64,000 nucleotides of DNA from positions 1-64,000 of the forward strand of contig CAZESS010000007.1 in NCBI GenBank assembly GCA_964514975.1. Direction: 5' to 3'. Positions within the stretch are counted from its first letter, which is position 1. The number at the start of each line of letters is the position of its first letter. The translations under genes and the position numbers were made by a program. This document shows positions 1 through 64,000 of the stretch, piece after piece. Source of the stretch: an uncultured Thermoplasmatales archaeon. Its GTDB lineage: Archaea; Thermoplasmatota; E2; UBA202; DSCA01. The notes under the pieces are model-generated. The model had not been told where the DNA came from, made no database searches, and was given only the letters and a program-made list of their open reading frames with translations.

Positions 1-88
1 GATCTTCGATGACTTCGCCGTATTTGACGCTGCCTGGGTCGGTGCAGGTATCGCCATTGAAGTGTAGGCAGAACTCGCACTGGACCAT
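1..88 (-). CDS. Small Cys-rich protein (5' part; runs off the window), paralogue of 32881..33063
   Basis: Reverse complement reads MVQCEFCLHFNGDTCTDPGSVKYGEVIED versus MVQCEFCLNYNGDTCTDSGGVKYGEVIED in the other copy. Confidence 0.8.
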   Translation of the reverse strand, partial: MVQCEFCLHFNGDTCTDPGSVKYGEVIED

Positions 89-188
89 ATGATTACACGA
101 GGAATGCTTATTAAAAATGGTTTCCGAACACTTGACCACATCGGGGGTTCAAGCCAAGCTCGTGGTCTAAGGAATATGACCACTAGCT
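1..188. repeat. Left copy of long inverted repeat (partner 32781..32968)
   Basis: Hand alignment of 1-170 with the reverse complement of 32799-32968 is ungapped with 21 mismatches; weaker similarity continues to 188/32781. Confidence 0.95.
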
Positions 189-293
189 AAAATTACAACC
201 ACTAAGGGCCTATGCCAAACCCGTTATTTGTTGATATAATAGCGATATATTTGTCTGGGACAAAATATTAATGTTAAGTTTTGATAAACCGAT

Positions 294-980
294 ATGGAGG
301 AATTATTGTTAATACCGTGTTGTGGGAGTAAAGTATCTGGGGGTATCATTGGAAAGCAAGGACGGAAGGTTGAAGATACTCTCGATGAGTCCTCTCGAAA
401 ACGATTAAGGGTGTTACGGAAGGAGGTTGCTGGTTCATTTGGATTCAATTTTGATGATGAGAAGCTTCCTGCTTTTAAGCGCTATTCGGGCAATTTATAT
501 GGAAAGATTTCTGATGGAACCTGGAAAATTTTGAGCCAAGATAGCGATCTTGAACTAGCGATTATTTCGGCACTATATGGGGTGATTCTATGGGATGAGT
601 ATATCATTAATTATAATGTGGCGATGGGTGATAATATTTATGCGGGGCGGAAATTGAATACGTGGTGGAGGCAGCATGGCCTTGCAGATATAGTTGCCTC
701 ATTTATCGCTAGGAAGAAAGTGAGAAGGGTGCGGTCTTTTCTCTCTGGAGATTATCGGCAGGCGGTATCTGGGCCTATGAATACCTGGGATGGTGTATGG
801 TTGCAGTATGAATATCCTGGGTTGGGATCTGGTAGCAATTATTATCGTGGGGAGGATGTGACACGGGTGATACGGGATAGGGGAATTGCATGTCCTGCGT
901 GTGCATCTCGGGAGACTCGGCGGATTGCACGGAATTCATTTGAGTGTCTGGAATGTGGAGGTACGTATGAGCCCGAGTAG
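294..980 (+). CDS. YaaA/DUF6884-like protein with C-terminal zinc ribbon
   Basis: LLIPCCGSK, LPAFKRYSGNLY and IISALYG motifs; C-terminal CPAC...CLECG. Confidence 0.65.
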   Translation: MEELLLIPCCGSKVSGGIIGKQGRKVEDTLDESSRKRLRVLRKEVAGSFGFNFDDEKLPAFKRYSGNLYGKISDGTWKILSQDSDLELAIISALYGVILWDEYIINYNVAMGDNIYAGRKLNTWWRQHGLADIVASFIARKKVRRVRSFLSGDYRQAVSGPMNTWDGVWLQYEYPGLGSGSNYYRGEDVTRVIRDRGIACPACASRETRRIARNSFECLECGGTYEPE

Positions 981-1674
981 AAAGGAAGATTTAGACCAAT
1001 TGTACGGGCTGCTATGTGAACTAGAGAGCCGTCTTAATGGAAAGCGGGTCCTTGATTCCTGCCACGGTAGAATGGGTTGGCCAGAGCGAGGTGTGTATTT
1101 TTTCTTCTCTGCGGACAAGGAACGGAATGAGGATGGCGCATTGCGGGTTACTCGTGTGGGCACCCATGCTGTGAGTAGAGGTAGTGGTACCACCTTGTGG
1201 GGTAGGCTCCGAACGCATCGTGGGCCGCTTACAGGCAAGTATCCTGATGGCGGGAATCATCGTGGCTCGATTTTTCGACTGCGGGTTGGGGAGGCACTTA
1301 GAGAGAAATATGGGTTGCATGAGGAGTATCCAGACTGGGGAAGGGGATCGAGTGCTGGCCGGGATATTAGACAGAATGAGTATGAATTAGAACAGCAGGT
1401 GAGTGCATATATCAGAGAGATGCCATTTTTGTGGGTAAAGATTGTGGATGCGCCGGCATCGACAAGCAGACGTGCATATATCGAACGAAATGCTATTGCA
1501 TTATTAAGTAATTATAACAAGCCCTCGATAGATGAGAGAGCTGGCAAGTGGCTGGGAAACTATAGCCCCGTGGTAAAGATACGAAAATCGGGCCTCTGGA
1601 ATTCAAATCATGTAGATGAAGAGTATGACCCAATGTTTCTTGATGAATTAGAACGATATATTGCTGAAATGTAG
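967..1674 (+). CDS. GIY-YIG-like nuclease
   Basis: RGVYFF...TRVG...LWGRLRTH and a downstream IE motif. The ATG at 967, overlapping the upstream gene, is preferred over 886. Confidence 0.6.
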   Translation: MSPSRKEDLDQLYGLLCELESRLNGKRVLDSCHGRMGWPERGVYFFFSADKERNEDGALRVTRVGTHAVSRGSGTTLWGRLRTHRGPLTGKYPDGGNHRGSIFRLRVGEALREKYGLHEEYPDWGRGSSAGRDIRQNEYELEQQVSAYIREMPFLWVKIVDAPASTSRRAYIERNAIALLSNYNKPSIDERAGKWLGNYSPVVKIRKSGLWNSNHVDEEYDPMFLDELERYIAEM

Positions 1675-2058
1675 ACATATGGGATTGGGGGATTGAGGTA
1701 AAGTAGTCTTAATTCTCCTTATCAGCATGTTTATGCTAGGAAGAATATGGCTTATTTGTGCGGGATGCATTGCAAATGTTAACTCAGAGCTACTCCTAAT
1801 ATTCCAAATATAAATATAAACAGGAATAAAAGTATCACCCACCAGGGTACACCTTCTTCCTCCATTATACACCTAATTCTATTTGTTTTATAAATTCTTG
1901 GGTGGTAAAACTTGAATAATAACCTCAGTCCTGCAGAAGCAATATTTGGCTTTTAAATATCATCTCAGGATTAGCTACATTCTGATTAAAATGGATTTTT
2001 ATTTGCAAAGACATAATATTTCGAAAGATACATATTGAAATAAATATATATCATATCA

Positions 2059-3129
2059 ATGGAAGTCGCTATCACAGCAGATGTACATCTTACTGACTAC
2101 GATAGCCATCCAGAAAGATACAACGCTTTAGAAGACATTTTGGAAACAATAACTAAAAAAAACAGTAGGGCTTTGATTGTTGCTGGTGATTTGTTTGATG
2201 CTTCCTCCAATAACTATGCTGACTTTGACCAGCTTGCCAGTAAATACTCAGAAATTCAATTTCATATTATCCCAGGCAATCATGACGAAACATTAAAAGA
2301 AGAAAATATACCTTCGGAAAATATTCATATTTATTCCGCACCATCCTTTGTCCCATTTGAAGGGCAAGACGAGCAATCTTTCCTATTCCTTCCATATCAG
2401 ACCGACAAGACCATGGGAGAGGCCATTGCTGAGATGCAGGATGAGTTGACTGATAATTGGATCCTGGTGGGCCATGGGGACTGGATGTCGGGGGTTGGTA
2501 CCACCAATGCATATGAACAGGGGGTCTATATGCCTCTTACTCGCCGAGATATTGACTTATTCAATCCTGTCTATGCCTTTTTAGGACACATACATAAACC
2601 TATGAAAGAAACCCATTTTTGTTATCCTGGATCGCCATGCGGAATGGACATCACTGAGACAGGCAGACGCAGATTTGTAATATACGATACATATAATAGA
2701 AAAATTGCTTCCTATCAGGTCAACACCGATATCATATATCACTCTGAAACCATTGTTCTTCTACCTCTGGAAGATGAAGAAACCCATCTGCGTGACAGGT
2801 TTACTGAAATAAAAGAGAGCTGGAATCTTACCGAAAGGGAGAAAGAGAAGACCCATATTAGAATAAAGATACGGGGGTTTACAAAAAACAAACGGCAAGT
2901 TAAAAGCATAGCAGCTGAGGAACTAGAAGATTTCAAATTTTATAATGATGAGGGTATTGACCTCTCTGAATTGTTTATGTCCGATAGTTATGAAAGGGAG
3001 GAAATTGCACAGCAGGTGAAGCAACACATCGCGGAACTGGACTGGTCAGCCAAGCATAATGAACCTGCAAAAGATGACATCTTGCTATATGCATTACGGA
3101 CAATATACGGTGAGGATTTATGGCAGTAA
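2059..3129 (+). CDS. Mre11/SbcD-family metallophosphoesterase (YhaO-like)
   Basis: ADVH, AGDLFD, PGNHD, GHG, LGHIH and YPGSP motifs. Confidence 0.9.
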   Translation: MEVAITADVHLTDYDSHPERYNALEDILETITKKNSRALIVAGDLFDASSNNYADFDQLASKYSEIQFHIIPGNHDETLKEENIPSENIHIYSAPSFVPFEGQDEQSFLFLPYQTDKTMGEAIAEMQDELTDNWILVGHGDWMSGVGTTNAYEQGVYMPLTRRDIDLFNPVYAFLGHIHKPMKETHFCYPGSPCGMDITETGRRRFVIYDTYNRKIASYQVNTDIIYHSETIVLLPLEDEETHLRDRFTEIKESWNLTEREKEKTHIRIKIRGFTKNKRQVKSIAAEELEDFKFYNDEGIDLSELFMSDSYEREEIAQQVKQHIAELDWSAKHNEPAKDDILLYALRTIYGEDLWQ

Positions 3130-5207
3130 GCATAAAAGAAATTAACATTCAAAACCTCGGACCAATCCAGGAATGCAAATGGGAACTAGGTACTCTCAAT
3201 GTGATACATGGTAAAAATGAAACGGGTAAAACCTACCTCGTAGAATTTCTCATTCGCTCTCTGTTCAAAAAACAGAATTGGCATCTCCGATCCCAGTTAG
3301 GTCGAGGAAAAATCATAGTCGAGGGACTGGGAGATACGGCCCAGTCGTTCTCGCCGTCAAGTGATACAACATTGGAAGATTATTATCCGGCTCTAGGGGA
3401 AGGCATATCGCCGGATTTATCCAATCTTCTTGTCATTAAAGGTGCTCAAGTCGAACTTGGCGCTGGGGGCGATGTGGATAGGACAATACTAAAAAAATAT
3501 TTGTCCAGTAAAAAAATTCTTGGCACCATTGAAGAAACCATTTACTATAAAACCATCCAAGATGCAAGTATCGAAGGGCACCACATCATCGCCAGCAGCC
3601 GAGGGCCTATTTCTACACGAGAAGACTTACAAACTCAACACGGAAAAATTAACGAACTTTTTGAGGAAATAAACGAAAAATATTCCGGGGGATATAGAAA
3701 ACAACTGGAGCAGCAAAAAATACAGCTTCAAGAAAAAATAACGCAGATGGAACAAGCAAAAAAACATAAGGCATATCTGCTCTCAAATCAAAAAGAAACC
3801 CTTAATCATCAACGTCAGACATACGATAAAGAGAAACTGGAATCTCTATTGCGCGATATCGAACGTTACCATGATAACAAAGACCAGCTCGAACGCACCA
3901 AAAAACGATATCAGCAAGCAGTAAAGAAAAGCAAACATTTCGAATGGCTCCAACAAGCTGCACAAGACTATGAAGCATTAATAAACAAAGTTACGACAGA
4001 GTCAACCTCTCTTGTTTATTTGCCCCTCATAATCCTGCTTTTAGCTGTTTCTGCGATTATTCTATTGTTCTATCCAATAGCCGCTCTCATTCCGATTTGT
4101 GGGGCTATCATTACGGTAATATTATACTGGCGGACTACTCGTCAGAGAGATAATAAGCCTGGAGTCCAAGATGAGATAAATAATATCGGTCGGGCTTTTG
4201 AAGAAAAATTGGGGGAGCCATTGACAGATGTTTCTCAGCTCAAAAATGAAATGGAAAATCAGAAGGAAGCATATCATCAGACACAGATGCTTGAATCAGA
4301 AGTAGAAGAGACTCAAAGGGACGTACACCAGTTGAAAAGACAAATTTGCGACAGTATTAAAACTATTACTGGCGAAGACGTTGAACTAGGTCAATGGAAA
4401 AGCGCCGTTGAAGAACAGTTGGCAGAATTAAAGAATCTCGATGACCAGATTAACGCACTTCATAACCAGCTTTTACAATTAGATGTTGACGAAACAGATT
4501 ATGTTGAAGAAGAACAACCGGCTGAATACGACCAAGCAGAATATGAGACATTAAAGCGCAAACTTCAGGACATAGAAGGCAGGATTGAAGATACAGATTA
4601 CGCTTTATCCTCGCTCAGGGATAGAATTCGGGATGTTACCGGTGATGATGTATCCGCTTCGTGGGAAACTCTCATACAGCATTTGAGAGAGAAACGCAAT
4701 GACATAATTCAGCGGTACAAGCATGTGACAGCAAAGATTGTCGGGCAAATCGCAGTAATGGACGTTCTCAAAGAGTTTAGAAAGCAGGAGGATAAAAAAA
4801 TCGTTGATAATATTCAAAGCGAGGTGGTAAGAAGACCTCTATATGAGGTTACTCAGCGTTACACTGACTATAAACTTGATGATAACACATTATATGTCAG
4901 CAATGACATCGAGGAATTTTCGTTGAATGAGTTGAGCACTGGCGCGCAAGAGCAGGTCTTTCTGGCGTTGCGTATGGGCTTTTGCTCGCGGATGTTGAAG
5001 AACCAATCTGCCTTTTTTATTTTTGATGATGCATTCCAATACTCCGACTGGGACCGACGAGAGTTGCTCATAGACAAGGCTGTTGATCTTGCTACCAATG
5101 GATGGCAGATTATCTACTTCACTATGGATGACCATATCAAACAATTGTTCGATCGCTCTGGAGCAAGCCTCGGTGACCAGTATAAGTCTTTCGAGCTAAC
5201 AATCTAG
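3120..5207 (+). CDS. Rad50/SbcC-like coiled-coil ABC ATPase (YhaN-like) with a hydrophobic hairpin
   Basis: Walker A GKNETGKT, signature LSTG, Walker B FIFDD, long coiled coil, central hydrophobic stretch; overlaps the upstream gene. Confidence 0.88.
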   Translation: MAVSIKEINIQNLGPIQECKWELGTLNVIHGKNETGKTYLVEFLIRSLFKKQNWHLRSQLGRGKIIVEGLGDTAQSFSPSSDTTLEDYYPALGEGISPDLSNLLVIKGAQVELGAGGDVDRTILKKYLSSKKILGTIEETIYYKTIQDASIEGHHIIASSRGPISTREDLQTQHGKINELFEEINEKYSGGYRKQLEQQKIQLQEKITQMEQAKKHKAYLLSNQKETLNHQRQTYDKEKLESLLRDIERYHDNKDQLERTKKRYQQAVKKSKHFEWLQQAAQDYEALINKVTTESTSLVYLPLIILLLAVSAIILLFYPIAALIPICGAIITVILYWRTTRQRDNKPGVQDEINNIGRAFEEKLGEPLTDVSQLKNEMENQKEAYHQTQMLESEVEETQRDVHQLKRQICDSIKTITGEDVELGQWKSAVEEQLAELKNLDDQINALHNQLLQLDVDETDYVEEEQPAEYDQAEYETLKRKLQDIEGRIEDTDYALSSLRDRIRDVTGDDVSASWETLIQHLREKRNDIIQRYKHVTAKIVGQIAVMDVLKEFRKQEDKKIVDNIQSEVVRRPLYEVTQRYTDYKLDDNTLYVSNDIEEFSLNELSTGAQEQVFLALRMGFCSRMLKNQSAFFIFDDAFQYSDWDRRELLIDKAVDLATNGWQIIYFTMDDHIKQLFDRSGASLGDQYKSFELTI

Positions 5208-5236
5208 AGCAACTTGTATAGCACGATACTTTTTTA

Positions 5237-5929
5237 TCAACCAAATTTTTCGATGATATGCTTCAATTCAGATGGATGATTGATTGTATAGTGGGCAGAG
5301 TTTGTACAATTCTCAAAATAGTTACGATCACCATAGGCGGCATATACTGTAGTTAACCCAAGTTTATTGCCAGGTTCGATGTCCCGTTGCAAGCTGTCCC
5401 CTACGAGTAGTGTGTTCTCAGGCTGCACACCGAGTTTTTGCATCACATAATTAAACGGGGCGCTGGCTGGCTTTTTATCTCCTACTTCTTCGCTTGATAC
5501 CACGATATCAAAATATGGGAGAAGATCCGTTTTTTCTAACCGTTGTCGCGCCCTTATAATCGTTGCATCTGTTAGCAATCCGAGTTTGATTCCTAGTTGT
5601 TTCAGATGGCTCAGCATATGTTTTATTCCTTCGTAGGGTTTTAGTGTGTCAAGTTTTTTTGTTTCATAGAGGTCTACGCATTGTTTGTAGACAGCGTCGG
5701 TATGAAGGTTTTTGTCTCTGAGATAGTCAGCGATGTTTTCTGGGTTTTCGATGCCTTTGCCGTTTTTCATGAAATAATTGAGAAGTTCTTGATGATCCTG
5801 GGCGTCTAGGTGATTGACGATTGCTTTACATGCCTGTATTTTTGTTTCTATGAAGTCGAACAGGGTATTGTCCATATCGAAAATGATGGCTTTTATTGAG
5901 GTATGTTGAGGGTTTGTAGCTTTCGGCAT
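5237..5929 (-). CDS. HAD-superfamily hydrolase/phosphatase
   Basis: FDMDNTL motif I, KKP, VGDSLQRD motif IV. Confidence 0.9.
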   Translation of the reverse strand: MPKATNPQHTSIKAIIFDMDNTLFDFIETKIQACKAIVNHLDAQDHQELLNYFMKNGKGIENPENIADYLRDKNLHTDAVYKQCVDLYETKKLDTLKPYEGIKHMLSHLKQLGIKLGLLTDATIIRARQRLEKTDLLPYFDIVVSSEEVGDKKPASAPFNYVMQKLGVQPENTLLVGDSLQRDIEPGNKLGLTTVYAAYGDRNYFENCTNSAHYTINHPSELKHIIEKFG

Positions 5930-6912
5930 AATTTGAGGTGTTTCATAAACTGATTTGCTTTTTCATTGTCAAGTAAACGAAGCTTGAGTTCGGTTGCTCT
6001 GTTCACTGTTTTACCGCGGTATTCTCCGAATATTATAGCGGAGTTAAGTTTGATGAACCCAAAGATAACAGCAGTGGTATATAGAAGTTTAATCATGTGA
6101 CGGTGAGAGCACTGATCAACCTTGAGGGTGTGAGGTGCTTCAAAGAGGAAGTATTCGAGAGTTTCCGTGTCGCAGAGGTCGGCCATGGCGTCATCAGCGG
6201 TGAGGAGCACGGGGAGCATATCTTGCTCCTTTTCTTTTTGGCGGAGGGTTTTTACGATGATTTCGTCATTGTGTCTGGTATCGGATGAGGAAGGTTCAGT
6301 GCCTTTAATGGCGATGCTTTTTCCGGCTATGCTTTGGTATTCTTGTTTAGCAAGGTATGCTGCCAGTCTTGACTTTTTTGTTTTTCCGTTATATAATTCT
6401 TCGAAAAGATGCTTGTTATAGGGAGTTTGTTGTTTGAGGGAGATGATGTTGTTGTGAGTATACTTGTAGTTGAGAGCTGCAGTTATCTCATTTTTGACGG
6501 TGTCGATAGTAAGTAGTTCAGGGCTTGCTAATGGTCTATCATGGGCAGATAGAAAACGGTAGTAGTAGAGATTGGTGTCGAGACAAAAAGTAACTTGTTT
6601 TTTCAGGTGACGATAGCTTTTTAGATTTTTATAAAATTCGGTGACGTTGGTATAGTCTTGTATTCCACTGGCGAGCATACAGGTGCGAAGATCGCTATAG
6701 GATGGCATATCTTCGTAGAGATCGGTAAATGGCGTTTTTCCGTCATCGAATTGTTCAGGTGAGCTGTCCAGAGAAAGTTCGTAGCCGGTGTCTACTGGTT
6801 TCGCTGTTAAGATAGTGAAGCCATACGGTGGATAGGAAATTTGGAGCCGTTTAGGATATAGATTCAGTAAAATCTGCAGTTCTGCTGGCTCAATAGTAAT
6901 TTCAGTTGTCAT
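5893..6912 (-). CDS. PIN-domain ribonuclease
   Basis: CLDTN...E...D...LLTADD acidic PIN pattern. Confidence 0.8.
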   Translation of the reverse strand: MTTEITIEPAELQILLNLYPKRLQISYPPYGFTILTAKPVDTGYELSLDSSPEQFDDGKTPFTDLYEDMPSYSDLRTCMLASGIQDYTNVTEFYKNLKSYRHLKKQVTFCLDTNLYYYRFLSAHDRPLASPELLTIDTVKNEITAALNYKYTHNNIISLKQQTPYNKHLFEELYNGKTKKSRLAAYLAKQEYQSIAGKSIAIKGTEPSSSDTRHNDEIIVKTLRQKEKEQDMLPVLLTADDAMADLCDTETLEYFLFEAPHTLKVDQCSHRHMIKLLYTTAVIFGFIKLNSAIIFGEYRGKTVNRATELKLRLLDNEKANQFMKHLKLCRKLQTLNIPQ

Positions 6913-7415
6913 GGTTCCGCCCGATGGTATTCTTCCATGAAATCTCGAAGGTGTTGTATTCGTAAGGGAAGCATCATATAGGGTTTAGCTGCATTTTCGA
7001 GAGAAGCTATGTCCAGGTAGAAAATATTATTGACACCGATACGGACCGCCGGGATCAGCGCCGCGGTCACCAAGGCTTTTCGGCCAGGGGTCACATCTAT
7101 AGAGATGTGCCAGTTGTCCTGTTTATGTTCTTGTACCAATTTGAAGAACTGATCCCCAATTTTGTTGAAGTTTCCTGTGGCAACCATGGAACCTATTGTG
7201 CTTTCACAGTTAAAAGTGCTTCCAACACAGCCAATGGCTTCAGTGGCTGTATCGAGATACTCTGTATATTGTTCTTCGGCTACAACAATTATTTTTTCGG
7301 GCGTGATCGAGGTTTCTTGAAGGACCGCATAATAGGAGTTGACCAGCGCCCATATACTCCGCCCAAGGATGGTGATGTAGACGCTTTCCGATTTTTCTTG
7401 CTCCGTTTGGGTCAT
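6909..7415 (-). CDS. Stand-alone CARF-like domain protein
   Basis: N-terminal ITILGRS and IDVTPGRK match CARF motifs I and II; 168 aa with no effector domain. Confidence 0.75.
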   Translation of the reverse strand: MTQTEQEKSESVYITILGRSIWALVNSYYAVLQETSITPEKIIVVAEEQYTEYLDTATEAIGCVGSTFNCESTIGSMVATGNFNKIGDQFFKLVQEHKQDNWHISIDVTPGRKALVTAALIPAVRIGVNNIFYLDIASLENAAKPYMMLPLRIQHLRDFMEEYHRAEP

Positions 7416-9028
7416 AGTTTGATGGGTTCTCCCTGCTGTGCAATGACTACATCTGAGTCAACATCTTTGAATGCCTCTGGATGCTCTGTATGTATCGGGA
7501 TGACGATGTCTGGGTGGATGTCGTGTATCATTTCTTTTATTTCGATGCCCGAGGCATGCCCTGATGCATGAAAATGGTTGAGTTGGCTGTCAGCATCATC
7601 AAGCAGGCCGAACTGCGACAGCCAGTTTTTTAGTTTTTGCTCGTCAATCGCCATCTCGTCATTGAAGGGCTCGCAGTGCGCTCTAATGTAGGTGCTATCA
7701 TCTGGGGGGCCAAGGTCGAACAGTTCGTTCATGTCATAAAATGATGCCATTACAATATAGTCGCCAGGGTTTTGCTTTATATCATAGGCTCGTATTCCAT
7801 TATAATAATGTCTGAGCGCCTGATTGATCAGATCGTGGTCTCCCTGGGTTCGAGCTTTTTTTAGCTCGTTGCATCCCCATTCGGCATGGTAGCCCAAATG
7901 ATACATGTCATGTGAATAGTCGCTTTTTGCATACAACATACTTCTCGTTCTTTTTAGATAGCAACCCATGTTTTCATATGCCTCAATAGAGCTAAATTGG
8001 TGTGGTAGCTCTTTAGATAGGTGCCAGAGCAGGTATGCCAGTTTGGGGTTCACCACTAATGTTCGGCCTGTTAGCTCCGCTACGTTTTTTAATGTTTCAA
8101 ACCGAGTGGTATCCTTCCAACCGAAATCAACAATAGCGAGGCCGTCCTTTTGTTCAATCATCTTCTGCATATCTTCTTCTACCCCTAGTTCGTCATCCCG
8201 TGCCTCTTTATCGATTCTGGTTCCTTCACACAGCAAAATATCTACAGGGGCATCTTGGATAAACAATTTGAAAGCCTTGGTTCTTTCCATAAAGCGTCCG
8301 TGAAATCTGATGTCGCCTGTATACAGCAGCCGTGTACCATCTGAAGTTACAATATAGAATGCGCTTGCCCCTGGCACGCTATGATCAACGGGAAGCATGC
8401 GGACCTGTAGAGTTCCAATGGAAATTGGCTCTTTGGATTCTATGGGCCGTATATCTCGTGGGCGTGGTTCTTCTGTTTTTATGCGAGGCTCATCAGGAAA
8501 CGTGGATCGCTCGGATGTATGGGCTATTATTCTCTTTTTTATTTGGTAGAACTCGTTTTCTATGCCGCTGCGGGAGACATCAGAGATCGCTTGTAGCATA
8601 ACCTTGGTGATTGGAGAGCAGTAGATGGGTATCTCGGGGTCTAGATAGGAAATATATTGGTAGTGATCTGCATGTGCATGGCTCAGGAGCACAGCGTCAA
8701 GGTAGGGCTTTCCTTCCTTTTTTTTGTAATCTTGGTAGCTTTGTATGTCACAGGTCCAATATTCAGGGCAATCGTAGTCAGCAATCACATCCTCTGCTAT
8801 ATCGATGAGATCGTCTCGGTAAATGCCATCAACCGCCGGGAGCATGCCTAGCTGTAGAAGATCACGCAGGCAGGAATTGGTTCGTGGCTGCAAAAACTCG
8901 TCAAAATACGCGTTCTTTTGCCCGAAACTCATTCCGAAATCTAGGAAGACTCGGGTTCCATCATTTTCGAGTAAAAATTTATTACCACCGATTTCGTTTA
9001 TGCCGCCAAAACAAGTTAGTTGGACCAT
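7412..9028 (-). CDS. Metallo-beta-lactamase/beta-CASP nuclease (RNase J-like)
   Basis: GGINEIGGN, LDFG, SHAHADH, DHS, YTGD, HASGH and PIHTE motifs. Confidence 0.9.
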   Translation of the reverse strand: MVQLTCFGGINEIGGNKFLLENDGTRVFLDFGMSFGQKNAYFDEFLQPRTNSCLRDLLQLGMLPAVDGIYRDDLIDIAEDVIADYDCPEYWTCDIQSYQDYKKKEGKPYLDAVLLSHAHADHYQYISYLDPEIPIYCSPITKVMLQAISDVSRSGIENEFYQIKKRIIAHTSERSTFPDEPRIKTEEPRPRDIRPIESKEPISIGTLQVRMLPVDHSVPGASAFYIVTSDGTRLLYTGDIRFHGRFMERTKAFKLFIQDAPVDILLCEGTRIDKEARDDELGVEEDMQKMIEQKDGLAIVDFGWKDTTRFETLKNVAELTGRTLVVNPKLAYLLWHLSKELPHQFSSIEAYENMGCYLKRTRSMLYAKSDYSHDMYHLGYHAEWGCNELKKARTQGDHDLINQALRHYYNGIRAYDIKQNPGDYIVMASFYDMNELFDLGPPDDSTYIRAHCEPFNDEMAIDEQKLKNWLSQFGLLDDADSQLNHFHASGHASGIEIKEMIHDIHPDIVIPIHTEHPEAFKDVDSDVVIAQQGEPIKL

Positions 9029-9041
9029 ATTATTTCCCTCA

Positions 9042-11114
9042 TTAATCGGTATGTTTTTCGATTATCTCTCGTATTGCCTCTATGTCAAGGTCTGATTCGT
9101 ATTTGCCAAGGGAGTAGTCAGTCCTGTAGAGTTGGTAGGCAAATTTTATGGCTGTTTTTTTATCTCTTTGTTTTACGAAATGAAGATAATTTTTTATGAC
9201 ATCTTCACGGAGGCGTTGTTCGATATTTGTTTGTTTTTTATGCTTTCTAACATCTTTTTGGGAGAGATGTTTGATGTTGATAAAATTTTGATTGATGTCT
9301 TTGAGAAAATCGCAATAATCTCTGTGATCACATGTTATTATCAGTTCGTTCATGGCACGGGTCATAGCAACGTATAACAACTTTTTTTGCTGGGTAACAT
9401 ATATGTCTCTTTCTTCTTCGTCAATATTTTTTAACCCAGAGAGAAAAAACTTGTTGTCTGCTCCTAAAATGTATACCAATGGAAACTCTAGGCCTTTAGA
9501 GGACTGCAGCGTAATACATTTCACCGTATTTGCGTTGACGTCCACTGAATCCTTGTAAAAAGACGCATTGATACCTCTTTCTTCTAATTTTTCTGCTACT
9601 TTTTTAGCATAATAGGTCCGAGGGCTCAGTACGCCAATATTTTTTCTAAGGCAGGATGCCGTATCAATTCGGTAGCTTATGTCATCTACAATCCATTCTA
9701 TCTGGTCTTGAAATGATCCATCAAATTTTAGCAGTACCGGCTTTAACCCTGTTTTTACAGAACATTCTGGGTCTAATATGTTATCCATATCTGCAATATC
9801 TGGATTTTTATCCACAAAACTTTGAGCTGCCTGCAAAATCTGTTTGGTATTGCGATGATTTTTTGATAATACGTATACATTTTTTGAGCCAATGGTTACC
9901 CCGATGTCAGCCCAGCTGAAGCCACTTTGATAAATACTCTGTGCAGCATCTGCCACTATAAACAATCGGTTTGGATCTTCCACTAACTGCATTGCTATAG
10001 AAAAAGCAATTTTATACAAATCTTGAGCCTCATCGATAATAACATAGTCATATTTTCTGCATTTGGACGTTCTCAGTGTCTCCAATGTTTTTACCAGAAT
10101 ATCAATATAATCATCTCTCCAATTTTTCAGTCTTTCGTATTCTTCGTATACTTTCCAGACAATTTTTCGTGCTTGTTGGCCGAGAGAGGTCCCACAGCCA
10201 ATCCTATCGACATCCATATATTGATCAAACTGAGCTTCGGCTCTCCCCTTAATGATTTCATCAATCTCCTTCCGCCAAAAGCTAAAATTTCTACTGAATA
10301 ATCTGCTTCGCTCATCTTGTTGCACATTTTTAACAGCTTGCTTCAATAAATCATTTAATTTTTCTTGCCATTTATGGTACTTCGGAGGTTTCACTTTCTT
10401 GTTATGTCTCTTCAGATACTTTGTGCACCATCGATGCAACGTTGAAATCTCTACGCCTTTTGGAATACCGCCCGATAACTCGCTGATTAAAGTTTCTGCA
10501 GCTTCCATTAAGCTATGGTTGTATGTAAGATAGAGAATTCTGTTGGAGTCATTGGCAAAATTTCTCATCCTATAAATTGCAATGGTTGTTTTTCCAGATC
10601 CTACCACTCCTTTCACCAAGATGGGGCTTTTATCCGTTTGTTTTCTCATGAGTTCTTTTTGTTCATCTTCCAGCCTCAGCAAAAGCTGGACAATGTCTCT
10701 GCGATAGAATCGACTGAGATGTGTTTCATCCTCAGCTTCATAGTAGACTGGTGACTGCCGTTTTTTTGAGGCATGCTGCACTAGCCATTGATCAAGTTTT
10801 AATCTCGTTTCAATACTTATCGGTAAATTTTTTAGATCTGCTACATCGGTCGCTGCTCTAACATGATCAAAATATCGTTCGGGAATACCCATTTGACGAA
10901 GAGCATCATCTTCAAGCAAAGTGAAAGGGGCTCCATCAATCCCTTCTAATGCCAGCGTTTCTCCTTCTTTCTCAAATATAATTTGCTTATCGGTCTCAAT
11001 AGTTACGGCTTCTTCCCCCTCACCTATCACTTCTGTGAGTGATGCTGATAACTTTTCTTTATCTGGATAATTTTGCAGTTGCTGAGCACAGCTTTCTTTG
11101 ACATAGATTTCCAT
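9042..11114 (-). CDS. UvrD-like SF1A helicase
   Basis: GVVGSGKT, IIDEAQD, QSIY, NHRN, SKGLEF and LLYVAMTRA motifs. Confidence 0.92.
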   Translation of the reverse strand: MEIYVKESCAQQLQNYPDKEKLSASLTEVIGEGEEAVTIETDKQIIFEKEGETLALEGIDGAPFTLLEDDALRQMGIPERYFDHVRAATDVADLKNLPISIETRLKLDQWLVQHASKKRQSPVYYEAEDETHLSRFYRRDIVQLLLRLEDEQKELMRKQTDKSPILVKGVVGSGKTTIAIYRMRNFANDSNRILYLTYNHSLMEAAETLISELSGGIPKGVEISTLHRWCTKYLKRHNKKVKPPKYHKWQEKLNDLLKQAVKNVQQDERSRLFSRNFSFWRKEIDEIIKGRAEAQFDQYMDVDRIGCGTSLGQQARKIVWKVYEEYERLKNWRDDYIDILVKTLETLRTSKCRKYDYVIIDEAQDLYKIAFSIAMQLVEDPNRLFIVADAAQSIYQSGFSWADIGVTIGSKNVYVLSKNHRNTKQILQAAQSFVDKNPDIADMDNILDPECSVKTGLKPVLLKFDGSFQDQIEWIVDDISYRIDTASCLRKNIGVLSPRTYYAKKVAEKLEERGINASFYKDSVDVNANTVKCITLQSSKGLEFPLVYILGADNKFFLSGLKNIDEEERDIYVTQQKKLLYVAMTRAMNELIITCDHRDYCDFLKDINQNFINIKHLSQKDVRKHKKQTNIEQRLREDVIKNYLHFVKQRDKKTAIKFAYQLYRTDYSLGKYESDLDIEAIREIIEKHTD

Positions 11115-11118
11115 TTTA

Positions 11119-13338
11119 TCACATAATAATTTGTTCCATTTCTTGTCCTCTTTTCAGGGCCTCTATCTCATTTATAGGGACAGTAATAGTTACATTTCCA
11201 CTAGATATCTGTTTATTTATTCGTACTCTGTGTCCTTCAACTTTGTCAATTGGATATATCTCTCCTCGCCATTGGACAAACAAATAATCTTTCGCCATTT
11301 CACGCACAGTTGATAATTCATACATCCTTTTAGTAGCCGGCCACTCAGATCCAATAGATGCAAAGATGAGGTCAAGTTGATCTAAATCTGTTAATTTGAT
11401 AGCTTGCCCCCATCTGTCAGCGATGCCAAGCATTTTGGTGACAAGTCCACCTGGCAGATGTTTGCGAAACGTATCAGCATGCGCTATTATCATCAATCTT
11501 TTTTTTGCCCGCGATAACGCAACATTAAGAAGCATCGGAAGCGCACGATGTTTTTTTTCATTGAGAAAATGGGGGGGAACGGGTGGCGCGTCACAGAGAT
11601 CCAAAATTATAACGTCTCGTTCTTGGCCCTGAAATGAGTGGATAGTATTAACAGCAACATCTAGATTAGCCACGTTTTCTTTACTTTTTTCAAGATTTTC
11701 AAGAACTTGTTTTATAATCCGACGTTGCCCTCTATATGGCGTTAAAATCCCAACAGTCGTATCTGCTTGAATACGTCCCACTATATAGGAGATTATTTGG
11801 GCATGTTTTATGTTCATTCTCGTTTCTTCCTTTGTCTCATTCCGTGCATCAAATCCACTGGTATCGATTAAAAATACGGCACCATCTGAGGGCGACATTG
11901 GCTGTTTTCTTGAAGATATGGGAATGTTTTTTAATATCTTGTTAGCGGCTGTATTTAGTTTCCCCCAGTAGAATAGCTGATTCACTATGGTGCATATGTC
12001 TGGATGCATTCTATATTGGGTTTGCAATATTGGCCGCTTCGGATATTCCTGCATCGCGTTATCTAATTTTGCGTACTCGAAAATATTTGTACCAAGCTGG
12101 GTTTCAACCCATGGCATATCAGACTGGACAATCGGAGGTAACTGATTAAAATCACCCACTAAGATAAGTGATCGATCAGTTTTCCCAGCTGCATTAATGA
12201 CTTGGGGAACAGATGCACAACTCACTTCGTCGATGATTAAAACATCGATATTTTCTAGGTAGGCATCCAGCTGACTATCTGAATATAATTTCGTTAGCGT
12301 GGTTCCTATAACTGCTGCTTCTTCAACGGCCTGATACACAATCGTTTGTAATTCAGCGTTAATTTTTTTACCTTTAGTTATTTTATCTTCAGAGATATCT
12401 GACTGATGAGCTTTAGACATAATATATCTCAGAAGCATTCTGGTGTTCATGTCTTTTTTATGTTTCATTTCCTTTTCTTCCATTACTTCAGATCCCAAAT
12501 CTAACACGGCTTTCCTAAGGTCTAGGTGTTCACGCTGTACAATTCTTTCAACAGCTTCATCAACTCCTGGCACCTTGTCATTAATTTCTGTAGAGAAATG
12601 ACCATATCGAAGGAGCTTATGCCGCTGATTGAACTTTATAGAACATGCTAATACACTGTTAAGCGCGGTGTCGACAGCTACATTGGTATGGCTTGTTAAT
12701 AAAACCCTTTTCCCACGTTGTACAAACTCATGGGTAAGAACACCTAAGGCAGTTGTTTTTCCTGTCCCCGGCGGCCCCCAGATATATAGTATATCGCTTC
12801 CAAGAGCTTTTTCTAAGGCCTTTAATTGAAACTTGTTTAAATCATATCGATGCTTCACTTTCTTTCTTCCAACATCACCATTGTTATGTAGTAGTTTTTT
12901 GATAAGATCGATGTTATAGTCTTCAGGGTTATCTTTGATAGATGTCAAGGCTTGGGAAAGTTTTTCCAACAAATATGTTAGATCAAAGATTAATCGTCCT
13001 CCTGCCAGGTCATCTCCAATGAATTCATCAAAATGTATATGTAGAATGTCCTCGTCTTTGTTACAGAATTCGATCTGGCCGAAGATGAATGGGATACCAT
13101 GTTCCTCATTTGAATAACTGACACTGGTATCTATAGGAATTTTTTTGTATAGTGTTCCAACGGCAAACTGGTACAAAAAACCGTCACCACTTTGGTCTAT
13201 GAGAGTAGCAGAGACAACAGGAAGGGGTTCGCCGATGCCTTTCCGATGCATATCACTTCGAATCCAATTTATTTCCCCAAATATCGCTTGTTGTAAGTCG
13301 TTAAACAATTGGATCTCGTCTTGTGACCACATCGACAT
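11119..13338 (-). CDS. Upf1/Dna2-like SF1B helicase
   Basis: WGPPGTGKT, IIDE, VGDFNQLPP, QYRMHP, TPYRGQ, TIHSFQG and NVALSRAK motifs. Confidence 0.92.
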   Translation of the reverse strand: MSMWSQDEIQLFNDLQQAIFGEINWIRSDMHRKGIGEPLPVVSATLIDQSGDGFLYQFAVGTLYKKIPIDTSVSYSNEEHGIPFIFGQIEFCNKDEDILHIHFDEFIGDDLAGGRLIFDLTYLLEKLSQALTSIKDNPEDYNIDLIKKLLHNNGDVGRKKVKHRYDLNKFQLKALEKALGSDILYIWGPPGTGKTTALGVLTHEFVQRGKRVLLTSHTNVAVDTALNSVLACSIKFNQRHKLLRYGHFSTEINDKVPGVDEAVERIVQREHLDLRKAVLDLGSEVMEEKEMKHKKDMNTRMLLRYIMSKAHQSDISEDKITKGKKINAELQTIVYQAVEEAAVIGTTLTKLYSDSQLDAYLENIDVLIIDEVSCASVPQVINAAGKTDRSLILVGDFNQLPPIVQSDMPWVETQLGTNIFEYAKLDNAMQEYPKRPILQTQYRMHPDICTIVNQLFYWGKLNTAANKILKNIPISSRKQPMSPSDGAVFLIDTSGFDARNETKEETRMNIKHAQIISYIVGRIQADTTVGILTPYRGQRRIIKQVLENLEKSKENVANLDVAVNTIHSFQGQERDVIILDLCDAPPVPPHFLNEKKHRALPMLLNVALSRAKKRLMIIAHADTFRKHLPGGLVTKMLGIADRWGQAIKLTDLDQLDLIFASIGSEWPATKRMYELSTVREMAKDYLFVQWRGEIYPIDKVEGHRVRINKQISSGNVTITVPINEIEALKRGQEMEQIIM

Positions 13339-13428
13339 ATCACAAATAAGAATATATTTATAAATGTTTTATCCAGTTAAAAAATTTGTGTGAATGAAAT
13401 TTAATGGGCTAACAAAAATTGGATGATA

Positions 13429-14978
13429 GGTAGATACAGATTAGCCGTCTTCATATAAAAGGCTGAGTGTTTTTGAGGGAGGCCGTCGCTCAAAAAATTC
13501 CGTAAAAAAGAAGAGAATCCCATCCGCTTTGGAGAGTGGGAATCGAAATGGGATGGGATGAGTTACAAATAGACACGCTCATAAAAACCTGTCGAAAAAA
13601 GCTGGACGAGGAGCTCAGTGATGACGGACCACAGTTCCCATTGTTCGAAAACCCGACGGAGCAACATCCGGTGGAGACCTCGGAGTTCCTATCGCATCTC
13701 CACCTAAATTTCCTGAACCGGATACCCCGTGAGCTGTTCCCCCGGCTGGAACAGATCAAGCCAGGGGTCCACGCCCGAGTACGGCTGGTGCTCTTCATGA
13801 AGCTCCAGGGCATCCAGTACATAACCGAGGCCTACCGGATCCTGCAGACCAGGCCCATCGTTGCTGAGAACCTCGGGTTTAATCCCACCCATCTGCCGTC
13901 CTATGAGACCATACGGCACTTCATCAACGATCTGCTGGCGGACATGATCGATGACATATTCTACCGTGTGGTACGGGAGATAGACCGGTATCTGTCGAAG
14001 CAGGGGGAATCGCTTGCGAAAGCCCGGGAAGATGCCACCGTGATCACCGCCCGGCGTGGCGATGCCACCGCATCGTACAGCGGCTATTACAAGACCTGGG
14101 GATGGAAAAAGGACCTGATGGTATCCGAGCAGGGCATCTTCCTCTCCTACAGAGACATGGCGATAACCGACGACGAAGGACAAGCACTCCCCTCTCATCT
14201 CGGGACACTGCAGGACCATGGCATCCGACTGGACAGCCTCATCGTGGACGGCGGATATCCCAGCTACCGGAACATCGCCATCGCCCACTGCGGATATGGA
14301 ACGACGCTGCTGTACAAGCCCCAGCAACACTAAACCTACAACGAGACGGGCAGCCCCACGGCCATACGGGAACGGTACAGCCGATACTGGCGAGACAAAA
14401 GGCATCGGCCAAACGTGGACAGCGAGTACATGCTGCAGTTTCTGTACACGAAACGGGAATATGAACGGGTCGGCGCCTGGTTCCGCAACCATCAGGTCCA
14501 CCGCTATCAGGCGAATGAGCAACTCCGAGATGAGATCGCTCAGGGGCGAAACCAGAGCGAGGGCTTCAACTCCTACCTGAAGCAACATGTGGGCTTTGAA
14601 TGCATGCTCCCCTGGAAAGGAGCGGAGCACGCGTTCTTGCACACCACGCTGTGCCTGCTATCGGTGAACCTGGTGGCGTTGACCCGGCTGCAGAACGGCG
14701 TAACGGACAACCTGACCAGCGTCGCCTATCTGACATAAATTGAGCGTGTCACCGCAAAAATGGAAAAGCATCGACGCCATTCATTCAGTGTGGGATAGCA
14801 TCACATCACGGGATATACACCCAATTTTTACCTGCTTTTTACCCGCGGCTGAACTGCGCAGGTAATTGTTGGCTGCAAACAGCCAAAAAATCGATGCGTC
14901 TGCCGCCCTCTTGTTGCATCCCGCCTGCTACATGACAAAAAAATACAGACGAAAAACCGGCAAATCTGTAACCACCCC
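13429..14978 (+). mobile_element. Insertion sequence (DDE, IS4/IS5-like), inactivated
   Basis: Imperfect terminal IRs GGTAGATACAGATTAGCCG / GGTGGTTACAGATTTGCCG (16/19). Direct repeat ATGATAGGT at 13423 and 14979. GC-richer than its flanks. Exact ends uncertain by a few bp. Confidence 0.8.
13548..14738 (+). pseudogene. DDE transposase interrupted by an in-frame TAA at 14331-14333
   Basis: ORFs 13536..14333 and 14415..14738 share one frame; EDAT, VDGGY and RNQSEGFNSYLK give the D-D-E pattern. Confidence 0.85.
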
Positions 14979-15078
14979 ATGATAGGTTAATTTTTTGAAC
15001 GTAAATATATTTATATCAAATTCAGTTTGTACATTTGATTCGTGAGATGCAAATTGGGCTAATTAACGGGTGAACCTA

Positions 15079-15927
15079 ATGGGAACTAATAATGAGACTT
15101 CGAAAAGCTTATCAGATAAATACGAATCCGCAATAAAAAACCAAAAATTTCTTCCCTTCATTAAAGCCTTAAAAGAAAGTGTGGACGCATATTCTGGCGT
15201 TCATGCAGATATTCTTTCTTACTCGCCAGATTTTTTCGCTATGATTGTTTCATTGTACAAAAAAAATCTAGCTTCCCCCTACAAATATATGATCAACTCC
15301 ACAATTTCATATTTTGTCTTACCAGATGATATATTGCCTGAAGAAGAACTGGGAGTATTAGGATATTTGGAGGATCTTTACCTCTGCGCCCATGTGATAG
15401 AAAAATTGTCCACGGAAACCCAAACAAGAGATATGGTAAAAGAGTTGTGGCAACGAGATGAAGATGTTTTCAAAGTTGCTAAAAAGATAATCGAGGAAAT
15501 AGAGGAAACTCCGAACCCATCTATTCAGGAAGCTATTCGCGAGGTGCTGACATTCAGCGGCATTAATGAGATTGAGAAACAAATAGAAAATCAAGTGCCA
15601 ACCAATGAGCGCCCCGATACAACCTCCACTACATCAAAGGAACGAGAGATACTTCGAAGTAACGAATTATTGCAGGACAGAATACCTGTCACAATTATGT
15701 TTCATTTGGCCAGTAAGGCCAAATATAATAATATGTTGAATAGCTACCTACGAAAAGCTCTTTACGATTTTGCCAGCAAAAAACATAAACAAATCGAGTT
15801 TTCTCAAAAACAAATCGATTTTTTAGAAAACATTCTACAACAGGCGATAGATGAGGGAATCGTTGAAGCTTCATGTGAAGACGACCCTTGCGATAAATGC
15901 ATCATACTTAAAGAATTGATAGGCTAA
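15079..15927 (+). CDS. YkvA/DUF1232-domain protein with C-terminal extension
   Basis: ISYFVLPDDILPE..LGVLGYLEDL resembles the DUF1232 motif; Cys-rich C-terminal tip. Confidence 0.7.
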   Translation: MGTNNETSKSLSDKYESAIKNQKFLPFIKALKESVDAYSGVHADILSYSPDFFAMIVSLYKKNLASPYKYMINSTISYFVLPDDILPEEELGVLGYLEDLYLCAHVIEKLSTETQTRDMVKELWQRDEDVFKVAKKIIEEIEETPNPSIQEAIREVLTFSGINEIEKQIENQVPTNERPDTTSTTSKEREILRSNELLQDRIPVTIMFHLASKAKYNNMLNSYLRKALYDFASKKHKQIEFSQKQIDFLENILQQAIDEGIVEASCEDDPCDKCIILKELIG

Positions 15928-16305
15928 TTTTAGAAGAGTGCCAACCTGAATATTTTATCACATACTATACGTCAGTAGTTTTATTTAATCCTCTTTGAAA
16001 GGAATATGACCATTAGCTCACACCTTTCATATATTAGGATAAAATTCTAACCATTTTGTTGTGCAAACGAAGCTAATTGAAGAAATTAAAAAAACGGAAG
16101 CCAATCTCAAAAATTTATAAACAATATTTAAGGCCTGCTTTTCTCGAAGAAAACCACTGTTTCAGTCCCTGAATATTTCTCCGAAAATATCTCCGATTAA
16201 ATCGCAGAAATAATCGCGTATTTGCCACACCTTGCCGGGCTTGGCAAAAAAGCACTACCTACAACGTGTGGGTCTTTTCCCGAGGGGCGGAATCGCCCCT
16301 ATTTT

Positions 16306-16833
16306 TTAAATTTTCTTTAAAATATCCTTAATCCTCGCTTCTACTTTATCCGTTAGTGTTTCTGCCGATTCAGCACAAATAATTTCAATTTCTCCCAACG
16401 ATGAATCGGTTGCCATTTCGCTGAGTCTTTCTGATATTTCTTTTGTTCTCTTGCATATACCAGAACCTTCTGGTTTTAAAATGCCAAGAATCACATGTGT
16501 CTGGTTTAACTTTAGAGGCTCATCAAAATCCATAATATGAGCTTCGTCTGCAAGAATAGCGGACATAAGATCTCCGATTATCAATTTTGGCCGAAATTTT
16601 GTTTCCTCTATCTCACAGAGAATCCTTATATTTTCGCCATCAAATATAGCTAAATCTGCCTCACCAAGATCATATTTTGTGTTATCTTTACTTTTAAAAT
16701 ATAATGTAATTTCCTTAACATTATCATCTTCTTTTGTATTGCCATGGTCAAAACATATTTCGAGGTTGGAATTGAAATCTTTAATGCAATCTCTCATTTT
16801 TTTACCTAGTATGACTGTATTTTCTCCACTCAT
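16306..16833 (-). CDS. Hypothetical protein, possible PD-(D/E)xK-fold nuclease
   Basis: ADLAIF...LCEIEE pattern. ATG at 16833 has TTTTAA about 25 bp upstream; the longer ORF runs through a hairpin element. Confidence 0.55.
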   Translation of the reverse strand: MSGENTVILGKKMRDCIKDFNSNLEICFDHGNTKEDDNVKEITLYFKSKDNTKYDLGEADLAIFDGENIRILCEIEETKFRPKLIIGDLMSAILADEAHIMDFDEPLKLNQTHVILGILKPEGSGICKRTKEISERLSEMATDSSLGEIEIICAESAETLTDKVEARIKDILKKI

Positions 16834-16902
16834 AAAAGAACATATGTATAATGCGTTAAAATTTCTTACTATCTCCGAAAGTAAAAAGAATCGCCTAAAA
16901 TC

Positions 16903-17043
16903 TGCTATCCCACGGAGCAAGCTCCGGGGCATTACGCAGATTTTCAAGACGGCGATTCCTCTTTCAACAGGCTTCCACTCATGCAATTGTGGTCGGCCAT
17001 TTATTTGCATAGCATCCCCACAGCAAGCTGCGGGGTATTCTAA
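16903..17043. mobile_element. Short non-autonomous element with two terminal hairpins (IS200/IS605-end-like or REP-like)
   Basis: ATCCCACGGAGCAAGCTCCGGGGCAT (16907) and ATCCCCACAGCAAGCTGCGGGGTAT (17014), both centred on GCAAGC. Confidence 0.6.
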
Positions 17044-17105
17044 TAAAATAAAATCTAGCACCCTTTCTATCGCGATTATTTTTTCTACCGCCCGTTAGAA
17101 CCGCC

Positions 17106-17179
17106 GTCTAACGCCGTCTCTCCGGGAGGGAAAGGCATTCTTATTAAGCCCGTCCTCGCGGGCTCTAGAGCCGTTAGAG
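17106..17179 (-). other. attC-like imperfect palindrome
   Basis: Minus strand reads CTCTAAC...GTTAGAC over 74 bp with internal complementary segments. Confidence 0.4.
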
Positions 17180-17228
17180 GCCCCTCTAGATTTATCGACC
17201 GAATATGGTAAGTATACACTTATTTCTT

Positions 17229-17492
17229 TCAGGAGATTCTTGGGTCGTGAAGAACCGCCCAGACATATGAGGGACCTCTAACATACTTATTGATAGCCCC
17301 TGGCCCCTCCTTAATAGGCATCATACCATAGGCCCACTCAAAATCAGCTTTCGATATGTTATAGTCGGTTCTACTAGGATGAAAGATATCTCCCTCTATC
17401 GAGTAAGTAAACCTTAATCCAGTCTTAGTATGGAAAATATCGCCCTCGTGCTCACGTATTTTCCTCCATATTTTTTCAAAATTTGTCATCAT
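17229..17492 (-). CDS. Small hypothetical protein
   Basis: 87-aa ORF co-oriented with, and 28 bp downstream of, the McrC-like gene. Confidence 0.75.
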   Translation of the reverse strand: MMTNFEKIWRKIREHEGDIFHTKTGLRFTYSIEGDIFHPSRTDYNISKADFEWAYGMMPIKEGPGAINKYVRGPSYVWAVLHDPRIS

Positions 17493-17520
17493 ATCTTAAC
17501 TAGAATATGAATAAATGTGT

Positions 17521-18876
17521 TTACGTCTCTTCAGTAGAATTTTTGAACAATAATCTTTCTTTTACTTTTACCTGATTATCTCCTAGGGGTATAACCGCGA
17601 TATTGTCAGAAACATGAGATTGTATCTCCATGGTATCAACGAATAGCCAGCCTTTGATTTTATCTGATACGAATATTCTATCGGGGTTTCGCTCAAAATA
17701 TCTATTATTTTGTCTGATCAACGCCATATATTCAAGAAGTTCTTTCAGACCTTGGGCAGCATAGTTTTTAGATCGAGTATATTTGACTTCGCCGATAAAG
17801 ACCTGGCAGAGTTTTTGGTTATCTTTCTCACATTTTTCAACAAGAATATCTGGTCTTCCCCCCCACAAGGTATCTGACTTTTCCATATCTAGCATTTTTT
17901 TACATTGTGTTTGCCAGTTTTGTATCACTTTTCCTTCTCGTTTGAGGTATCCATCTTTTTCGGGTAGTTCTATGTCTGCCCAGTGCTCATAGAAACTAAA
18001 TGTACCGGTGCTATCATGATAAATACGATAGAGAAATTCACTGTCTTCCCACTCCGCCACTATATTATGGTCTCCTTCTATCAAATGGAATCGGATTGAT
18101 TTATCATCCTCTGTCATAGCTCTGATGACCTGAAACGTCCAGTATAGCTCGAAGAGAACTTCTATTTTTTCAGGTTTGATAAACGTATTCTGTAACAGTT
18201 GTTCTGCCTCGTCTGGATTAATATCAAAGTTCATCAATTTTTGATAGTCTGAAAGTAATGCTGCCGCTGTCCGGTACAGCTGTGTCCTTGATTTCCTTGC
18301 ATTTGAGATCATGCGCTGTGTGACATCTTTGTGGCCTTGTTGGCGTATACGGCGGATGTAGATATTTTTCAAGTAGACTGATTTCACGATATCGGTGAGA
18401 TTTTCTGTGGTCCATTCCTTGAGCCATGGGTGGTCGTATTGTATGGCTGGTTTGAGGTCTTGAAACACGATGTTGTGTATTATGGAGAGCAATTCTTTCA
18501 GCACAATGTTTTCGGAGATGCCATAATTGCGTTCTCGTCTGTTTACTGAAAAAAGGGTGGGGTCTGCAAAGTTTTCGCTGCATCTTTGCTTAATCGTTTT
18601 TTGCCAGTCTATTTTTCCCCGTATTTTTCCATGTTGTCGCTCGTTCTCCTGGATAGTTGTAGTTTTAATTCGTCGGATCCACTGGGGAACGTGCTCTATA
18701 AATTCTATGACATCGTTTCTGAGGACGAAATGGATGCGGAGTAGTTTTTCCATGTCATCGATGTTTAGCTCTTCATCTATTTTTTTGGTGAATGAGGAAA
18801 TATTGCCATGTTTGAGGAAGGTAATCAGATAGCTGCCTACTTCGTCGAGTAAAAATTCGGCTGTTGTTTTAGTCAT
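17521..18876 (-). CDS. mcrC: McrC-like PD-(D/E)xK nuclease
   Basis: IRGKIDWQKT, ENIVLK and RPDILV...GEVKY; start overlaps the McrB stop. Confidence 0.8.
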   Translation of the reverse strand: MTKTTAEFLLDEVGSYLITFLKHGNISSFTKKIDEELNIDDMEKLLRIHFVLRNDVIEFIEHVPQWIRRIKTTTIQENERQHGKIRGKIDWQKTIKQRCSENFADPTLFSVNRRERNYGISENIVLKELLSIIHNIVFQDLKPAIQYDHPWLKEWTTENLTDIVKSVYLKNIYIRRIRQQGHKDVTQRMISNARKSRTQLYRTAAALLSDYQKLMNFDINPDEAEQLLQNTFIKPEKIEVLFELYWTFQVIRAMTEDDKSIRFHLIEGDHNIVAEWEDSEFLYRIYHDSTGTFSFYEHWADIELPEKDGYLKREGKVIQNWQTQCKKMLDMEKSDTLWGGRPDILVEKCEKDNQKLCQVFIGEVKYTRSKNYAAQGLKELLEYMALIRQNNRYFERNPDRIFVSDKIKGWLFVDTMEIQSHVSDNIAVIPLGDNQVKVKERLLFKNSTEET

Positions 18877-21800
18877 GTTTAAATTTCTCGGTTGGTATCT
18901 CGAAGAAATCAATCGCCATCTCTTTTAGTCTAGCATATCCTTCGTCATCTGTTAAGCCATTACTTTTTAGTTCTTTGATAAAGTTGATTTGTTCATCTTG
19001 TGGAATGCCCTCAAACTGAGGAAAGACATACATAGAAATAGCTGAGACATAGCCACCCCCTTGTTGGATATGGTTGAGCATATCACGTGCGATGGCCGGC
19101 CCTATCTTTCTATATTTGTTAATAGTAGTCCATAGTTTTACTATATCGTTTTTCACTGATTCTGGTAGGTCAGTTATGCCCCATTTAGCTGTAAGATGTG
19201 GTAACGCTTCTTCAATATTTTTGGGAACGCCGACGTTGATGAAGGCAAATCGTCGCATGAATGCATAGGACATTTCATACAGTGACGCCTTATCAAAGGT
19301 GTTCATTGTCGCAATGATTCGCCAGTCTGGATGAATGAAAAACCGATAGGGGTGGATCTTATCATCTTCTTTGGGATTCCCTAAGACCTTTATTCGATTG
19401 CCGTCTAATTCCTGTGCTAGGCGGACATTATCGCCCGTGAGAGCTGAAAAGAGAGCTCCGAAAGCTTTGTCTATATCAGCACGGTTTATTTCATCGAGAA
19501 TAAGCCATTTGTTTGCGGGTTTGCCTTTTTCGGTTTGGAAACATTCAAGGAAGACACCTGGCTTAAATTCAAGTTGTTGATTTTCACAGGGCATATATCC
19601 TCCGATGGTATCAAATGTTGACCAGTCGGAGGAGGCAGTGACCATGCGGTAATGGTTATCTCCGCAAAATACCTTACATATTTCCTTTGCAAGTTTTGAT
19701 TTACCGGTGCCAGGTGGGCCGTTAAGAATAATATGTTTACCGTTTTTGAGGGCTGTAAGAATCTGGGAGAATAGATTATCAGCTTCTTCAAAATAAAGGT
19801 TGCTTTGTTCGATTAGCTGGTGCTCATTGCGGTTAAAATTAACTTTAAGTACAGTAGAGTAGCTATGATATTCGGGAACATCTGGTGGTGTTTCTAAAGA
19901 TAGAATTGTTTCGTATTCTTTGGGTGAAAGCTCAAAAAGACTCCCCTGTGCCCTGTTGGCAATAGGTGCTGCATCCTGTAAATCTGCTACCTCAGTAAGC
20001 TGCTGCCAAGATATGCCTGCGACTTTGTTGTCATAGCCAATTGTTATGCCTTCAACTTCTCTATCTGGAGCAGGCTTGCCAGGTTCGATATGTAGTCCCT
20101 CCTTTATTGCACCAGTTGCTACGATTTCTTTTACAGGACTTGCTTCATAGAAGATCACCTTGTCTCCCTTACGTGCTTTTTGAAAAGCCTCGTAGATGCG
20201 ACGTCTGTTACCCTTTTCATTTACAGCAGAGTAAAAAATGGCACCTCCGTCTTTTATACTATCTACAGACCATATTGCGGGATTAGCAGTAATCCAGAAA
20301 TAGTTCGGCTGCAAATCCTCATCTTCCGGGATATAGGGCGCTAAATCTTCAACGCCTTCCTCTAATAGTTTAGAGCGTTTGCTTTCATCTAAAATTGATT
20401 TTACAATTTCTGGCTGATTGTATTTTCGATAGGGGCTGGCATCCCAATCAGCGAACCTCTCGGCGATGATGGTAAGAGTCTGCTTGAAAGTATTCAATAG
20501 ATCCTTATTGAGAGGCAGCACATCGAAAGGGAGTTCCGTCAAGCGGACGTTAGAATCAGCAAAATAATCCCACTGCTTTAAAATTAGATCGGGGTCAATA
20601 TCTCCTTGTAAAGCCATGCCGATGCGATAATCATTTTTGCCCTTATAGGAGAAATGGATGACTGCCCAGTTGCCGTAGTTTAACCGAAGGGTATTTCCGC
20701 TACGGGTTATGGTGACAGAGGAACATTCATCTTGTGTGGTAATGCCGATAACATCGAAGGCTTTCTCTAACAAATTAAAGGCAAGGTCTGCATCATGTTT
20801 ATTGCGGAAAATGGCATCAAAAGGTTCAGCTAACTTTTTTTGTGTAATGCTCTCAAATTTTTGTTTATCTAGTTCTAAGAGCGTGCGCCGCCAGCCGGGT
20901 TCATCGACCTGTTTGGGCGTTGTGTCAGTCCATTCAACGGGATATCTATGGCCATGTTTTTCGTTAGGTTCGAAATAATAGTGCTCGGTTATTTTACCAA
21001 GGCCAAGAACTTCAGTTATCCCTCGATTTGCAACAATATAATCGCCAATTTTTATTTCATTCACAAATTTCCAGAGTTGTTCCATACCCTCAGTAGTATA
21101 ATCCTCATTCTCGGCCACTAATTTATCTCGCCTGTTTTCAAATTCTTCTCGATTCATTTGGGATATATCACCAGTTTTATCCCATCCAATAGCAATAAAT
21201 TCTCCCTCGCGACAGGTATCCCAGTTCCATGCATTTTTTCCAGGAGATATTTTCCAATAGCGAGTTGTATCAACATTATTTATTTCTTTGAATGTCGGGT
21301 ATACGGATTGCAATTTTTGTAGTACCTGGTTTAATGAAAATGATTCTGCATTAGGCACAGTTTCGAAGTCATGATCTAAAACCTTACTCCTAATATTCTC
21401 ACCAATTGCTAAGCCATACATTATTTTATCATGATATACACCGAGAAACAGTTGCGCCGCATCCTGATGGCTATCATATCCTGCGGGATATAATGCTATC
21501 CAGCAAGAACTGATTCCAAAATTGCGGTTCCAGGAAAAATCGTTAATGGTATTTTTTTCATCAAACCGTGTATCCCCAAATGGTTTGTATTGTCGTAGAT
21601 ATGCATGTAGCGTGGTGAGCAGGTAGGATATTTTCGGTTTGAAATAAATGAAGTATATCTGAAACAAAATACGAAATTCATTCCAACTTTTTAGAAAAGC
21701 CTCACCATAGGTTGTACTCTTTTGCCCCATGACTTTATGAACATACTCAATACTGATGGGTTCATCCGCCAATATTTTCTTGATAATCTTATGTTTAATA

Positions 21801-22600
21801 TCATTAATCTTTTCACTATCACGATACTTTTTTTCCATATCAGCTAAATGGTCTCTGTCCATTTGAGAAATGGCATCCACAAATTCGCTCGGATTCTCCT
21901 CGAAGTTCTTGAGGCGCTGTGCAAAATCAAAAAGACATTTTACATATATTTTGTATTTTAGTTCATCATATCCGCTTATACAGTATAGAAAATCCTGCGC
22001 GTCCATAACGTCTGGGTTATTAACGACTCCATAATCATCTAAAAATTCTGAAATTTCGTTGCATACCAAAATATATGCCACGTATTTTTCCCCGATGTCT
22101 GATCTTGAATAATTAAATTCTAAATCGCTAAGAGCTTGAAAATGTGTAAAAAGTTCTTTCCTATACAGCGGATATTTGCGGGGATTGAATGCCGCTAAAA
22201 TAAAGGCAAAGAAGGCTGTTCCGAAATTTCCATAGGTGATTTCTTTTAGTGTATCCCGAGCTTTCTCGATTCTTTCTTGTAGGGGAATAGATCCGTTTTG
22301 TAAAAGATTAAATTGTTCTGCAACAAGTGCAGGGTTCTCTTGTGCGGCACGTTTTAGATTATTTATTTCTGACCAATAAACAAAAGAACCACTGCTAGGA
22401 TTATATTCCTCAAGTAAAGATATCTTTTTCAATATGGAATCCTTGGTAAAATTACCATCAATAAATTTTGTATGCAACCCTGGCAGTATATCCCATTTAT
22501 ACTGTTCATCCCATACTGCGGTACCTCGAAATTTTTTATATTCATTCGCAGCAATATCAAAAAAATGATCAGATTTTATTTCTTCAGCTATGTCTCCCAT
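18869..22600 (-). CDS. mcrB: McrB-like AAA+ GTPase with long N-terminal region containing EVE/PUA-like domains
   Basis: GPPGTGKS, ILDEINRAD, TMNTFD (NxxD) and AFMRRF. YWKISPG...IAIGW and YFWITAN...GDKVIFY segments. Start placed at ATG 22600. Confidence 0.9.
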   Translation of the reverse strand: MGDIAEEIKSDHFFDIAANEYKKFRGTAVWDEQYKWDILPGLHTKFIDGNFTKDSILKKISLLEEYNPSSGSFVYWSEINNLKRAAQENPALVAEQFNLLQNGSIPLQERIEKARDTLKEITYGNFGTAFFAFILAAFNPRKYPLYRKELFTHFQALSDLEFNYSRSDIGEKYVAYILVCNEISEFLDDYGVVNNPDVMDAQDFLYCISGYDELKYKIYVKCLFDFAQRLKNFEENPSEFVDAISQMDRDHLADMEKKYRDSEKINDIKHKIIKKILADEPISIEYVHKVMGQKSTTYGEAFLKSWNEFRILFQIYFIYFKPKISYLLTTLHAYLRQYKPFGDTRFDEKNTINDFSWNRNFGISSCWIALYPAGYDSHQDAAQLFLGVYHDKIMYGLAIGENIRSKVLDHDFETVPNAESFSLNQVLQKLQSVYPTFKEINNVDTTRYWKISPGKNAWNWDTCREGEFIAIGWDKTGDISQMNREEFENRRDKLVAENEDYTTEGMEQLWKFVNEIKIGDYIVANRGITEVLGLGKITEHYYFEPNEKHGHRYPVEWTDTTPKQVDEPGWRRTLLELDKQKFESITQKKLAEPFDAIFRNKHDADLAFNLLEKAFDVIGITTQDECSSVTITRSGNTLRLNYGNWAVIHFSYKGKNDYRIGMALQGDIDPDLILKQWDYFADSNVRLTELPFDVLPLNKDLLNTFKQTLTIIAERFADWDASPYRKYNQPEIVKSILDESKRSKLLEEGVEDLAPYIPEDEDLQPNYFWITANPAIWSVDSIKDGGAIFYSAVNEKGNRRRIYEAFQKARKGDKVIFYEASPVKEIVATGAIKEGLHIEPGKPAPDREVEGITIGYDNKVAGISWQQLTEVADLQDAAPIANRAQGSLFELSPKEYETILSLETPPDVPEYHSYSTVLKVNFNRNEHQLIEQSNLYFEEADNLFSQILTALKNGKHIILNGPPGTGKSKLAKEICKVFCGDNHYRMVTASSDWSTFDTIGGYMPCENQQLEFKPGVFLECFQTEKGKPANKWLILDEINRADIDKAFGALFSALTGDNVRLAQELDGNRIKVLGNPKEDDKIHPYRFFIHPDWRIIATMNTFDKASLYEMSYAFMRRFAFINVGVPKNIEEALPHLTAKWGITDLPESVKNDIVKLWTTINKYRKIGPAIARDMLNHIQQGGGYVSAISMYVFPQFEGIPQDEQINFIKELKSNGLTDDEGYARLKEMAIDFFEIPTEKFKHD

Positions 22601-22712
22601 GTCTGGATAAGTTACTAAAGATTTATTAATTTTTAGATAGCGGATTTGGAATACAACAAAATTTTTTAAAAGATTAAACCATTGTCCCATTACGAAATGG
22701 AGGAAACCATAC

Positions 22713-25700
22713 ATGGCTAAGAACTCCCAGTTGTCATCGATATATGAAGGCTGCAAGCCACGCAGTGAAATATTGGAAGGTGCTCTAAGATTAGAAGCAT
22801 TTGCGGCTAATCTGTCTATGGTGGCCCAGGATGAGGGCCCTAATATTTACAAAGACCCTGAGACTTTTTTTGCGAATACTTATCCCACTGAGGGGTTGAA
22901 AACCACGATAAGAGAGGTTTTTGGCCGACTCACTGGAAGCCGTGAGGGAAGCCCTGTCATAAAGTTGGAGACAGGTTTGGGTGGCGGTAAAACGCATACC
23001 CTGATAGCATTATATCATATTGCCAGGCATGGGTCGACGATTAAAAATATTGGTGAGCTTCTTGATGAATTGCAAGTGGAGCCGATGTCGGTTGCTGCTT
23101 TGGTGGGTACAGAATTGGCAGTTGGTGGTTCCATGCCACCTAAGACCTTGTGGGGTGAAATGGCTCAGCAACTCCGAGGTGATGAGGGCTACGCCATTTT
23201 AAAGGCATCTGATGAGAGCATGACGAGTCCTGGAGAGCGAGTGCTACGGGAGCTATTCGGTGACGAGAATTGTTTGATTTTGCTGGATGAGTTAGCACAG
23301 TATTTGACGAAAGCCTCGGCAACTCCTATTCCAGAGTCGGGCTCCAATCTGGGGAAGCAGACTGCTGCTTTTTTGCAGGAGTTGACACAGGTTGCTGCCT
23401 CTATGGACAACGTTGAATTAGTGCTAACAGCGCTCGATGAAAAATCAGTCTATGAGGACGAAACGAAGAACATTCGGGATGTGTTGGAAGCTGCGCTGGA
23501 AGAGGAAGAGATTCGGAAAAACGTTCAGGATACGAAAGAAATATTGACGCGGATTGTTCGGACGTTAGAGCCGACGAAGGGGGAAGAATTTGCACATATC
23601 ATTCGTCATCGGCTGTTCGAAGATATTGATGCCTCGGTCCGTGAGAAGGTTGTTGAAGCATATCTGGATGGCTATCGGAGTGATGGGGTAAAGGAATTCT
23701 TGCCGAGTGAGACCCAGGACCCTGAGTACCGTGAGGTGATGATTAAGTCATATCCATTCCACCCAGAGGTAATCGATATTCTTCGAACTAAGACAAGCAG
23801 CATTGAGAACTTCAATAAGACTCGTGGTGTACTGCGGCTGTTGAGTGTCCTGTTGAAAAACACATGGGATAACCGAGATGAATATGCTCCCTCTCTTATC
23901 CATCCGTATCATTTTGATTTTTATGATGATACGATTCGGGCAGAGCTGATACATCGGCTGGATATGGTGGAGCTCATGCCAGCTATTGGGGAGGATTTGG
24001 CCAACGAGGATAAGGAGACACGGGCGGAGGTGGTGGATAAGATGTTCAAGGAACCCTATGGGTCTCGGGTAACGACAACTGTATTATTGCATAGTCTAAC
24101 CCAGAAACTCAAAGCGGATATCCACAAGGGAGCTAACAGTGCTGAGGTTCATCTTGCGATGTGGAAGCCGGGATTGGACCCTGAGACAGTGAACGCGGTG
24201 CTGGAGCATCTGGATGAGACATGGTTTTATTTTGGTCCTGAGGGGCAGTATTATGTCGCGGGTCTGAATCCTCGTCTAACGAAGATTATCGATGATACTA
24301 AGGAACAGATTGGGCAGACGAGTGTGAATCAGGAAGTGGAAGACTGGATTCGGAAGGTGTTTCATGCTAAGAAATTTTTCAAGCCTGTGTTCTTCCCGAG
24401 TTCTCCTTCGGATGTCAATGATGATACCAAACAGCAGACAAAGCTTGCGGTGATGCATTATACGGATTGTCGACTGGAGCACGGATCACAGCGTATTCCA
24501 GATTTGGTGAGAAAGATTTTTGAGGAGACAGGATCGCAAGGGAAGCCACGGTCGTTTATCAACAACTTGGTTTTTTTGGTGCCCGATACAGACAGGGTGA
24601 AGCAGATGCAGGCTCAGGCGCGGCAGTATCTCGCGCTCCGACAGCTTATTCAGGAATACGAGGGTGGAGCGTCTTATCTCTCTGCCCTCACAAAGGGTCA
24701 GAGACAGGATTTGCGGCAGAAACGCGATGAGACGGAGCTCTATCTTAAGGTTGCCGTTATCATTGCCTATAAGCATGTTATTGTCCCGACGCCGCAGGCG
24801 TCGCTCTCTCAGGCGTCTAGCCAGCGTCCGTTGCGAGTTATAAGCATGCGTGACACTGAACGAGATATTGAAAACCGGCTCCAGGAAGGAGAAACGGCGG
24901 AAGAATCACTTGCATCGTTCCTTCGAGATAGAGAGGTGGCGCGGACGATGGACGACAAGCCGCTTTCACCAGAGCGGATACTGGACGGACTTTGGAGAAA
25001 GACGGCGGAGCAGCTTGATGGAGACGAGTTCAAGAAGCTGTTCTACAAGAATCCATTGGCAGGTATTCATTTCAGCGATGAGCTTATCCGAAAGTCTATG
25101 AAGAAGGGGATACAGGAGGGCAAATGGTACGCCGTAGCAGCTGACAATTTCTATGACGAAGAGAACTGGCAGAGTTTCAATCCTACCTTTACCACCGACA
25201 CAATTATTATCCTCGCTGATTCCGAGGCAGGCAAAGAAAAACATGACCAATATTATTGCTCCACATGTGGGAAACGAAAAACAGAATGCATCTGCGACAA
25301 ACAACCAAAAGCACCCGAGGAAACTTGTCCAAAGTGCGGCAGGAAAAAATCCGAGTGTATATGCGGTCCTAAACCTATTTCCACGTTTGAGAAAAAGGGC
25401 TTGACCATGGAGCGCATTGGAAGCAATCTACAAGCCTGGATAGATGATGAAGACATCCAAAAAATTAGAGTGGCACGGTTTGGAGCATTAAGCAGGACGG
25501 CGCTGAGCGCACTTGCAAAGGCATTGAAACAGTTCAGGACCGACTATGAAGTCATATTTGATATAAAAGGAGAGATGACTCGGCCGGAAGAGGAGATGGA
25601 GTTCGAACTGAGATATCGCGGCGGGGAGGAAGGATTCAGGAAGCTGAAGTCGGCAATCTTTGACTTCAAACCCCAGGATGAGTTTGACTTCAGCGAGCTG

Positions 25701-25829
25701 TGGATCCACATCATATTCCTTGAGGGATATGCCGCTGAAAAATTCGTGCAGGACATCAACGAACGGGTTGCAGAGTTTACCACGGGTAGCTCATATGACA
25801 TCGAGGTTGAGCCCGTGGAGGAAGGATAA
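22713..25829 (+). CDS. DUF499-family ATPase (BrxC/PglY-related)
   Basis: FFANTYPT, TGLGGGKTH, LILLDEL, SYPFHP and TRGVLRLL motifs. Confidence 0.9.
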   Translation: MAKNSQLSSIYEGCKPRSEILEGALRLEAFAANLSMVAQDEGPNIYKDPETFFANTYPTEGLKTTIREVFGRLTGSREGSPVIKLETGLGGGKTHTLIALYHIARHGSTIKNIGELLDELQVEPMSVAALVGTELAVGGSMPPKTLWGEMAQQLRGDEGYAILKASDESMTSPGERVLRELFGDENCLILLDELAQYLTKASATPIPESGSNLGKQTAAFLQELTQVAASMDNVELVLTALDEKSVYEDETKNIRDVLEAALEEEEIRKNVQDTKEILTRIVRTLEPTKGEEFAHIIRHRLFEDIDASVREKVVEAYLDGYRSDGVKEFLPSETQDPEYREVMIKSYPFHPEVIDILRTKTSSIENFNKTRGVLRLLSVLLKNTWDNRDEYAPSLIHPYHFDFYDDTIRAELIHRLDMVELMPAIGEDLANEDKETRAEVVDKMFKEPYGSRVTTTVLLHSLTQKLKADIHKGANSAEVHLAMWKPGLDPETVNAVLEHLDETWFYFGPEGQYYVAGLNPRLTKIIDDTKEQIGQTSVNQEVEDWIRKVFHAKKFFKPVFFPSSPSDVNDDTKQQTKLAVMHYTDCRLEHGSQRIPDLVRKIFEETGSQGKPRSFINNLVFLVPDTDRVKQMQAQARQYLALRQLIQEYEGGASYLSALTKGQRQDLRQKRDETELYLKVAVIIAYKHVIVPTPQASLSQASSQRPLRVISMRDTERDIENRLQEGETAEESLASFLRDREVARTMDDKPLSPERILDGLWRKTAEQLDGDEFKKLFYKNPLAGIHFSDELIRKSMKKGIQEGKWYAVAADNFYDEENWQSFNPTFTTDTIIILADSEAGKEKHDQYYCSTCGKRKTECICDKQPKAPEETCPKCGRKKSECICGPKPISTFEKKGLTMERIGSNLQAWIDDEDIQKIRVARFGALSRTALSALAKALKQFRTDYEVIFDIKGEMTRPEEEMEFELRYRGGEEGFRKLKSAIFDFKPQDEFDFSELWIHIIFLEGYAAEKFVQDINERVAEFTTGSSYDIEVEPVEEG

Positions 25830-25831
25830 AT

Positions 25832-26284
25832 ATGGCACGGAAGCGTCTTGGTTACAGGTTGGCGGTAAAACCTCTCTCTGATGACGACTTTAAATGTCTG
25901 TTACGAGCGGAGCCAGTAGTTGACTCTGATGCTCCTTCTGGAAGAAAAAGCCGACTGGTGTCCTCGTTGAACGGGTGGCGGCTCGACGTGGCCATGGGCT
26001 TCATAAAACGGATGCTGAAGGAGGAAAGATACAAGCCATCACGTCTGAATCGTAGCAGGAAAACACCATTCCAGCTTGACGAGCAACATGGAGCAAAACT
26101 CGACTTGGTATTCCGAGCCATCAAGGACATCCAGAAACGAACAAAAATGGAAGAAATCATCTATGGCATCGAGGGAATGAGTGGTGAGGAGGCGCTCTAT
26201 TGGCATTCAAAGCTTGAGCAGGACTTCAAACGGCCAGAGAAAAGAGCATTGAAAGCACTACGAATCATGCTTGGAGGAGAATAA
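25832..26284 (+). CDS. Small accessory protein of the DUF499 system (DUF3780-like position)
   Basis: Lies between the ATPase and the methylase; MSGEEALYW...RALKALRIML C-terminus. Confidence 0.7.
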   Translation: MARKRLGYRLAVKPLSDDDFKCLLRAEPVVDSDAPSGRKSRLVSSLNGWRLDVAMGFIKRMLKEERYKPSRLNRSRKTPFQLDEQHGAKLDLVFRAIKDIQKRTKMEEIIYGIEGMSGEEALYWHSKLEQDFKRPEKRALKALRIMLGGE

Positions 26285-26285
26285 A

Positions 26286-29057
26286 ATGGAAGAAATACAA
26301 AGAGATGAATATGGACGACCACGCGTATTTTTAGAAGGAGACAACGTGCCAGTGCAGGAGCTTGGAGTGGAATGTCAACGGGAGGGGGGAGCAGGGTTAC
26401 ATCCTCCTGTAAATCGGCTACATGTTTGGTGGGCGCGTCGGCCTTTAACCGTGAGTCGAGCGGCAATTTTAGGTTCCCTTCTCCCTGAAAGGTATGACAG
26501 TAACGACTTTTTGGAATTAATGGGTATACCGCCAAGCAAGGATCCAGTGAAAGCAAAAAAAATAATTGAAGAAGTAAAGGCTGGGCTTCGAAAACGTGTG
26601 AGTGACCCGTATGGATATGATAGGGCTTTTAAAAACGAGTTAACTGCATCAAAGATTTCAGAGCTCCACGATGTTTTGGCGAAAACGTGGAATGAAAACG
26701 ACATTGTATTGCTAGATTCCTTTGCTGGCGGCGGTTCCATACCATTCGAAGCAAAAAGGCTAGGGCTTAATGTGGTCATGAATGAATTGAACCCGGTCGC
26801 TTCTGTCATTGAACGGGCAACAATTGAGTATCCCTCTTTATTCGGAAAGGAACTGCTGGACGATATTGAAAAATGGGGAAAAAAGATAGAAGAATCAATA
26901 GAAAACCAACTCTCTGAATATTTCCCTCGAAATCAAGGAGAAAAAAATTTGTGTTACATCTGGGTTCGTACAGTAACATGCCCCCACTGCGAACTTAAGG
27001 TGCCACTGTCCCCAAATTTCTGGTTGGACAAAGAAAATAATATTGGCTATAAACTGGTGCTTCCTGAAAATGGAAACGAATGCCGTTTTAAGATAGCAAA
27101 AAAATCAGATGATTTCGACCCGGGTAAAGGCACGGAATCTCGTGGGAAAGGACGATGTCCCCGTTGTGGAGAAGTTATAGAAGGTAAAGAAATAAAGCGA
27201 CAGGCTAAAAATGGAGATATGGACCATCAAATGGCGTGTGTTGGTTTCAAGATGGAAGGAAGGAGTGGGAGACATTTCCGTGAAGTTACAGAGATGGACC
27301 TTGAAGGATATAAAAAAGCAGAGCAATTAATTGAAAAAAAATTGCCAAAATTAAAAGCAAAAGGATTGATACCCGAAGAAGATTATCCTCAAGTTACTAA
27401 CGATTCAAGACCGCATAACTATGGCATGCAACAGTGGTATAAATTTTTCAATTCTCGTCAGCTTTTAGTCCATACTACTACCATGGAAGCAATATTAGGC
27501 AAACTAGGTGATGAAATAAGGGACGGAAAAAAACGTGAGGCTTTACGAGTATATATGCAATTAGCGTTTGATAAATGTATAGACTATAATTCAATACAAA
27601 CCAGGATGCATTCAACCAGAACTGTAATGGTTAATACTTTCGATAGACATGATTTTTCATTTAAATGGTCGTATGGAGAAATAGATGGGGCTGGACAATT
27701 ATTTAGATGGGCAATTAGTCAAATACTCGATGCGTATGAAAATTTAGTTGAGTTAATAGGAGATGCAGAAAACAATACAAAGTATTATGCCAGAGACGCA
27801 GCCAACTTAATTGACATTATTGACAAGTCTATTGATGCCGTTGTTATTGATCCACCTTATTATGACAATGTGATGTATGCAGAATGCTCTGACTTCTTTT
27901 ATGTCTGGATGAAACGCGGCCTCAGCGATATATTCCCAGAACTATTTTCTCCAGAGCTAACCAATAAAGAGGATGAAGCCGTTGCAAACAGGGCGAGGTT
28001 CAAAGATGCTGCTAGAGGAAAGAAAAAACAGCTTGCCGAACAGGATTATGAAGCCAAGATGGCTGCCGCCTTTCGGGAGATGCATCGAGTACTCCGTGAT
28101 GACGGCGTCATGACGGTGATGTTTACTCATAAAAAGACAAAAGCGTGGAATGCACTTGCTAGGGGACTCATGGACTCAGGATTCGAAATCACATCGGCAT
28201 GGCCTATACATACGGAGAGTCAGCATTCACTGCATCAAGCCAAGAAAAACGCAGCTGCATCCACCATTCTGTTGACCTGTCGGAAACGACCTGAAGACAA
28301 TGGTACTGGCTGGTGGGAGGAGCTCCGACCACAGCTTGAAGAACGGGTCAAAGAACAAGCAGAAATATTTGAACAACAGGGAATCAGCCGCCTCGACCTC
28401 TCAATCGCCTGTTTCGGCACCGCTCTTGAAACTATTTCAGAAAAATGGCCAGTGAAACGAGGCGACGGTACCATCATTTCGCCTGAAGAAGCGCTTGATG
28501 CAGCCCGAGAGGTGGTATCCCAATGGTTCATGGACAAAATTACAAGCGGGGAACGAAAAGCAGTTGACCCTGCAACGCAGTTCTACATACTTGCCTGGTA
28601 CATCTTCCAGGCGCGGAAATTCCCGTATGATGAGGCACGGAAGCTCTCACTTTCTGTCGGCGTCAGTCTCGACGACCTAAAACGACGGAAGCTCTGGCGG
28701 AAGAAAGGCAAATATATCATGCTTCGAAAGCCATCCGACAGAACAGTCCAGGGTGGACTGAAAGCTGGAAAGAAAACCAACAAGTGGCATATCGACTACG
28801 TCCACGCCGCGATGCTCGAATACGAAGAAGAAGGCGCCCAGGGACTCAAACGATTCCATCAGAACAGCGACGCCATGGAGCAGCCTGGCTATCGACATGC
28901 CATCTCCTACCTGCTCGACGTACTCCCACGGACAGAAGAAGTCACCGAGTATCACACACTGGAAAGCATGTGGGAGTCAACGTATCACGACGTGGTGGAC
29001 AGAAAACGACCTGCAAAAACGGTTGAAGGGCGGCAAACGCGCCTCGATGGAGTATAG
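26286..29057 (+). CDS. DUF1156-family adenine DNA methyltransferase
   Basis: LHVWWARRPL, DSFAGGGSIP, DPPYYDNV, CxxC pairs; GGAGG upstream of the ATG. Confidence 0.92.
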   Translation: MEEIQRDEYGRPRVFLEGDNVPVQELGVECQREGGAGLHPPVNRLHVWWARRPLTVSRAAILGSLLPERYDSNDFLELMGIPPSKDPVKAKKIIEEVKAGLRKRVSDPYGYDRAFKNELTASKISELHDVLAKTWNENDIVLLDSFAGGGSIPFEAKRLGLNVVMNELNPVASVIERATIEYPSLFGKELLDDIEKWGKKIEESIENQLSEYFPRNQGEKNLCYIWVRTVTCPHCELKVPLSPNFWLDKENNIGYKLVLPENGNECRFKIAKKSDDFDPGKGTESRGKGRCPRCGEVIEGKEIKRQAKNGDMDHQMACVGFKMEGRSGRHFREVTEMDLEGYKKAEQLIEKKLPKLKAKGLIPEEDYPQVTNDSRPHNYGMQQWYKFFNSRQLLVHTTTMEAILGKLGDEIRDGKKREALRVYMQLAFDKCIDYNSIQTRMHSTRTVMVNTFDRHDFSFKWSYGEIDGAGQLFRWAISQILDAYENLVELIGDAENNTKYYARDAANLIDIIDKSIDAVVIDPPYYDNVMYAECSDFFYVWMKRGLSDIFPELFSPELTNKEDEAVANRARFKDAARGKKKQLAEQDYEAKMAAAFREMHRVLRDDGVMTVMFTHKKTKAWNALARGLMDSGFEITSAWPIHTESQHSLHQAKKNAAASTILLTCRKRPEDNGTGWWEELRPQLEERVKEQAEIFEQQGISRLDLSIACFGTALETISEKWPVKRGDGTIISPEEALDAAREVVSQWFMDKITSGERKAVDPATQFYILAWYIFQARKFPYDEARKLSLSVGVSLDDLKRRKLWRKKGKYIMLRKPSDRTVQGGLKAGKKTNKWHIDYVHAAMLEYEEEGAQGLKRFHQNSDAMEQPGYRHAISYLLDVLPRTEEVTEYHTLESMWESTYHDVVDRKRPAKTVEGRQTRLDGV

Positions 29058-29060
29058 AGT

Positions 29061-32000
29061 ATGGGTCTCGGAGACCTCCAATATAAACGCGTCTATGTGT
29101 CCTGCGTTGACAATCTCGTAGAAGACTTCTATATCCCCACGCTGTCAGAGAGTGTCCTCTACCAGCGGAAAACTGGCTATTTCAACAGCCGTGCCCTGGC
29201 CATGGCAGCCCGAGGCATCTCAGGCTTGCTTGAGAAAGGCGGTAAAATGCAGTTGCTCTGCTCCGTCGAACTTGACATCGACGACCAAGATGCACTTAAA
29301 GATCCTCATAGATACCTCCATGACCATGAGGAAGACGTCATCGAGCAATTGCATCAGCCCTATGACGAGATAGAAAAGAAACGCCTAGCATTGCTCGCAA
29401 AGCTCCAGGCGCGAAATGCTCTTGAAATTCGGGTCTGCGTGAAACAAGGCGGCATCTACCATGAAAAGACAGGGATTTTTGCTGATGAAGATGGCAACTA
29501 TGTGGTGTTCACTGGGTCTGGCAACGAGACACCAGGCGGATGGATAAACAACATGGAAAATTTTTCCGTGTTTAATTCATGGGATAGCAAAGAATATGCT
29601 GACGAACACCGAGAAATTTTTGAGCGGCAATGGAACGGAGAATTCCCTGGCCTGCAAACCTATCCTGTTTCCACCGCTATCTATGAGAACATCGCAAGGT
29701 TTAGCGATTATTATAAGGAGGGCATGGATGAGCCGGTTGACCCTGCAGACACGGGGATAGCTGAATACCGAGAGGACTGGGAATGGGCCCCTGAGCTGGC
29801 GTTTATATCAGAGGCACAACGGTTGTGGAATTACCGCGACTTTGCCTATGGAAGAACCGCGGTAACCCCCTATGACCATCAGGATTACATAGCGTCTCAG
29901 GCGCTGGAGGAATGGCCTCCTCGCTATATTCTTTGCGATGAAGTTGGTCTCGGTAAGACTATCGAGGCGGGCATGATAATCCATGGGTATATCGCCTCAG
30001 GACATATCCGTCGCCTTCTCATCTTGGCGCCCAAACATGTGCTTAAACAGTGGCAGCAGGAGTTGTACAGCAAGTTCGGGTTGAAGGTATGGCGGCTTGA
30101 CGGAGCCCATGTTTATGGACCGAAATTCCATCCCGAGCATGAGCCGGAGCAAGCACCGTTAAACCCTGAAAATCCCTTTGCAACGAAAGACATGATGCTC
30201 GTCTCCAGCCAATATGCCCGTCTGGATAATCGGCAGGAACAACTCCTCAATACATATTTCGACATGGTCGTCCTCGACGAGGCCCATCACGCTCGCGCGC
30301 ACTATAAAGGCGGGAGTAGACAGCCCAATAAGCTATTGCAGCTTCTCCAGAGATTGCGGTATCGGACACAGGGCATGCTGCTGCTTACCGCCACACCAAT
30401 ACAGGTAGACCGACGGGAGCTATGGGATCTCCTCAATGTGCTGGAGCTTCCTGGCAAATGGCAAAGTCCAGATAAATTCAACGAATTTATACGGGCGCTG
30501 GATGCTGAACATATGGACTGGGGTTTTCTCTTGAAGATGGCAAGTGAATATTATGAGCAAGAGATCGAAGACCCCTCAGAGATTACAACCAACATTCGAG
30601 AAGACCATCCTGATGTAAATATTCCCAAACTGCTCGATATCCTGAGCAAACGAAGGACAGAAGAGGCTTACCATCTCTCCGAAAAAGAAAAAGAAGCTCT
30701 CCGTTTGATAGTCTATCGAAGCACCCCTATCAGAGGAATGGCGTTCAGGCATACCCGAGAACTATTAAAGAAATACAAGGATGAAGGAAAATTCGATGGC
30801 AAGATAGCAGATAGGCAGCCACATAAAATTTCTATCACTCTACATGGAAGCGAGGACAACGCGACATCTGAGGCAGGTATCTATGAGCGGATAGGGGAAT
30901 ACGTGAAAGAATATTATGGGAAATACAAAAACATACGAAAAGGCCTTGGATTTGTTATGGTCACATATCGGAAACGGCTTACGTCCTCATTTGAAGCCAT
31001 CAAAATAAGCCTTCAAAGACGATATAAAAAACTCGATAAGGCTCTCCAAACAGGTGACCCTTCAATACTCTTCTCGGGGATATTGGATGAAAATATTGAC
31101 TGGGAAGAGCTTGAAGGCTCCGCGGATATCGAAGACTTTGAAGAACTCGACCTTGCACGAAGCGACGTCAAGGGGGCGTTGCAGCGAGATAAAATCGTGG
31201 AGCGCATGCTGTATCTCATCCAAGAAGAAAAACAATATCTCCAAAGCCTCGTGCATGACCTTGAAAATTTGACAACAGATTCGAAGCTCGAAAACTTCAG
31301 AGAACGGCTGACGAATCTCACCAACCAGGGTATCAGCCAAATAATTGTTTTTTCCCAGTTTAAGGATACCGTCAACTATCTAAAGGACATTTTTTCACAT
31401 ACTTTCGGAGAACGAGTTGGTACCTATACCGGTGACGGCGGCATATATTTTGAAGATGGCGATTGGCGTACATGCTCAAAACAGGAAATCCAGGAAAAAT
31501 TCAGGGACAATAAGGACCCCCTGTCAATTTTGTTTTGCACTGATGCTGCCAGTGAGTCCCTCAACCTACAAACCTGTTCACACATGTTCAACTACGACAT
31601 CCCATGGAACCCCATGCGAATCGAGCAGCGGATAGGACGTGTCGACCGCATCGGGCAAGAAGCACCCGAGGTCCACATATATACCTACAGCTACAAGGAC
31701 ACCGTCGAGGAGAGGGCATTTTATCGATGCCTCGACCGCATCGATTTCTTCAGGACTACCCTTGGAAACATCCAACCTATTTTAGAAGCTACAAGAAAGG
31801 CCATTCATGATGCGACAATGGAACAAGAAGAATCCCAGGAAGATGATGTTATCGAAGAACATTTCAAATCAGTCGCAGAGATCGAAGAGGACACCACCAT
31901 TAAGTTTTTGTTAAACACATATGAGCCCCAATTTGAAAGACTGCATGAGCGGGTACCTGTCAAACAGGATAAATTCGAGCAAATATTATCTAACCGTTTA

Positions 32001-32738
32001 CAGCAGATGGGGTGGACCAAACAGGGTAATGTATGGGAAAAAAATGATAAAAAGGTTACATTTGATCTCGAAGCCTTTGACCGAACAGGGGAAGAGGCGC
32101 TGCCGCTTACGCCAAAAATGAATCTAGCAGAAATATTTGGCAATCTCCCACCTGTTCCAGAAAAAATGGAAAACGATGGAGTTGAAGTTCGACGCGTGGA
32201 AGCGGAAGGATATACGGGGTTCTTGGTCTCAAGCAATAGTGGTTATAGGCTAGCGCGGACCATTGATGATTTAACTGGTATGCGCCAGGGCAGAGTTTAT
32301 CATTCAGTTGAGGATGGTAAAGAAGGACTCGCTAGAAAGGTAGAGCAGTTAGAACAACAAAACCTTAAGAGCTCGTTGCAAATCTGGCAACAAAGATATA
32401 AGAACTGGAACACACGGGTTGAAATGTATCTTGATGAGCTATTCAAATGGGTTAAAGAACAAGAGATACAGCCTGGCTCGCTCGAAACCTTCGGGAAGGA
32501 CGAACTTATTGGATACTGGAAAAGATATCTCTCAGAGTCACAGAGAAAAAATCTGCAGGCACTTGCCGAGCACATTAACTATGGCCCCGATCCTCAAATT
32601 GAAGTAACACGGACCAAGGGGAGAAAACGGAGAAGTCCACGTGATTCTCAGAAGGAAGAAATGTTCCTGAAAGAACTACAGAGGATAAACGAGAAGATAC
32701 AATCGCTTAGACAGCGTGAGGTACAACTCGAAAAATAA
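29061..32738 (+). CDS. PLD (HKD) nuclease - SNF2 helicase fusion
   Basis: HEKTGIFAD...GSGNET, DEVGLGKT, DEAHH, LTATP and EQRIGRVDRIGQ motifs. Confidence 0.92.
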   Translation: MGLGDLQYKRVYVSCVDNLVEDFYIPTLSESVLYQRKTGYFNSRALAMAARGISGLLEKGGKMQLLCSVELDIDDQDALKDPHRYLHDHEEDVIEQLHQPYDEIEKKRLALLAKLQARNALEIRVCVKQGGIYHEKTGIFADEDGNYVVFTGSGNETPGGWINNMENFSVFNSWDSKEYADEHREIFERQWNGEFPGLQTYPVSTAIYENIARFSDYYKEGMDEPVDPADTGIAEYREDWEWAPELAFISEAQRLWNYRDFAYGRTAVTPYDHQDYIASQALEEWPPRYILCDEVGLGKTIEAGMIIHGYIASGHIRRLLILAPKHVLKQWQQELYSKFGLKVWRLDGAHVYGPKFHPEHEPEQAPLNPENPFATKDMMLVSSQYARLDNRQEQLLNTYFDMVVLDEAHHARAHYKGGSRQPNKLLQLLQRLRYRTQGMLLLTATPIQVDRRELWDLLNVLELPGKWQSPDKFNEFIRALDAEHMDWGFLLKMASEYYEQEIEDPSEITTNIREDHPDVNIPKLLDILSKRRTEEAYHLSEKEKEALRLIVYRSTPIRGMAFRHTRELLKKYKDEGKFDGKIADRQPHKISITLHGSEDNATSEAGIYERIGEYVKEYYGKYKNIRKGLGFVMVTYRKRLTSSFEAIKISLQRRYKKLDKALQTGDPSILFSGILDENIDWEELEGSADIEDFEELDLARSDVKGALQRDKIVERMLYLIQEEKQYLQSLVHDLENLTTDSKLENFRERLTNLTNQGISQIIVFSQFKDTVNYLKDIFSHTFGERVGTYTGDGGIYFEDGDWRTCSKQEIQEKFRDNKDPLSILFCTDAASESLNLQTCSHMFNYDIPWNPMRIEQRIGRVDRIGQEAPEVHIYTYSYKDTVEERAFYRCLDRIDFFRTTLGNIQPILEATRKAIHDATMEQEESQEDDVIEEHFKSVAEIEEDTTIKFLLNTYEPQFERLHERVPVKQDKFEQILSNRLQQMGWTKQGNVWEKNDKKVTFDLEAFDRTGEEALPLTPKMNLAEIFGNLPPVPEKMENDGVEVRRVEAEGYTGFLVSSNSGYRLARTIDDLTGMRQGRVYHSVEDGKEGLARKVEQLEQQNLKSSLQIWQQRYKNWNTRVEMYLDELFKWVKEQEIQPGSLETFGKDELIGYWKRYLSESQRKNLQALAEHINYGPDPQIEVTRTKGRKRRSPRDSQKEEMFLKELQRINEKIQSLRQREVQLEK

Positions 32739-32780
32739 TCGCTTGACGATAACCTGTTTTTCTATACTTAACAAACCCCC

Positions 32781-32968
32781 CGGTCGTGTTAATGTTCTTT
32801 AGACCACGAGCTTGGCTTGAACCCGCGATGTAGTCAAGGGTTCGGAGATCATTTTTTATATGCATTCACATTATATTCATATGGTCCAGTGCGAGTTCTG
32901 CCTGAACTATAACGGCGATACCTGCACCGACTCAGGCGGCGTCAAATATGGCGAAGTCATCGAAGATC
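32781..32968. repeat. Right copy of long inverted repeat (partner 1..188)
   Basis: Position x pairs with 32969-x throughout, without gaps. Confidence 0.95.
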
Positions 32969-33063
32969 CTTATGAGGACATTGCCTGCCCTGCCTATTTC
33001 GAGAAGGGAGCCGCAGGAGCACTGAGCCCCACGTTCGACGATCAATTCTTCGATATGTTCTAG
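32881..33063 (+). CDS. 60-aa acidic Cys-rich protein (C4, C7, C15, C36), probably metal-binding
   Basis: ATG is conserved in both copies; TTTTTATA lies about 25 bp upstream, consistent with a leaderless transcript. Confidence 0.8.
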   Translation: MVQCEFCLNYNGDTCTDSGGVKYGEVIEDPYEDIACPAYFEKGAAGALSPTFDDQFFDMF

Positions 33064-33146
33064 CCTCTAAACACCCCTAACAACAAAAAAGACCGGGGAA
33101 GGCATGGCTCTGTACGGGGTATCACTAGAATAAATATATTACAATG

Positions 33147-33178
33147 TACCAAGAAGAGGGTTTACCAAGAAGAGGGTT
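33147..33178. repeat. Perfect 16-bp tandem duplication TACCAAGAAGAGGGTT x2
   Basis: Read directly from the sequence. Confidence 0.9.
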
Positions 33179-33203
33179 CAGGCCTGTAAATCGTATGGGC
33201 GCC

Positions 33204-33755
33204 TTACCGAGGAGTTGTAAGAAAGTCATGCGACGTAACGATTCCTACCACCTCACCCTCCTTGGTCACCAGCACAGCATGACAGCCATCTTGCAGGAGC
33301 GTCACGGCCCATGATCGTGGAGCATCATATGGCACCGTTGGCAGCCCTCTTTTCATCACTCCGCTTACCGCAGTGGTGGGATGCTCCGCTACTTTTCCAA
33401 GAATATCCCAGCTAAAGATGATGCCTACATAGTGGCCATCCTTTTTGACGGGCAATTGACTATAATCATGCTCGTGCATCAGTTGAGCGGCTGTAGAGAT
33501 GGTATCCCGGGAATCAATGGCTGTTATAGTGGTACACATATACTCGCCAACGGTTTCTGTGTCACTGCTAGGCTCTGAAAGTGCATTCCAGATAGCTCGC
33601 AGTCGTTCGTAGTTGGGGATGCGGTCGCCGCGTTCCAGCTTCGATATCAGCGATTGTGAGAGCCCTGCCTTGCTGGCCAGCTGAGCCTGTGACCAGCCTC
33701 GTTCGTTTCGCCGGCGTATGATTTCATCTTTGAGGTAGCTATATTTTGGCAACAC
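33204..33755 (-). CDS. XRE-HTH + CBS-pair transcriptional regulator
   Basis: WSQAQLASKAGLSQSLISKLERG HTH; YSQLPV and VVGIVT CBS motifs. Confidence 0.9.
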   Translation of the reverse strand: MLPKYSYLKDEIIRRRNERGWSQAQLASKAGLSQSLISKLERGDRIPNYERLRAIWNALSEPSSDTETVGEYMCTTITAIDSRDTISTAAQLMHEHDYSQLPVKKDGHYVGIIFSWDILGKVAEHPTTAVSGVMKRGLPTVPYDAPRSWAVTLLQDGCHAVLVTKEGEVVGIVTSHDFLTTPR

Positions 33756-33780
33756 AGTATCATTCCATTTGTAATAACTT

Positions 33781-33807
33781 AATACCTAAATGTATTATAA
33801 ATGTATT
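33781..33807. promoter_or_regulatory. Putative operator in a divergent promoter
   Basis: TAAATGTATT direct repeat (33787, 33798) plus an AATAC...GTATT dyad between divergent genes. Confidence 0.4.
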
Positions 33808-33826
33808 GGTTACTAGAATTGATAGT

Positions 33827-34417
33827 ATGATATACCACCATCATACCGTCTATGAACACGGTGAGCCCGTGGGGGAAATCTTTGTTGACGGCATCGGAGG
33901 CGAATGCAGCCTATTTGCCATGCTGCTACCCGGATGCATCAAATTGCGGAACAACACAGCGGACTTTACCTTTGGGCAGTCAAGTAACAACCGTTGGATA
34001 CCGCTTGATGAACGATCTTTAACGGGGCTGCAAGCTCTCATCAATCTGTGGCTCAAACGACGGCCGCAGCTTGAGCACTATACCCCTCCGCCCGTTCCGT
34101 TTTATTATTTTGATGAAAGACCGGATTCCGATTTCATGGAAGAGTTTGAGATGAAAGAACCACGTGATATATCCAAAGCTGCCAGGCAGCTCCAACAGCG
34201 ATATGGGATAGAACAGACAGCCGAGCTATATGCCCATGGCAAACAAATTGAAGAACTCTACAGGCTCCCCGATGGCACAACCTGTACGCTCAAGCAAGAC
34301 TGTCTGAGCATTTCCATCAATGGGTCAGCCCCGCTCATACTCGACGAAACAGATATTCAAACACTCAAGGAATACGTGCAGGTGTGGAAAAAACACTGGC
34401 GCAACCAGAGGCAATGA
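33827..34417 (+). CDS. Hypothetical protein, internally duplicated; paralogue of the next gene
   Basis: VYEHGEPVGEIF...INLWLKR and LYAHGKQIEELY...VQVWKKH halves. Confidence 0.7.
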   Translation: MIYHHHTVYEHGEPVGEIFVDGIGGECSLFAMLLPGCIKLRNNTADFTFGQSSNNRWIPLDERSLTGLQALINLWLKRRPQLEHYTPPPVPFYYFDERPDSDFMEEFEMKEPRDISKAARQLQQRYGIEQTAELYAHGKQIEELYRLPDGTTCTLKQDCLSISINGSAPLILDETDIQTLKEYVQVWKKHWRNQRQ

Positions 34418-34977
34418 TGATATTCAAGCAGCAAGAGATATTCGAGGATGGCGAGCTACTGGGCGAGATATTCAGCAAAATGCAACATGGGGATTGGACG
34501 CTACAGGCAGCTATGCAGACGGATCAGATAGGATTTTTCAAAAAAGAATATGAGGATATCCTTGCCTTTGACAAGGATACCATAACGGAGTTGACGACAG
34601 CAATTAATGTATGGCAGCAACGGAGAATGCAGTACGCCGGGTACTATCCAATTCTCGCCCATGTTAAAGGGCTGGTTGGATATGCCTATATGCCTCCGGG
34701 GAGCACCGTGGAAACCAGACTGAACAGCTCCGAGGTCGATGACGAAGAAACGGTGGAAACGAAAAAAGAAAAGATAGCTGGGTTGCAGAAGATAAAGGAG
34801 ATATTCTTCAACGATGAGTTCACCAAAGAACGATTTCTGTTGGATGGCGGGATACTCTGCACCATGACGCGGTCATACATCAGACTTGAGCAGGGAGAAA
34901 ACACGTTGCGGCTACATGAAGATGACAGACACACCATAACCGAATGCATCCAGACCTGGAAGAAACGGTGGCCATAA
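34414..34977 (+). CDS. Hypothetical protein, paralogue of the previous gene
   Basis: IFEDGELLGEIF...INVWQQR and ...IQTWKKRW; ATGA overlap with the previous stop. Confidence 0.7.
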   Translation: MMIFKQQEIFEDGELLGEIFSKMQHGDWTLQAAMQTDQIGFFKKEYEDILAFDKDTITELTTAINVWQQRRMQYAGYYPILAHVKGLVGYAYMPPGSTVETRLNSSEVDDEETVETKKEKIAGLQKIKEIFFNDEFTKERFLLDGGILCTMTRSYIRLEQGENTLRLHEDDRHTITECIQTWKKRWP

Positions 34978-35152
34978 CGGAGTTTTGAAAGTACGTACGG
35001 GAACCACCCCTTTTTTGTTTATAATTTTTTCTAACTGTTGGTTCTGTCTCAAGACACGATGGATAACAATGTATTTACCTCTGGGAAGTCTTTGGTTATC
35101 CCTCGAATTTGCTGACAATATTTGTTGTTTCCTCTGTGGCTTTCAAATTGTT

Positions 35153-35398
35153 TTATTCCTCTTTAAAGTCGTCAAGGTCGAGCTGGCGGGCATGTGGCTG
35201 AAGAATGGCACCAAACTTCTTAATAACGGCAACTTTCTTCTCAAGATCGCGACTTAACACTGCCTCCAGGAGCTCGCGGAATGCCTCGCTCTTATTCCCA
35301 TTATATCCGATGTCGGCGACCTCCTGCAGTCGATCTCCAACCCAGCGGTCGACTGCGGCGCCCGCTGTTACCTTTTTCGCGGATCGTGTGTCACGCAT
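35153..35398 (-). CDS. Small ribbon-helix-helix-like DNA-binding protein
   Basis: Strand followed by DRLQEVA...NKSEAFRELLE; ATG at 35398. Confidence 0.55.
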   Translation of the reverse strand: MRDTRSAKKVTAGAAVDRWVGDRLQEVADIGYNGNKSEAFRELLEAVLSRDLEKKVAVIKKFGAILQPHARQLDLDDFKEE

Positions 35399-35402
35399 CG
35401 TA

Positions 35403-35636
35403 TCAGACTGCCTCCCCGACGGCATAGCCGTCATTGGTTTGCAGGATGGCGACGCGTTGCCCTTGTAGCTCCAGAAGCCTCTGGTAGTGGTCCTCTCGAA
35501 AGGGGAACACGACTGTGCCAACGTCAGCTAGCGTTACATAGATGTGTCTCTCTTGAAAATGGACATCGTCGAGGACGCCCACCGCCTCCTCCCAGGGCTG
35601 CAGATGGATAACCTGCGAGTCTACATCGCTGTTCAT
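35403..35636 (-). CDS. Hypothetical 77-aa protein
   Basis: TTTATATA about 25 bp upstream; ends 4 bp before the RHH-like gene. Confidence 0.6.
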   Translation of the reverse strand: MNSDVDSQVIHLQPWEEAVGVLDDVHFQERHIYVTLADVGTVVFPFREDHYQRLLELQGQRVAILQTNDGYAVGEAV

Positions 35637-35747
35637 CTATAATAGAAAATACCGGTGATATATAAATTTCGCATAACAAAAACTGTGACACGACGACCAA
35701 TCTACCAGAGGCCATACACGGGAAACAGCATCGCTGAGAATCTGCAG

Positions 35748-36689
35748 CTATTCCAGGCCGAGCTGGGGGATATGCGCCAGGTACTGCTTCCGCAGGTCCT
35801 CGTGGTCGATGTGGTTGTAGAGGTCGATGGCGCCCTTGGGCGAGTCACCGCGAAGCTCCGCCACATACTCCCGGGACATCCCCGCGCGGAACAAATGCGT
35901 GGTGAACCAGTGACGGAAACAATGCGGCGAGAAATGATCCTCTAATCGATCGGAGTTTGTGTCATAGATGCCATATTTTTTCGCCCATTTCACGATGCTC
36001 CTGTAGACGCCGTTGCGATGCAAGCGGCCGCCGTACTGGTTGAGGAAGATCGCCTGGCTGCCACCATCAAGCTTGCTCCTGAGGTGCAGCCACCGCTGCA
36101 GCACCCTGGCGCATTCATCGTCAAAATAGACAAGGAGGTTGCTCCGCTTCCGTGTCGGATGCAGCCTCACACGCCGAATATCCCAGTCGATGTCGTCCAT
36201 GTTGAGGGCGAGCATCTCGCCGCGTCGGATGCCTGTCTTCGCCAGCAATACCGCGATCGCGCGGTCACGGGGATTCATGATCGAGGTGACATAGCCCGCC
36301 ATCTCAGGCACGCTGATCAGCATCCTTTGTGCCTGCCGGCCGTCATCGCTCTTGTATTGTTTGAGATATCGCTTGCGGATAGCCGGAACGGGATTCTGGT
36401 CTGCCTTGTCGGTGTAGACGAGGTAGTCGTAGAAGCTGTTGAGTGCCGTGAAATAGTATTTCACGCGTTTCGTGCAGTTATCCCGCTCCTCACGGAGATA
36501 CCGGATAAACGACAGCAACGTTTCGCGGTCTGGCTCCAGGACCTCGCCGCCCTCTCGTTCGAGATAGTCGAGATAAATGGTGACCATGCCATGATAGTTG
36601 CGGATGGTCTCATGGGTAAGATTCATGGCCTCCAGGTCCTTGTGGTAGTGCTTGCTGAGCTGCTGATGGCTTAGCCGTTCCATCGCCAT
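35748..36689 (-). CDS. Tyrosine recombinase/integrase (XerC/D-like)
   Basis: TGIRRGE, SPHCFRH, LRGD and catalytic Tyr in IDLYNH. Confidence 0.95.
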   Translation of the reverse strand: MAMERLSHQQLSKHYHKDLEAMNLTHETIRNYHGMVTIYLDYLEREGGEVLEPDRETLLSFIRYLREERDNCTKRVKYYFTALNSFYDYLVYTDKADQNPVPAIRKRYLKQYKSDDGRQAQRMLISVPEMAGYVTSIMNPRDRAIAVLLAKTGIRRGEMLALNMDDIDWDIRRVRLHPTRKRSNLLVYFDDECARVLQRWLHLRSKLDGGSQAIFLNQYGGRLHRNGVYRSIVKWAKKYGIYDTNSDRLEDHFSPHCFRHWFTTHLFRAGMSREYVAELRGDSPKGAIDLYNHIDHEDLRKQYLAHIPQLGLE

Positions 36690-37231
36690 CCCTCCCCTGT
36701 CGGCTCCAACAGGCCATAATCTTCCAGCTGCGCAATCTGCCGGTGGATGGCCTTGACGGTATCTGTGTCCTGCGGGCTGACATCGAGATGGTCGAGCAGC
36801 CGGTCGCTCTTCACCGATTGTTTTCGCTTGAACAGGTCGATGAGCTCCTTGTCATACCGACGGAGGCCCTTGTATCCGTCCTGCTGAAAGGGCTGCTGCC
36901 GATACCCCTTCAATTCGTCTTCCAGCCGCTCATAGGCTTTTTGGAGAATGTCGTAGTCTTTTTGGAGTTCCTTGCTGTGCTGCTCCAGCTCCCTGACATG
37001 TTCGACGAGCTCGCCGCGTGGCGTATAGTCGCTGTCATCCTCCCGCAACGAATTCTCGACATGCTCAACGACAAATTTGGAGATGGAGACACCAGCCTCG
37101 TCGGCACGCTGCTTCCATTCCTCGGTCATCTCCAGCGATGGCAGATAGACGTAGATGGCCCGCTGCTTGATGGTCTCCGTCTTCCCCTGTCCACCCTGTC
37201 CACCCTGTCCATCGTGTTGCTTCTTGCTCAT
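36671..37231 (-). CDS. Integrase-coupled protein (RHH-like N-terminus, coiled coil, wHTH-like C-terminus)
   Basis: YVYLP...WKQRADEAGVSISKFV; overlaps the integrase start; in-frame 9-bp x3 repeat at 37185-37211. Confidence 0.7.
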   Translation of the reverse strand: MSKKQHDGQGGQGGQGKTETIKQRAIYVYLPSLEMTEEWKQRADEAGVSISKFVVEHVENSLREDDSDYTPRGELVEHVRELEQHSKELQKDYDILQKAYERLEDELKGYRQQPFQQDGYKGLRRYDKELIDLFKRKQSVKSDRLLDHLDVSPQDTDTVKAIHRQIAQLEDYGLLEPTGEGWRWNG

Positions 37232-37276
37232 ACCCCCATAACAGCACCTACAATAAAAGGTTTACTAGTAAAATGA

Positions 37277-37397
37277 TGCGGGCGCCGGGATTCGAACCCG
37301 GGCGACAAGCTGTTTCCCCAATTTTTCCGTCCACGCTTTGTGCGGAGCAGAAAGGATGGATGGGAAGCTTGTATCCTAACCCCTAGATCACGCCCGC
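37277..37397 (-). tRNA. tRNA-Gly(CCC) with 49-nt intron at 37/38 (37312-37360)
   Basis: Acceptor stem GCGGGCG/CGCCCGC, anticodon arm CAAGC-TTCCCA^A-GCTTG, T-arm GGTTCGAATCC. Confidence 0.93.
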
Positions 37398-37476
37398 GCA
37401 TGATGTATATCCCCGGATATTTTAAAAATATATGGGACATATCCACACGAAGGATAAGCATATCTGGCTGGCAGGG

Positions 37477-37995
37477 TCAGGGTCGATGGCTGATGCATCG
37501 CGCCGGCAGCGGAACAGAATCATCGGTGGCATTGTCCCATTGTTCCCGGAACAGTTCATACTGGACGGTCCAGCGGTCGCCAGTTCCGGTGTTGTTGCTT
37601 GTAAAGGTGACGTTGGCGATGTGCGCCGTGACGGTCACGTTGTCGCCCGCGTGGTACTGCTGGGTGATGTCTCCCTGGAAGGCAAGACCGCCGCGCAGCG
37701 GGTCGGATGAGTTGACAGACCTGAACTTGATGAGGGTTCTGTTCTGCTCGGCTGTTGTGTTGAAGGTGATGATGTCTATGGTGTCGTTGATGATGACGGT
37801 GTCTCCTTCATCGAGCGATGTGAGCCATATGTATGCTGTTTTGTTGGCGGTATCTTTCGCCTGCCTGTAATGGTCAAGGTATGCCTGCATCGTCATCGTC
37901 GCTGCCGTCGGCTGACTTGCATCTTCATTGGTGAGGCATCCCGCCGTGGCCGCGATAACGCAGAATATGACACCTATTGTAGCAAGGCGATACAT
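37477..37995 (-). CDS. Putative lipoprotein
   Basis: MYRLATIGVIFCVIAATAGC signal peptide with lipobox; start at ATG 37995. Confidence 0.75.
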   Translation of the reverse strand: MYRLATIGVIFCVIAATAGCLTNEDASQPTAATMTMQAYLDHYRQAKDTANKTAYIWLTSLDEGDTVIINDTIDIITFNTTAEQNRTLIKFRSVNSSDPLRGGLAFQGDITQQYHAGDNVTVTAHIANVTFTSNNTGTGDRWTVQYELFREQWDNATDDSVPLPARCISHRP

Positions 37996-38239
37996 GGCGT
38001 AGAACCAACAGGGCGTCTTTTTTATATATTTCCGTAACAGTCGCTGTGTCTGGCATGGCGGAGAGAGTCCATGAAATTGGTTTTGGTCGGGTGGACCGTG
38101 GGTGTTCCTGTCTGTCATGTGCACGGAAAAACATGGCATGTTTGCTGCCGTCATACCTATTTCGAAAACTGGTATCCGGGAAATGGCAGAGTGCGGGCAC
38201 GATTCCCTTTGAGGCCTGTTTTCCCGGTAGGGAATTTGA

Positions 38240-38339
38240 TGGGCCCGCCGAGATTTGAACTCGGGTCAATGGCATTTTCTAATCCTTCACAGATAGGATT
38301 ACCCGAAGCCACAAGGATTCCAAACTACCCCACGGGCCC
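38240..38339 (-). tRNA. tRNA-Pro(CGG) with 27-nt intron (38275-38301)
   Basis: GGGCCCG/CGGGCCC acceptor stem, GTGGC-TTCGGG^T-GCCAT anticodon arm, GTTCAAATC T-loop. Confidence 0.93.
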
Positions 38340-38353
38340 AGATGAATGTGCGG

Positions 38354-39610
38354 CTATGTTTTTGTTTTGTCGGCTGCTTGAGCGTGGCTCTGGCTGCTGG
38401 TGTTGCGGCCGGGGAGAACGCTGAAGATGGTAACGTCGAGCTCTGCTGTCGCGTTGAGGCCAGCCTCGTCGAATGCCTGTATCTGCAGCGTATGTCGCCC
38501 GAAGGCCAGGCCCCATGTCCATTCATATGGAGCTTCCGATGTATTGTACTGTTTTACGCCGTCGACGGAAAAGATAACGTCGCTGACCGGCGAAGCTGTA
38601 CCGTCGACCTCCACACTGACAGTTATCCGCCCGAGGATGATGGTCTTGTCCCGCAGCGATGGTAGAAGCGACCGTCCGAAGAAATGTATGTAGCCCGCGT
38701 CCGGGTTGGTTACGTTGACGGTGGGGGGCCCTTTGTCGATTTTTATATGTGTGGCCTGTACCGTCTCGATGTTGCCTGCGTCGTCAACCGCATAATACTC
38801 AAGGCGGTTGTTCCCCTGCTGGCTGAGGACGAATGTCGTTGAATATGTTTTCCATGTGCCGTTGTTTATGCTGTAGTAGGTCGTGTCGACGCCGGATGTG
38901 GCATCGGTTGGCAGCAGTGTTATGCTGACGTTGCTGGTGTACCATCCATTTTCTCCCTCGTCCCCGTCGATTGAGATGTTCGTGGTCGGAGCTGTCGTGT
39001 CAACGGTGATCTGAGCTGTATCCTCGTCTGTTAACCCGTCGTCGTCGGTTACGTTCAGCGTCGCATCATAGACGCCATCTTCTGTATAGTTGTGTGTCAC
39101 AACGGCCGATGTCCCGCTCGTGGTGTCTCCGTCTCCGAATGCCCAGGCATAGTTTTCGATGGTTCCGTCCGGGTCATATGACTCGGTTCCGTTTAATGTC
39201 ACCAGGGTATAGTTTACGACCTGGTCGGGGCCAGCGTCTGCAACCGGGGGCTGACCATGGATGGTGATCTGTTTCGTTCTCGAGTCCGTGGACCAGTTGT
39301 AGTCGGTGACCGTCAGCGTGACATTGTAGGTTCCCTCCTCGTCGTACTGGTGAGTGGGATTTTGAGCTGAGACGTTTTGCGTGCCATCTCCAAAGTTCCA
39401 TTCCCATATCTGGATGTCGTCGTTGGGGTCCGTGCTGTCATCGATGAACTGCACCACGGTGTCGGTCGTCAGGTCTTCCCCTGTTGGCTCCCAGTAGAAA
39501 TCTGCGGTCGGCGGCTGGTTGCCAATTGCAGCGGACAATGGCACGACAGATGTGACAAGCAAACCGACGATGAGGAAAACAGCGAGAGGTACCTTTTTTT
39601 TCATGGACAT
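38354..39610 (-). CDS. Secreted protein with two PKD domains and C-terminal Ig-like domains
   Basis: Signal peptide; WNFGDG and WAFGDG PKD motifs; GENGWY Ig-like module. Confidence 0.9.
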   Translation of the reverse strand: MSMKKKVPLAVFLIVGLLVTSVVPLSAAIGNQPPTADFYWEPTGEDLTTDTVVQFIDDSTDPNDDIQIWEWNFGDGTQNVSAQNPTHQYDEEGTYNVTLTVTDYNWSTDSRTKQITIHGQPPVADAGPDQVVNYTLVTLNGTESYDPDGTIENYAWAFGDGDTTSGTSAVVTHNYTEDGVYDATLNVTDDDGLTDEDTAQITVDTTAPTTNISIDGDEGENGWYTSNVSITLLPTDATSGVDTTYYSINNGTWKTYSTTFVLSQQGNNRLEYYAVDDAGNIETVQATHIKIDKGPPTVNVTNPDAGYIHFFGRSLLPSLRDKTIILGRITVSVEVDGTASPVSDVIFSVDGVKQYNTSEAPYEWTWGLAFGRHTLQIQAFDEAGLNATAELDVTIFSVLPGRNTSSQSHAQAADKTKT

Positions 39611-39754
39611 ACTTCCACCTGTTAAACAATATATTAAACGAGTTTTTAAGTGTATCGCCTGCGGTCGATGACGGCCTGGTTACCGGGTATCCGTCCGGCT
39701 GTAACGGGCTTCAAAATATGTGAGATGTATCATTACAGCACATAGTAAAGGGAT

Positions 39755-39800
39755 ATGAAAAAAGGAAAAATGAGGGAAAAGAAGGGAAAAGGGGTGTGTT
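39755..39800 (-). terminator. Pyrimidine/U-rich archaeal terminator
   Basis: T/C-rich tract on the minus strand directly after the stop at 39808. Confidence 0.55.
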
Positions 39801-39807
39801 GTTAGCT

Positions 39808-42800
39808 CTACAGTATCTTCAGGTAGGCAACGGATGCCACGTTGTTGTTGGCGTTCCCTGCGTTGTCTGCCACGGAGATGGTCAGCGTGTCGCTGCCAAC
39901 CAGGTACATCGGCATGTGGTACTCGTAGGGGCTGACCGCGTCTTCCACGGTGCCCTTGCTGGTTTCGAAGGTCACATAGTCGACGCCTGATGTCGCATCG
40001 CTTGCGCTTGCACTCGCTGTCAGCGGCCCGATGATCAGTGCCTTGTCCTTGAACAGGATGCGTGGCATGATGTCGCGGCCGAACAGGTAGATACGTCCTG
40101 CCTGTGGCATTTCGAGGTTTGCCGTGGGGTTGGTCTGGTCTATCTTGAACGAGATCGTCTTGTGTTCCTCTTCGTTGCCGACTGCGTCGACGCTGTAGTA
40201 TTCCACGGTGTGTTCGCCGTCGTCGCTGACCGTGAACGGGCTGGAGTAGGTCTGCCATGAGCCGCCGTCGATGCGGTAGTATGTGGTGCCCATCTCTCTG
40301 TCTTCGGCGTTCAGCGTGACGGTGACGTCGCTCACGTACCAGCCGTTTTCGCCGTTGGGTGTCGACGGGCCGAGCACGGCGGTAGTCCTCGGAGCCTCGG
40401 TGTCTTCTTTGCCAGTGATGCGCAGGTCGTCAAGCTGGATGGCTCCCGGCGCAACGGATGCGTCGGAGAGGAGGTGCCAGCGGAGCATGACTTCCTGTCC
40501 CGCGTACGCCGTGAGGTCGATACCGTAGTCGTGGCCCCATGGCAGTATCGCCTGGCTGTCAACCGGATACTGGTCGACCCAGCCGCCGGAGTCGCCGGCG
40601 TAGCCGTAGGGTGAGAGCTGGTGCCAGGTTTCGCCGTCGTCGGTGCTGATTTCGACCATCAGGTGGTCCTGCGGATATGCGTTGCAGTCCATCAGCTGGT
40701 AGTCATAGTAGTCGTAGCCCTCTTCGATGCTGTAGTTGAGCATGTAGCGGAGGTATGCCTGGTAGACGCCGCTGAGGTCGATGGTGGTCACAATCTTGTC
40801 GTTGGCCCTGTTGCGGTAGGTGCCGTAGCTGCTGTCATAGGCAATCGCGTTGTCCAGACCGGTGTAGCCCAGCCACTTGTTGTAGTTGCTGTAGGTGTAG
40901 GGGTCAAAGTTGGCTACCGAGTAATCGCCGGTGTAGCTGCAGGTGTCGGTGTGGTGCCACATGCTGCCGGTCCACTGCTCGATGTTCAGCCACTTGTCCA
41001 GGGTGCCGCTTTCAAAGTCGTCCTCGAACAGGGTGGTGTGTGTCCACATCCAGGTGTTGTTGTGGCCGTTCTGCGGGATGGTCTCGTTGACGTAGCTTAT
41101 GACCTCCACGTTGTCGATGTAGGCGCCCTTGAACGTGTATGATGCGTCGGTCAGGATGTGGAAGCGGAACGTCATCTCGTCGGTGAGGCCGACATTGACC
41201 GGGATGTTGAACAGCCCTGTCACGTCATACTGCTTGAACGCGGGGATGTAGTCGGTGCCGTTGAACAGCTCGATGGAGATGTCCTGCCAGACTTCCTGGT
41301 TTGCGGCGGAGTTTGTCAGGTTGTTCCAGGCGGCGACGGTCCACCAGTTGTCGCCGGAGTCGTTGGTCACTTCGAGGGTGAGGTAGTCCCAGGCGTATTC
41401 GATTTCGTTCCACAGGTCGAAGTGTATCTCGACCGCGGAGTGCTGGCCCCACTTGAACGTCTTGATGTCGCCGTCTTCTGTGGCGGGCACCAGGCAGTCG
41501 TCGGCATTCCATTCTGTCTCGCTCTCATAGCCTTCGCCGGTGTATGCATACTGGTTGTATGTCCACTCGTCGGGGCTGACACCGTTGTCAACGACCTCCC
41601 AGTTGCCGGGGACGCCGAAGGTGTTGTCATGCGTGCTCCATCCGGTGGGCATTTCGTCCGTGTCATCGAAGTTTTCTTCGTAGAGGCACCGATGGATGTA
41701 GGTCATGTCGGAGCGGGCCTCATCGTTGTACATGTATCCGAGGTCCGGATCTCCCTTGAAGCCGCTGTTCCAGTCATCCTCGACGTTGGTGGTAATCGTG
41801 GCCATGTAGTTGCTGTAATCGCAGGCCTCCCACTCGAGCTCGATGTCGTCCGACTGCTCGCCAGGGGTCAGCACGTCGGTGGTGCCGCTGCTGCTCCAGA
41901 CGGTCTCGCCGGTAGATACCGAGTAGGCGTGGATGTCGTCCAGGAAGAAGCCGCCCCAGCCGTCGGGACCCGTATTGATGCTGCCGTCGCTCATAAACGC
42001 CCAGAACACGCCGATTTCGCCGGTCATCGGAGCGTAGTTGTTCGCGAGGAACCAGCCATTTGCAGCATTATACAGCGAGGTGATCGGTATGCCGTCTTTC
42101 ACCCAGCCGCCGGACGAGCCACTCTTCTCGAGGCCGGTGAAGCGAAGGAGCAGCCCTGCGTTCGGGTTGAACACGCCGAACCACATGTTGTCGCCGGTCG
42201 CGATGGAGTACTTGTTGAAGTATTCGAGCTGGACGTTGACATTGTTGGCCAGCTGTGAGGAGACGTCCATCACCGGGGACAGGAGATAGTGGAAGTACGC
42301 GTTGTTCGGGTACACGTTGTCGTCGATGCCGGTGCCCATTTCCTCGCAGAAGCCCCAGGAATGCGTGCCTGAATGAGCAACGGTGTCGGATACGTGCCAG
42401 TATTCCGAGGGTGCCTCACATTCGTTGTCGAAGTAGCCAGTCTGCCAGTCGCCTTCGCCGTCCTCGACGTCATCCTCTATCAGGTAGTTGATGTACGCCT
42501 TTTTGATGTCGACGGTGTAGGGGATCGCCTCGGCGATGGTTCCCTGGTTGCTGACGTGACCGTTAATCGGCACGGTGACACAGTCGCCGCTCTTCCGTAT
42601 CTCGGGGGTCGGGATGCTGATGTCATCGCCCTTTCCGTCATGCCAGTCGCCGAAGTACACGCTCTCGTTGACGCCGTTCAACGGGTCCCAGTACATGTTA
42701 CCCGTCATCGAGTCAAGTTTCCAGGCGCCGTTGTAATCGGCGGCGCCGTCGACGTCGCCGAGCTCGTCGGCGCTGACGGTGTATGCCTCAAAGAAGTATG

Positions 42801-43998
42801 TAACATCGTCTTTAGGGTCAAAGCCGAAATGGAACTTGACCTGCGTCTGGAAAGGTGACATGTAGCCGTTCTGAGGGCTCATCTCGGTGGTGTTGTCGAA
42901 CGCTTCCAGGTGCAGCGGATGGCTCACGGGCTTGTACTGCTGGTCGACGAGTTCCTGCGTGGCGCCGCACATGCCTTTCAGGACGAAGTCATCGATGTAC
43001 CAGCCCTCGTATTCCTTATGCGGGTCTGATGTCCATGTGAACTTGAACTGGACTGTTTCGTTGGCCTGCGTGAACCCGTTGATGACCCAGCCAATCGGAT
43101 TGTCCGCTGCATCATAAGCGTATGAGTTGCCAGCGAACATTTGATACCGGACGTTCTGGCCGTCTGGCGCTCCGCTCACCCATTCACCGAAGCTGTCCTC
43201 GTACCGGGCGACGGGCTGCCAGTCTTCGTCGTCAATGCGGTAGTACACGGTGCCATAATCCTCGAATTTTTCCAGATAATAGGTCATTTCGCCGCGAATC
43301 CACTGATTGAAGTCAAACCAGAGGCGGGTTGGCTTCTCGCCGCCGCACATTTCCGGAATGTCTATTTTTTTGCTGATCAGTTCATCCTCGGAGTTGGCAG
43401 CGTATGTGCCGGCCGAGCAGTCTTTGACGTTATGCCAGCTGTGCGTGGGTGAAACCGATTTTTCCTCCGTCCGTGCCCAGGTGTTTCCGTCGCCGTCGAT
43501 GTCGTTGGCTGTCCAGTTGGTGTAGCAGGATTCCATGTCGTCCTTCCATATCATAAATGGATCGGGCTCGACTTCCTCGTAAACCTGCAATGCTACACGA
43601 ACGTCACGCGCCACTTCACCCCAGTTGGTTACCGTGACCACCACGTTCGTTGGCGCTTCGTCATGAGGAACGGTAGGGTCAGGTTGATTGAGATAGGTCA
43701 CGTCAGTGTCATTGGTGGGCCGACGTGCCGCGTCACTGTACGGGTCGGTTGCGTCCGTTCCCTTGTACCGGTTGTCCTCGTGCCGTGCATAGTCGGTGGG
43801 GTCTTCCGGGTCATAGGGAGGGGTTCCCGGTTCGCCATATAAGGCTGTCTCGTAATCTATATCACAGGTACCGTTAGTGCCGTCATCACCAGTAGTATGG
43901 CCGTCACTGAAACTATTCGCCGGTATGCCTATCATCGCAAAAGCGACGAGTAGAGAGATTGCCACTTTCAGTCCTTTTCTGCTTGTTTTTGCTTTCAT
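39808..43998 (-). CDS. Large secreted/surface protein with repeated jelly-roll (MAM/cleaved-adhesin/InhA-like) domains
   Basis: Signal peptide; repeated F.f.SD....GWYIDD-type motifs; C-terminal Ig-like module. Confidence 0.85.
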   Translation of the reverse strand: MKAKTSRKGLKVAISLLVAFAMIGIPANSFSDGHTTGDDGTNGTCDIDYETALYGEPGTPPYDPEDPTDYARHEDNRYKGTDATDPYSDAARRPTNDTDVTYLNQPDPTVPHDEAPTNVVVTVTNWGEVARDVRVALQVYEEVEPDPFMIWKDDMESCYTNWTANDIDGDGNTWARTEEKSVSPTHSWHNVKDCSAGTYAANSEDELISKKIDIPEMCGGEKPTRLWFDFNQWIRGEMTYYLEKFEDYGTVYYRIDDEDWQPVARYEDSFGEWVSGAPDGQNVRYQMFAGNSYAYDAADNPIGWVINGFTQANETVQFKFTWTSDPHKEYEGWYIDDFVLKGMCGATQELVDQQYKPVSHPLHLEAFDNTTEMSPQNGYMSPFQTQVKFHFGFDPKDDVTYFFEAYTVSADELGDVDGAADYNGAWKLDSMTGNMYWDPLNGVNESVYFGDWHDGKGDDISIPTPEIRKSGDCVTVPINGHVSNQGTIAEAIPYTVDIKKAYINYLIEDDVEDGEGDWQTGYFDNECEAPSEYWHVSDTVAHSGTHSWGFCEEMGTGIDDNVYPNNAYFHYLLSPVMDVSSQLANNVNVQLEYFNKYSIATGDNMWFGVFNPNAGLLLRFTGLEKSGSSGGWVKDGIPITSLYNAANGWFLANNYAPMTGEIGVFWAFMSDGSINTGPDGWGGFFLDDIHAYSVSTGETVWSSSGTTDVLTPGEQSDDIELEWEACDYSNYMATITTNVEDDWNSGFKGDPDLGYMYNDEARSDMTYIHRCLYEENFDDTDEMPTGWSTHDNTFGVPGNWEVVDNGVSPDEWTYNQYAYTGEGYESETEWNADDCLVPATEDGDIKTFKWGQHSAVEIHFDLWNEIEYAWDYLTLEVTNDSGDNWWTVAAWNNLTNSAANQEVWQDISIELFNGTDYIPAFKQYDVTGLFNIPVNVGLTDEMTFRFHILTDASYTFKGAYIDNVEVISYVNETIPQNGHNNTWMWTHTTLFEDDFESGTLDKWLNIEQWTGSMWHHTDTCSYTGDYSVANFDPYTYSNYNKWLGYTGLDNAIAYDSSYGTYRNRANDKIVTTIDLSGVYQAYLRYMLNYSIEEGYDYYDYQLMDCNAYPQDHLMVEISTDDGETWHQLSPYGYAGDSGGWVDQYPVDSQAILPWGHDYGIDLTAYAGQEVMLRWHLLSDASVAPGAIQLDDLRITGKEDTEAPRTTAVLGPSTPNGENGWYVSDVTVTLNAEDREMGTTYYRIDGGSWQTYSSPFTVSDDGEHTVEYYSVDAVGNEEEHKTISFKIDQTNPTANLEMPQAGRIYLFGRDIMPRILFKDKALIIGPLTASASASDATSGVDYVTFETSKGTVEDAVSPYEYHMPMYLVGSDTLTISVADNAGNANNNVASVAYLKIL

Positions 43999-44051
43999 GT
44001 TTTGCCTCCAAACCTATATGGGGGAATTGGTATATAAATACTTCGGTCGGA
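43988..44051 (-). promoter_or_regulatory. Promoter/5'UTR (BRE-TATA-GGAGG) duplicated at 63399..63462
   Basis: 57/64 identical to the second copy; CCGAAGTATTTATATA...GGAGGCAAAACATG. Confidence 0.85.
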
Positions 44052-44288
44052 GGAGCCTGTTTCAACTGATGACACAGGCGCGGAAACGGCTGAAAAAGAG
44101 GGAACGAGGGGAAACGGAGCAAAAAAATTCGCGTGTCGGCACCCGGTACGTTGCGTCGCACGCGTGCCAGTTCGGCAAACATTCCGCCGCAGCAGGGATG
44201 CCCACCGACGGCGCGGTGCTGACATGTGCATCATGGGCGAATGTATCCTGCCATGAACCATTCGCTGCCGTTCCCGCCGCCGGCATGG

Positions 44289-47200
44289 CTACCCCGTCCA
44301 GTGGTCCAGGATGACGATGACATCGGAGATGTTGATAACATCGTCCTGGTTCACGTCGACGGCTGCATCCCAGCCGGCGCTGGATGGCGTCTCCCCCCAG
44401 TGGTCGAGCACCAGCAGGACATCGGAGACGTTGACGCTGCCGTCCCCGTTGACATCCCAGGGGTCATGGACAATCCAACAGGTGGCATCCGGCTTCGTTC
44501 CCTCCACCGGAAGCGGCTCTTGGCGGCCGACGTAGTCCTCCGCCACCGAGTAGAACTGGTAGTAGCCGCTGCCGTTGGGCGACCCGAACGACCATGCATA
44601 CGTATCCGTGGCTGTTCCGTAGGGCAGCCAGGATGTCCAGGACGCGTTATCCTCGCTGTACCGGTAATACAGGGTGACCGATGCGACGCCGCCGTCATCC
44701 TGGGCAGCAGCCGTTATGTTCAGCGTCGTCCCGTGCCATCGCGACGGAAGAGCATGCACCTGTGATTGAGGGATGTCGCAGTCGACATACACGTCGTTCC
44801 ATTCGACGACCTCGGTGGTGCCCGCCATGTCGACGCTGTAAAACTCTATCTCATATTTCCCACATGGATCGTAGCCAAATGCTGCTCCGAGCGATGCCAG
44901 ATCGATGGGGTCATACGGCGGATGCGGGTTCCACACCCCGTATTCCTGCCAGTTGAAGAGCATACGCCATGTACCCGTCGACTTCATCCACTTGTAGATG
45001 CGGTAGTATGTGTGGTTGATGCCTGATGCACCATCCTGCGGAAGGTCGGTTGCATCCAGCGTGATGGTCGTGTTTGCGGTAATGAAATGCAGGACATATT
45101 CGCCATGGCCCTGGAAGTAGGTCACGTTGTGGACGATGCCGTGGAATACCTTGTGAGTGTCCGGCGGCTGCGCGCTGACGGTCGCGTTTGCCCAGGCCCG
45201 GTCGGAGAGCCCCTCGTCACAGGTCACGTCCACCCGGTTGTGCAGCGTGTCTCCCTCCTGAGCCACGGGCAGCACGTCTGCATGTACGGTTATCGTGAAC
45301 TGGTCTCCCGCCTGGAGCACATCGAGGTTCCATGTCGTGTTGGCCGTGTTGTTCGGCATCGGGGAGGCAGTGCTGAAGCGAACGTGCGGGTCATATGTCT
45401 CCGTTACCACCACGTCTGTGGCGGGCGCCGTGCCGGTGTTGTTCACCCGTATAGTATACACGAGATGGCCCTGTTTTTCCACGGTTGTCGGGGAGACCTG
45501 TTTGTCGATTGAGATGTTGGGGTGGGACACCACCGTGGTGTTTTCCTGTGCCGTGTCCTCGACGCCATCCGAGCAGGTGACGTGCACGGTGTTCAGGAGC
45601 ATCGTTCCATTTTTGACCGACTCGACGTGCACGCGGATGACGATGTGTTTGCTCTCGCTGACGTTCACCCGGGATATATTCCATATCGTGGTGCCGCTCG
45701 ACGGCATCGGCGATGCATCGACATAGCTCACGTTGGCGTCATACAGCTCCGTCACCACCACGTTGGTGGCGTTGGCGTTCGCGGTCGCGCTGTTGTTGAC
45801 CCATACGTGGTAGGTGAGGTTCTGTCCCGCCTCTACCGGGTCCACGCTGTCGGTTTTTTCGATGGTGAGCTCGGGTGACGAGGATATCTGCATGGCGGTG
45901 CCATTGCAGCTCACCATGTCATTGCTATAGTTACCATTGCTATCCCAGTGCACACAGGCCGTATTGTTCACCCATGTGCCATTATCCAGCGGCACTGCAA
46001 CCGTCACGTTAAACCCAACCATGATGGAATCATTCACCGGCACCACGCCATCCCACACCACACTCCCATTCACACTGTCAAACAACGCGCTCCCATCGCT
46101 CCACACCAGCGAACCCGGCACATAGGCAGTATGCCCGGGAATCGTATCGACCAGCTCATGCCCCGAATTGTTGTACTGCGGCATCGTCCCCGAGTTGTTC
46201 ACCCAGAGGGTATAGCATACCAGGTCACCCGGCTCAAGACTCCCGCCATCAACATCCACCATATGCTTTACGATAGATATCTCGGGCGAGGACACCACCT
46301 GCGTCGTCTCATAGGTCTCATCAAAGCAGCCCTCCCCGCATGTCACGTTGACCGTGTTGTTCAGCACCGTGTTATCGAGCGCCGATGCAACCTGAACGGT
46401 GACATTGATCGTCCAGCTCTCGTTCGCCACGAGCAACGACCGGTTCCACAACGTGGTGCCAGTCGACGGCATCGGCGACGCATCGACATAGCTTACGTTG
46501 GCGTCATAGGTCTCGATGACCGTCAGATCGGTGGCGTTGGCGTTCCCCGTGTTGGAAACCATGATGGTATAGTTGAGCATGGATCCCGGCTGCGTCGTAT
46601 TATCACTATCGGTCTTGATGATGGTGAGCTCGGGTGACGAGGATATCTGCATGGCGGTGCCATTGCAGCTCACCATGTCATTGCTATAGTTACCATTGCT
46701 ATCCCAGTGCACACAGGCCGTATTGTTCACCCATGTGCCATTATCCAGCGGCACTGCAACCGTCACGTTAAACCCAACCATGATGGAATCATTCACCGGC
46801 ACCACGCCATCCCACACCACACTCCCATTCACACTGTCAAACAACGCGCTCCCATCGCTCCACACCAGCGAACCCGGCACATAGGCAGTATGCCCGGGAA
46901 TCGTATCGACCAGCTCATGCCCCGAATTGTTGTACTGCGGCATCGTCCCCGAGTTGTTCACCCAGAGGGTATAGCATACCAGGTCACCCGGCTCAAGACT
47001 CCCGCCATCAACATCCACCATATGCTTGTCTACGGTGAGCATCGGTGTTGATATGACGGTTGTTTCTTCCCAGGTATGGTTTGTTGCGCCCTCCTGGCAT
47101 GTCACGGTGACGGTATTGTTGAGCACTGTTCCGTTGTCGAGCCCGTGGGCGACGGTGACGGTGACGGTGATGGTTTTTGTTTCGTTGACGGCGAGGTCGA

Positions 47201-50200
47201 ACAGCCATGTGTCGTTCCCTGCGCTGGGAGCCGGGGTGGCGCTGCTGTAGGAGACGTTTGTGTCGTAAAACTCGGTGAGGTTGACGTTTGTGGCGTTGCG
47301 GTTGCCATTGTTGTGGACGGTGACCGTGTAGGTGAGAGATGCGCCCGGCTGCACCGGGTCCGGCGTATCGGTTTTGTTGATTGCGAGGATGGGCTCATAT
47401 GTTTCGACGTAAAATGTTTCGTTGTCGTAGCGGACGTGGCCGAGGCAGTCGCCGGCTCTGATGTCGAGGGTGTGGATGCCCGCGGGCAGCGTGACGTTGA
47501 CCGGCGGCGTGACCGGTGTCCATTGGCCGCTGTCGATGCGATAGGCAACGGTCATGCTGGGGCAGCATCCGGGCGTGGCGTCGATGGTGATGTTGGTGGC
47601 CGTCGTGATGTTGTAGTCGGTGGCGACGTCGCCGTCGTAGTCTACCTGTGGCGTGCCGACGGTTTTGATGATGGTCGGCGCGGTGTCGTCGACGCAGAAG
47701 GTGAGGTTGCGATGGGTTGTGTGGCCGAGGCAGTCATAGGCGGTTACGTTGAGCCAGTGGATGCATTCCTCGGCGAAATAATGCATGAAGGGCAGGTCGG
47801 TGGCCTGCGTCCAGCCGCTGCCGTTGTTGTATATGACGGTCATGCTTGGACAGCATCCGGCATCGGTGGCGTCGATGGATACCGGCGTGGATGTGGTGAC
47901 GCAGTAGTCTGCAATGCCCACGTCGGTGCAGTTCGGCTGGCCGACGTCGATGGTGATGGATGGCGCCGCGTCGTCGACATGCAGCGTGACGTTGTGGTAT
48001 CCGGTGGCGGGCCAGCGGTTACCGAGGGCGTCCTCGGCCCATACGCCCAGGACATGGGTGCATGTTTCGTCGATGACCAGCGAGGTGTTGCCGGCGCTGC
48101 TCCCGCTGTCGTAGAGCCCGGTGCTGTTCCAGATGGCCCAGTGGATGACGATGCCGCCGACGGTGCAGTTCGGGGTGCTGCCGGCGTCGGTCGCGTTGAG
48201 CCACACGGGCGTGTCGGGAGTGATACAGTATTCGCTTCCGGCGCTGATTTCGCAGTGCGGCTGGCCGATGTCGACGCCTGCCGCTGGAGGTGTGGTATCG
48301 ACATGGTGGGTCTGCTGCTGCCATGGCTCCTCGTTGGACAGGGCATCCCGGGCTTTCCATCGTATCCGGTGGTAGCATGATTCGTTGAATGTGACGACGG
48401 TGTTGATGGAGCCATCCGCAGGGTTGTCGTCGTGGGGGCCGTTGTCATCGACCACCCGTGATAGCACTATTTCGCCGGGCTGGAATATCCCGTCCTGGTT
48501 TGCGTCCCGATGGATTTCGATGGTGATTTGTTGTACGCCGACGGTGCAGGTGCCCGTGTCGCTGGCGTTTATGTACAAGGGCGTGTCGGTGGTCACGAAG
48601 TCGTCATATCGCGGGGTGCCGATTTCCTTCGCTGACGTTGGCGTGGTGTCGTCCACGTGGAAGGTTTCGTTGTCGAGGGTTTCATGCCCCAGGCAGTCCC
48701 TGGCGCGTATCTCGAGGTAATGGGTGCATTCCTCGCCGAACGAGAGGTCGTGGGGCAGCAGGGCGGTGATGTTGACCCAGGGCGTCCAGCTTCCGTTCCA
48801 CCATATCCGGTATTCCACGGTCATGCCGGGGCAGCAGCCGGGGTTGTCCGCGTCGATGGTGATGGGCGTGCCGGTTGTGACGTAGTATTCCTCCTCCGGC
48901 GTTACGGTTACATGTGGGTCTCCGACGGTTTTGATGATGGATGGCGCGGTGTCGTCGACACAGAACGTGTGGTTGCTGTAGGCTGACTGGTCGAAGCAGG
49001 TATATGCGGTGACGTTGAGCCACTGGAGCCCCTGGCTTGAAAAATAATGGGTGTATGGCATCTGGTCGGTGATGTCGGTCCAACCACTGCCGGTGTCGTA
49101 CATGACCGTCATGTTGGGGCAGCAGCCGTTCGTGACGGTGATGGTGACAGGGGTGGCAGTGGTGACGCAGTAATCAGCGGCGCCCGCGTTGGTGCAGTTC
49201 GGCTGCCCGACGTCGATGTCGATATCCGGGATTGAGTTGTCAACATAGAAGGTATGGTTGTCGACCTGCTGGTTGCCGACATTGTCCATCGCCCTGATTT
49301 CAAGGTAATGCTGGCAGGAATGTGAAAACGTGAAGCCGTCCCCGGGCGTAATCGCCGTCCAGTCTGTCCAGGACCCGTTCCACCAGATCCGGTATTCCAA
49401 CTGCTGGAGGCCGGCGCCGCCCGCGCATCCCTCGTCGCTGGCATCAAGCGTTATGAGCGTCTGAGAGGTGACGCAGTACCCGTCATCCGTCGGACAGTGC
49501 GGGTCGCCAATAGTCATGTCGATCGGCGGCGGCGTGACATCCACATGTATCTCGTGCTCGTCAGGGGAAATCCGGCGTGGTTCCTCCAGACACCAGAAGG
49601 TGTCACGGTGACCGTTTTCGTCGCCCCAGTCGTAGAACAATATCTCTGCGGCGCCGTCGCCATCGATGTCGGCGACAGTGGGAGACGTATGAATCGGGCC
49701 GTTGGTCAGATACCGGGATGCCAGGGAGCCATTGCTGCCGTACAGCTTGTACAGGTATCCGTCGTCAGAGCCGATGAACACGTGCAGGCCGTTGCCGGGC
49801 ACGACATCGCTTTCATAGACCCCCGTGCGGCGGCAGTCATGCCGGAACATCGGCCACTGCAGCGGGAACAACGGCGGAGACTGGCTGAAAGATGCCGAGG
49901 AATACACCGCACCACCGGTGGTGTACTGCCATTCCATGCCGCCATTCGCGTCCACGCAGTATACGGTGCCGTCAACGGAGCCGAAGACGATTTCCGGATA
50001 CCCGTCACCGTCGACATCGCCAACGGACGGCGACGAATACACCGCACCACCCGTGCTGACATTCCACTGCTCCGCGCCGGTTTTCCCGTCGATGCAGTAG
50101 AGACGGCTGTCGTTCGAGCCGACGAGCACCTCCATCCAGGGGTCTCCATCGGGCAGGTTGACGAGCGCTGCAGACGAATAGACAGCTTTTCCGGTGGTGA

Positions 50201-51434
50201 AGCTCCATTTTGGCGTCCCGTCGTGATTTATCGCATAGATGGTGCCGTCGAGTGAGCCGACGACAACGTCGAGGGGTCCGTCCCGGTCTATGTCGGCGAC
50301 CGCAGGTGAGGCGATGACGGGCTGGCTGTTGTTATATACCCAGAGGACATCCCAGTCTGTTCCCTCGATGCCGAGTGGGCCTTCGTCCCATGGGAAATAA
50401 GCCGGGTTGATGGTGAGATCGTCGTCGGCGCCGTCGCTGTTGTCACCGTCGAAGCACCAGACGTTGTGATAGGGATTGTTGCCGATGATAATTTCTTTGC
50501 CGCGGAGGTGTGAGCCGCCGAGGATGTCGGCGACCGCGGGCGAGGAATGCCAGCAGAAGCTGCCCTCCCGGTGGGTGGTGTTGGGAAACGTCCATATGAA
50601 GCCGCCGCTCGCGTTCATAACCTCGACGTTCCATCCACTCGTCGTCCCGGCTGCTATCTCAAGCGTGCCGGCGGGGTCGTTGTCGATGTTGCAGACCGCG
50701 GGTGAGCTCCGGGCCTCATCGGTCCCGGTGGGTTTGACCCAGAGGATGGTGCCATTGGGATGCCAGCATCGCCAGATGCCGCCCTCCCGCTGGCTGGTGT
50801 TAGTTTCGGGGTAGACATTGCGTGTTTCGTCGCTGCCGCAGATGATTTCGTATCCCTGCGCGGGGTTGAGATCCGCCACGGCGGGAGACGAGCCGAAGGC
50901 CATTTTTTTGTACTGGCTTTGCGGCCATTCGTCGCTGAACATGTGGGTGACGATGCGCTGGAACGTATAGTTCCATTCCTTCTGGAGCTGATGCCCCCCG
51001 GTGACGGGGACGTTGCCCGCGGTGTCGGCCGCGTAGAGCATTATTTTGTGGTGACATGAGTCGTCGATGCTGGTTTGCGCTGCTATGCCGCCCGTGGGGT
51101 CGTGGTCCTGCGACGTGTCATTGAACACGGTGTCGGTTTCCACCAGGGTTTCATAGTCGCCGTCGTCGTCGGCGTCGAGCCAGATGCTGTAGTTGAGGAA
51201 TGCGACGTCGCTTTCGGCGTCGGTGGCGTTGAGCCAGATTGTGGTCTGCGGCGAAATCCAGAGATGGGTGCCGTTGTACATCGGCCCTTCGTATTCCACC
51301 GTTGCATCGGGCGGGGTGGTGTCGTCTCTCATCTCCCCCTCTGCACCATATATGTGCACCGAGAGGATGGCGGTCAATGCTACGAGAAACAAAAAGAACG
51401 TGATGGCTCGCTTGCTGAGAGTGCGCGATTGCAT
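44289..51434 (-). CDS. Giant surface protein: FG-GAP/PQQ-like propeller, Cys-rich Ig-like repeats, DUF11 repeats, C-terminal dockerin-like domain
   Basis: SSPAVAD/DxDGDG repeats, KTD...PG..LTYT DUF11 motifs, paired DVNGDG/DVNQDD EF-hand-like ends. Confidence 0.88.
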   Translation of the reverse strand: MQSRTLSKRAITFFLFLVALTAILSVHIYGAEGEMRDDTTPPDATVEYEGPMYNGTHLWISPQTTIWLNATDAESDVAFLNYSIWLDADDDGDYETLVETDTVFNDTSQDHDPTGGIAAQTSIDDSCHHKIMLYAADTAGNVPVTGGHQLQKEWNYTFQRIVTHMFSDEWPQSQYKKMAFGSSPAVADLNPAQGYEIICGSDETRNVYPETNTSQREGGIWRCWHPNGTILWVKPTGTDEARSSPAVCNIDNDPAGTLEIAAGTTSGWNVEVMNASGGFIWTFPNTTHREGSFCWHSSPAVADILGGSHLRGKEIIIGNNPYHNVWCFDGDNSDGADDDLTINPAYFPWDEGPLGIEGTDWDVLWVYNNSQPVIASPAVADIDRDGPLDVVVGSLDGTIYAINHDGTPKWSFTTGKAVYSSAALVNLPDGDPWMEVLVGSNDSRLYCIDGKTGAEQWNVSTGGAVYSSPSVGDVDGDGYPEIVFGSVDGTVYCVDANGGMEWQYTTGGAVYSSASFSQSPPLFPLQWPMFRHDCRRTGVYESDVVPGNGLHVFIGSDDGYLYKLYGSNGSLASRYLTNGPIHTSPTVADIDGDGAAEILFYDWGDENGHRDTFWCLEEPRRISPDEHEIHVDVTPPPIDMTIGDPHCPTDDGYCVTSQTLITLDASDEGCAGGAGLQQLEYRIWWNGSWTDWTAITPGDGFTFSHSCQHYLEIRAMDNVGNQQVDNHTFYVDNSIPDIDIDVGQPNCTNAGAADYCVTTATPVTITVTNGCCPNMTVMYDTGSGWTDITDQMPYTHYFSSQGLQWLNVTAYTCFDQSAYSNHTFCVDDTAPSIIKTVGDPHVTVTPEEEYYVTTGTPITIDADNPGCCPGMTVEYRIWWNGSWTPWVNITALLPHDLSFGEECTHYLEIRARDCLGHETLDNETFHVDDTTPTSAKEIGTPRYDDFVTTDTPLYINASDTGTCTVGVQQITIEIHRDANQDGIFQPGEIVLSRVVDDNGPHDDNPADGSINTVVTFNESCYHRIRWKARDALSNEEPWQQQTHHVDTTPPAAGVDIGQPHCEISAGSEYCITPDTPVWLNATDAGSTPNCTVGGIVIHWAIWNSTGLYDSGSSAGNTSLVIDETCTHVLGVWAEDALGNRWPATGYHNVTLHVDDAAPSITIDVGQPNCTDVGIADYCVTTSTPVSIDATDAGCCPSMTVIYNNGSGWTQATDLPFMHYFAEECIHWLNVTAYDCLGHTTHRNLTFCVDDTAPTIIKTVGTPQVDYDGDVATDYNITTATNITIDATPGCCPSMTVAYRIDSGQWTPVTPPVNVTLPAGIHTLDIRAGDCLGHVRYDNETFYVETYEPILAINKTDTPDPVQPGASLTYTVTVHNNGNRNATNVNLTEFYDTNVSYSSATPAPSAGNDTWLFDLAVNETKTITVTVTVAHGLDNGTVLNNTVTVTCQEGATNHTWEETTVISTPMLTVDKHMVDVDGGSLEPGDLVCYTLWVNNSGTMPQYNNSGHELVDTIPGHTAYVPGSLVWSDGSALFDSVNGSVVWDGVVPVNDSIMVGFNVTVAVPLDNGTWVNNTACVHWDSNGNYSNDMVSCNGTAMQISSSPELTIIKTDSDNTTQPGSMLNYTIMVSNTGNANATDLTVIETYDANVSYVDASPMPSTGTTLWNRSLLVANESWTINVTVQVASALDNTVLNNTVNVTCGEGCFDETYETTQVVSSPEISIVKHMVDVDGGSLEPGDLVCYTLWVNNSGTMPQYNNSGHELVDTIPGHTAYVPGSLVWSDGSALFDSVNGSVVWDGVVPVNDSIMVGFNVTVAVPLDNGTWVNNTACVHWDSNGNYSNDMVSCNGTAMQISSSPELTIEKTDSVDPVEAGQNLTYHVWVNNSATANANATNVVVTELYDANVSYVDASPMPSSGTTIWNISRVNVSESKHIVIRVHVESVKNGTMLLNTVHVTCSDGVEDTAQENTTVVSHPNISIDKQVSPTTVEKQGHLVYTIRVNNTGTAPATDVVVTETYDPHVRFSTASPMPNNTANTTWNLDVLQAGDQFTITVHADVLPVAQEGDTLHNRVDVTCDEGLSDRAWANATVSAQPPDTHKVFHGIVHNVTYFQGHGEYVLHFITANTTITLDATDLPQDGASGINHTYYRIYKWMKSTGTWRMLFNWQEYGVWNPHPPYDPIDLASLGAAFGYDPCGKYEIEFYSVDMAGTTEVVEWNDVYVDCDIPQSQVHALPSRWHGTTLNITAAAQDDGGVASVTLYYRYSEDNASWTSWLPYGTATDTYAWSFGSPNGSGYYQFYSVAEDYVGRQEPLPVEGTKPDATCWIVHDPWDVNGDGSVNVSDVLLVLDHWGETPSSAGWDAAVDVNQDDVINISDVIVILDHWTG
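45861..47027. repeat. 408-bp direct repeat (45861-46268 and 46620-47027)
   Basis: Copies look identical by eye, period 759 bp; the shadow ORFs translate identically in both. Confidence 0.95.
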
Positions 51435-51695
51435 GCTTAAATAATGCTCATGTGTTTTTTAAGTTTGCTGCTCACCCGTTGCGAGTTGTGAAGAAAGATG
51501 CGGCCATGGGTGAGACCCTCATTGAGGATGCCGTGACACGGAAGACATCCCGCGGGAACAGTATGCCAGAGGGAGGACACACATACAGGATATTGCGCTC
51601 AGTGTACTCTGGATGGATGTCGGAATATTCAGAGATGCATCCGATGACGTGGAGCCCCGCTATCCGTTGCGGATATCACCGGGGGTTCACAGGGC

Positions 51696-53870
51696 CTATG
51701 GCAGCAGATGGAAAAATGTGAACAGCGCCTCGAGCAGCGTTTCGAGCAGCGGCATGCCCGTGCCGGTGAGCGGCATCGTGACGGGCATGGGATCGGACCA
51801 TTCGCTTTCGGCGCCCTTGCTATCCCGTGCCTTGACCTTTATCTCGTAGCTTCCCCTGCGCATCCATCGGTGTTCGGCGCTGACTGTTTCGCCGGGCTCA
51901 TGGGGGCCGAGCCATTCGCTGGTGGAGCCGTCGCCCCAGTCGAACATGTAGGAGACGCTGTCCCCGTCGGGGTCGGTGGTTGATGCGTTGTAGGTGTACT
52001 CCCGCCATCGTTTGCCGTCCGCCGGCCCCGTCGGCGCAGATGGCGTGTGCGGCGGATTGTTTTCGGCCGGGGTGTACGCGATTGACAGCGACGGGTCGCC
52101 GAAGGCCTGCCATTCCTCGATGGTTTTGTAGTCGGCCGCGTCCATGCCGCCGCCGAGATAGCTCTCAATGGTTGTCCCCCAGAGCTCGCCGAACGTGTCG
52201 GCGCCCCTGTCCTGGAATGACCTGAATGACTCGATTTCCATTTTGCCGACCAGGCCGTATGTGATGTATTTCCCGGTGTACACGTATCCGAGGCCGCTGC
52301 AGCCGAGGGTGGCGATGCCGCCGCCGTCGGGGTTGCTGATGAACGACCAGCCGAAGCAGTTGTCATCGTCGGTGTATTTGGCGGTTGAGCAGGCGCCGGT
52401 GACCACGACGGGGAGCATGTCGCTGTTGGACAGGCTGTCGACGTCCGATGTCTTGTAGCCGTTGGGGCGTGGTATCCATGAATATTTGCTGCCGTTGTGG
52501 GGATGTGTCGCCCATAGCTCCGGGTTGCCATGCCCGGAGAACTCGACGAAGCCCGCACCGTTCTCGATGGCGTCCTTGATGTTTTGTTTTTCGTATACTT
52601 TTCCGTTTGACTCCCATATCCGTTCGGGGCGGAAGGTATCCATGATGTCTATGATTTCGCTGTTGATGAGCTCGCCCTCGTTGACGCCGGATGTTTCGCC
52701 GTATGCGTCGGTGAAGGAGTCGCCGCCGACGACCACGAGGTTGGTGAACCATGGCTGGGAGCTCGACTCGGATGTTTCGTAGGCGATGATTTTGTCGACC
52801 GAGGTGGTTACCTCGCCCGTGCTGGTGCATGCCAGCCTGCCCAGGTAGACATCCGGATAGAGGTCGACGATGTCCGTGTTTCCATTCCAGTTGTATTCGC
52901 CGAACACGTTGTTTTCGTTGGTGTCCCAGCTGGCGAACCCGCCGGTGCCATTGTACACGTCGGCATAGTAAAGATCGGATGGGAAAATCTCGTCGTCGCT
53001 GTCGCCGACCTCGACATGGGTTTCCCGTACCGGGAATTCGTCTGCGCCGCCGACGAGCATGACATAGGTGACCCCCCAGTTTTCTATGGCGTCGCGGATG
53101 AAATATTTTATCCGCTCCTGTTCGTCCCGTCCCTCCGGGGTGAAGTAGACGCCGTTTTTGATGTCGTCGAGCGTCACCAGCTTGCTGTCCACGTTGCGTG
53201 ACTCCTTGTGGGAGACCAATCGTTCAAGCGGCTGGCTGAACGTCTCGGGCGTGATGACGAGCAGGTCGTATGCATCGTTCGCCGCCGGCAGCGGAGCCGG
53301 GCGTGGCTGGTCAAGCCTTATTTCCACGGTGACCGTGTCGGCATACTGCAGCGTGTCGTCAGCGGGGATGTACCGGGCGGGAAACGCCGACACCGACAGG
53401 GAGAGCACGTGTCGCCCGTCCTGCAGGCCGGCCCGTGTGTCCCAGGTTGCCCATGATGACGGATACGGTGAATCGCTGGTATATATGGATCCCTCGGCCG
53501 GTGCTGTCGGTTGTTGTCCGTTCAGCCGGGTGGGCTGCGGAGACGGGCAAAGCTTGCTGGAAAGCGACATGGTTTTGATGGATGACGTCTCTACATGGAC
53601 ATCCTTGATACGGGTGCCAAATGGAAGCGTCTGCATCGTCGTCCGGACGGGCAGCAATGGCGCGCCGGGCTGCACGTGATACCCGGTGGTTTCGTCCATG
53701 AACAGTTTAAGGTATTCTCCTTCCCGTTCGAGGGCGGGCGATGAAAAATGAAATGTTATCTGTCTGGACTCCAGGCCGCCGGTGTCTCCTCCATCCGCCA
53801 TGACGTGTCCCATTGAGCTCACGACAAAAAGTACTGCCAGCATGACGCTGATACCGTGTTTTGTTTCCAT
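51696..53870 (-). CDS. Gingipain-like C25 cysteine peptidase with propeptide and PKD domain
   Basis: PGAPLLP propeptide, YVMLVG, SDLYYAD, LGRL, SGHG (His), GACST (Cys), FGDP and FDWGDG. Confidence 0.92.
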   Translation of the reverse strand: METKHGISVMLAVLFVVSSMGHVMADGGDTGGLESRQITFHFSSPALEREGEYLKLFMDETTGYHVQPGAPLLPVRTTMQTLPFGTRIKDVHVETSSIKTMSLSSKLCPSPQPTRLNGQQPTAPAEGSIYTSDSPYPSSWATWDTRAGLQDGRHVLSLSVSAFPARYIPADDTLQYADTVTVEIRLDQPRPAPLPAANDAYDLLVITPETFSQPLERLVSHKESRNVDSKLVTLDDIKNGVYFTPEGRDEQERIKYFIRDAIENWGVTYVMLVGGADEFPVRETHVEVGDSDDEIFPSDLYYADVYNGTGGFASWDTNENNVFGEYNWNGNTDIVDLYPDVYLGRLACTSTGEVTTSVDKIIAYETSESSSQPWFTNLVVVGGDSFTDAYGETSGVNEGELINSEIIDIMDTFRPERIWESNGKVYEKQNIKDAIENGAGFVEFSGHGNPELWATHPHNGSKYSWIPRPNGYKTSDVDSLSNSDMLPVVVTGACSTAKYTDDDNCFGWSFISNPDGGGIATLGCSGLGYVYTGKYITYGLVGKMEIESFRSFQDRGADTFGELWGTTIESYLGGGMDAADYKTIEEWQAFGDPSLSIAYTPAENNPPHTPSAPTGPADGKRWREYTYNASTTDPDGDSVSYMFDWGDGSTSEWLGPHEPGETVSAEHRWMRRGSYEIKVKARDSKGAESEWSDPMPVTMPLTGTGMPLLETLLEALFTFFHLLP

Positions 53871-53999
53871 TCCAATCCCTACTAACTGTATTTTTGGGTT
53901 TTATATAAAGATTGTCGTGGGACAAGGAAATCAAACATCACGGTGTTATATGCCCATGTGTCGTGGGTAATGGAGCCTCGAAACATGGAAAATCATCGG

Positions 54000-54076
54000 A
54001 AAAGGGTGGTTTGTCGTACAAAAAAGGGTGTTAAAAAAGATATAAAAAAAGGGGAAAAGAAAGGGAAAAGGGTGGT
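54000..54076 (-). terminator. Pyrimidine/U-rich terminator
   Basis: T/C-rich tract on the minus strand after the stop at 54077. Confidence 0.55.
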
Positions 54077-57000
54077 TTAGAGGTTCAGTAGCCAGACCTC
54101 TATGTTCTCTGTTGCCTTGTTGCCGGCGCCGTCTGTTGCTTCAACGGTTATCGTTTTTGGTCCGATGGCGAACTCGTCCAGCGTCCAGCTGGTGTGGTCG
54201 GTGAAGGTCTTCTTGACTTCGCCGTTGAACGAGAGGGTTGCGCCTGCTATACCGGAGGTTGCGGGGTCGCTGACCGATACCTCGACGTCTATCTTACCGA
54301 CGATGACGGTGCTCTTTCCGGGCAGCGGCATGACCGCTCTGTTGAACAGATACAGGTTGCCGGTTGCCGGTTTGTGTACCGTTATCTCCGGTGCGTCCTG
54401 GTCGATCTTCAGCGTCTTCGTGCTCGTGGACTCCTGGTTGTCCCTGCTGTCGGTGGAGCGGTAGTAGATGGTGTGTTCCTCGTGCTCGGTGATGGTGAAC
54501 GGTCCGGTGTACTCGGTCCATTCGCCGTCGTCGACCTTGTAGTATGTCGTTATCGTGTCGCCCTCGGGGTCGGCTGCGGTCAGGGTGACCGTCACGTCGC
54601 TGGTGTACCAGCCGTTGTCACCGTTGGGTGACTCCGGATTCAGCGTGCAGGTCGTCGTTGGCGCCTGGTTGACCGCTGAGACCACGAATATGGTTCGGGC
54701 TGTCGGAGTGAACCGGCCGACGTTGTCGACACCGTAGTAGTAGAGCGAATGTGTTCCGGTTGGCATGGTGAACGGTCCGGTGTACTTGGTGAACTCGCCG
54801 GTTATGCCCGTGCCGTTGTCGATGCGGTACCATATCTCCGCGATGCCGAGCGGTGCGGCTGCCTGCATGTCGAACATGACCTTGGTGTCCGGGGTTATCT
54901 CCCAGTGGTCGTCGACCTTTTCTGCAGGGCCGTCGAAGGCGAGGAGGTCGGTTATCTGCTCGTCGGGCATCACTCTGAACTCCACCGTGTGGTGCTGTTC
55001 CTCGTTCCCGAGGCAGTCAACCGCCCAGTAGGTAATCGTCCAGGTGCCCGGGGTCGGTGCCGTCAGGGTGACGGAGCTGTTCACGTCGCCGTGCTGTACC
55101 GGCTGATCCTTCCACTGGTAGTAGATGGTGTAGCCGCCAACCGGGCATGCTCCCTGGTCCACCGCGCTGATGGTGATAGGCGTGCCGGGTGACGGGTTCT
55201 TGCTCGTGATGTCCGGTGAGGTGGTCGTCTGCGGCGGTGAGTTGTCGACCTTGTAGGTGTTGTTGATGGTCCGGGTCTGCCCGAGGTTGTCGGTCGCCTT
55301 GACCTCCACATAGTGGGTGCATTCTCCGTCGAGGGTTATTCCCGGCGGTGCGCCGTACAGGGTGAATGCACGGTCGTCGTATGTCGGACCGCTGCCGCCC
55401 TGGTAGGAGTACCCGTCGCCGTCAGGTGAGCTCGCCCACATGAATGTATCTCCGTCTGCGTCGTCGTGGCTCTGGACTGCTATCCAGCCTTCGTTGAGCG
55501 TGACGGTCGAAGGCAGGGTTGCATCGAACTTGTACATCGAGAATCCAGCGTAGTCAAGACCGGTGTCCGTTACCGTTATGTCGCCGGGCGAGAGGTCGAA
55601 GGACTGCACCAGGTCTGACGGTGAGGTGTCGCTTGCCGGGTCGGAGTAGAAGTCAACGTAGAAGTTCATGCCTGCCGGGTCGCCCGGATACCAGCCGCCG
55701 CTGTAGTACAGCGTGAGGCCATACCAGGTGACGCTGCGGGTGGAACCGGCGACATCCCAGAAGTTCTCGTAAATCTTGTAGCCCATGTTGTAGTCGCTTG
55801 TGCCGAATGACCAGCTCTGGCTCGGGGTGTGCGGTACCTGCTCGAACAGGACGTTGCCCGCACGTGTCGGCTCGCCGGTGGTTGGCTCAGCCTTTGCGTC
55901 AACCTCGATGGCGGTCTCGTCCTCAATGGTTGGGAGATTGTTGCCGATGGTGTTGAGCTCGTCGATGAGGTCGCTGCCTGCGGGCAGGCTTCGATCCTCT
56001 TCACCGAGAAGAGCCGGATAGCCGGGATAGGATACCCAGTTGGACCAGCTGCCCTGGTACCAGATGCGGTACTCGAGGTTCTGTACACCCGAGTCACAGC
56101 CCGGTATCGGGTCGGGTCCCTGGCCGCCGCCGGTGTACGGAATGGCGAAGCCGGTGACCTCTGCGGAGTTGATGAACGATCCGATGAGCGTTGTGCTGCC
56201 GTCGGCCGTGCTCACGGTATACAGGCCGCCTGCACGGTTGGTGTCCCGTGGTTCAGGTGCGAGCGCGTCAATCGGCGTCTCGGTCTGCGTCTCCTTGTCA
56301 CGTGCACTGTATGTGTAGCCTGCAAGATACAGGATATCGCTGTCCTTGTCGTATGCCACGTCCTGTGCATAGTAGAGGTCGAGGCCAGTCTGGCCTATCA
56401 GCGTTGCATCACCGGTGGCTGTGTCGATGGCCCACACGCGGTTGTTGTACGAGGTGCCAATGTCGACGCCGTACATGTTGCCGCTGCTATCGCAGGCGAT
56501 GCCTATCATGACGTCCGTGTAGCCGGTGTTGAAGTCGCCGACATAGGTGGTTGCGCCGCTGCTCGGGTCGACGGTGTAGAGCGACTCGCCGCTGGCACCG
56601 TACATGGTCTGCGTTGACGGGTCATAGGCGAGGCCGTTCAGGTTGGACACGCCGTAGCTGCCGACAACCGTCATGTCACCCGTGGATGGATCGATGGTCC
56701 AGAGGTTGTTGTCGCCGTAGCCGCCGTATTCGACACCGTACCATGTGCCGTCAGCCCAGCATGCACCGGCGATGAAGTAGTTGGAACTCGTTGGTGCAAT
56801 TGAGGTTACCGCTCCGGGGTCGTCAGACGGGAACTCTATGGGGCCTTCCGGTATCGTTGAACCGGGATCGTAGGCCATGTAGCCATAGAAGATGTCGCGT
56901 CCCTCTCCCAGGAATTCTCCGCTGTCGCTCGCATCCACCGTTATCTTGGTGTCCGAGGTGACATGGGTGCCATAGCAGAACGGATCGCCGACGGTCACGT

Positions 57001-60000
57001 TCATCAGCGGGCCAGCATTGTCGACATAGTAGGTCTGATTGCGGACGTATTCGTTGCCGACGTTGTCAAAGGCTCTAATCTCGAGATAGTGCGTGCACTG
57101 CCGGTCGAACGGTTGGATGACCGCTCCTGAACCAATGTCCGTCCAGTCGCTCCAGTGACCGTTGTACCACACACGGTATTCCGACGTGTTGAAGCCGGAG
57201 GTCACGCCCGATATGGCGGGCTGCTCGACCAGTCGGATGTTGTCAACCTGTGCGCCCCAGGCCCAGCCGGATGCACCAGTTTCATCTGTGTCAGAGTATG
57301 TGAATTTCACCACGAAGTTGGGGTTGTTGTCCGCATAGGCAGATATGTCGAGCGGCAGACGCGGGTCCTGGTTGAATCCGGTACCATATCCTGCGGGATC
57401 GAGATCTTCGGTCTGGTAGAGGACGTTCGTCCAGGTGCTGCCGCCGTCCGCGGACACGTTCACCCAGAACTCTCCATGGCCACCAAAGTCCTCGAAGTCG
57501 CCATCGAAGTCAAGGAGGACGTTCTCCCGTCCGGTACAGTCAATCACCGGGGATATCAGCTGGTCGTTGACGTTATCATCGTTGTTATCATCGTCGTCAA
57601 TGCCCATCCGCCAGCCAGATGCCCCGCCAGCGTCACAGCCACTCACGTCGGTATCCACCCGTTCCCAGGTGTATCCTCCACCGTCGCCGTCAACAGTCGT
57701 CCAGCCGCCTGTGCCTGCTTCGAAGTCCTCAAGATAGAACTCTATCTGCGGGCCGGCAGGTGACTGCTCGTAGGCGGTGATGGTGAACGGCGTCGAGGAG
57801 TTCACGTACATCTTGTCGTCGTCGCTGTCATAGTACTGTGGCTGCCCGATCTCCTTGTCGATGCCGGGCGGTGTGCAGTCAGCTATCAGGGTCTGGTTGT
57901 TCAGCGGGGTCTCGTTGTTGCCGAGCGCGTCAGTGCTATAGTATTCAATATAGTAGAGGCCGTCGTCGGGCAGGCTGATGGTCGCCACGCGGTCCCTTGC
58001 AGCCTGAGTGAACGAAACATCGTCAATGTACAGTCCGGCGTACGCAACCACAGTGGTGGCATGCATGCCGAAGGTCACGTTGACATCGGACTGGCCTGCA
58101 TAGGAATCCAGGTTAATCGTTGCTTCTTCCCAGGCGGTGCCGGGATAGTCGTCTACTGACCAGACTTCGTTGCCGTTGACCTCCACGTAGCCATAGTCCC
58201 AGCTGCCGAACAGGTCGCTCCAGTACCAGAAGTTCATCGTCAGGCTCGAGAAGCCCGAGAAGTCAAAGGTCTTGCTCAGGTACGTCTCGCCGCCGGAGTT
58301 CGTGTACTCGTTGTAGAGCACGGTGCCCCACAGCCCGTCTCCGGAATGCGCCGCGGTCGGCGGGTCATGGGTTCCCTGGTAATCATTGACGTCATAGTCG
58401 TCGGTCCATTCCCAGTCGCCGACGGGGTCCCAGTCAGCCCACGGCGTCCAGCCGCCATCGTTCGAGTCAAAGTTGAACGAGTACTGGTCTCCGCCTCCGC
58501 CGCCGCCGCCGGTGGCGTTCATCCAGTCTGTCCAGCCGGTGAACTGGTTCCAGTAGCGGTAATAGGTGGTGCTGCTGTCAACGTGATAGTTCTCCGGCAG
58601 GTCGTTCGGCGTCAGGATGATGTCCGTGGAGCAGGACACCCAGTGAGTACCTGCGTCGTTCCAGTACGGGCCCTCGTAGGATATCTCGGTCTCCGGTGGC
58701 GTGTCATCCACATAATCTTCCTCGACCGTGGTGTTCTCGGTGTTGCCAATCATGTCGACGCTGTAATAGCGGACCTGATGCAAGCCCTCGTCTGCCAGCG
58801 TCATGTTGTAGTCGATGACGCCAACTGCGGGGTTGTCATCCATGCCGCCGTTGTCAACGACGTTGAACACGGTTGTCTCACCGGGCTGTACGTCGCTGCC
58901 GTCGTCGTTCGCGTCATACCAGTGTGTAATATTGATATATTGTACACCGGAGATGTCGTCCTCGGCATGGAACCAGAGGTCGGTCGATGATGTGATGTAC
59001 CATTTCTCGTCCGCGGGCGGAACCTGCGGAAGCTCCTTCTCCACGTGCACGTCGTCAATGGCAAGGCCCCAGAGCCAGTCGTTGCCGTTGGTGTCATACA
59101 GGAACTCAATGTACACATCGCTCGGGTCGCTGTAGCCGGCAGGGTCAAAGGTATGCGATGCCGTGACACCGCCGTACGGGTCGTCGCTGTCCGACCACCA
59201 GATCTGCTCCTCAAAGTTCGCAGAGCCAGTGCCGCCGGAGTACACGTTGACCGCCGCTTCATCGTAGCCCGCGTAGTTCTGGTAATCACGGGCATAGGTC
59301 AGGGTGACCTCGTTGGTATTTGAGCAGTCAAGCGAGGGTGTAAACAGACCGACATCGAAGATATCCGAGGGGTTGTCGTCGCTGTTCGCGAGCGCGTAGT
59401 AGTCGCCGGAGCCCGGAGGCTCACAGGTATGATAGTCATCGTAATCCCACTGCTCCCAGGTGCCGGTGCCGCTGTGCTGGATAATCGTCCAGCCGGTCGG
59501 CGGGAATGTTCCCTCGAAGCCCTCGTCGAGGAGGTCGAGGCGGTGTCCGCGAGCGGATGGCACGTTCACCGTGTAATCGTAGGCAGTATCGCTTGAACCA
59601 CATGACATGTTGTAGACGGATGCTCCGGAGCAGTCAAAGATCTCGTAGTAGTTCTCCGTGGCATAGCTGCCATAGGTGTAGTCGAAGAATATCTCGTCGC
59701 CGGGCATCACCGGTATCTCTGCGGTGACAGGCCCATGACCCTGCGCAGTGGTGACGGTCAGGCCGCTGTGCACGATGTCACCGTTGACGTACACGTCAAG
59801 GGTGCCGCCGTTCCAGCCGTCTCCCCAGCTGTCCCACAGGCTGACGGTGTAGTTGCAGCCTGACGGGCCGCTCTGGTTGGCGTCCACGGCGGGGCCGACC
59901 AGGGTCTTGGTCGTCGTCGGCGGGTTCATGTCCAGGAACTCCGTCACGTCGGCGGTGTCGCTGCCGGTCAGCGTGTCGCCAGTGATGGTCGCCGAGGCCT

Positions 60001-63000
60001 CGACGTCCAGCTCGTTGGTTACGTTAACCATGGGCTCGGCCATACTGCAGCCAACCGCGGTGGCAGAGAACGTGATGTTCAGCCATTCGCCGTTGGGCAG
60101 ACCCTCGGGGTAACTGAGTGGTGCCGGAGGTGCAAGGCCGATGATTTCGACGTTGTCGATTGCCCATTCCTCAGCATATGAGAGACCGTCGTAATAATAG
60201 AACTCTATCTGCACGTCGGATGGGTCAGTGTAGCCGGATGCGTCGAAGGTCAGCGTCTGATGACAGTCATGGTCGGCGGTGTACGTGGCCAGGGTTTCCT
60301 CAAGGGAACCGGCCGAGTAGGTACGAACCTCAGCGTAGTCGCTCGGACCCCAGTAGTCGAACTTGGAGTCAAATTCGAGCGTGATATCGCCGTATGAAGC
60401 GTATGAGGAGAGATCCATGGACGGGCTAAGCAGTCCCACATCGTAGTCAACGCCGCTTGAATCATCTGCGTAGGCATAGAATCCAGTGCTATTCGGTGGC
60501 GCATAATAGTAGTAATCATAGGCTTCCCATTCTCCAGTGCCGCTGTAAATCTGGTTGTACCAGCCCGGGGGCGGGAACGTCGAGAAGTCATTTTCGTAGG
60601 CGGTAGATGTAATCGATGTGCCGTTGAGGTAGAAGTTGTCGATTGCCCAGTACTGTGTTCCGCCAGAGTAATAACTTTCGTAATACCGGAACATTATCTG
60701 GACGTCGCTCTCACCGGCCGCGTAGCTACTGATGTCATAGGACATCACCGTGCCACTGTCATAATAGTAAGATAGGTCGTCAATTTCCGTCCAGGTGGTA
60801 CCGCCATCAGTTGAGATTTCCACTTCCTCATCCGCATATCCATCTAATAGGGTATAGAACTCCAGTGTGACAATATCGTAAGCGGAGCAGTCGTAGGACT
60901 GCGTGATGAGCTCGTCTTCCTCGCCGCTTGCTGTACAGGTTACATTGAGCATGCCGGCGTCGGCAGCCCAAGTGTTCCCGTTGCCGTCGACATCGGTGAC
61001 CGTCCACATGCCGGGTACGCCGCCAGCGAAGTCCTCTGAACCAATTGTGGCCTGGGTCAATGTGCCAACCCAGAAATCATCAACGGTCCAATCATCAAAC
61101 TCGCTGGTACCGTCAGTGCTGTAGAACCGGAACGCTATCTTGACGTTGGACTCGCCGTCGGCCCACGAGGATATGTCGATTTCCTGAATACCCGTATGGT
61201 CGCCATAATGAGCAAGTAACTGTGTCCATGTGGAGCCGCCATCTGTGCTGCCCCAAACCTCGCCGTATGAGTCGCCGCTGGACGTGCTATTGTAGAAATC
61301 GCTGTAGAATTTCAGCGTCGTGCCGGTCTGACCGGTACAGTCAATCACCGGGGAAATCAGCCATTCATCCTGTTCGCCGGAGGATTCCTCAACCGTAGCT
61401 TCGCCGCCAGCAATAACCCACGGGTCACCGCGAGTCTGGTTCTCAATCGTCCAGCCAATGTCAACATTGTCGAAATCCTGCGACATTACGGTCTGCGGCT
61501 GCGGGCCGCTGGTGTTGTAATACCACCATTTGAGGTTCTGACCGCCGGTGACGGTCTCTATCGCGTCGGGTGCTGGATTGGAGCAGTTGAGCACGAGGTC
61601 GTCGGGCAGGAAGTCAACAATCGAGATGTCGGTGAGGTTGTAGGTGCCAAGGCCGTTGTTGTGGATGGCCAGCAGGAAATCCGCGTCGGTGCCGTTGCGC
61701 ACGTATGCATGACCTGTCCACTGTCCGGAATCCTCATCCCATACATATTTGTATACATCCATATCCGGGATGGGGTTGCCGAACACCGTCGCGTTGTCCA
61801 TGTCAGTTTTGACGACAGAGCCGGTAGTCATAACACAGAGTGCCTCGACATCGACATCGTTGGTCATGTTGAAGCCGGTGTCGTCCACGGTCGCCTCGAA
61901 CTCGATGTACCGCACATCGTTTTGCGCCATCGGGGTGGTAAGGTTCCACTCGATGGTCTGGCCGCTGACGCTCGTCGGGTTAACCGTCGCGCTGCCGCTC
62001 ACGTAGCTCAGGCCAGTGGGCAGCACGTCTGTGATGTGGACGTAACTGGTGTTCACATTCAGGCCGTCGTTCTCGACGGTGATGTTGAACGTGACCGTGT
62101 TGCCGACGTCTTCCTCGACGTATTCAACCCAGCTGCCGCCGTCCCAGACGGTTTTTTCAACATCGATACTGGGTACCTCAAGCGGTGAAACCATCACGGC
62201 TGTCTCGATCTCGGTGTGGATGGTGGACACGCCGTCCCACGGCGCACTATCGGCCGTGAAGTTGGACGGGACGTTCATGCCCTCAAAGTACACGGGGTCG
62301 GCTGCTGCCGGATAGTCCGGGAGCCACAGCTGACCACCGGGCGATTCTGAGCCATCAAGCACGGCGTAATAGTCCTGCGACACGTTCGCGGGGTTGTTGT
62401 GATTGGTCGCGCCATGAGCGGAGCAGTTGTGTCCCTCGGGCAGCGTTCTGCCCGGGCCCATGTCGGTGCCGTTCCAGTCAAAGTATGGGTCGCTGACGGC
62501 GATGGTCTCCGTGACGGAGTTCACGCCTGCCATGGTCACCCAGTGACCGCCGACGCGCGTCCAGTCGCCGCTGTCATTGTACCAGAAACCGAGGAGCAGC
62601 ATGACGTCCTGGCATCGCTCAAGTTCATCCTCTAAGAACGTGAAGTTGGGCTGCCATTCCGTGTGCTCATACAACAGAGGGGTCGTCGGCCATGTGGCAT
62701 TTATCCAGTCCCTGATGCCGGCCTGCATCGTGTCCGGGTCGATACCCGTCGTGGGGTCGTTGCCCAGCGTGGTGTGCAGGTCGTTGATGAGCGTTGCAGG
62801 GTCAGACGTTGTCACCAGGTCATCGTATGCCGAATGAGATGCATCGTACCACCAGAAACAATCCGCGACCGCCGTTGGGCCGTCCATGGCCGGGTCGACA
62901 AACTGCTTCTGATCGAAGTCAGGCATGCCGCTCGGCGCTCCGGTTGATTCAGGCTTGAAGTACCAGTCCATCGTGACGTTGATGTTCAACTGGGACACGT

Positions 63001-63409
63001 TTGTCGGTGGCATCACCGACGAATTGTGACCCTGCCGTGTATCGGTTGTCACCCAGACATCAATCGTCTTTCCAGGAGCATATTCCGGTGTCGGAATTTG
63101 AGAATATGTCACCTGATAAAGTCCGGGGTCGCCTTGTGCATCATCCTGCGTGGTGGTGTTGTGCCAGTGGGGATTATCCGAAGCGTCGAACGTTCGCGTG
63201 ACGACGGTGGCGCCGTTAATGCCATTGCCTTCGTCGTCGGTTACGTGGCCGCTTACAACACAGATAATACCGCTTGCTTCCGCATCATCCGATACGTTCA
63301 TTCCCAACAGAGAAAGACCCGATATCACCAGTGCCAGCGCAATCACCGTACTTACCAATGCTTTACTAGTTATGTTCACCTTGAATGCTTCTTTGCTGTT
63401 TGCTTTCAT
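54077..63409 (-). CDS. 3110-aa surface protein: papain/C39-like domain, DUF11, multiple adhesin-type jelly-roll domains, propeller-like region, C-terminal Ig-like module
   Basis: Signal peptide; GPTAVA...GGHWVT; repeated LISP.IDC...W.IDD/N motifs. Confidence 0.88.
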   Translation of the reverse strand: MKANSKEAFKVNITSKALVSTVIALALVISGLSLLGMNVSDDAEASGIICVVSGHVTDDEGNGINGATVVTRTFDASDNPHWHNTTTQDDAQGDPGLYQVTYSQIPTPEYAPGKTIDVWVTTDTRQGHNSSVMPPTNVSQLNINVTMDWYFKPESTGAPSGMPDFDQKQFVDPAMDGPTAVADCFWWYDASHSAYDDLVTTSDPATLINDLHTTLGNDPTTGIDPDTMQAGIRDWINATWPTTPLLYEHTEWQPNFTFLEDELERCQDVMLLLGFWYNDSGDWTRVGGHWVTMAGVNSVTETIAVSDPYFDWNGTDMGPGRTLPEGHNCSAHGATNHNNPANVSQDYYAVLDGSESPGGQLWLPDYPAAADPVYFEGMNVPSNFTADSAPWDGVSTIHTEIETAVMVSPLEVPSIDVEKTVWDGGSWVEYVEEDVGNTVTFNITVENDGLNVNTSYVHITDVLPTGLSYVSGSATVNPTSVSGQTIEWNLTTPMAQNDVRYIEFEATVDDTGFNMTNDVDVEALCVMTTGSVVKTDMDNATVFGNPIPDMDVYKYVWDEDSGQWTGHAYVRNGTDADFLLAIHNNGLGTYNLTDISIVDFLPDDLVLNCSNPAPDAIETVTGGQNLKWWYYNTSGPQPQTVMSQDFDNVDIGWTIENQTRGDPWVIAGGEATVEESSGEQDEWLISPVIDCTGQTGTTLKFYSDFYNSTSSGDSYGEVWGSTDGGSTWTQLLAHYGDHTGIQEIDISSWADGESNVKIAFRFYSTDGTSEFDDWTVDDFWVGTLTQATIGSEDFAGGVPGMWTVTDVDGNGNTWAADAGMLNVTCTASGEEDELITQSYDCSAYDIVTLEFYTLLDGYADEEVEISTDGGTTWTEIDDLSYYYDSGTVMSYDISSYAAGESDVQIMFRYYESYYSGGTQYWAIDNFYLNGTSITSTAYENDFSTFPPPGWYNQIYSGTGEWEAYDYYYYAPPNSTGFYAYADDSSGVDYDVGLLSPSMDLSSYASYGDITLEFDSKFDYWGPSDYAEVRTYSAGSLEETLATYTADHDCHQTLTFDASGYTDPSDVQIEFYYYDGLSYAEEWAIDNVEIIGLAPPAPLSYPEGLPNGEWLNITFSATAVGCSMAEPMVNVTNELDVEASATITGDTLTGSDTADVTEFLDMNPPTTTKTLVGPAVDANQSGPSGCNYTVSLWDSWGDGWNGGTLDVYVNGDIVHSGLTVTTAQGHGPVTAEIPVMPGDEIFFDYTYGSYATENYYEIFDCSGASVYNMSCGSSDTAYDYTVNVPSARGHRLDLLDEGFEGTFPPTGWTIIQHSGTGTWEQWDYDDYHTCEPPGSGDYYALANSDDNPSDIFDVGLFTPSLDCSNTNEVTLTYARDYQNYAGYDEAAVNVYSGGTGSANFEEQIWWSDSDDPYGGVTASHTFDPAGYSDPSDVYIEFLYDTNGNDWLWGLAIDDVHVEKELPQVPPADEKWYITSSTDLWFHAEDDISGVQYINITHWYDANDDGSDVQPGETTVFNVVDNGGMDDNPAVGVIDYNMTLADEGLHQVRYYSVDMIGNTENTTVEEDYVDDTPPETEISYEGPYWNDAGTHWVSCSTDIILTPNDLPENYHVDSSTTYYRYWNQFTGWTDWMNATGGGGGGGDQYSFNFDSNDGGWTPWADWDPVGDWEWTDDYDVNDYQGTHDPPTAAHSGDGLWGTVLYNEYTNSGGETYLSKTFDFSGFSSLTMNFWYWSDLFGSWDYGYVEVNGNEVWSVDDYPGTAWEEATINLDSYAGQSDVNVTFGMHATTVVAYAGLYIDDVSFTQAARDRVATISLPDDGLYYIEYYSTDALGNNETPLNNQTLIADCTPPGIDKEIGQPQYYDSDDDKMYVNSSTPFTITAYEQSPAGPQIEFYLEDFEAGTGGWTTVDGDGGGYTWERVDTDVSGCDAGGASGWRMGIDDDDNNDDNVNDQLISPVIDCTGRENVLLDFDGDFEDFGGHGEFWVNVSADGGSTWTNVLYQTEDLDPAGYGTGFNQDPRLPLDISAYADNNPNFVVKFTYSDTDETGASGWAWGAQVDNIRLVEQPAISGVTSGFNTSEYRVWYNGHWSDWTDIGSGAVIQPFDRQCTHYLEIRAFDNVGNEYVRNQTYYVDNAGPLMNVTVGDPFCYGTHVTSDTKITVDASDSGEFLGEGRDIFYGYMAYDPGSTIPEGPIEFPSDDPGAVTSIAPTSSNYFIAGACWADGTWYGVEYGGYGDNNLWTIDPSTGDMTVVGSYGVSNLNGLAYDPSTQTMYGASGESLYTVDPSSGATTYVGDFNTGYTDVMIGIACDSSGNMYGVDIGTSYNNRVWAIDTATGDATLIGQTGLDLYYAQDVAYDKDSDILYLAGYTYSARDKETQTETPIDALAPEPRDTNRAGGLYTVSTADGSTTLIGSFINSAEVTGFAIPYTGGGQGPDPIPGCDSGVQNLEYRIWYQGSWSNWVSYPGYPALLGEEDRSLPAGSDLIDELNTIGNNLPTIEDETAIEVDAKAEPTTGEPTRAGNVLFEQVPHTPSQSWSFGTSDYNMGYKIYENFWDVAGSTRSVTWYGLTLYYSGGWYPGDPAGMNFYVDFYSDPASDTSPSDLVQSFDLSPGDITVTDTGLDYAGFSMYKFDATLPSTVTLNEGWIAVQSHDDADGDTFMWASSPDGDGYSYQGGSGPTYDDRAFTLYGAPPGITLDGECTHYVEVKATDNLGQTRTINNTYKVDNSPPQTTTSPDITSKNPSPGTPITISAVDQGACPVGGYTIYYQWKDQPVQHGDVNSSVTLTAPTPGTWTITYWAVDCLGNEEQHHTVEFRVMPDEQITDLLAFDGPAEKVDDHWEITPDTKVMFDMQAAAPLGIAEIWYRIDNGTGITGEFTKYTGPFTMPTGTHSLYYYGVDNVGRFTPTARTIFVVSAVNQAPTTTCTLNPESPNGDNGWYTSDVTVTLTAADPEGDTITTYYKVDDGEWTEYTGPFTITEHEEHTIYYRSTDSRDNQESTSTKTLKIDQDAPEITVHKPATGNLYLFNRAVMPLPGKSTVIVGKIDVEVSVSDPATSGIAGATLSFNGEVKKTFTDHTSWTLDEFAIGPKTITVEATDGAGNKATENIEVWLLNL

Positions 63410-63462
63410 GTTTTGCCTCCAAACCTATATGGCGAGAACGGTATATAAAAACTTCGGTTGGA
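63399..63462 (-). promoter_or_regulatory. Promoter/5'UTR duplicated at 43988..44051
   Basis: 57/64 identical to the first copy. Confidence 0.85.
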
Positions 63463-63485
63463 ATGCCGTGGCGGGACGCCGGTCG

Positions 63486-64000
63486 CTATGGACACCCGCC
63501 GTGCCAGACGCCCGATGTGTCGGTCTCGACAAAGACGGCCGTCCCGCGCTCTATCGGAAAATTATGTGACGGCGGGGAAATACCCATCACGAATGAGGTA
63601 AACGATTGCGTGGCGGCGTCCCATTTGCTCACGATCGTGCAGTTATCGATGCTCCCCCCGAAACCCTGCGCCGTCGTATCCGACGCGTTGCACCAGCCGA
63701 CCAAATTGAAGCCCGGTTCCATAGCAATGGAGATATGTACAGGGGCGTCCCCACAAACGGTGAATGTGACGGGAGATGTAAGATGTACCATGTATCCATG
63801 CCCCGGCTCGATGGCGTAACTATACTGGGGCGGCGAGACATTGACCAGATATGTCAGGAAACATTCATCGGAAGCATCATATGCAGCTACAATGGTGCAT
63901 CCCGGGAGAGCCGCGCCCAGCGCCTTTGCGGTGTAGTTGGCCTGCACCGGGATGGTGAACACGTTCCATCCCTGCTCGAAGTGGAACACCTGTCTGACCT
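63486..64000 (-). CDS. C-terminal part of a probable secreted protein (two GWN/GFN repeats); start outside the window
   Basis: QGWNVFTIP and PGFNLVGW repeats, each followed by a similar stretch. Confidence 0.7.
   Translation of the reverse strand, partial: VRQVFHFEQGWNVFTIPVQANYTAKALGAALPGCTIVAAYDASDECFLTYLVNVSPPQYSYAIEPGHGYMVHLTSPVTFTVCGDAPVHISIAMEPGFNLVGWCNASDTTAQGFGGSIDNCTIVSKWDAATQSFTSFVMGISPPSHNFPIERGTAVFVETDTSGVWHGGCP

What the first reader, a model, noticed from the sequence alone, without database searches (positions are those of the whole stretch)
1..32968. 32.6-kb defence cargo bracketed by inverted repeats, each carrying an outward-facing small Cys gene
Seen: 1-170 is the ungapped reverse complement of 32799-32968 (21 mismatches), and every defence gene lies between the copies. 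The best-conserved non-coding stretch is 26 identical bp located 57-82 bp upstream of the ATG, better conserved than the promoter-ATG spacer. Inference: an invertible, excisable or captured cargo block, or two sister elements meeting head-to-head around shared cargo. The ends look like neither IS termini nor tRNA att sites.
Basis: partly seen in the sequence, partly recalled or inferred. Interest (0 to 1): 0.85.

Follow-up and report, generated by a model that had tools for sequence, protein, structure and literature searches.

The report
Small-gene inverted repeat inside archaeal island
The inverted repeat is real, but it is two diverged copies of a tiny cysteine-rich gene inside a much larger mobile island that sits at a glycine tRNA gene of an uncultured archaeon and carries anti-virus defence genes: an ordinary kind of island with one curious internal duplication.

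Summary
The repeat is confirmed: window 1-183 is the reverse complement of 32786-32968 at 86%. Window base 1 is also base 1 of contig C7 of a 66-contig Thermoplasmatota MAG, so the assembly cuts the left arm.

Each arm is the 5' part of a 60-aa, four-Cys gene plus 95 bp of its upstream region. That gene family occurs in 31 of 41 related genomes.

The arms are not the ends of the mobile element. The low-GC block belongs to an integrative element of at least 49 kb at an intron-bearing tRNA-Gly(CCC), window c37277-37397, which the default tRNA scan missed. A tyrosine integrase lies beside the tRNA. The far att site is on contig C27. Three of three same-genus relatives have that tRNA directly next to the C27 genes.

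Three sister elements lie elsewhere in the genome. One has a 1.57-kb, 96% identical mirror of the integrase module at the end of contig C2. Synteny places that copy at a different tRNA.

The cargo includes Hma (a BREX-related system), McrB-like, Mokosh-like and UvrD-like genes.

I found no evidence of inversion or excision at the repeat, though neither was properly tested. This is a known kind of element, and interest is modest.

The parts
1..88 (-). Left copy of the small Cys gene, first 29 codons only; cut by the start of contig C7
   Evidence: 80 of 88 nt and 25 of 29 aa identical to the right copy
89..183 (-). Upstream region of the left copy: a TATA-like box about 25-30 nt before the ATG, and the 26-nt identical block at 145-170
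   Evidence: 78 of 95 nt identical to 32786-32880; similarity stops at 183/184
294..1674 (+). YaaA-like protein with a Zn-ribbon (294-980) plus a PDC-M57B-like protein (886-1674); candidate defence pair beside the left arm
   Evidence: PF03883, 6.9e-9; PDC-M57B, 8.3e-79
2059..5207 (+). Metallophosphoesterase (2059-3129) plus a 695-aa coiled-coil ATPase with weak LmuB/SMC-like matches
5893..9028 (-). CARF-PIN-like protein (5893-6912), a 168-aa ORF, and a metallo-beta-lactamase/RMMBL nuclease-like protein (7412-9028)
9042..13338 (-). UvrD-type helicase (NERD+UvrD/GajB-like, 9042-11114) and an SF1 helicase like Mokosh MkoA (11119-13338)
   Evidence: C3a187, 4e-46; MkoA, 3.5e-68
13536..14333 (+). 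DUF772 transposase-like remnant inside the cargo
   Evidence: 8e-5, just below the Pfam cut-off
17521..22756 (-). 1,295-aa protein with EVE and McrB-like AAA_5 domains (18869-22756) and a 463-aa partner (17521-18912)
22713..32738 (+). Hma, a DUF499-centred BREX-related system: HmaC ATPase (22713-25829), DUF7680 (25832-26284), HmaB DUF1156 methylase (26271-29057), HmaA PLD-SNF2 helicase (29061-32738)
   Evidence: 1.2e-111, 9e-83, 2.8e-66
32786..32880 (+). Upstream region of the right copy, with the 26-nt identical block at 32799-32824
32881..33063 (+). Right, complete copy of the small Cys gene (60 aa; invariant C4, C7, C15, C36; conserved C-terminal FDDxFF tail)
   Evidence: no Pfam or PHROG match
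33204..33755 (-). XRE-type HTH plus CBS-domain regulator
   Evidence: HTH_3, 2.2e-13; CBS, 1.4e-20
33746..34977 (+). Two paralogous ORFs of unknown function (223 and 197 aa, 25% identical to each other)
35748..36689 (-). Tyrosine integrase
   Evidence: Phage_integrase, 1.2e-26; phrog_1, 6.6e-34; a 99.4% identical copy lies on C2
36686..37234 (-). 183-aa ORF between the integrase and the tRNA, conserved in the sister elements. By my reading of the sequence it may be a ribbon-helix-helix protein; no family matched.
37240..37302 (-). attL region: the last 26 nt of the tRNA, then a 12-nt palindrome (TTTACTAGTAAA-like) 5 nt beyond the tRNA end. The 16-nt core shared with attR is 37277-37292.
37277..37397 (-). 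tRNA-Gly(CCC) with a 49-nt intron: the integration target
   Evidence: aragorn with introns allowed; missed

Best explanation
The organism is an uncultured Thermoplasmatota archaeon.

SHOWN
- The low-GC block is most of an integrative element of at least 49 kb. The element sits at the 3' end of an intron-bearing tRNA-Gly(CCC) gene.
- Next to the tRNA lies a backbone: a 183-aa ORF, a tyrosine integrase, three unknown ORFs, an XRE-CBS regulator and a small Cys gene.
- Beyond the backbone lie about 32.6 kb of defence genes, then a second, inverted, 86% identical copy of the small Cys gene with its promoter. The contig ends inside that copy.
- After a gap, the element resumes on contig C27. There it has an IS-like repeat end, DNA-modification genes and a 2,491-aa surface protein. 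It ends at an attR that repeats the last 16 nt of the tRNA.

INFERRED
- The integrase recombines a circular form with tRNA-Gly genes across that 16-18 nt core. A 12-nt palindrome flanks the core on both sides in the deduced attP.
- The cargo protects the host, and so the element, against viruses.
- The inverted repeat is not an element end and not a switch. It is a pair of paralogues of a lineage-specific, probably zinc-binding micro-protein gene, each with its own TATA-type promoter and probably a leaderless transcript.
- The pair most likely arose by duplication, or by recombination among the four sister elements in this genome. It now marks the two edges of the cargo bay.
For: Contig edge: window = G000:C7:1-64000.

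Composition: GC is 0.38-0.51 over 1-36 kb and 0.53-0.61 beyond. Large contigs of the genome are mostly 0.56-0.63.

tRNA and integrase: tRNA-Gly(CCC) with a 49-nt intron at c37277-37397; integrase beside it.

attR: a 38-nt string (palindrome, 7 nt, then the last 18 nt of a tRNA-Gly) is identical at C27:~11691-11729, C4:~10616-10655 and C13:~29638-29676. C27:1-11 kb is also low in GC.

Empty site: in 3 of 3 same-genus relatives where this tRNA sits on a contig with flank (G002:C96, G004:C34, G003:C22), its 3' side adjoins orthologues of the genes at C27:11787 onwards.

Sister elements:
- C2:158039-159595 is 96.3% identical to window 35750-37315, with the integrase 99.4% identical in protein.
- In 2 of 2 relatives examined (G003:C1, G001:C106), the C2 tRNA adjoins orthologues of C4:11252 onwards.
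- C13 has a complete 9.8-kb low-GC insert at tRNA-Gly(TCC). C1 has an integrase 48% identical in protein beside tRNA-Ser.

Nature of the repeat:
- It is the gene plus 95 bp, with a sharp inner edge.
- The gene family has a match in 31 of 41 related genomes and has four invariant Cys.
- A third paralogue, 57% identical in protein, is at C2:126941-127120.
- The upstream 95 bp is shared by no other copy: by eye across 12 other loci, and the 26-mer was found nowhere else.

Left copy continues: in run X1, contigs at about 15x depth carry the left-copy letter at 32932. Two contigs differ from the right copy at 32998, which is beyond the mirror of base 1.

Cargo identities.
Against: - The join from C7 base 1 to C27 rests on synteny and on the att repeat across two contigs. 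No contig bridges it, and no contig end in the MAG overlaps the C7 start.
- attL and attR share only 16 nt exactly, and one base of the T-arm differs.
- The join of the right arm to the backbone crosses a stretch that I infer is identical in both copies (32950-32997). The k=31 contigs of run X1 do not bridge it: one ends at 32821 and the next starts at 32967. So the orientation of the cargo relative to the backbone is not independently confirmed.
- Why C7 stops at exactly that base is unexplained.
- The origin of the duplication is inference. The function of the small protein is unknown (AF2 mean pLDDT 52.6).
- No circular or excised form has been seen.
Confidence: 0.6

Rival explanations
1. 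Two sister elements meet head to head. The end of contig C2 (tRNA, 183-aa ORF, integrase, pointing off the contig) joins window base 1. The cargo then lies between two mirrored backbones, each at its own tRNA.
For: C2:158039-159595 mirrors window 35750-37315 at 96.3%, and C2:159882-160020 matches 35396-35534 at 77%. C2 ends 2 kb beyond its tRNA and C7 starts inside a small Cys gene, so the order and orientation would fit.
Against: In 2 of 2 relatives the C2 tRNA adjoins C4 genes, and C4 carries a matching attR. In 3 of 3 relatives tRNA-Gly(CCC) adjoins C27 genes. A head-to-head join would also need a chromosomal rearrangement that joins C4 to C27. No second XRE-CBS homologue is in the MAG. The C2 end and the C7 start share no overlap.
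Confidence: 0.1
2. The inverted copies are a working recombination device. Either the 32.6-kb block inverts between them, or sister elements swap defence cassettes by crossing over in the small Cys genes that bound the cargo bay.
For: The arms sit exactly at the cargo edges. Assemblies break at or near this gene more often than expected: 7 of 25 and 9 of 22 matches lie within 250 bp of a contig end, against 1.75 and 3.07 expected. In G003 a 33-nt, 97% identical direct copy of the gene's 5' end lies 6.7 kb upstream of the full gene. In G002 an Hma system again lies next to XRE-CBS and a small Cys gene, at a different chromosomal place. Recombination between sister integrated elements is documented in Thermococcales (PMC8371274, passages read).
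Against: The arms are only 86% alike. No invertase was found. Inversion would change no promoter-gene relation, because both genes read outwards from inside the arms. Across the order the gene's neighbours are mostly housekeeping genes. Contig breaks are also explained by several close copies of the gene in the sample.
Confidence: 0.12
3. The left arm is an assembly artefact: a mis-joined overhang at a contig end.
For: It sits at the very start of a contig of a fragmented MAG. In that MAG, 50 pairs of contig ends share 40-nt or longer words.
Against: It is 86% identical to the right arm, not 100%, so it is not a fold-back of that arm. Run X1 holds the left-copy letter at 32932 at about single-copy depth. 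The junction at 183/184 lies in unique sequence. The C7 start shares no word with another contig end.
Confidence: 0.06

Closest known systems
Archaeal tRNA-targeting integrative elements with an intact tyrosine integrase next to the att site (reviewed in 'Archaeal tyrosine recombinases', PMC8371274; passages read)
   Same: An intact tyrosine recombinase gene beside a tRNA 3' end. A short direct repeat of the tRNA end at the far side. Several related copies in one chromosome. Atypical base composition. An empty site in relatives.
   Different: The host is an uncultured Thermoplasmatota lineage. One element family uses three tRNA-Gly genes here, and a more distant member lies at tRNA-Ser. The cargo is mainly defence genes plus a giant surface protein. 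No excision or circular form has been seen. I did not place the integrase in the families of that review.
TKV2/TKV3-type recombination between related integrated elements in Thermococcus (as described in PMC8371274; passages read)
   Same: Paralogous integrated elements in one chromosome, offering inverted homologous modules. Here these are a 1.57-kb module at 96% and the 183-bp arms at 86%.
   Different: No inversion is shown here. The relative orientation of the contigs is unknown.
Hma system, equal to the DUF499-centred BREX-related systems (PADLOC models; PMC12839542, passages read)
   Same: A three-part core on one strand: DUF499 AAA+ ATPase, DUF1156 N6-methylase and PLD-SNF2 helicase.
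   Different: A 150-aa DUF7680 gene lies between the ATPase and the methylase. I did not determine the subtype (types 1-3 of that paper).
Defence-carrying integrative islands with conserved backbone modules, such as pipolins (PMC11551731) and integrated elements of Thaumarchaeota (PMC6563490); for both I saw only the listing and the start of the abstract
   Same: A conserved integration backbone plus an exchangeable defence cargo, flanked by tRNA-derived repeats.
   Different: No PolB and no virus hallmark genes were found. The cargo bay is bounded by two inverted copies of a small host-family gene. I did not see this described in the parts of those papers that I read.

Membership tests
tRNA-targeting integrative element (tyrosine recombinase type) | Tyrosine recombinase gene within the element, next to one end | tested here: met
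   Window 35748-36689: Pfam Phage_integrase 1.2e-26; phrog_1 integrase 6.6e-34
tRNA-targeting integrative element (tyrosine recombinase type) | One end abuts the 3' end of an intact tRNA gene | tested here: met
   tRNA-Gly(CCC) with intron at c37277-37397; the 183-aa ORF starts 42 nt beyond its 3' end
tRNA-targeting integrative element (tyrosine recombinase type) | Direct repeat of the tRNA 3' end at the other end of the element | tested here: met
   C27:~11714-11729 repeats the last 16 nt of the tRNA. It lies at the low-GC/high-GC boundary, next to the genes that flank the tRNA in relatives. It is on another contig, so its orientation is inferred.
tRNA-targeting integrative element (tyrosine recombinase type) | Empty site in related genomes | tested here: met
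   3 of 3 same-genus relatives with this tRNA on a flanked contig
tRNA-targeting integrative element (tyrosine recombinase type) | Excision or a circular form | not testable with these tools
Hma / DUF499-centred BREX-related system | Adjacent DUF499 ATPase, N6-methylase and helicase genes | tested here: met
   HmaC 1.2e-111, HmaB 9e-83, HmaA 2.8e-66 and PLD_Helicase 2.7e-67, all on the + strand across 22713-32738
Invertible DNA segment (site-specific inversion switch) | Near-identical inverted repeats with a recombinase acting on them | tested here: not met
   The arms are 86% identical with a longest identical run of 27 nt. No invertase family appears among the ORFs scanned. The only recombinase is the integrase, 2.8 kb outside the arms.
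Invertible DNA segment (site-specific inversion switch) | Both orientations present in the population | not testable with these tools
The runs are kept as contigs only.
Composite transposon / IS-bounded block | Arms are IS copies with a transposase and terminal repeats | tested here: not met
   The arms encode a 60-aa host-family protein with its promoter. The only transposase-like ORF is a DUF772 remnant at 13536-14333.
McrBC-type restriction | McrB-like AAA_5 GTPase with an adjacent McrC partner | tested here: inconclusive
   AAA_5 8.3e-18 and EVE 2.7e-6 in 18869-22756. The 463-aa neighbour has only a weak DUF6826 match and no PADLOC match.

The most novel reading that the evidence does not exclude
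The small Cys gene with its promoter is a portable boundary module of this element family. Homologous exchange at these genes, or insertion into their 5' ends, loads and swaps defence cassettes. That would make the gene a recombination anchor for defence islands in this Thermoplasmatota genus. It would explain four observations: the two inverted copies at the exact cargo edges; the Hma/XRE-CBS/small Cys linkage at a different chromosomal site in G002; the defence genes on both sides of the gene in G004; and the direct 5' fragment 6.7 kb upstream of the gene in G003. It would also explain why assemblies break at this gene.
Probability: 0.12. Interest if true: 0.6.

Novelty: new member of a known kind. 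Interest (0 to 1): 0.35.

Why it matters
It places a family of tRNA-Gly integrative elements, with four copies in one 2-Mb genome, in an uncultured Thermoplasmatota lineage. These elements move a BREX-related Hma system and other defence genes, which adds archaeal examples of defence islands carried on mobile backbones.

It is also a caution for scans of MAG windows. The repeat at a contig edge looked like an element boundary. The true ends were an intron-bearing tRNA that the default scan missed and an att site on another contig.

The 60-aa four-Cys protein family is narrow, unnamed and often multi-copy. It may deserve a bench test, but nothing here shows what it does.

Tried and rejected
Extending the left arm
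- The 26-mer has no exact match in metagenome contigs or viral contigs. Among 46 loci it occurs only in the window's own locus.
- In the genome, allowing up to 6 mismatches, it occurs only in the two arms plus one 6-mismatch hit on C9.
- No contig end in the MAG overlaps the C7 start.
- blastn of window 1-40000 against 47 public loci matched only the gene itself, plus parts of the Hma genes in G002.

Structure and naming of the small protein
- AF2 on 21 sequences gave mean pLDDT 52.6, so I ran no fold search.
- Pfam and PHROGs gave nothing.
- The ESM Atlas best score was 0.88, below its own 0.9 line.
- The search for homologous proteins gave 9 unnamed hits.
- The profile search gave 30 representatives out of 1.84 billion at E <= 1e-3. 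All are 35-81 aa except one weak 1,528-aa hit.

General defence hot spot at this gene
- Rejected for the order as a whole. Among 54 upstream and 71 downstream neighbour ORFs from 47 public loci, the commonest families are FtsJ (4), TFIIB (4), SAM synthetase (5), Usp (4) and DEAD/ResIII helicases (4).
- HNH, HTH_3+CBS, SNF2 and AAA_21 occur only twice each.
- There was no control set.

Virus
- No relatives of the integrase or of the small protein are in viral contigs.
- I saw no capsid or terminase family.

Reads
- Runs X2, X3 (salt lake) and X4 (marine) have contig pieces on 32914-37300 at about 90-100% identity.
- I saw little cover on 22000-32800.
- The loose ends and the 69-nt 'skip' at 37269-37373 turned out to be other organisms' tRNA-Gly genes matching the exons, not att junctions.

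Synteny anchor
- The 418-aa protein at 38354-39610 belongs to a large multi-copy family, so it was no use as a single-copy anchor.

Other
- An att repeat inside window 1-37239 was not found.
- Literature: searches listed nothing on such elements in Thermoplasmatota. I did not search for the small protein family, which has no name to search by, so I make no claim about what is in print.
- Supplements of papers were not opened.
Full report
OBSERVATION
The inverted repeat is real. The repeat finder reports arms 1-183 and 32786-32968, 183 nt, 86% complementary. blastn gives E about 1e-56.

Base by base, the arms consist of two parts. The first is the opening 88 nt of a small ORF, with 80 of 88 nt identical. 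The second is the 95 nt upstream of its ATG, with 78 of 95 identical. Further inward identity drops to 11 of 47, so the inner edge is sharp.

So is the 26-nt identical block 57-82 nt upstream of the ATG (145-170 and 32799-32824).

The right copy (32881-33063, + strand) encodes 60 aa. The left copy reads outwards on the - strand from base 88 and is cut after codon 29.

THE CONTIG EDGE
The window is G000:C7:1-64000, so window base 1 is the first base of a contig. The MAG has 1.96 Mb in 66 contigs. The assembly therefore truncates the left arm, and the full length of the repeat is unknown.

Record titles of related loci name Thermoplasmatota/Thermoplasmatales MAGs.

WHAT THE REPEATED UNIT IS
The 60-aa protein belongs to a narrow family:
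- It has a match in 31 of 41 genomes of the same order, G000 included, usually in one or two copies.
- A profile finds 30 representatives among 1.84 billion proteins at E <= 1e-3. All are short stand-alone proteins except one weak hit.
- In an alignment of 21 members, C4, C7, C15 and C36 are invariant, and the C-terminus carries a conserved FDDxFF tail.
- It has no Pfam or PHROG family. AlphaFold2 gives only pLDDT 52.6.
- A third paralogue, 57% identical in protein, lies at C2:126941-127120.

The 95-bp upstream region is shared by the two C7 copies only. It is not seen upstream of the C2 copy or of 11 relatives' genes. The 26-mer occurs nowhere else that I could search.

Most copies have a TATA-like box about 25-30 nt before the ATG (my reading). 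This suggests leaderless transcripts and places the 26-mer where an upstream regulator site would sit. That placement is inference.

THE REAL ELEMENT
GC is 0.38-0.51 over 1-36 kb and 0.53-0.61 beyond.

Right of the right arm lie, in order:
- an XRE-CBS regulator;
- two paralogous unknown ORFs;
- a small ORF;
- a tyrosine integrase (35748-36689);
- a 183-aa ORF.

The default tRNA scan and Rfam found nothing. Loose ends of public contigs clustered at 37269-37311, which made me read the sequence there. ARAGORN with introns allowed then finds tRNA-Gly(CCC) with a 49-nt intron at c37277-37397.

A 38-nt string is identical at C27:~11691-11729, C4:~10616-10655 and C13:~29638-29676. It consists of a 12-nt palindrome, 7 nt, and the last 18 nt of a tRNA-Gly. 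Each site lies at a low-GC/high-GC boundary.

In 3 of 3 same-genus relatives that have tRNA-Gly(CCC) on a flanked contig, the tRNA's 3' side adjoins orthologues of the genes at C27:11787 onwards. So the element runs from window 37276 leftwards to base 1, across a gap, and through C27:1-11729. That is at least 49 kb.

The C27 part has three components:
- an end of a dispersed repeat at which several contigs stop;
- ADDT and Nmad3-NucS genes;
- a 2,491-aa beta-helix/PKD surface protein.

SISTER ELEMENTS AND THE MIRRORED MODULE
C2:158039-159595 is 96.3% identical, in reverse orientation, to window 35750-37315. The integrase is 99.4% and the 183-aa ORF 93% identical in protein. C2 ends 2 kb beyond its own intron-bearing tRNA, which ARAGORN calls Gly(GCC).

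However, in 2 of 2 relatives examined (G003:C1, G001:C106), that tRNA adjoins orthologues of C4:11252 onwards. C4:1-10655 is low in GC and ends in the attR string. The simplest layout is therefore two separate elements: C2 end to C4 start, and C7 to C27 start.

A third, complete 9.8-kb low-GC insert lies at tRNA-Gly(TCC) on C13. A fourth, with an integrase 48% identical in protein, lies beside tRNA-Ser on C1.

The inverted repeat is thus internal to one member of a four-member element family.

CARGO
Between the arms lie:
- a PDC-M57B-like pair;
- a metallophosphatase with an SMC-like ATPase;
- a CARF-PIN-like protein;
- an MBL nuclease;
- a NERD/UvrD-type helicase;
- an MkoA-like helicase;
- a DUF772 transposase remnant;
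- an EVE-McrB-like protein with a partner;
- a complete Hma system: HmaC 1.2e-111, HmaB 9e-83, HmaA 2.8e-66.

Hma is the DUF499-centred BREX-related system described in PMC12839542 (passages read).

WHAT PUBLIC CONTIGS ADD
Run X1 holds 94% of the sampled words and is probably the source sample.
- One k=31 contig covers 22000-32821 and stops there. The next starts at 32967, the mirror of window base 1 or 2.
- The contig on 32967-35090 has depth 14.9 against a baseline of 15, so the outer part of the right copy is not a collapsed two-copy repeat.
- At 32932 the left-copy letter is carried by three contigs, 34.3 of 49.1 depth. Two of them carry further differences, so the sample holds at least four close variants of this gene piece. 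One, at about 14x, is not in the MAG.
- At 32998, beyond the mirror of base 1, two contigs (19.6 of 34.5) differ from the right copy. The left copy therefore continues past the contig start.

My inference is that the two copies are identical over about 32950-32997, which breaks k=31 graphs.

The bins over 35.3-37.3 kb sum to 25-38x. That fits the second, 96% identical integrase copy.

IS THE GENE A DEFENCE-ISLAND ANCHOR?
Within the genus there is some support:
- G002 has Hma, an Rce1-like gene, XRE-CBS and the small Cys gene in a row, at a place other than tRNA-Gly(CCC).
- In G004 the gene lies between a type IIG enzyme, an HKD-Snf2 protein and a GmrSD-type protein.
- The C2 copy of G000 follows an HNH type IV-like gene and a radical SAM gene.
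- In G003 the upstream genes are surface and zinc-ribbon proteins. A 33-nt, 97% identical direct copy of the gene's 5' end lies 6.7 kb upstream.

Across the order the neighbours are mostly housekeeping genes.

Matches lie within 250 bp of a contig end in 7 of 25 genome loci (1.75 expected) and 9 of 22 metagenome loci (3.07 expected). The loci are related, and one contig is counted in both sets. Several close copies in one sample may explain the breaks equally well.

VERDICT

The block is mobile defence cargo, and sister elements exist. But the arms are an internal pair of paralogous genes, not the ends of the element. The ends are a tRNA att pair, a well-known arrangement in archaea (PMC8371274, passages read).

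Inversion or cassette exchange at the arms is neither shown nor excluded. The left neighbour of C7 is not in the MAG, and I could lay no reads on both arms together.

I rate this a new member of a known kind, with a small unexplained curiosity in the duplicated micro-protein gene.

Noticed in passing
window c37277-37397 and c38238-38340: Two intron-bearing tRNA genes that the default ARAGORN run and the Rfam gathering thresholds missed. The first is tRNA-Gly(CCC) with a 49-nt intron. ARAGORN calls the second Pro(CGG) with a 27-nt intron here, but calls its counterpart Tyr(GTA) in relatives.
   Followed up: partly
G000 C27:~11691-11729, C4:~10616-10655, C13:~29638-29676; window 37240-37302: A 38-nt element end is identical in three places. 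A 12-nt palindrome (TTTACTAGTAAA) lies on both sides of the tRNA-derived core in the deduced attP. It is a candidate integrase binding site.
   Followed up: partly
G000 C27:3840-11315, C4:1575-7982; window 39808-63409: Giant beta-helix/NosD/PKD/Big surface proteins (2,135-3,110 aa) sit at the far ends of both broken elements and fill the chromosomal flank right of the tRNA. The 418-aa protein at 38354-39610 has dozens of partial matches per related genome.
   Followed up: partly
window 43988-44051 and 63399-63462: A 64-nt direct repeat, 89% identical, covers the start codon and upstream region of two giant surface-protein genes on the minus strand.
   Followed up: no
L014 (G003:C23) 12461-12590 and 19189-19371: A 43-codon ORF starts with a 33-nt, 97% identical copy of the small Cys gene's 5' end. 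It lies 6.7 kb upstream of the full gene on the same strand. The stretch between holds zinc-ribbon proteins and a 1,057-aa surface protein.
   Followed up: partly
L022-L068: Matches to the small Cys gene lie within 250 bp of a contig end in 7 of 25 genome loci and 9 of 22 metagenome loci, about three to four times the expectation from contig lengths.
   Followed up: partly
G000 C2:152800-157950: A 5-kb low-GC stretch (0.43-0.52) on the 5' side of the C2 tRNA is absent in G001:C106, where the flanking gene lies about 300 bp from the tRNA.
   Followed up: no
G000 contig ends (C4 start, C11 start, C17 end, C18 end; C27:32-86, C22 start, C10 end, C11 end): Many contig ends share 53-61-nt sequences; 50 pairs of ends share a 40-nt or longer word. 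This looks like the two ends of an unassembled multi-copy insertion sequence. One copy abuts the C27 part of the element and one abuts the C4 part.
   Followed up: partly
G000 C27:123-2006 (L086): An amino acid:DNA transferase-like gene (ADDT, 4.2e-16) and an Nmad3 domain fused to a NucS-type nuclease point to a DNA hypermodification-linked pair on an archaeal island.
   Followed up: no
window 32900-33000 in run X1: Besides the two assembled copies, a third variant of the small Cys gene piece at about 14x depth and a fourth at about 4x are in the sample but not in the MAG. The third could belong to the unassembled part of the sister element on C2/C4.
   Followed up: no
window 33746-34417 and 34384-34977: Two adjacent ORFs in the backbone are 25% identical paralogues with no family in Pfam or PHROGs.
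   Followed up: no

What the first reader, a model, noticed from the sequence alone, without database searches (positions are those of the whole stretch)
5237..13338. Candidate undescribed defence operon: SF1B helicase - UvrD helicase - beta-CASP nuclease - CARF - PIN - HAD
Seen: six co-oriented genes with gaps of 4 and 13 bp and overlaps of 4, 4 and 37 bp, inside a defence island. Known: CARF domains bind cyclic oligoadenylates or RNA ends, PIN and beta-CASP proteins are nucleases, and HAD enzymes dephosphorylate nucleotides. No Cas10, CD-NTase or CRISPR array is in the window. Inference: an RNA-centred abortive or surveillance system in which helicases sense, the nuclease makes or removes a ligand, CARF gates PIN, and HAD resets. 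I know no named system with this composition.
Basis: partly seen in the sequence, partly recalled or inferred. Interest (0 to 1): 0.85.

Follow-up and report, generated by a model that had tools for sequence, protein, structure and literature searches.

The report
Split CARF-PIN RNase module plus helicases
The six genes are real, but only four of them (a beta-CASP nuclease, a CARF sensor, a PIN RNase and a HAD phosphatase) travel together across archaea, as a CRISPR-independent relative of a known CRISPR helper nuclease, while the two helicases are a rare local add-on.

Summary
Six co-oriented minus-strand genes with the stated spacings and domains lie on a low-GC island bounded by an integrase.

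The six-gene "system" does not hold as a unit. In 62 archaeal loci carrying the same CARF:
- PIN follows CARF in 57 of 62.
- HAD follows PIN in 28 of 52 loci with room.
- The beta-CASP gene lies upstream in 24 of 62.
- The UvrD-like helicase occurs in 0 of 62, and the SF1B helicase in 2 of 62, weakly and out of register.

CARF plus PIN is a split form of the catalogued CARF_m1 CARF-PIN family. Both models match the two halves of the cA4-bound Sulfolobus protein SiRe_0806 (Z 15.4 and 16.8). A complex prediction passes its controls (0.87 against 0.49).

In Thermococcaceae the fused form sits beside Csx1 and Cmr/Cas10. The split form is near-universal there (84 of 97 genomes) and 54 of those 84 lack Cas10. 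This genome shows no Cas10, Cas1, GGDEF or CD-NTase.

Best reading: a ligand-gated PIN RNase module with nuclease and phosphatase accessories, uncoupled from type III CRISPR, juxtaposed here with a separate two-helicase module. The ligand and its source are unknown. I rate it a new variant of a known kind, of moderate interest.

The parts
11119..13338 (-). SF1B (Upf1/MkoA-like) helicase, 739 aa. Helicase core is about residues 142-626. The N-terminal (1-140) and C-terminal (627-739) domains are unassigned. It belongs to the variable helicase pair, not to the conserved module.
   Evidence: AAA_11/AAA_12. MkoA helicase part of the profile, positions 586-1081 of 1112, 3.5e-68. Walker A GPPGTGKT at residue 188. 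No Pfam match for the end domains at E<=1. Closest homologues are 38% identical. Found in 2 of 62 CARF loci, weakly.
9042..11114 (-). UvrD/Rep-type SF1A helicase, 690 aa, with a distinctive conserved N-terminal domain (about residues 1-140) of unknown fold. It is the partner of the SF1B gene.
   Evidence: PF00580 and UvrD_C. GajB and NERD+UvrD profiles match the helicase core only. GSGKT and DEAQ motifs. Only two close homologues in the 5.8-billion-protein search, at 56% and 43%. In L077 a 56% homologue directly follows the C-terminus of an SF1B homologue. Found in 0 of 62 CARF loci.
7412..9028 (-). Beta-CASP metallo-beta-lactamase nuclease, 538 aa, with an intact metal site. A frequent but facultative member of the conserved module.
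   Evidence: Lactamase_B_2 and RMMBL. Weak RNase J family match. Invariant H117-x-H119-x-D121-H122, D215-H216, D239, H487, H491 and H513 in 17 near-full-length homologues. Upstream of CARF on the same strand in 24 of 62 loci.
6909..7415 (-). Stand-alone CARF domain protein of family CARF_m1, 168 aa. It is the sensor half of a split CARF-PIN effector.
   Evidence: PDLC01971 at 1.2e-48. Invariant G18-R19 and D107-x-T109-P-G111-R112-K113. AF2 model pLDDT 87.6. Best fold match is SiRe_0806 residues 1-138, Z 15.4, rmsd 2.3 A, 135 aligned; this is tied within 1 Z with other cOA-binding CARFs.
5893..6912 (-). PIN-domain RNase, 339 aa: an N-terminal alpha/beta domain (1-100), the PIN domain (about 105-260) and a C-terminal domain. 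It is the effector half of the split CARF-PIN.
   Evidence: PDLC01973 profile positions 218-456, 3.8e-19. Invariant D112, E142, D216 and D240. AF2 model pLDDT 94.1. Residues 1-335 align to SiRe_0806 residues 151-418, Z 16.8, rmsd 3.7 A, 244 aligned; the next entry scores Z 11.2 over the PIN domain only. Directly downstream of CARF in 57 of 62 loci.
5237..5929 (-). HAD-IA (capped, small-molecule type) phosphatase, 230 aa. It overlaps the end of the PIN gene by 37 nt.
   Evidence: HAD_2 at 2.5e-33. TIGR02253 scores 134.5 bits, below its cut-off of 169.75. D18-x-D20, T120, K153 and D178 are conserved in 23 homologues. Follows PIN in 28 of 52 loci with room. The same 37-nt overlap is seen in 9 loci.
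13355..13364 (-). TATA-box-like TTTATAAATA, 17-26 nt upstream of the SF1B start codon. A candidate archaeal promoter for the whole cluster (inferred).
   Evidence: Read from the sequence printed. The archaeal TATA consensus is recalled, not tested. No RNA data are available.

Best explanation
The cluster is composite.

(1) Conserved part: beta-CASP - CARF - PIN - HAD. This module is widespread in archaea. Its core is a split form of the CARF_m1 CARF-PIN effector.
- The 168-aa CARF protein binds the N-terminal domain and C-terminal helix of the 339-aa PIN protein. This rebuilds the architecture of the fused protein (inferred from models).
- A nucleotide-type ligand, most likely an oligoadenylate by analogy with cA4-bound SiRe_0806, is sensed in the CARF pocket (GRS and DxTPGRK motifs). 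This switches on the metal-dependent PIN RNase and causes RNA cleavage and growth arrest (inferred).
- The beta-CASP nuclease and the capped HAD phosphatase are catalytically intact accessories. They most plausibly degrade RNA fragments and/or the ligand down to nucleosides, acting as a co-effector or off-switch (inferred; the weakest step).
- This lineage has left type III CRISPR. The fused paralogue sits next to Csx1 and Cmr/Cas10, whereas the split form occurs mostly in genomes without Cas10, including this one. The signal source here is therefore unknown.

(2) Variable part: SF1B + UvrD-like helicases. This is a rare, separable two-gene module that landed upstream on this island and is probably co-transcribed (4- and 13-bp gaps). 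Other archaea carry McrBC or other NTPase/nuclease cassettes in or beside the same module.

Shown: anatomy, conservation, family membership, intact catalytic motifs and independence from Cas10. Inferred: the ligand, the activation step, the roles of beta-CASP and HAD, and any functional link to the helicases.
For: Family and fold:
- PADLOC CARF_m1 profiles match both proteins.
- Fused Thermococcaceae proteins match the same CARF_PIN profile at E 1e-194 to 1e-210 and lie next to Csx1 and Cmr1-Cas10-Cmr3.
- The CARF model matches SiRe_0806 residues 1-138 (Z 15.4). The PIN-protein model matches residues 151-418 of the same cA4-complexed chain (Z 16.8; next entry 11.2).

Binding:
- Complex prediction scored 0.87 against a best control of 0.49. 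That mark was reached by 58 of 80 solved complexes and 2 of 110 mismatched pairs. The runs share at least 96% of contacts and the partner's pLDDT is at least 85.
- The interface uses conserved residues: PIN-protein 10-17 and 324-339, CARF 143-153.

Conservation in 62 loci from Thermoplasmatota, Archaeoglobi, Methanomicrobia, Methanosuratincola, Thermococci, Bathyarchaeia and one Promethearchaeota MAG:
- PIN follows CARF in 57 of 62.
- HAD follows PIN in 28 of 52 loci with room.
- Beta-CASP lies upstream in 24 of 62.
- UvrD-like in 0 of 62 and SF1B in 2 of 62.
- The PIN tree largely follows taxonomy.

Catalytic residues are invariant in PIN, beta-CASP and HAD.

Independence from Cas10:
- None in this genome.
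- 28 of 32 CARF_m1-positive genomes in a 401-genome phylum sample lack it.
- 54 of 84 Thermococcaceae genomes with the split form lack it. By contrast, 18 of 19 long-frame (fused-type) hits are in Cas10-positive genomes, and 16 of those lie within 16 kb of Cas10.

Helicase pair is separable:
- L077 has an SF1B C-terminus followed by a UvrD homologue, with no beta-CASP in the 250 bp downstream.
- The SF1B homologue P0138 and the UvrD homologue P0018 are each recorded on a contig of 15,635 bp.
- GC is 0.38-0.39 in the helicases against 0.45-0.46 in beta-CASP and CARF.

Other cassettes in the same slot: McrB (AAA_5) plus McrC lie between beta-CASP and CARF in L003, L005, L007 and L010. An AAA protein plus DUF2357/PD-(D/E)XK occupies that position in L022.
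Against: - No producer of a ligand was found. There is no Cas10, Cas1, GGDEF or CD-NTase in a 98.9%-complete genome. A signalling role is therefore by analogy only.
- Shah et al. 2018 (PMC6546367, passage read) report that a Sulfolobus CARF-PIN (ST0035) bound cA4 only weakly and showed no induced RNase activity.
- Near-universal presence and fixed synteny in Thermococcaceae (84-90 of 97 genomes; DUF2284-CARF-PIN beside SDR and PBP genes) look like a core cellular gene pair rather than a mobile defence gene.
- The beta-CASP subfamily is common outside the module. It is in 99 of 401 genomes, and most of the closest homologues lie in genomes without CARF_m1 and in unconserved contexts.
- HAD is missing after PIN in 24 of 52 loci with room, so both accessories may be loosely coupled.
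- The complex pass may reflect memory of the solved fused homologue (caveat stated).
- The CARF fold match to SiRe_0806 is tied within 1 Z with several other CARFs.
- Expression and operon structure are untested.
Confidence: 0.6

Rival explanations
1. One integrated six-gene defence system. The two helicases sense foreign nucleic acid, the beta-CASP nuclease makes or removes a ligand, CARF gates PIN and HAD resets.
For: The spacing is tight (4- and 13-bp gaps, three overlaps) and there is a single TATA-like element upstream of SF1B. The cluster lies on a defence island. In other archaea the module also hosts NTPase sensors such as McrBC between beta-CASP and CARF, so coupling to an NTP-driven sensor could be a general theme.
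Against: The helicases do not co-occur with the module: UvrD-like in 0 of 62 loci, SF1B in 2 of 62 weakly and out of register. UvrD-like is in 0 of 400 other phylum genomes. The one metagenomic relative of the pair (L077) is not followed by beta-CASP within 250 bp. The module functions without the helicases in dozens of genomes.
Confidence: 0.12
2. Housekeeping RNA and nucleotide turnover. The split CARF-PIN is a metabolite- or RNA-end-regulated RNase of normal RNA decay or quality control. Beta-CASP acts as a second RNase and HAD as a nucleotidase. Its presence on this island is incidental horizontal transfer.
For: The split form is in 84 of 97 Thermococcaceae genomes in a fixed, non-defence context, and the PIN tree largely follows taxonomy. 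It occurs mostly without Cas10. Beta-CASP RNases and HAD nucleotidases are classical RNA and nucleotide metabolism enzymes (established knowledge). RtcR shows that a CARF can sense RNA ends outside immunity (recalled, not checked here).
Against: Outside Thermococci the distribution is patchy: 32 of 401 in this phylum, 0 of 11 in the same family and 0 of 4 in the same genus. Here the module is on a low-GC integrase-bounded island. Recurrent neighbours are McrBC, RmuC, SbcCD-like pairs and Csa3-like CARF3-wHTH regulators. Its nearest paralogue is a type III-B CRISPR accessory.
Confidence: 0.2
3. An orphan type III CRISPR accessory. The module still answers to Cas10-made cyclic oligoadenylate, supplied in trans by a Cas10 on an unassembled replicon or on a mobile element. 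In Cas10-less genomes it would be a decaying relic or a sponge for invader-made signals.
For: It belongs to the same CARF_m1 family as the Cmr-adjacent fused form. The fold matches a cA4-bound protein. CARF_m1 carriers are somewhat enriched for Cas10 in the phylum sample: 4 of 32 against 10 of 369, counted without correction for relatedness.
Against: All catalytic and pocket residues are invariant across lineages that lack Cas10, which is not what a relic would show. 54 of 84 Thermococcaceae carriers and two complete Methanosuratincola genomes lack Cas10. The split form is not near Cas10 where both exist; the single near case seen was 15 kb apart in G442.
Confidence: 0.08

Closest known systems
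SiRe_0806 of Sulfolobus islandicus (PDB 9jxw, 9jxx; CARF-PIN protein crystallised with cA4)
   Same: The CARF model superposes on residues 1-138 (Z 15.4, rmsd 2.3 A). The whole PIN protein, including its N- and C-terminal flanking domains, superposes on residues 151-418 (Z 16.8, rmsd 3.7 A, 244 aligned). The three-part architecture is therefore the same.
   Different: Two polypeptides here against one chain. Sequence identity is only 15-18%, with no sequence-level PDB match. This genome has no Cas10. I found no paper on SiRe_0806, so its activity is known to me only from the PDB entry titles.
CARF_m1 family (CARF classification of Makarova et al. 2020, as carried in PADLOC-DB: PDLC01971, 01972, 01973), including the fused CARF-PIN beside type III-B loci of Thermococcaceae
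   Same: The window CARF matches PDLC01971 over its full length (1.2e-48). The PIN protein matches the C-terminal part of PDLC01973. The fused proteins match the same profiles.
   Different: This form is split into two translationally coupled genes, lies outside CRISPR loci, is mostly found in Cas10-less genomes, and carries HAD and beta-CASP partners. The 2020 paper is not held, so I could not check whether it already describes this neighbourhood.
Cyclic-oligoadenylate-activated type III CRISPR ancillary nucleases (Csm6/Csx1, Can1/Can2, Card1)
   Same: A CARF sensor coupled to a nuclease effector. The CARF folds match at Z 12-15.
   Different: The effector is PIN rather than HEPN or PD-(D/E)XK. 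No Cas10 or CRISPR was found. The sensor and effector are separate proteins.
RtcR-RtcAB (a CARF regulator that senses damaged tRNA ends; recalled, not examined here)
   Same: A CARF that works without Cas10, next to RNA-end-processing enzymes.
   Different: RtcR is a sigma54 activator and controls transcription, not a nuclease. There is no RtcA or RtcB here. The resemblance is a lead only.
Mokosh (MkoA/MkoB or MkoC) and Gabija (GajA/GajB)
   Same: The SF1B helicase core matches MkoA and MkoC profiles (3.5e-68, 2.4e-36). The UvrD core matches GajB profiles (to 4.9e-33). Remote SF1B homologues are about 1050-aa helicase-PLD fusions.
   Different: Only the helicase cores match. The MkoA N-terminal 585 profile positions are not covered. 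None of the six proteins scanned matched a MkoB profile and none matched a GajA profile.
McrBC-type GTP-dependent restriction
   Same: In Archaeoglobi an AAA_5 McrB-like gene and a PF10117 McrC gene sit between beta-CASP and CARF. The window has an EVE-AAA_5 McrB-like gene about 5.5 kb upstream.
   Different: It is not part of the six genes. The window's 463-aa neighbour shows no similarity to McrC.

Membership tests
CARF_m1 (CARF superfamily) | Full-length match to the family profile | tested here: met
   PDLC01971 at 1.2e-48, residues 11-163 on profile positions 2-154 of 156. Genome search with the same profile gives 7.3e-48.
CARF_m1 (CARF superfamily) | Rossmann-like CARF fold with conserved pocket motifs after beta1 and beta4 | tested here: met
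   AF2 model pLDDT 87.6. Z 12-15.4 to many cOA-bound CARFs. Invariant G18-R19 and D107/T109/G111/R112/K113. Which residues contact a ligand is inferred.
CARF_m1 (CARF superfamily) | Binds a cyclic oligoadenylate or other nucleotide ligand | not testable with these tools
   By analogy only, to the 9jxx cA4 complex.
CARF-PIN effector (fused form PDLC01973 / SiRe_0806-like) | CARF and PIN in one functional unit | tested here: inconclusive
   They are separate genes with a 4-bp overlap. The complex prediction passes (0.87 against a best control of 0.49), but this may reflect likeness to the solved fused protein. Physical binding is not shown.
PIN-domain nuclease | PIN fold with four conserved acidic residues | tested here: met
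   D112, E142, D216 and D240 are invariant in 24 and in 50 homologues. Z 8-11 to many PIN domains over residues about 100-260. The 'four acidic residues' criterion is recalled.
Beta-CASP metallo-beta-lactamase nucleases | HxHxDH motif, further His/Asp metal ligands, and the beta-CASP/RMMBL C-terminal motifs | tested here: met
   H117-x-H119-x-D121-H122, D215-H216, D239, E268, H487/H491 and H513 are invariant in 17 homologues. RMMBL at 8.4e-5. RNase J profile at 5e-16, far below its cut-off. The assignment of residues to motifs A-C is recalled. RNA rather than DNA as substrate is not tested.
HAD superfamily, subfamily IA | DxD nucleophile motif, Ser/Thr, Lys and acidic motif IV, plus a cap domain | tested here: met
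   D18-x-D20, T120, K153 and D178/D183. HAD_2 at 2.5e-33. HAD-SF-IA-v1 scores 50.5 bits, above its cut-off of 23.3. The substrate is unknown.
Type III CRISPR-Cas ancillary module | Cas10 cyclase in the locus or at least in the genome | tested here: not met
   No PF22335 match in the 98.9%-complete genome, while the control rang in 6 of 14 known genomes. No Cas1. No repeat array in 1-40 kb.
CBASS / other cyclase-effector systems | CD-NTase (SMODS) or GGDEF-type cyclase | tested here: not met
   The only SMODS match is the CCA-adding enzyme. No GGDEF. Minimal Cas10-like polymerases were not specifically modelled beyond these two profiles.
Mokosh type I | MkoA with its long N-terminal region, plus the MkoB PLD nuclease | tested here: not met
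   Only MkoA profile positions 586-1081 of 1112 are matched. None of the six proteins scanned matched a MkoB profile.
Gabija | GajA (ATPase-TOPRIM nuclease) next to GajB | tested here: not met
   GajB profiles match the UvrD-like protein. None of the six proteins matches a GajA profile, nor do the ten neighbours scanned.

The most novel reading that the evidence does not exclude
The beta-CASP / CARF_m1 / PIN / HAD cassette is a self-contained, cyclase-less alarm module of archaea. Its CARF would sense a nucleic-acid breakdown product or other nucleotide made when an adjacent NTP-driven sensor-nuclease fires (McrBC in Archaeoglobi, the SF1B+UvrD pair here), possibly with beta-CASP as the maker and HAD as the eraser of the signal. 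This would be a CARF pathway in which a nuclease rather than a polymerase writes the message. It would explain why a type III CRISPR effector lineage persists, fully conserved, in dozens of Cas10-less archaea.
Probability: 0.2. Interest if true: 0.8.

Novelty: new variant of a known kind. Interest (0 to 1): 0.55.

Why it matters
CARF effectors are understood almost entirely as receivers of Cas10-made cyclic oligoadenylates. Here a fully conserved CARF-PIN lineage is split into two proteins and has constant phosphatase and nuclease companions. It is found mostly in archaea without Cas10, and it is near-universal in Thermococcaceae, a family that includes genetically tractable laboratory species (recalled).

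If a ligand can be identified, it would show either a new source of oligoadenylate signals or a new kind of CARF ligand. It would also say what this widespread archaeal gene pair does.

For annotation, the result is practical. The four-gene module can be recognised as a unit, and the two helicases should be treated as a separate, rare two-gene module.

Tried and rejected
Literature:
- The CARF classification paper (PMC7498327, doi 10.1093/nar/gkaa635) is not held, so any description of CARF_m1 neighbourhoods there could not be checked. Supplements are closed.
- Searches for 'CARF_m1', 'CARF domain superfamily', CARF+PIN domain+McrBC+archaea, 'SiRe_0806', CARF+PIN+cA4+Sulfolobus and 'CARF-PIN' found no description of the four-gene module. 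The only relevant passages were in PMC4012209 (two CARF families fused to PIN) and PMC6546367 (ST0035).

Sequence and structure:
- Sequence-profile search of the PDB with the CARF and PIN alignments gave nothing meaningful.
- Pfam on the unassigned end domains of both helicases, the PIN flanks and the beta-CASP insert gave nothing at E<=1.
- An Atlas search with the UvrD N-terminus gave only sub-threshold leads, 0.86 to a 'RelE family' cluster. This is not used as evidence.
- The window's 463-aa gene is not similar to McrC.
- No DUF2284 in this genome.
- No tRNA, tandem array or Rfam family in the island.

Sequencing runs:
- No RNA holder is listed and only the probable source metagenome holds the DNA.

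Helicase pair:
- The metagenome scan with the UvrD alignment returned only one close relative, on a 2.6-kb contig.
- The 15.6-kb contig that seems to hold both helicase homologues could not be fetched, and the cluster look-up gave no accession.

Rejected readings:
- Type VII Cas14. There is only a 3e-6 partial match, against a cut-off of 800 bits, and PADLOC profiles found no Cas protein among the six proteins and ten neighbours scanned.
- A complete Mokosh or Gabija system. The partner genes are missing.

Full report
OBSERVATION

One search confirms six minus-strand ORFs at the stated coordinates. From the coordinates the gaps are 4 and 13 bp and the overlaps are 4, 4 and 37 bp.

Domain evidence:
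- Pfam gives AAA_11/AAA_12 for the first gene (SF1B), UvrD-helicase/UvrD_C for the second, metallo-beta-lactamase plus the RMMBL domain for the third, and HAD_2 for the sixth. It gives nothing for the fourth and fifth.
- PADLOC profiles identify those two. The 168-aa protein is a full-length CARF_m1--CARF (1.2e-48). The 339-aa protein matches positions 218-456 of the 465-position CARF_m1--CARF_PIN profile (3.8e-19).
- NCBIfam adds only sub-threshold matches: RNase J, IGHMBP2-like, PcrA/UvrD, and TIGR02253 for HAD.

Setting:
- The region lies in a low-GC stretch. GC is about 0.38-0.51 over 1-36 kb against 0.53-0.61 beyond.
- That stretch ends at a tyrosine integrase (35748-36689).
- It also holds a DUF499 / DUF7680 / DUF1156-methylase / SNF2-PLD cluster (22713-32738), an EVE-AAA_5 McrB-like gene (18869-22756), a transposase fragment, and an SbcD/SbcC-like pair (2059-5207).

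IS THE SIX-GENE SET A UNIT?

The CARF protein is rare. Fifteen proteins, itself included, scored E<=0.001 in the 5.8-billion-protein search, and those that carry a source name are all archaeal. An alignment of them retrieved 62 loci from one-genome-per-species archaeal contigs. I tested these by tblastn with the six window proteins at E<=1e-5.

| Gene, relative to CARF | Loci with it | Note |
|---|---|---|
| PIN directly downstream | 57 of 62 | 54 of 56 with at least 1 kb of room |
| HAD directly after PIN | 28 of 52 with room | the identical 37-nt overlap in 9 loci |
| Beta-CASP upstream, same strand | 24 of 62 | 14 within 150 bp; 10 separated by 0.7-6.3 kb of inserted genes |
| UvrD-like helicase | 0 of 62 | |
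| SF1B helicase | 2 of 62 | about 26% identity; opposite strand after HAD in L003; a fragment 9 kb away in L031 |

Further evidence on the UvrD-like protein:
- At E<=1e-20 it is in none of 400 other genomes of the same phylum, including four of the same genus.
- It has only two close homologues anywhere, at 56% and 43% identity.

WHAT FILLS THE SLOT ELSEWHERE

I clustered all ORFs of the loci and ran Pfam and PADLOC on representatives.
- In Archaeoglobi (L003, L005, L007, L010) an AAA_5 McrB-like gene and a PF10117 McrC gene sit between beta-CASP and CARF.
- L022 has an AAA protein plus DUF2357/PD-(D/E)XK in that position.
- L002 has an SNF2-type helicase, an AAA_23 ATPase and a DUF1232 protein there. 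That DUF1232 protein is 40% identical to the window's DUF1232 gene at 15070-15927.
- RmuC and a Csa3-like CARF3-wHTH regulator often lie upstream.
- Thermococci show DUF2284-CARF-PIN in a fixed chromosomal context, without beta-CASP.
- One locus (L094) has the permuted order CARF-PIN-HAD-beta-CASP.

THE HELICASE PAIR

- The only close metagenomic relative (L077, 2.6 kb) has the C-terminus of an SF1B homologue (47% identity over residues 665-729). One base later a 56% UvrD homologue begins. No beta-CASP lies in the 250 bp beyond it.
- The 38% SF1B homologue P0138 and the 43% UvrD homologue P0018 are each recorded from NCBI/Logan on a contig of 15,635 bp. This suggests, but does not prove, a third instance of the pair.
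- Both helicases keep their ATPase motifs.
- Their end domains match no Pfam family.
- The pair is lower in GC (0.38-0.39) than beta-CASP and CARF (0.45-0.46).

I read the pair as a separate, rare two-gene module placed in front of the conserved module. From the spacing, and from a TATA-like element 17-26 nt before the SF1B start, it is probably co-transcribed with it. No RNA data exist.

WHAT THE CORE IS

- AF2 models are confident: the PIN protein has pLDDT 94.1 and CARF 87.6.
- The PIN protein aligns over residues 1-335 to residues 151-418 of SiRe_0806, a Sulfolobus islandicus protein crystallised with cA4. The match is Z 16.8, rmsd 3.7 A, 244 aligned; the next entry scores Z 11.2 and covers the PIN domain only.
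- The CARF model aligns to residues 1-138 of the same protein (Z 15.4). This is tied within 1 Z with VC1899, the Sis0811 ring nuclease and Can2.
- The two window proteins together therefore rebuild one known CARF-PIN architecture.
- A complex prediction supports binding. It scored 0.87 against a best control of 0.49. That mark was reached by 58 of 80 solved complexes and 2 of 110 mismatched pairs. The runs agree in at least 96% of contacts and the partner's pLDDT is at least 85. As the tool warns, the pass may come from likeness to the solved fused protein.
- The catalytic residues of PIN (D112, E142, D216, D240), beta-CASP (HxHxDH and further His/Asp) and HAD (DxD, T, K, D) are invariant. So are the CARF pocket motifs.

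RELATION TO CRISPR

This genome (98.9% complete) has no Cas10 palm2, Cas1 or GGDEF match. Its single SMODS match is the CCA-adding enzyme.

Phylum sample of 401 genomes:
- CARF_m1 is present in 32: 0 of 11 in the same family and 0 of 4 in the same genus besides this genome.
- Cas10 is present in 14.
- Only four genomes have both, so 28 of 32 carriers lack Cas10.
- Of five further carriers checked, including two complete Methanosuratincola genomes, one has Cas10.

Thermococcaceae, 97 genomes:
- 90 match the CARF_m1 profile, and 39 have Cas10.
- Sorting the rows by hand, 84 have the strong, short-frame (split) form, and 54 of these lack Cas10.
- The 19 weaker hits lying in 346-548-aa frames are in Cas10-positive genomes in 18 cases. 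In 16 cases they lie within 16 kb of Cas10.
- Three of them, which I fetched, are full-length CARF_m1--CARF_PIN fusions (E 1e-194 to 1e-210). In L109, the one locus whose neighbours I scanned, the fusion lies next to Csx1 and Cmr1-Cas10-Cmr3.

So the family has two forms: a fused, type III-B-linked form, and a split form that has left CRISPR. The PIN tree of the split form largely follows taxonomy. The window copy sits on a long branch among Thermoplasmatota with moderate support.

MECHANISM

Shown:
- the anatomy of the cluster
- conservation of the four-gene module
- family membership
- intact active sites
- independence from Cas10.

Inferred:
- CARF and the PIN protein form a complex.
- A nucleotide ligand, most likely an oligoadenylate, activates the PIN RNase.
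- Beta-CASP and HAD process RNA fragments or the ligand.

The HAD is of the capped, small-molecule type, which fits nucleotides rather than polynucleotide ends. That link between cap type and substrate is recalled knowledge.

Evidence against:
- No signal source was found.
- Shah et al. 2018 (passage read) saw only weak cA4 binding and no activation for the Sulfolobus CARF-PIN ST0035.
- The pair looks like a core gene pair in Thermococcaceae.
- The beta-CASP subfamily is in 99 of 401 genomes, mostly without CARF_m1 and in unconserved contexts.
- HAD is absent after PIN in 24 of 52 loci with room.

COMPARISON AND NOVELTY

The CARF-PIN pair is a member of the catalogued CARF_m1 family and works, as far as structure can tell, like SiRe_0806 and other CARF effectors. 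It fails the defining test of a type III accessory, because there is no Cas10. It is not a complete Mokosh or Gabija system, because the partner genes are missing.

I found no description in print of the following:
- the split form
- its HAD and beta-CASP companions
- its embedding of McrBC-type cassettes
- its spread in Cas10-less archaea.

The key 2020 classification paper and all supplements could not be read, so priority is uncertain.

VERDICT

I rate this a new variant of a known kind, with interest 0.55. The boldest reading not excluded is a cyclase-less CARF alarm module whose signal is written by nucleases or by adjacent NTPase sensors. I give that a probability of about 0.2.

Noticed in passing
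window 22713-32738 (+): A four-gene cluster: DUF499 (1038 aa), DUF7680 (150 aa), DUF1156 plus N6/N4 methylase (928 aa), and an SNF2 helicase with an N-terminal PLD domain (1225 aa). It looks like a restriction-modification-like defence system. It was not run against PADLOC.
   Followed up: no
window 17521-22756 (-): A 1295-aa protein with a PDC-S02-like region, an EVE domain and an AAA_5 (McrB-like) module, followed by an overlapping 463-aa gene with no family match and no similarity to McrC. McrBC pairs are embedded in the CARF module in Archaeoglobi, so the recurrence may matter.
   Followed up: partly
window 2059-5207 (+); L003 1223-5201; L004 2846-6562: A calcineurin-like phosphoesterase plus an SMC/Rad50-like ATPase (SbcCD-like pair) lies convergent to HAD in the window. 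Similar pairs lie upstream of beta-CASP in L003 and L004. BLAST found no close homology between them.
   Followed up: partly
window 15070-15927 (+) and L002 4577-5683 (-): The window's DUF1232 protein is 40% identical over 302 aa to a DUF1232 / C2H2 zinc-finger protein. That protein lies between beta-CASP and CARF in the Thermoplasmatales locus closest to the window in the PIN tree.
   Followed up: partly
window 13536-14333 (+), 35748-36689 (-): A DUF772 transposase fragment lies just upstream of the cluster. A tyrosine integrase lies at the GC step near 36 kb, marking the island's inner end. No tRNA is found in the window, and the window starts at the contig end.
   Followed up: partly
L109 3715-11780 (Thermococcaceae genome G417); also L110, L111: A fused 480-494-aa CARF_m1--CARF_PIN gene. 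In L109 it lies back-to-back with Csx1 and next to Cmr1-Cas10-Cmr3. Across 97 genomes, the six that have only the fused-type hit all have Cas10.
   Followed up: yes
P0032, P0040 (homologues of the UvrD-like protein): Some 27-28% identical UvrD-type helicases carry a ParE/RelE toxin domain (PF05016, or a JGI name). The Atlas lead for the window's N-terminal 145 residues was a 'RelE family' cluster at 0.86, below the trust level. Pfam sees nothing in that domain.
   Followed up: partly
The genome search phylum sample: A shorter (about 470-aa) relative of the beta-CASP protein is present in 46 of 54 genomes of one family (f3) of the phylum at about 1e-39. This suggests a lineage-wide paralogue with another role.
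   Followed up: no
L094 (G034:C87) 8012-12023 (-): A divergent copy of the module in permuted order, CARF-PIN-HAD-beta-CASP. Its CARF and PIN are only 23-28% identical to the window's, but its beta-CASP is 44% identical.
   Followed up: partly
L038 6637-7740 (+): An ARPP-1 domain protein (2.4e-99) lies two genes upstream of beta-CASP in a Methanolinea locus. It recurs in L046 and L047 as cluster c57.
   Followed up: no
window 39808-63409 (-): Very long ORFs of 1396, 2381, 724 and 3110 aa in the high-GC core part of the window. They were not examined.
   Followed up: no
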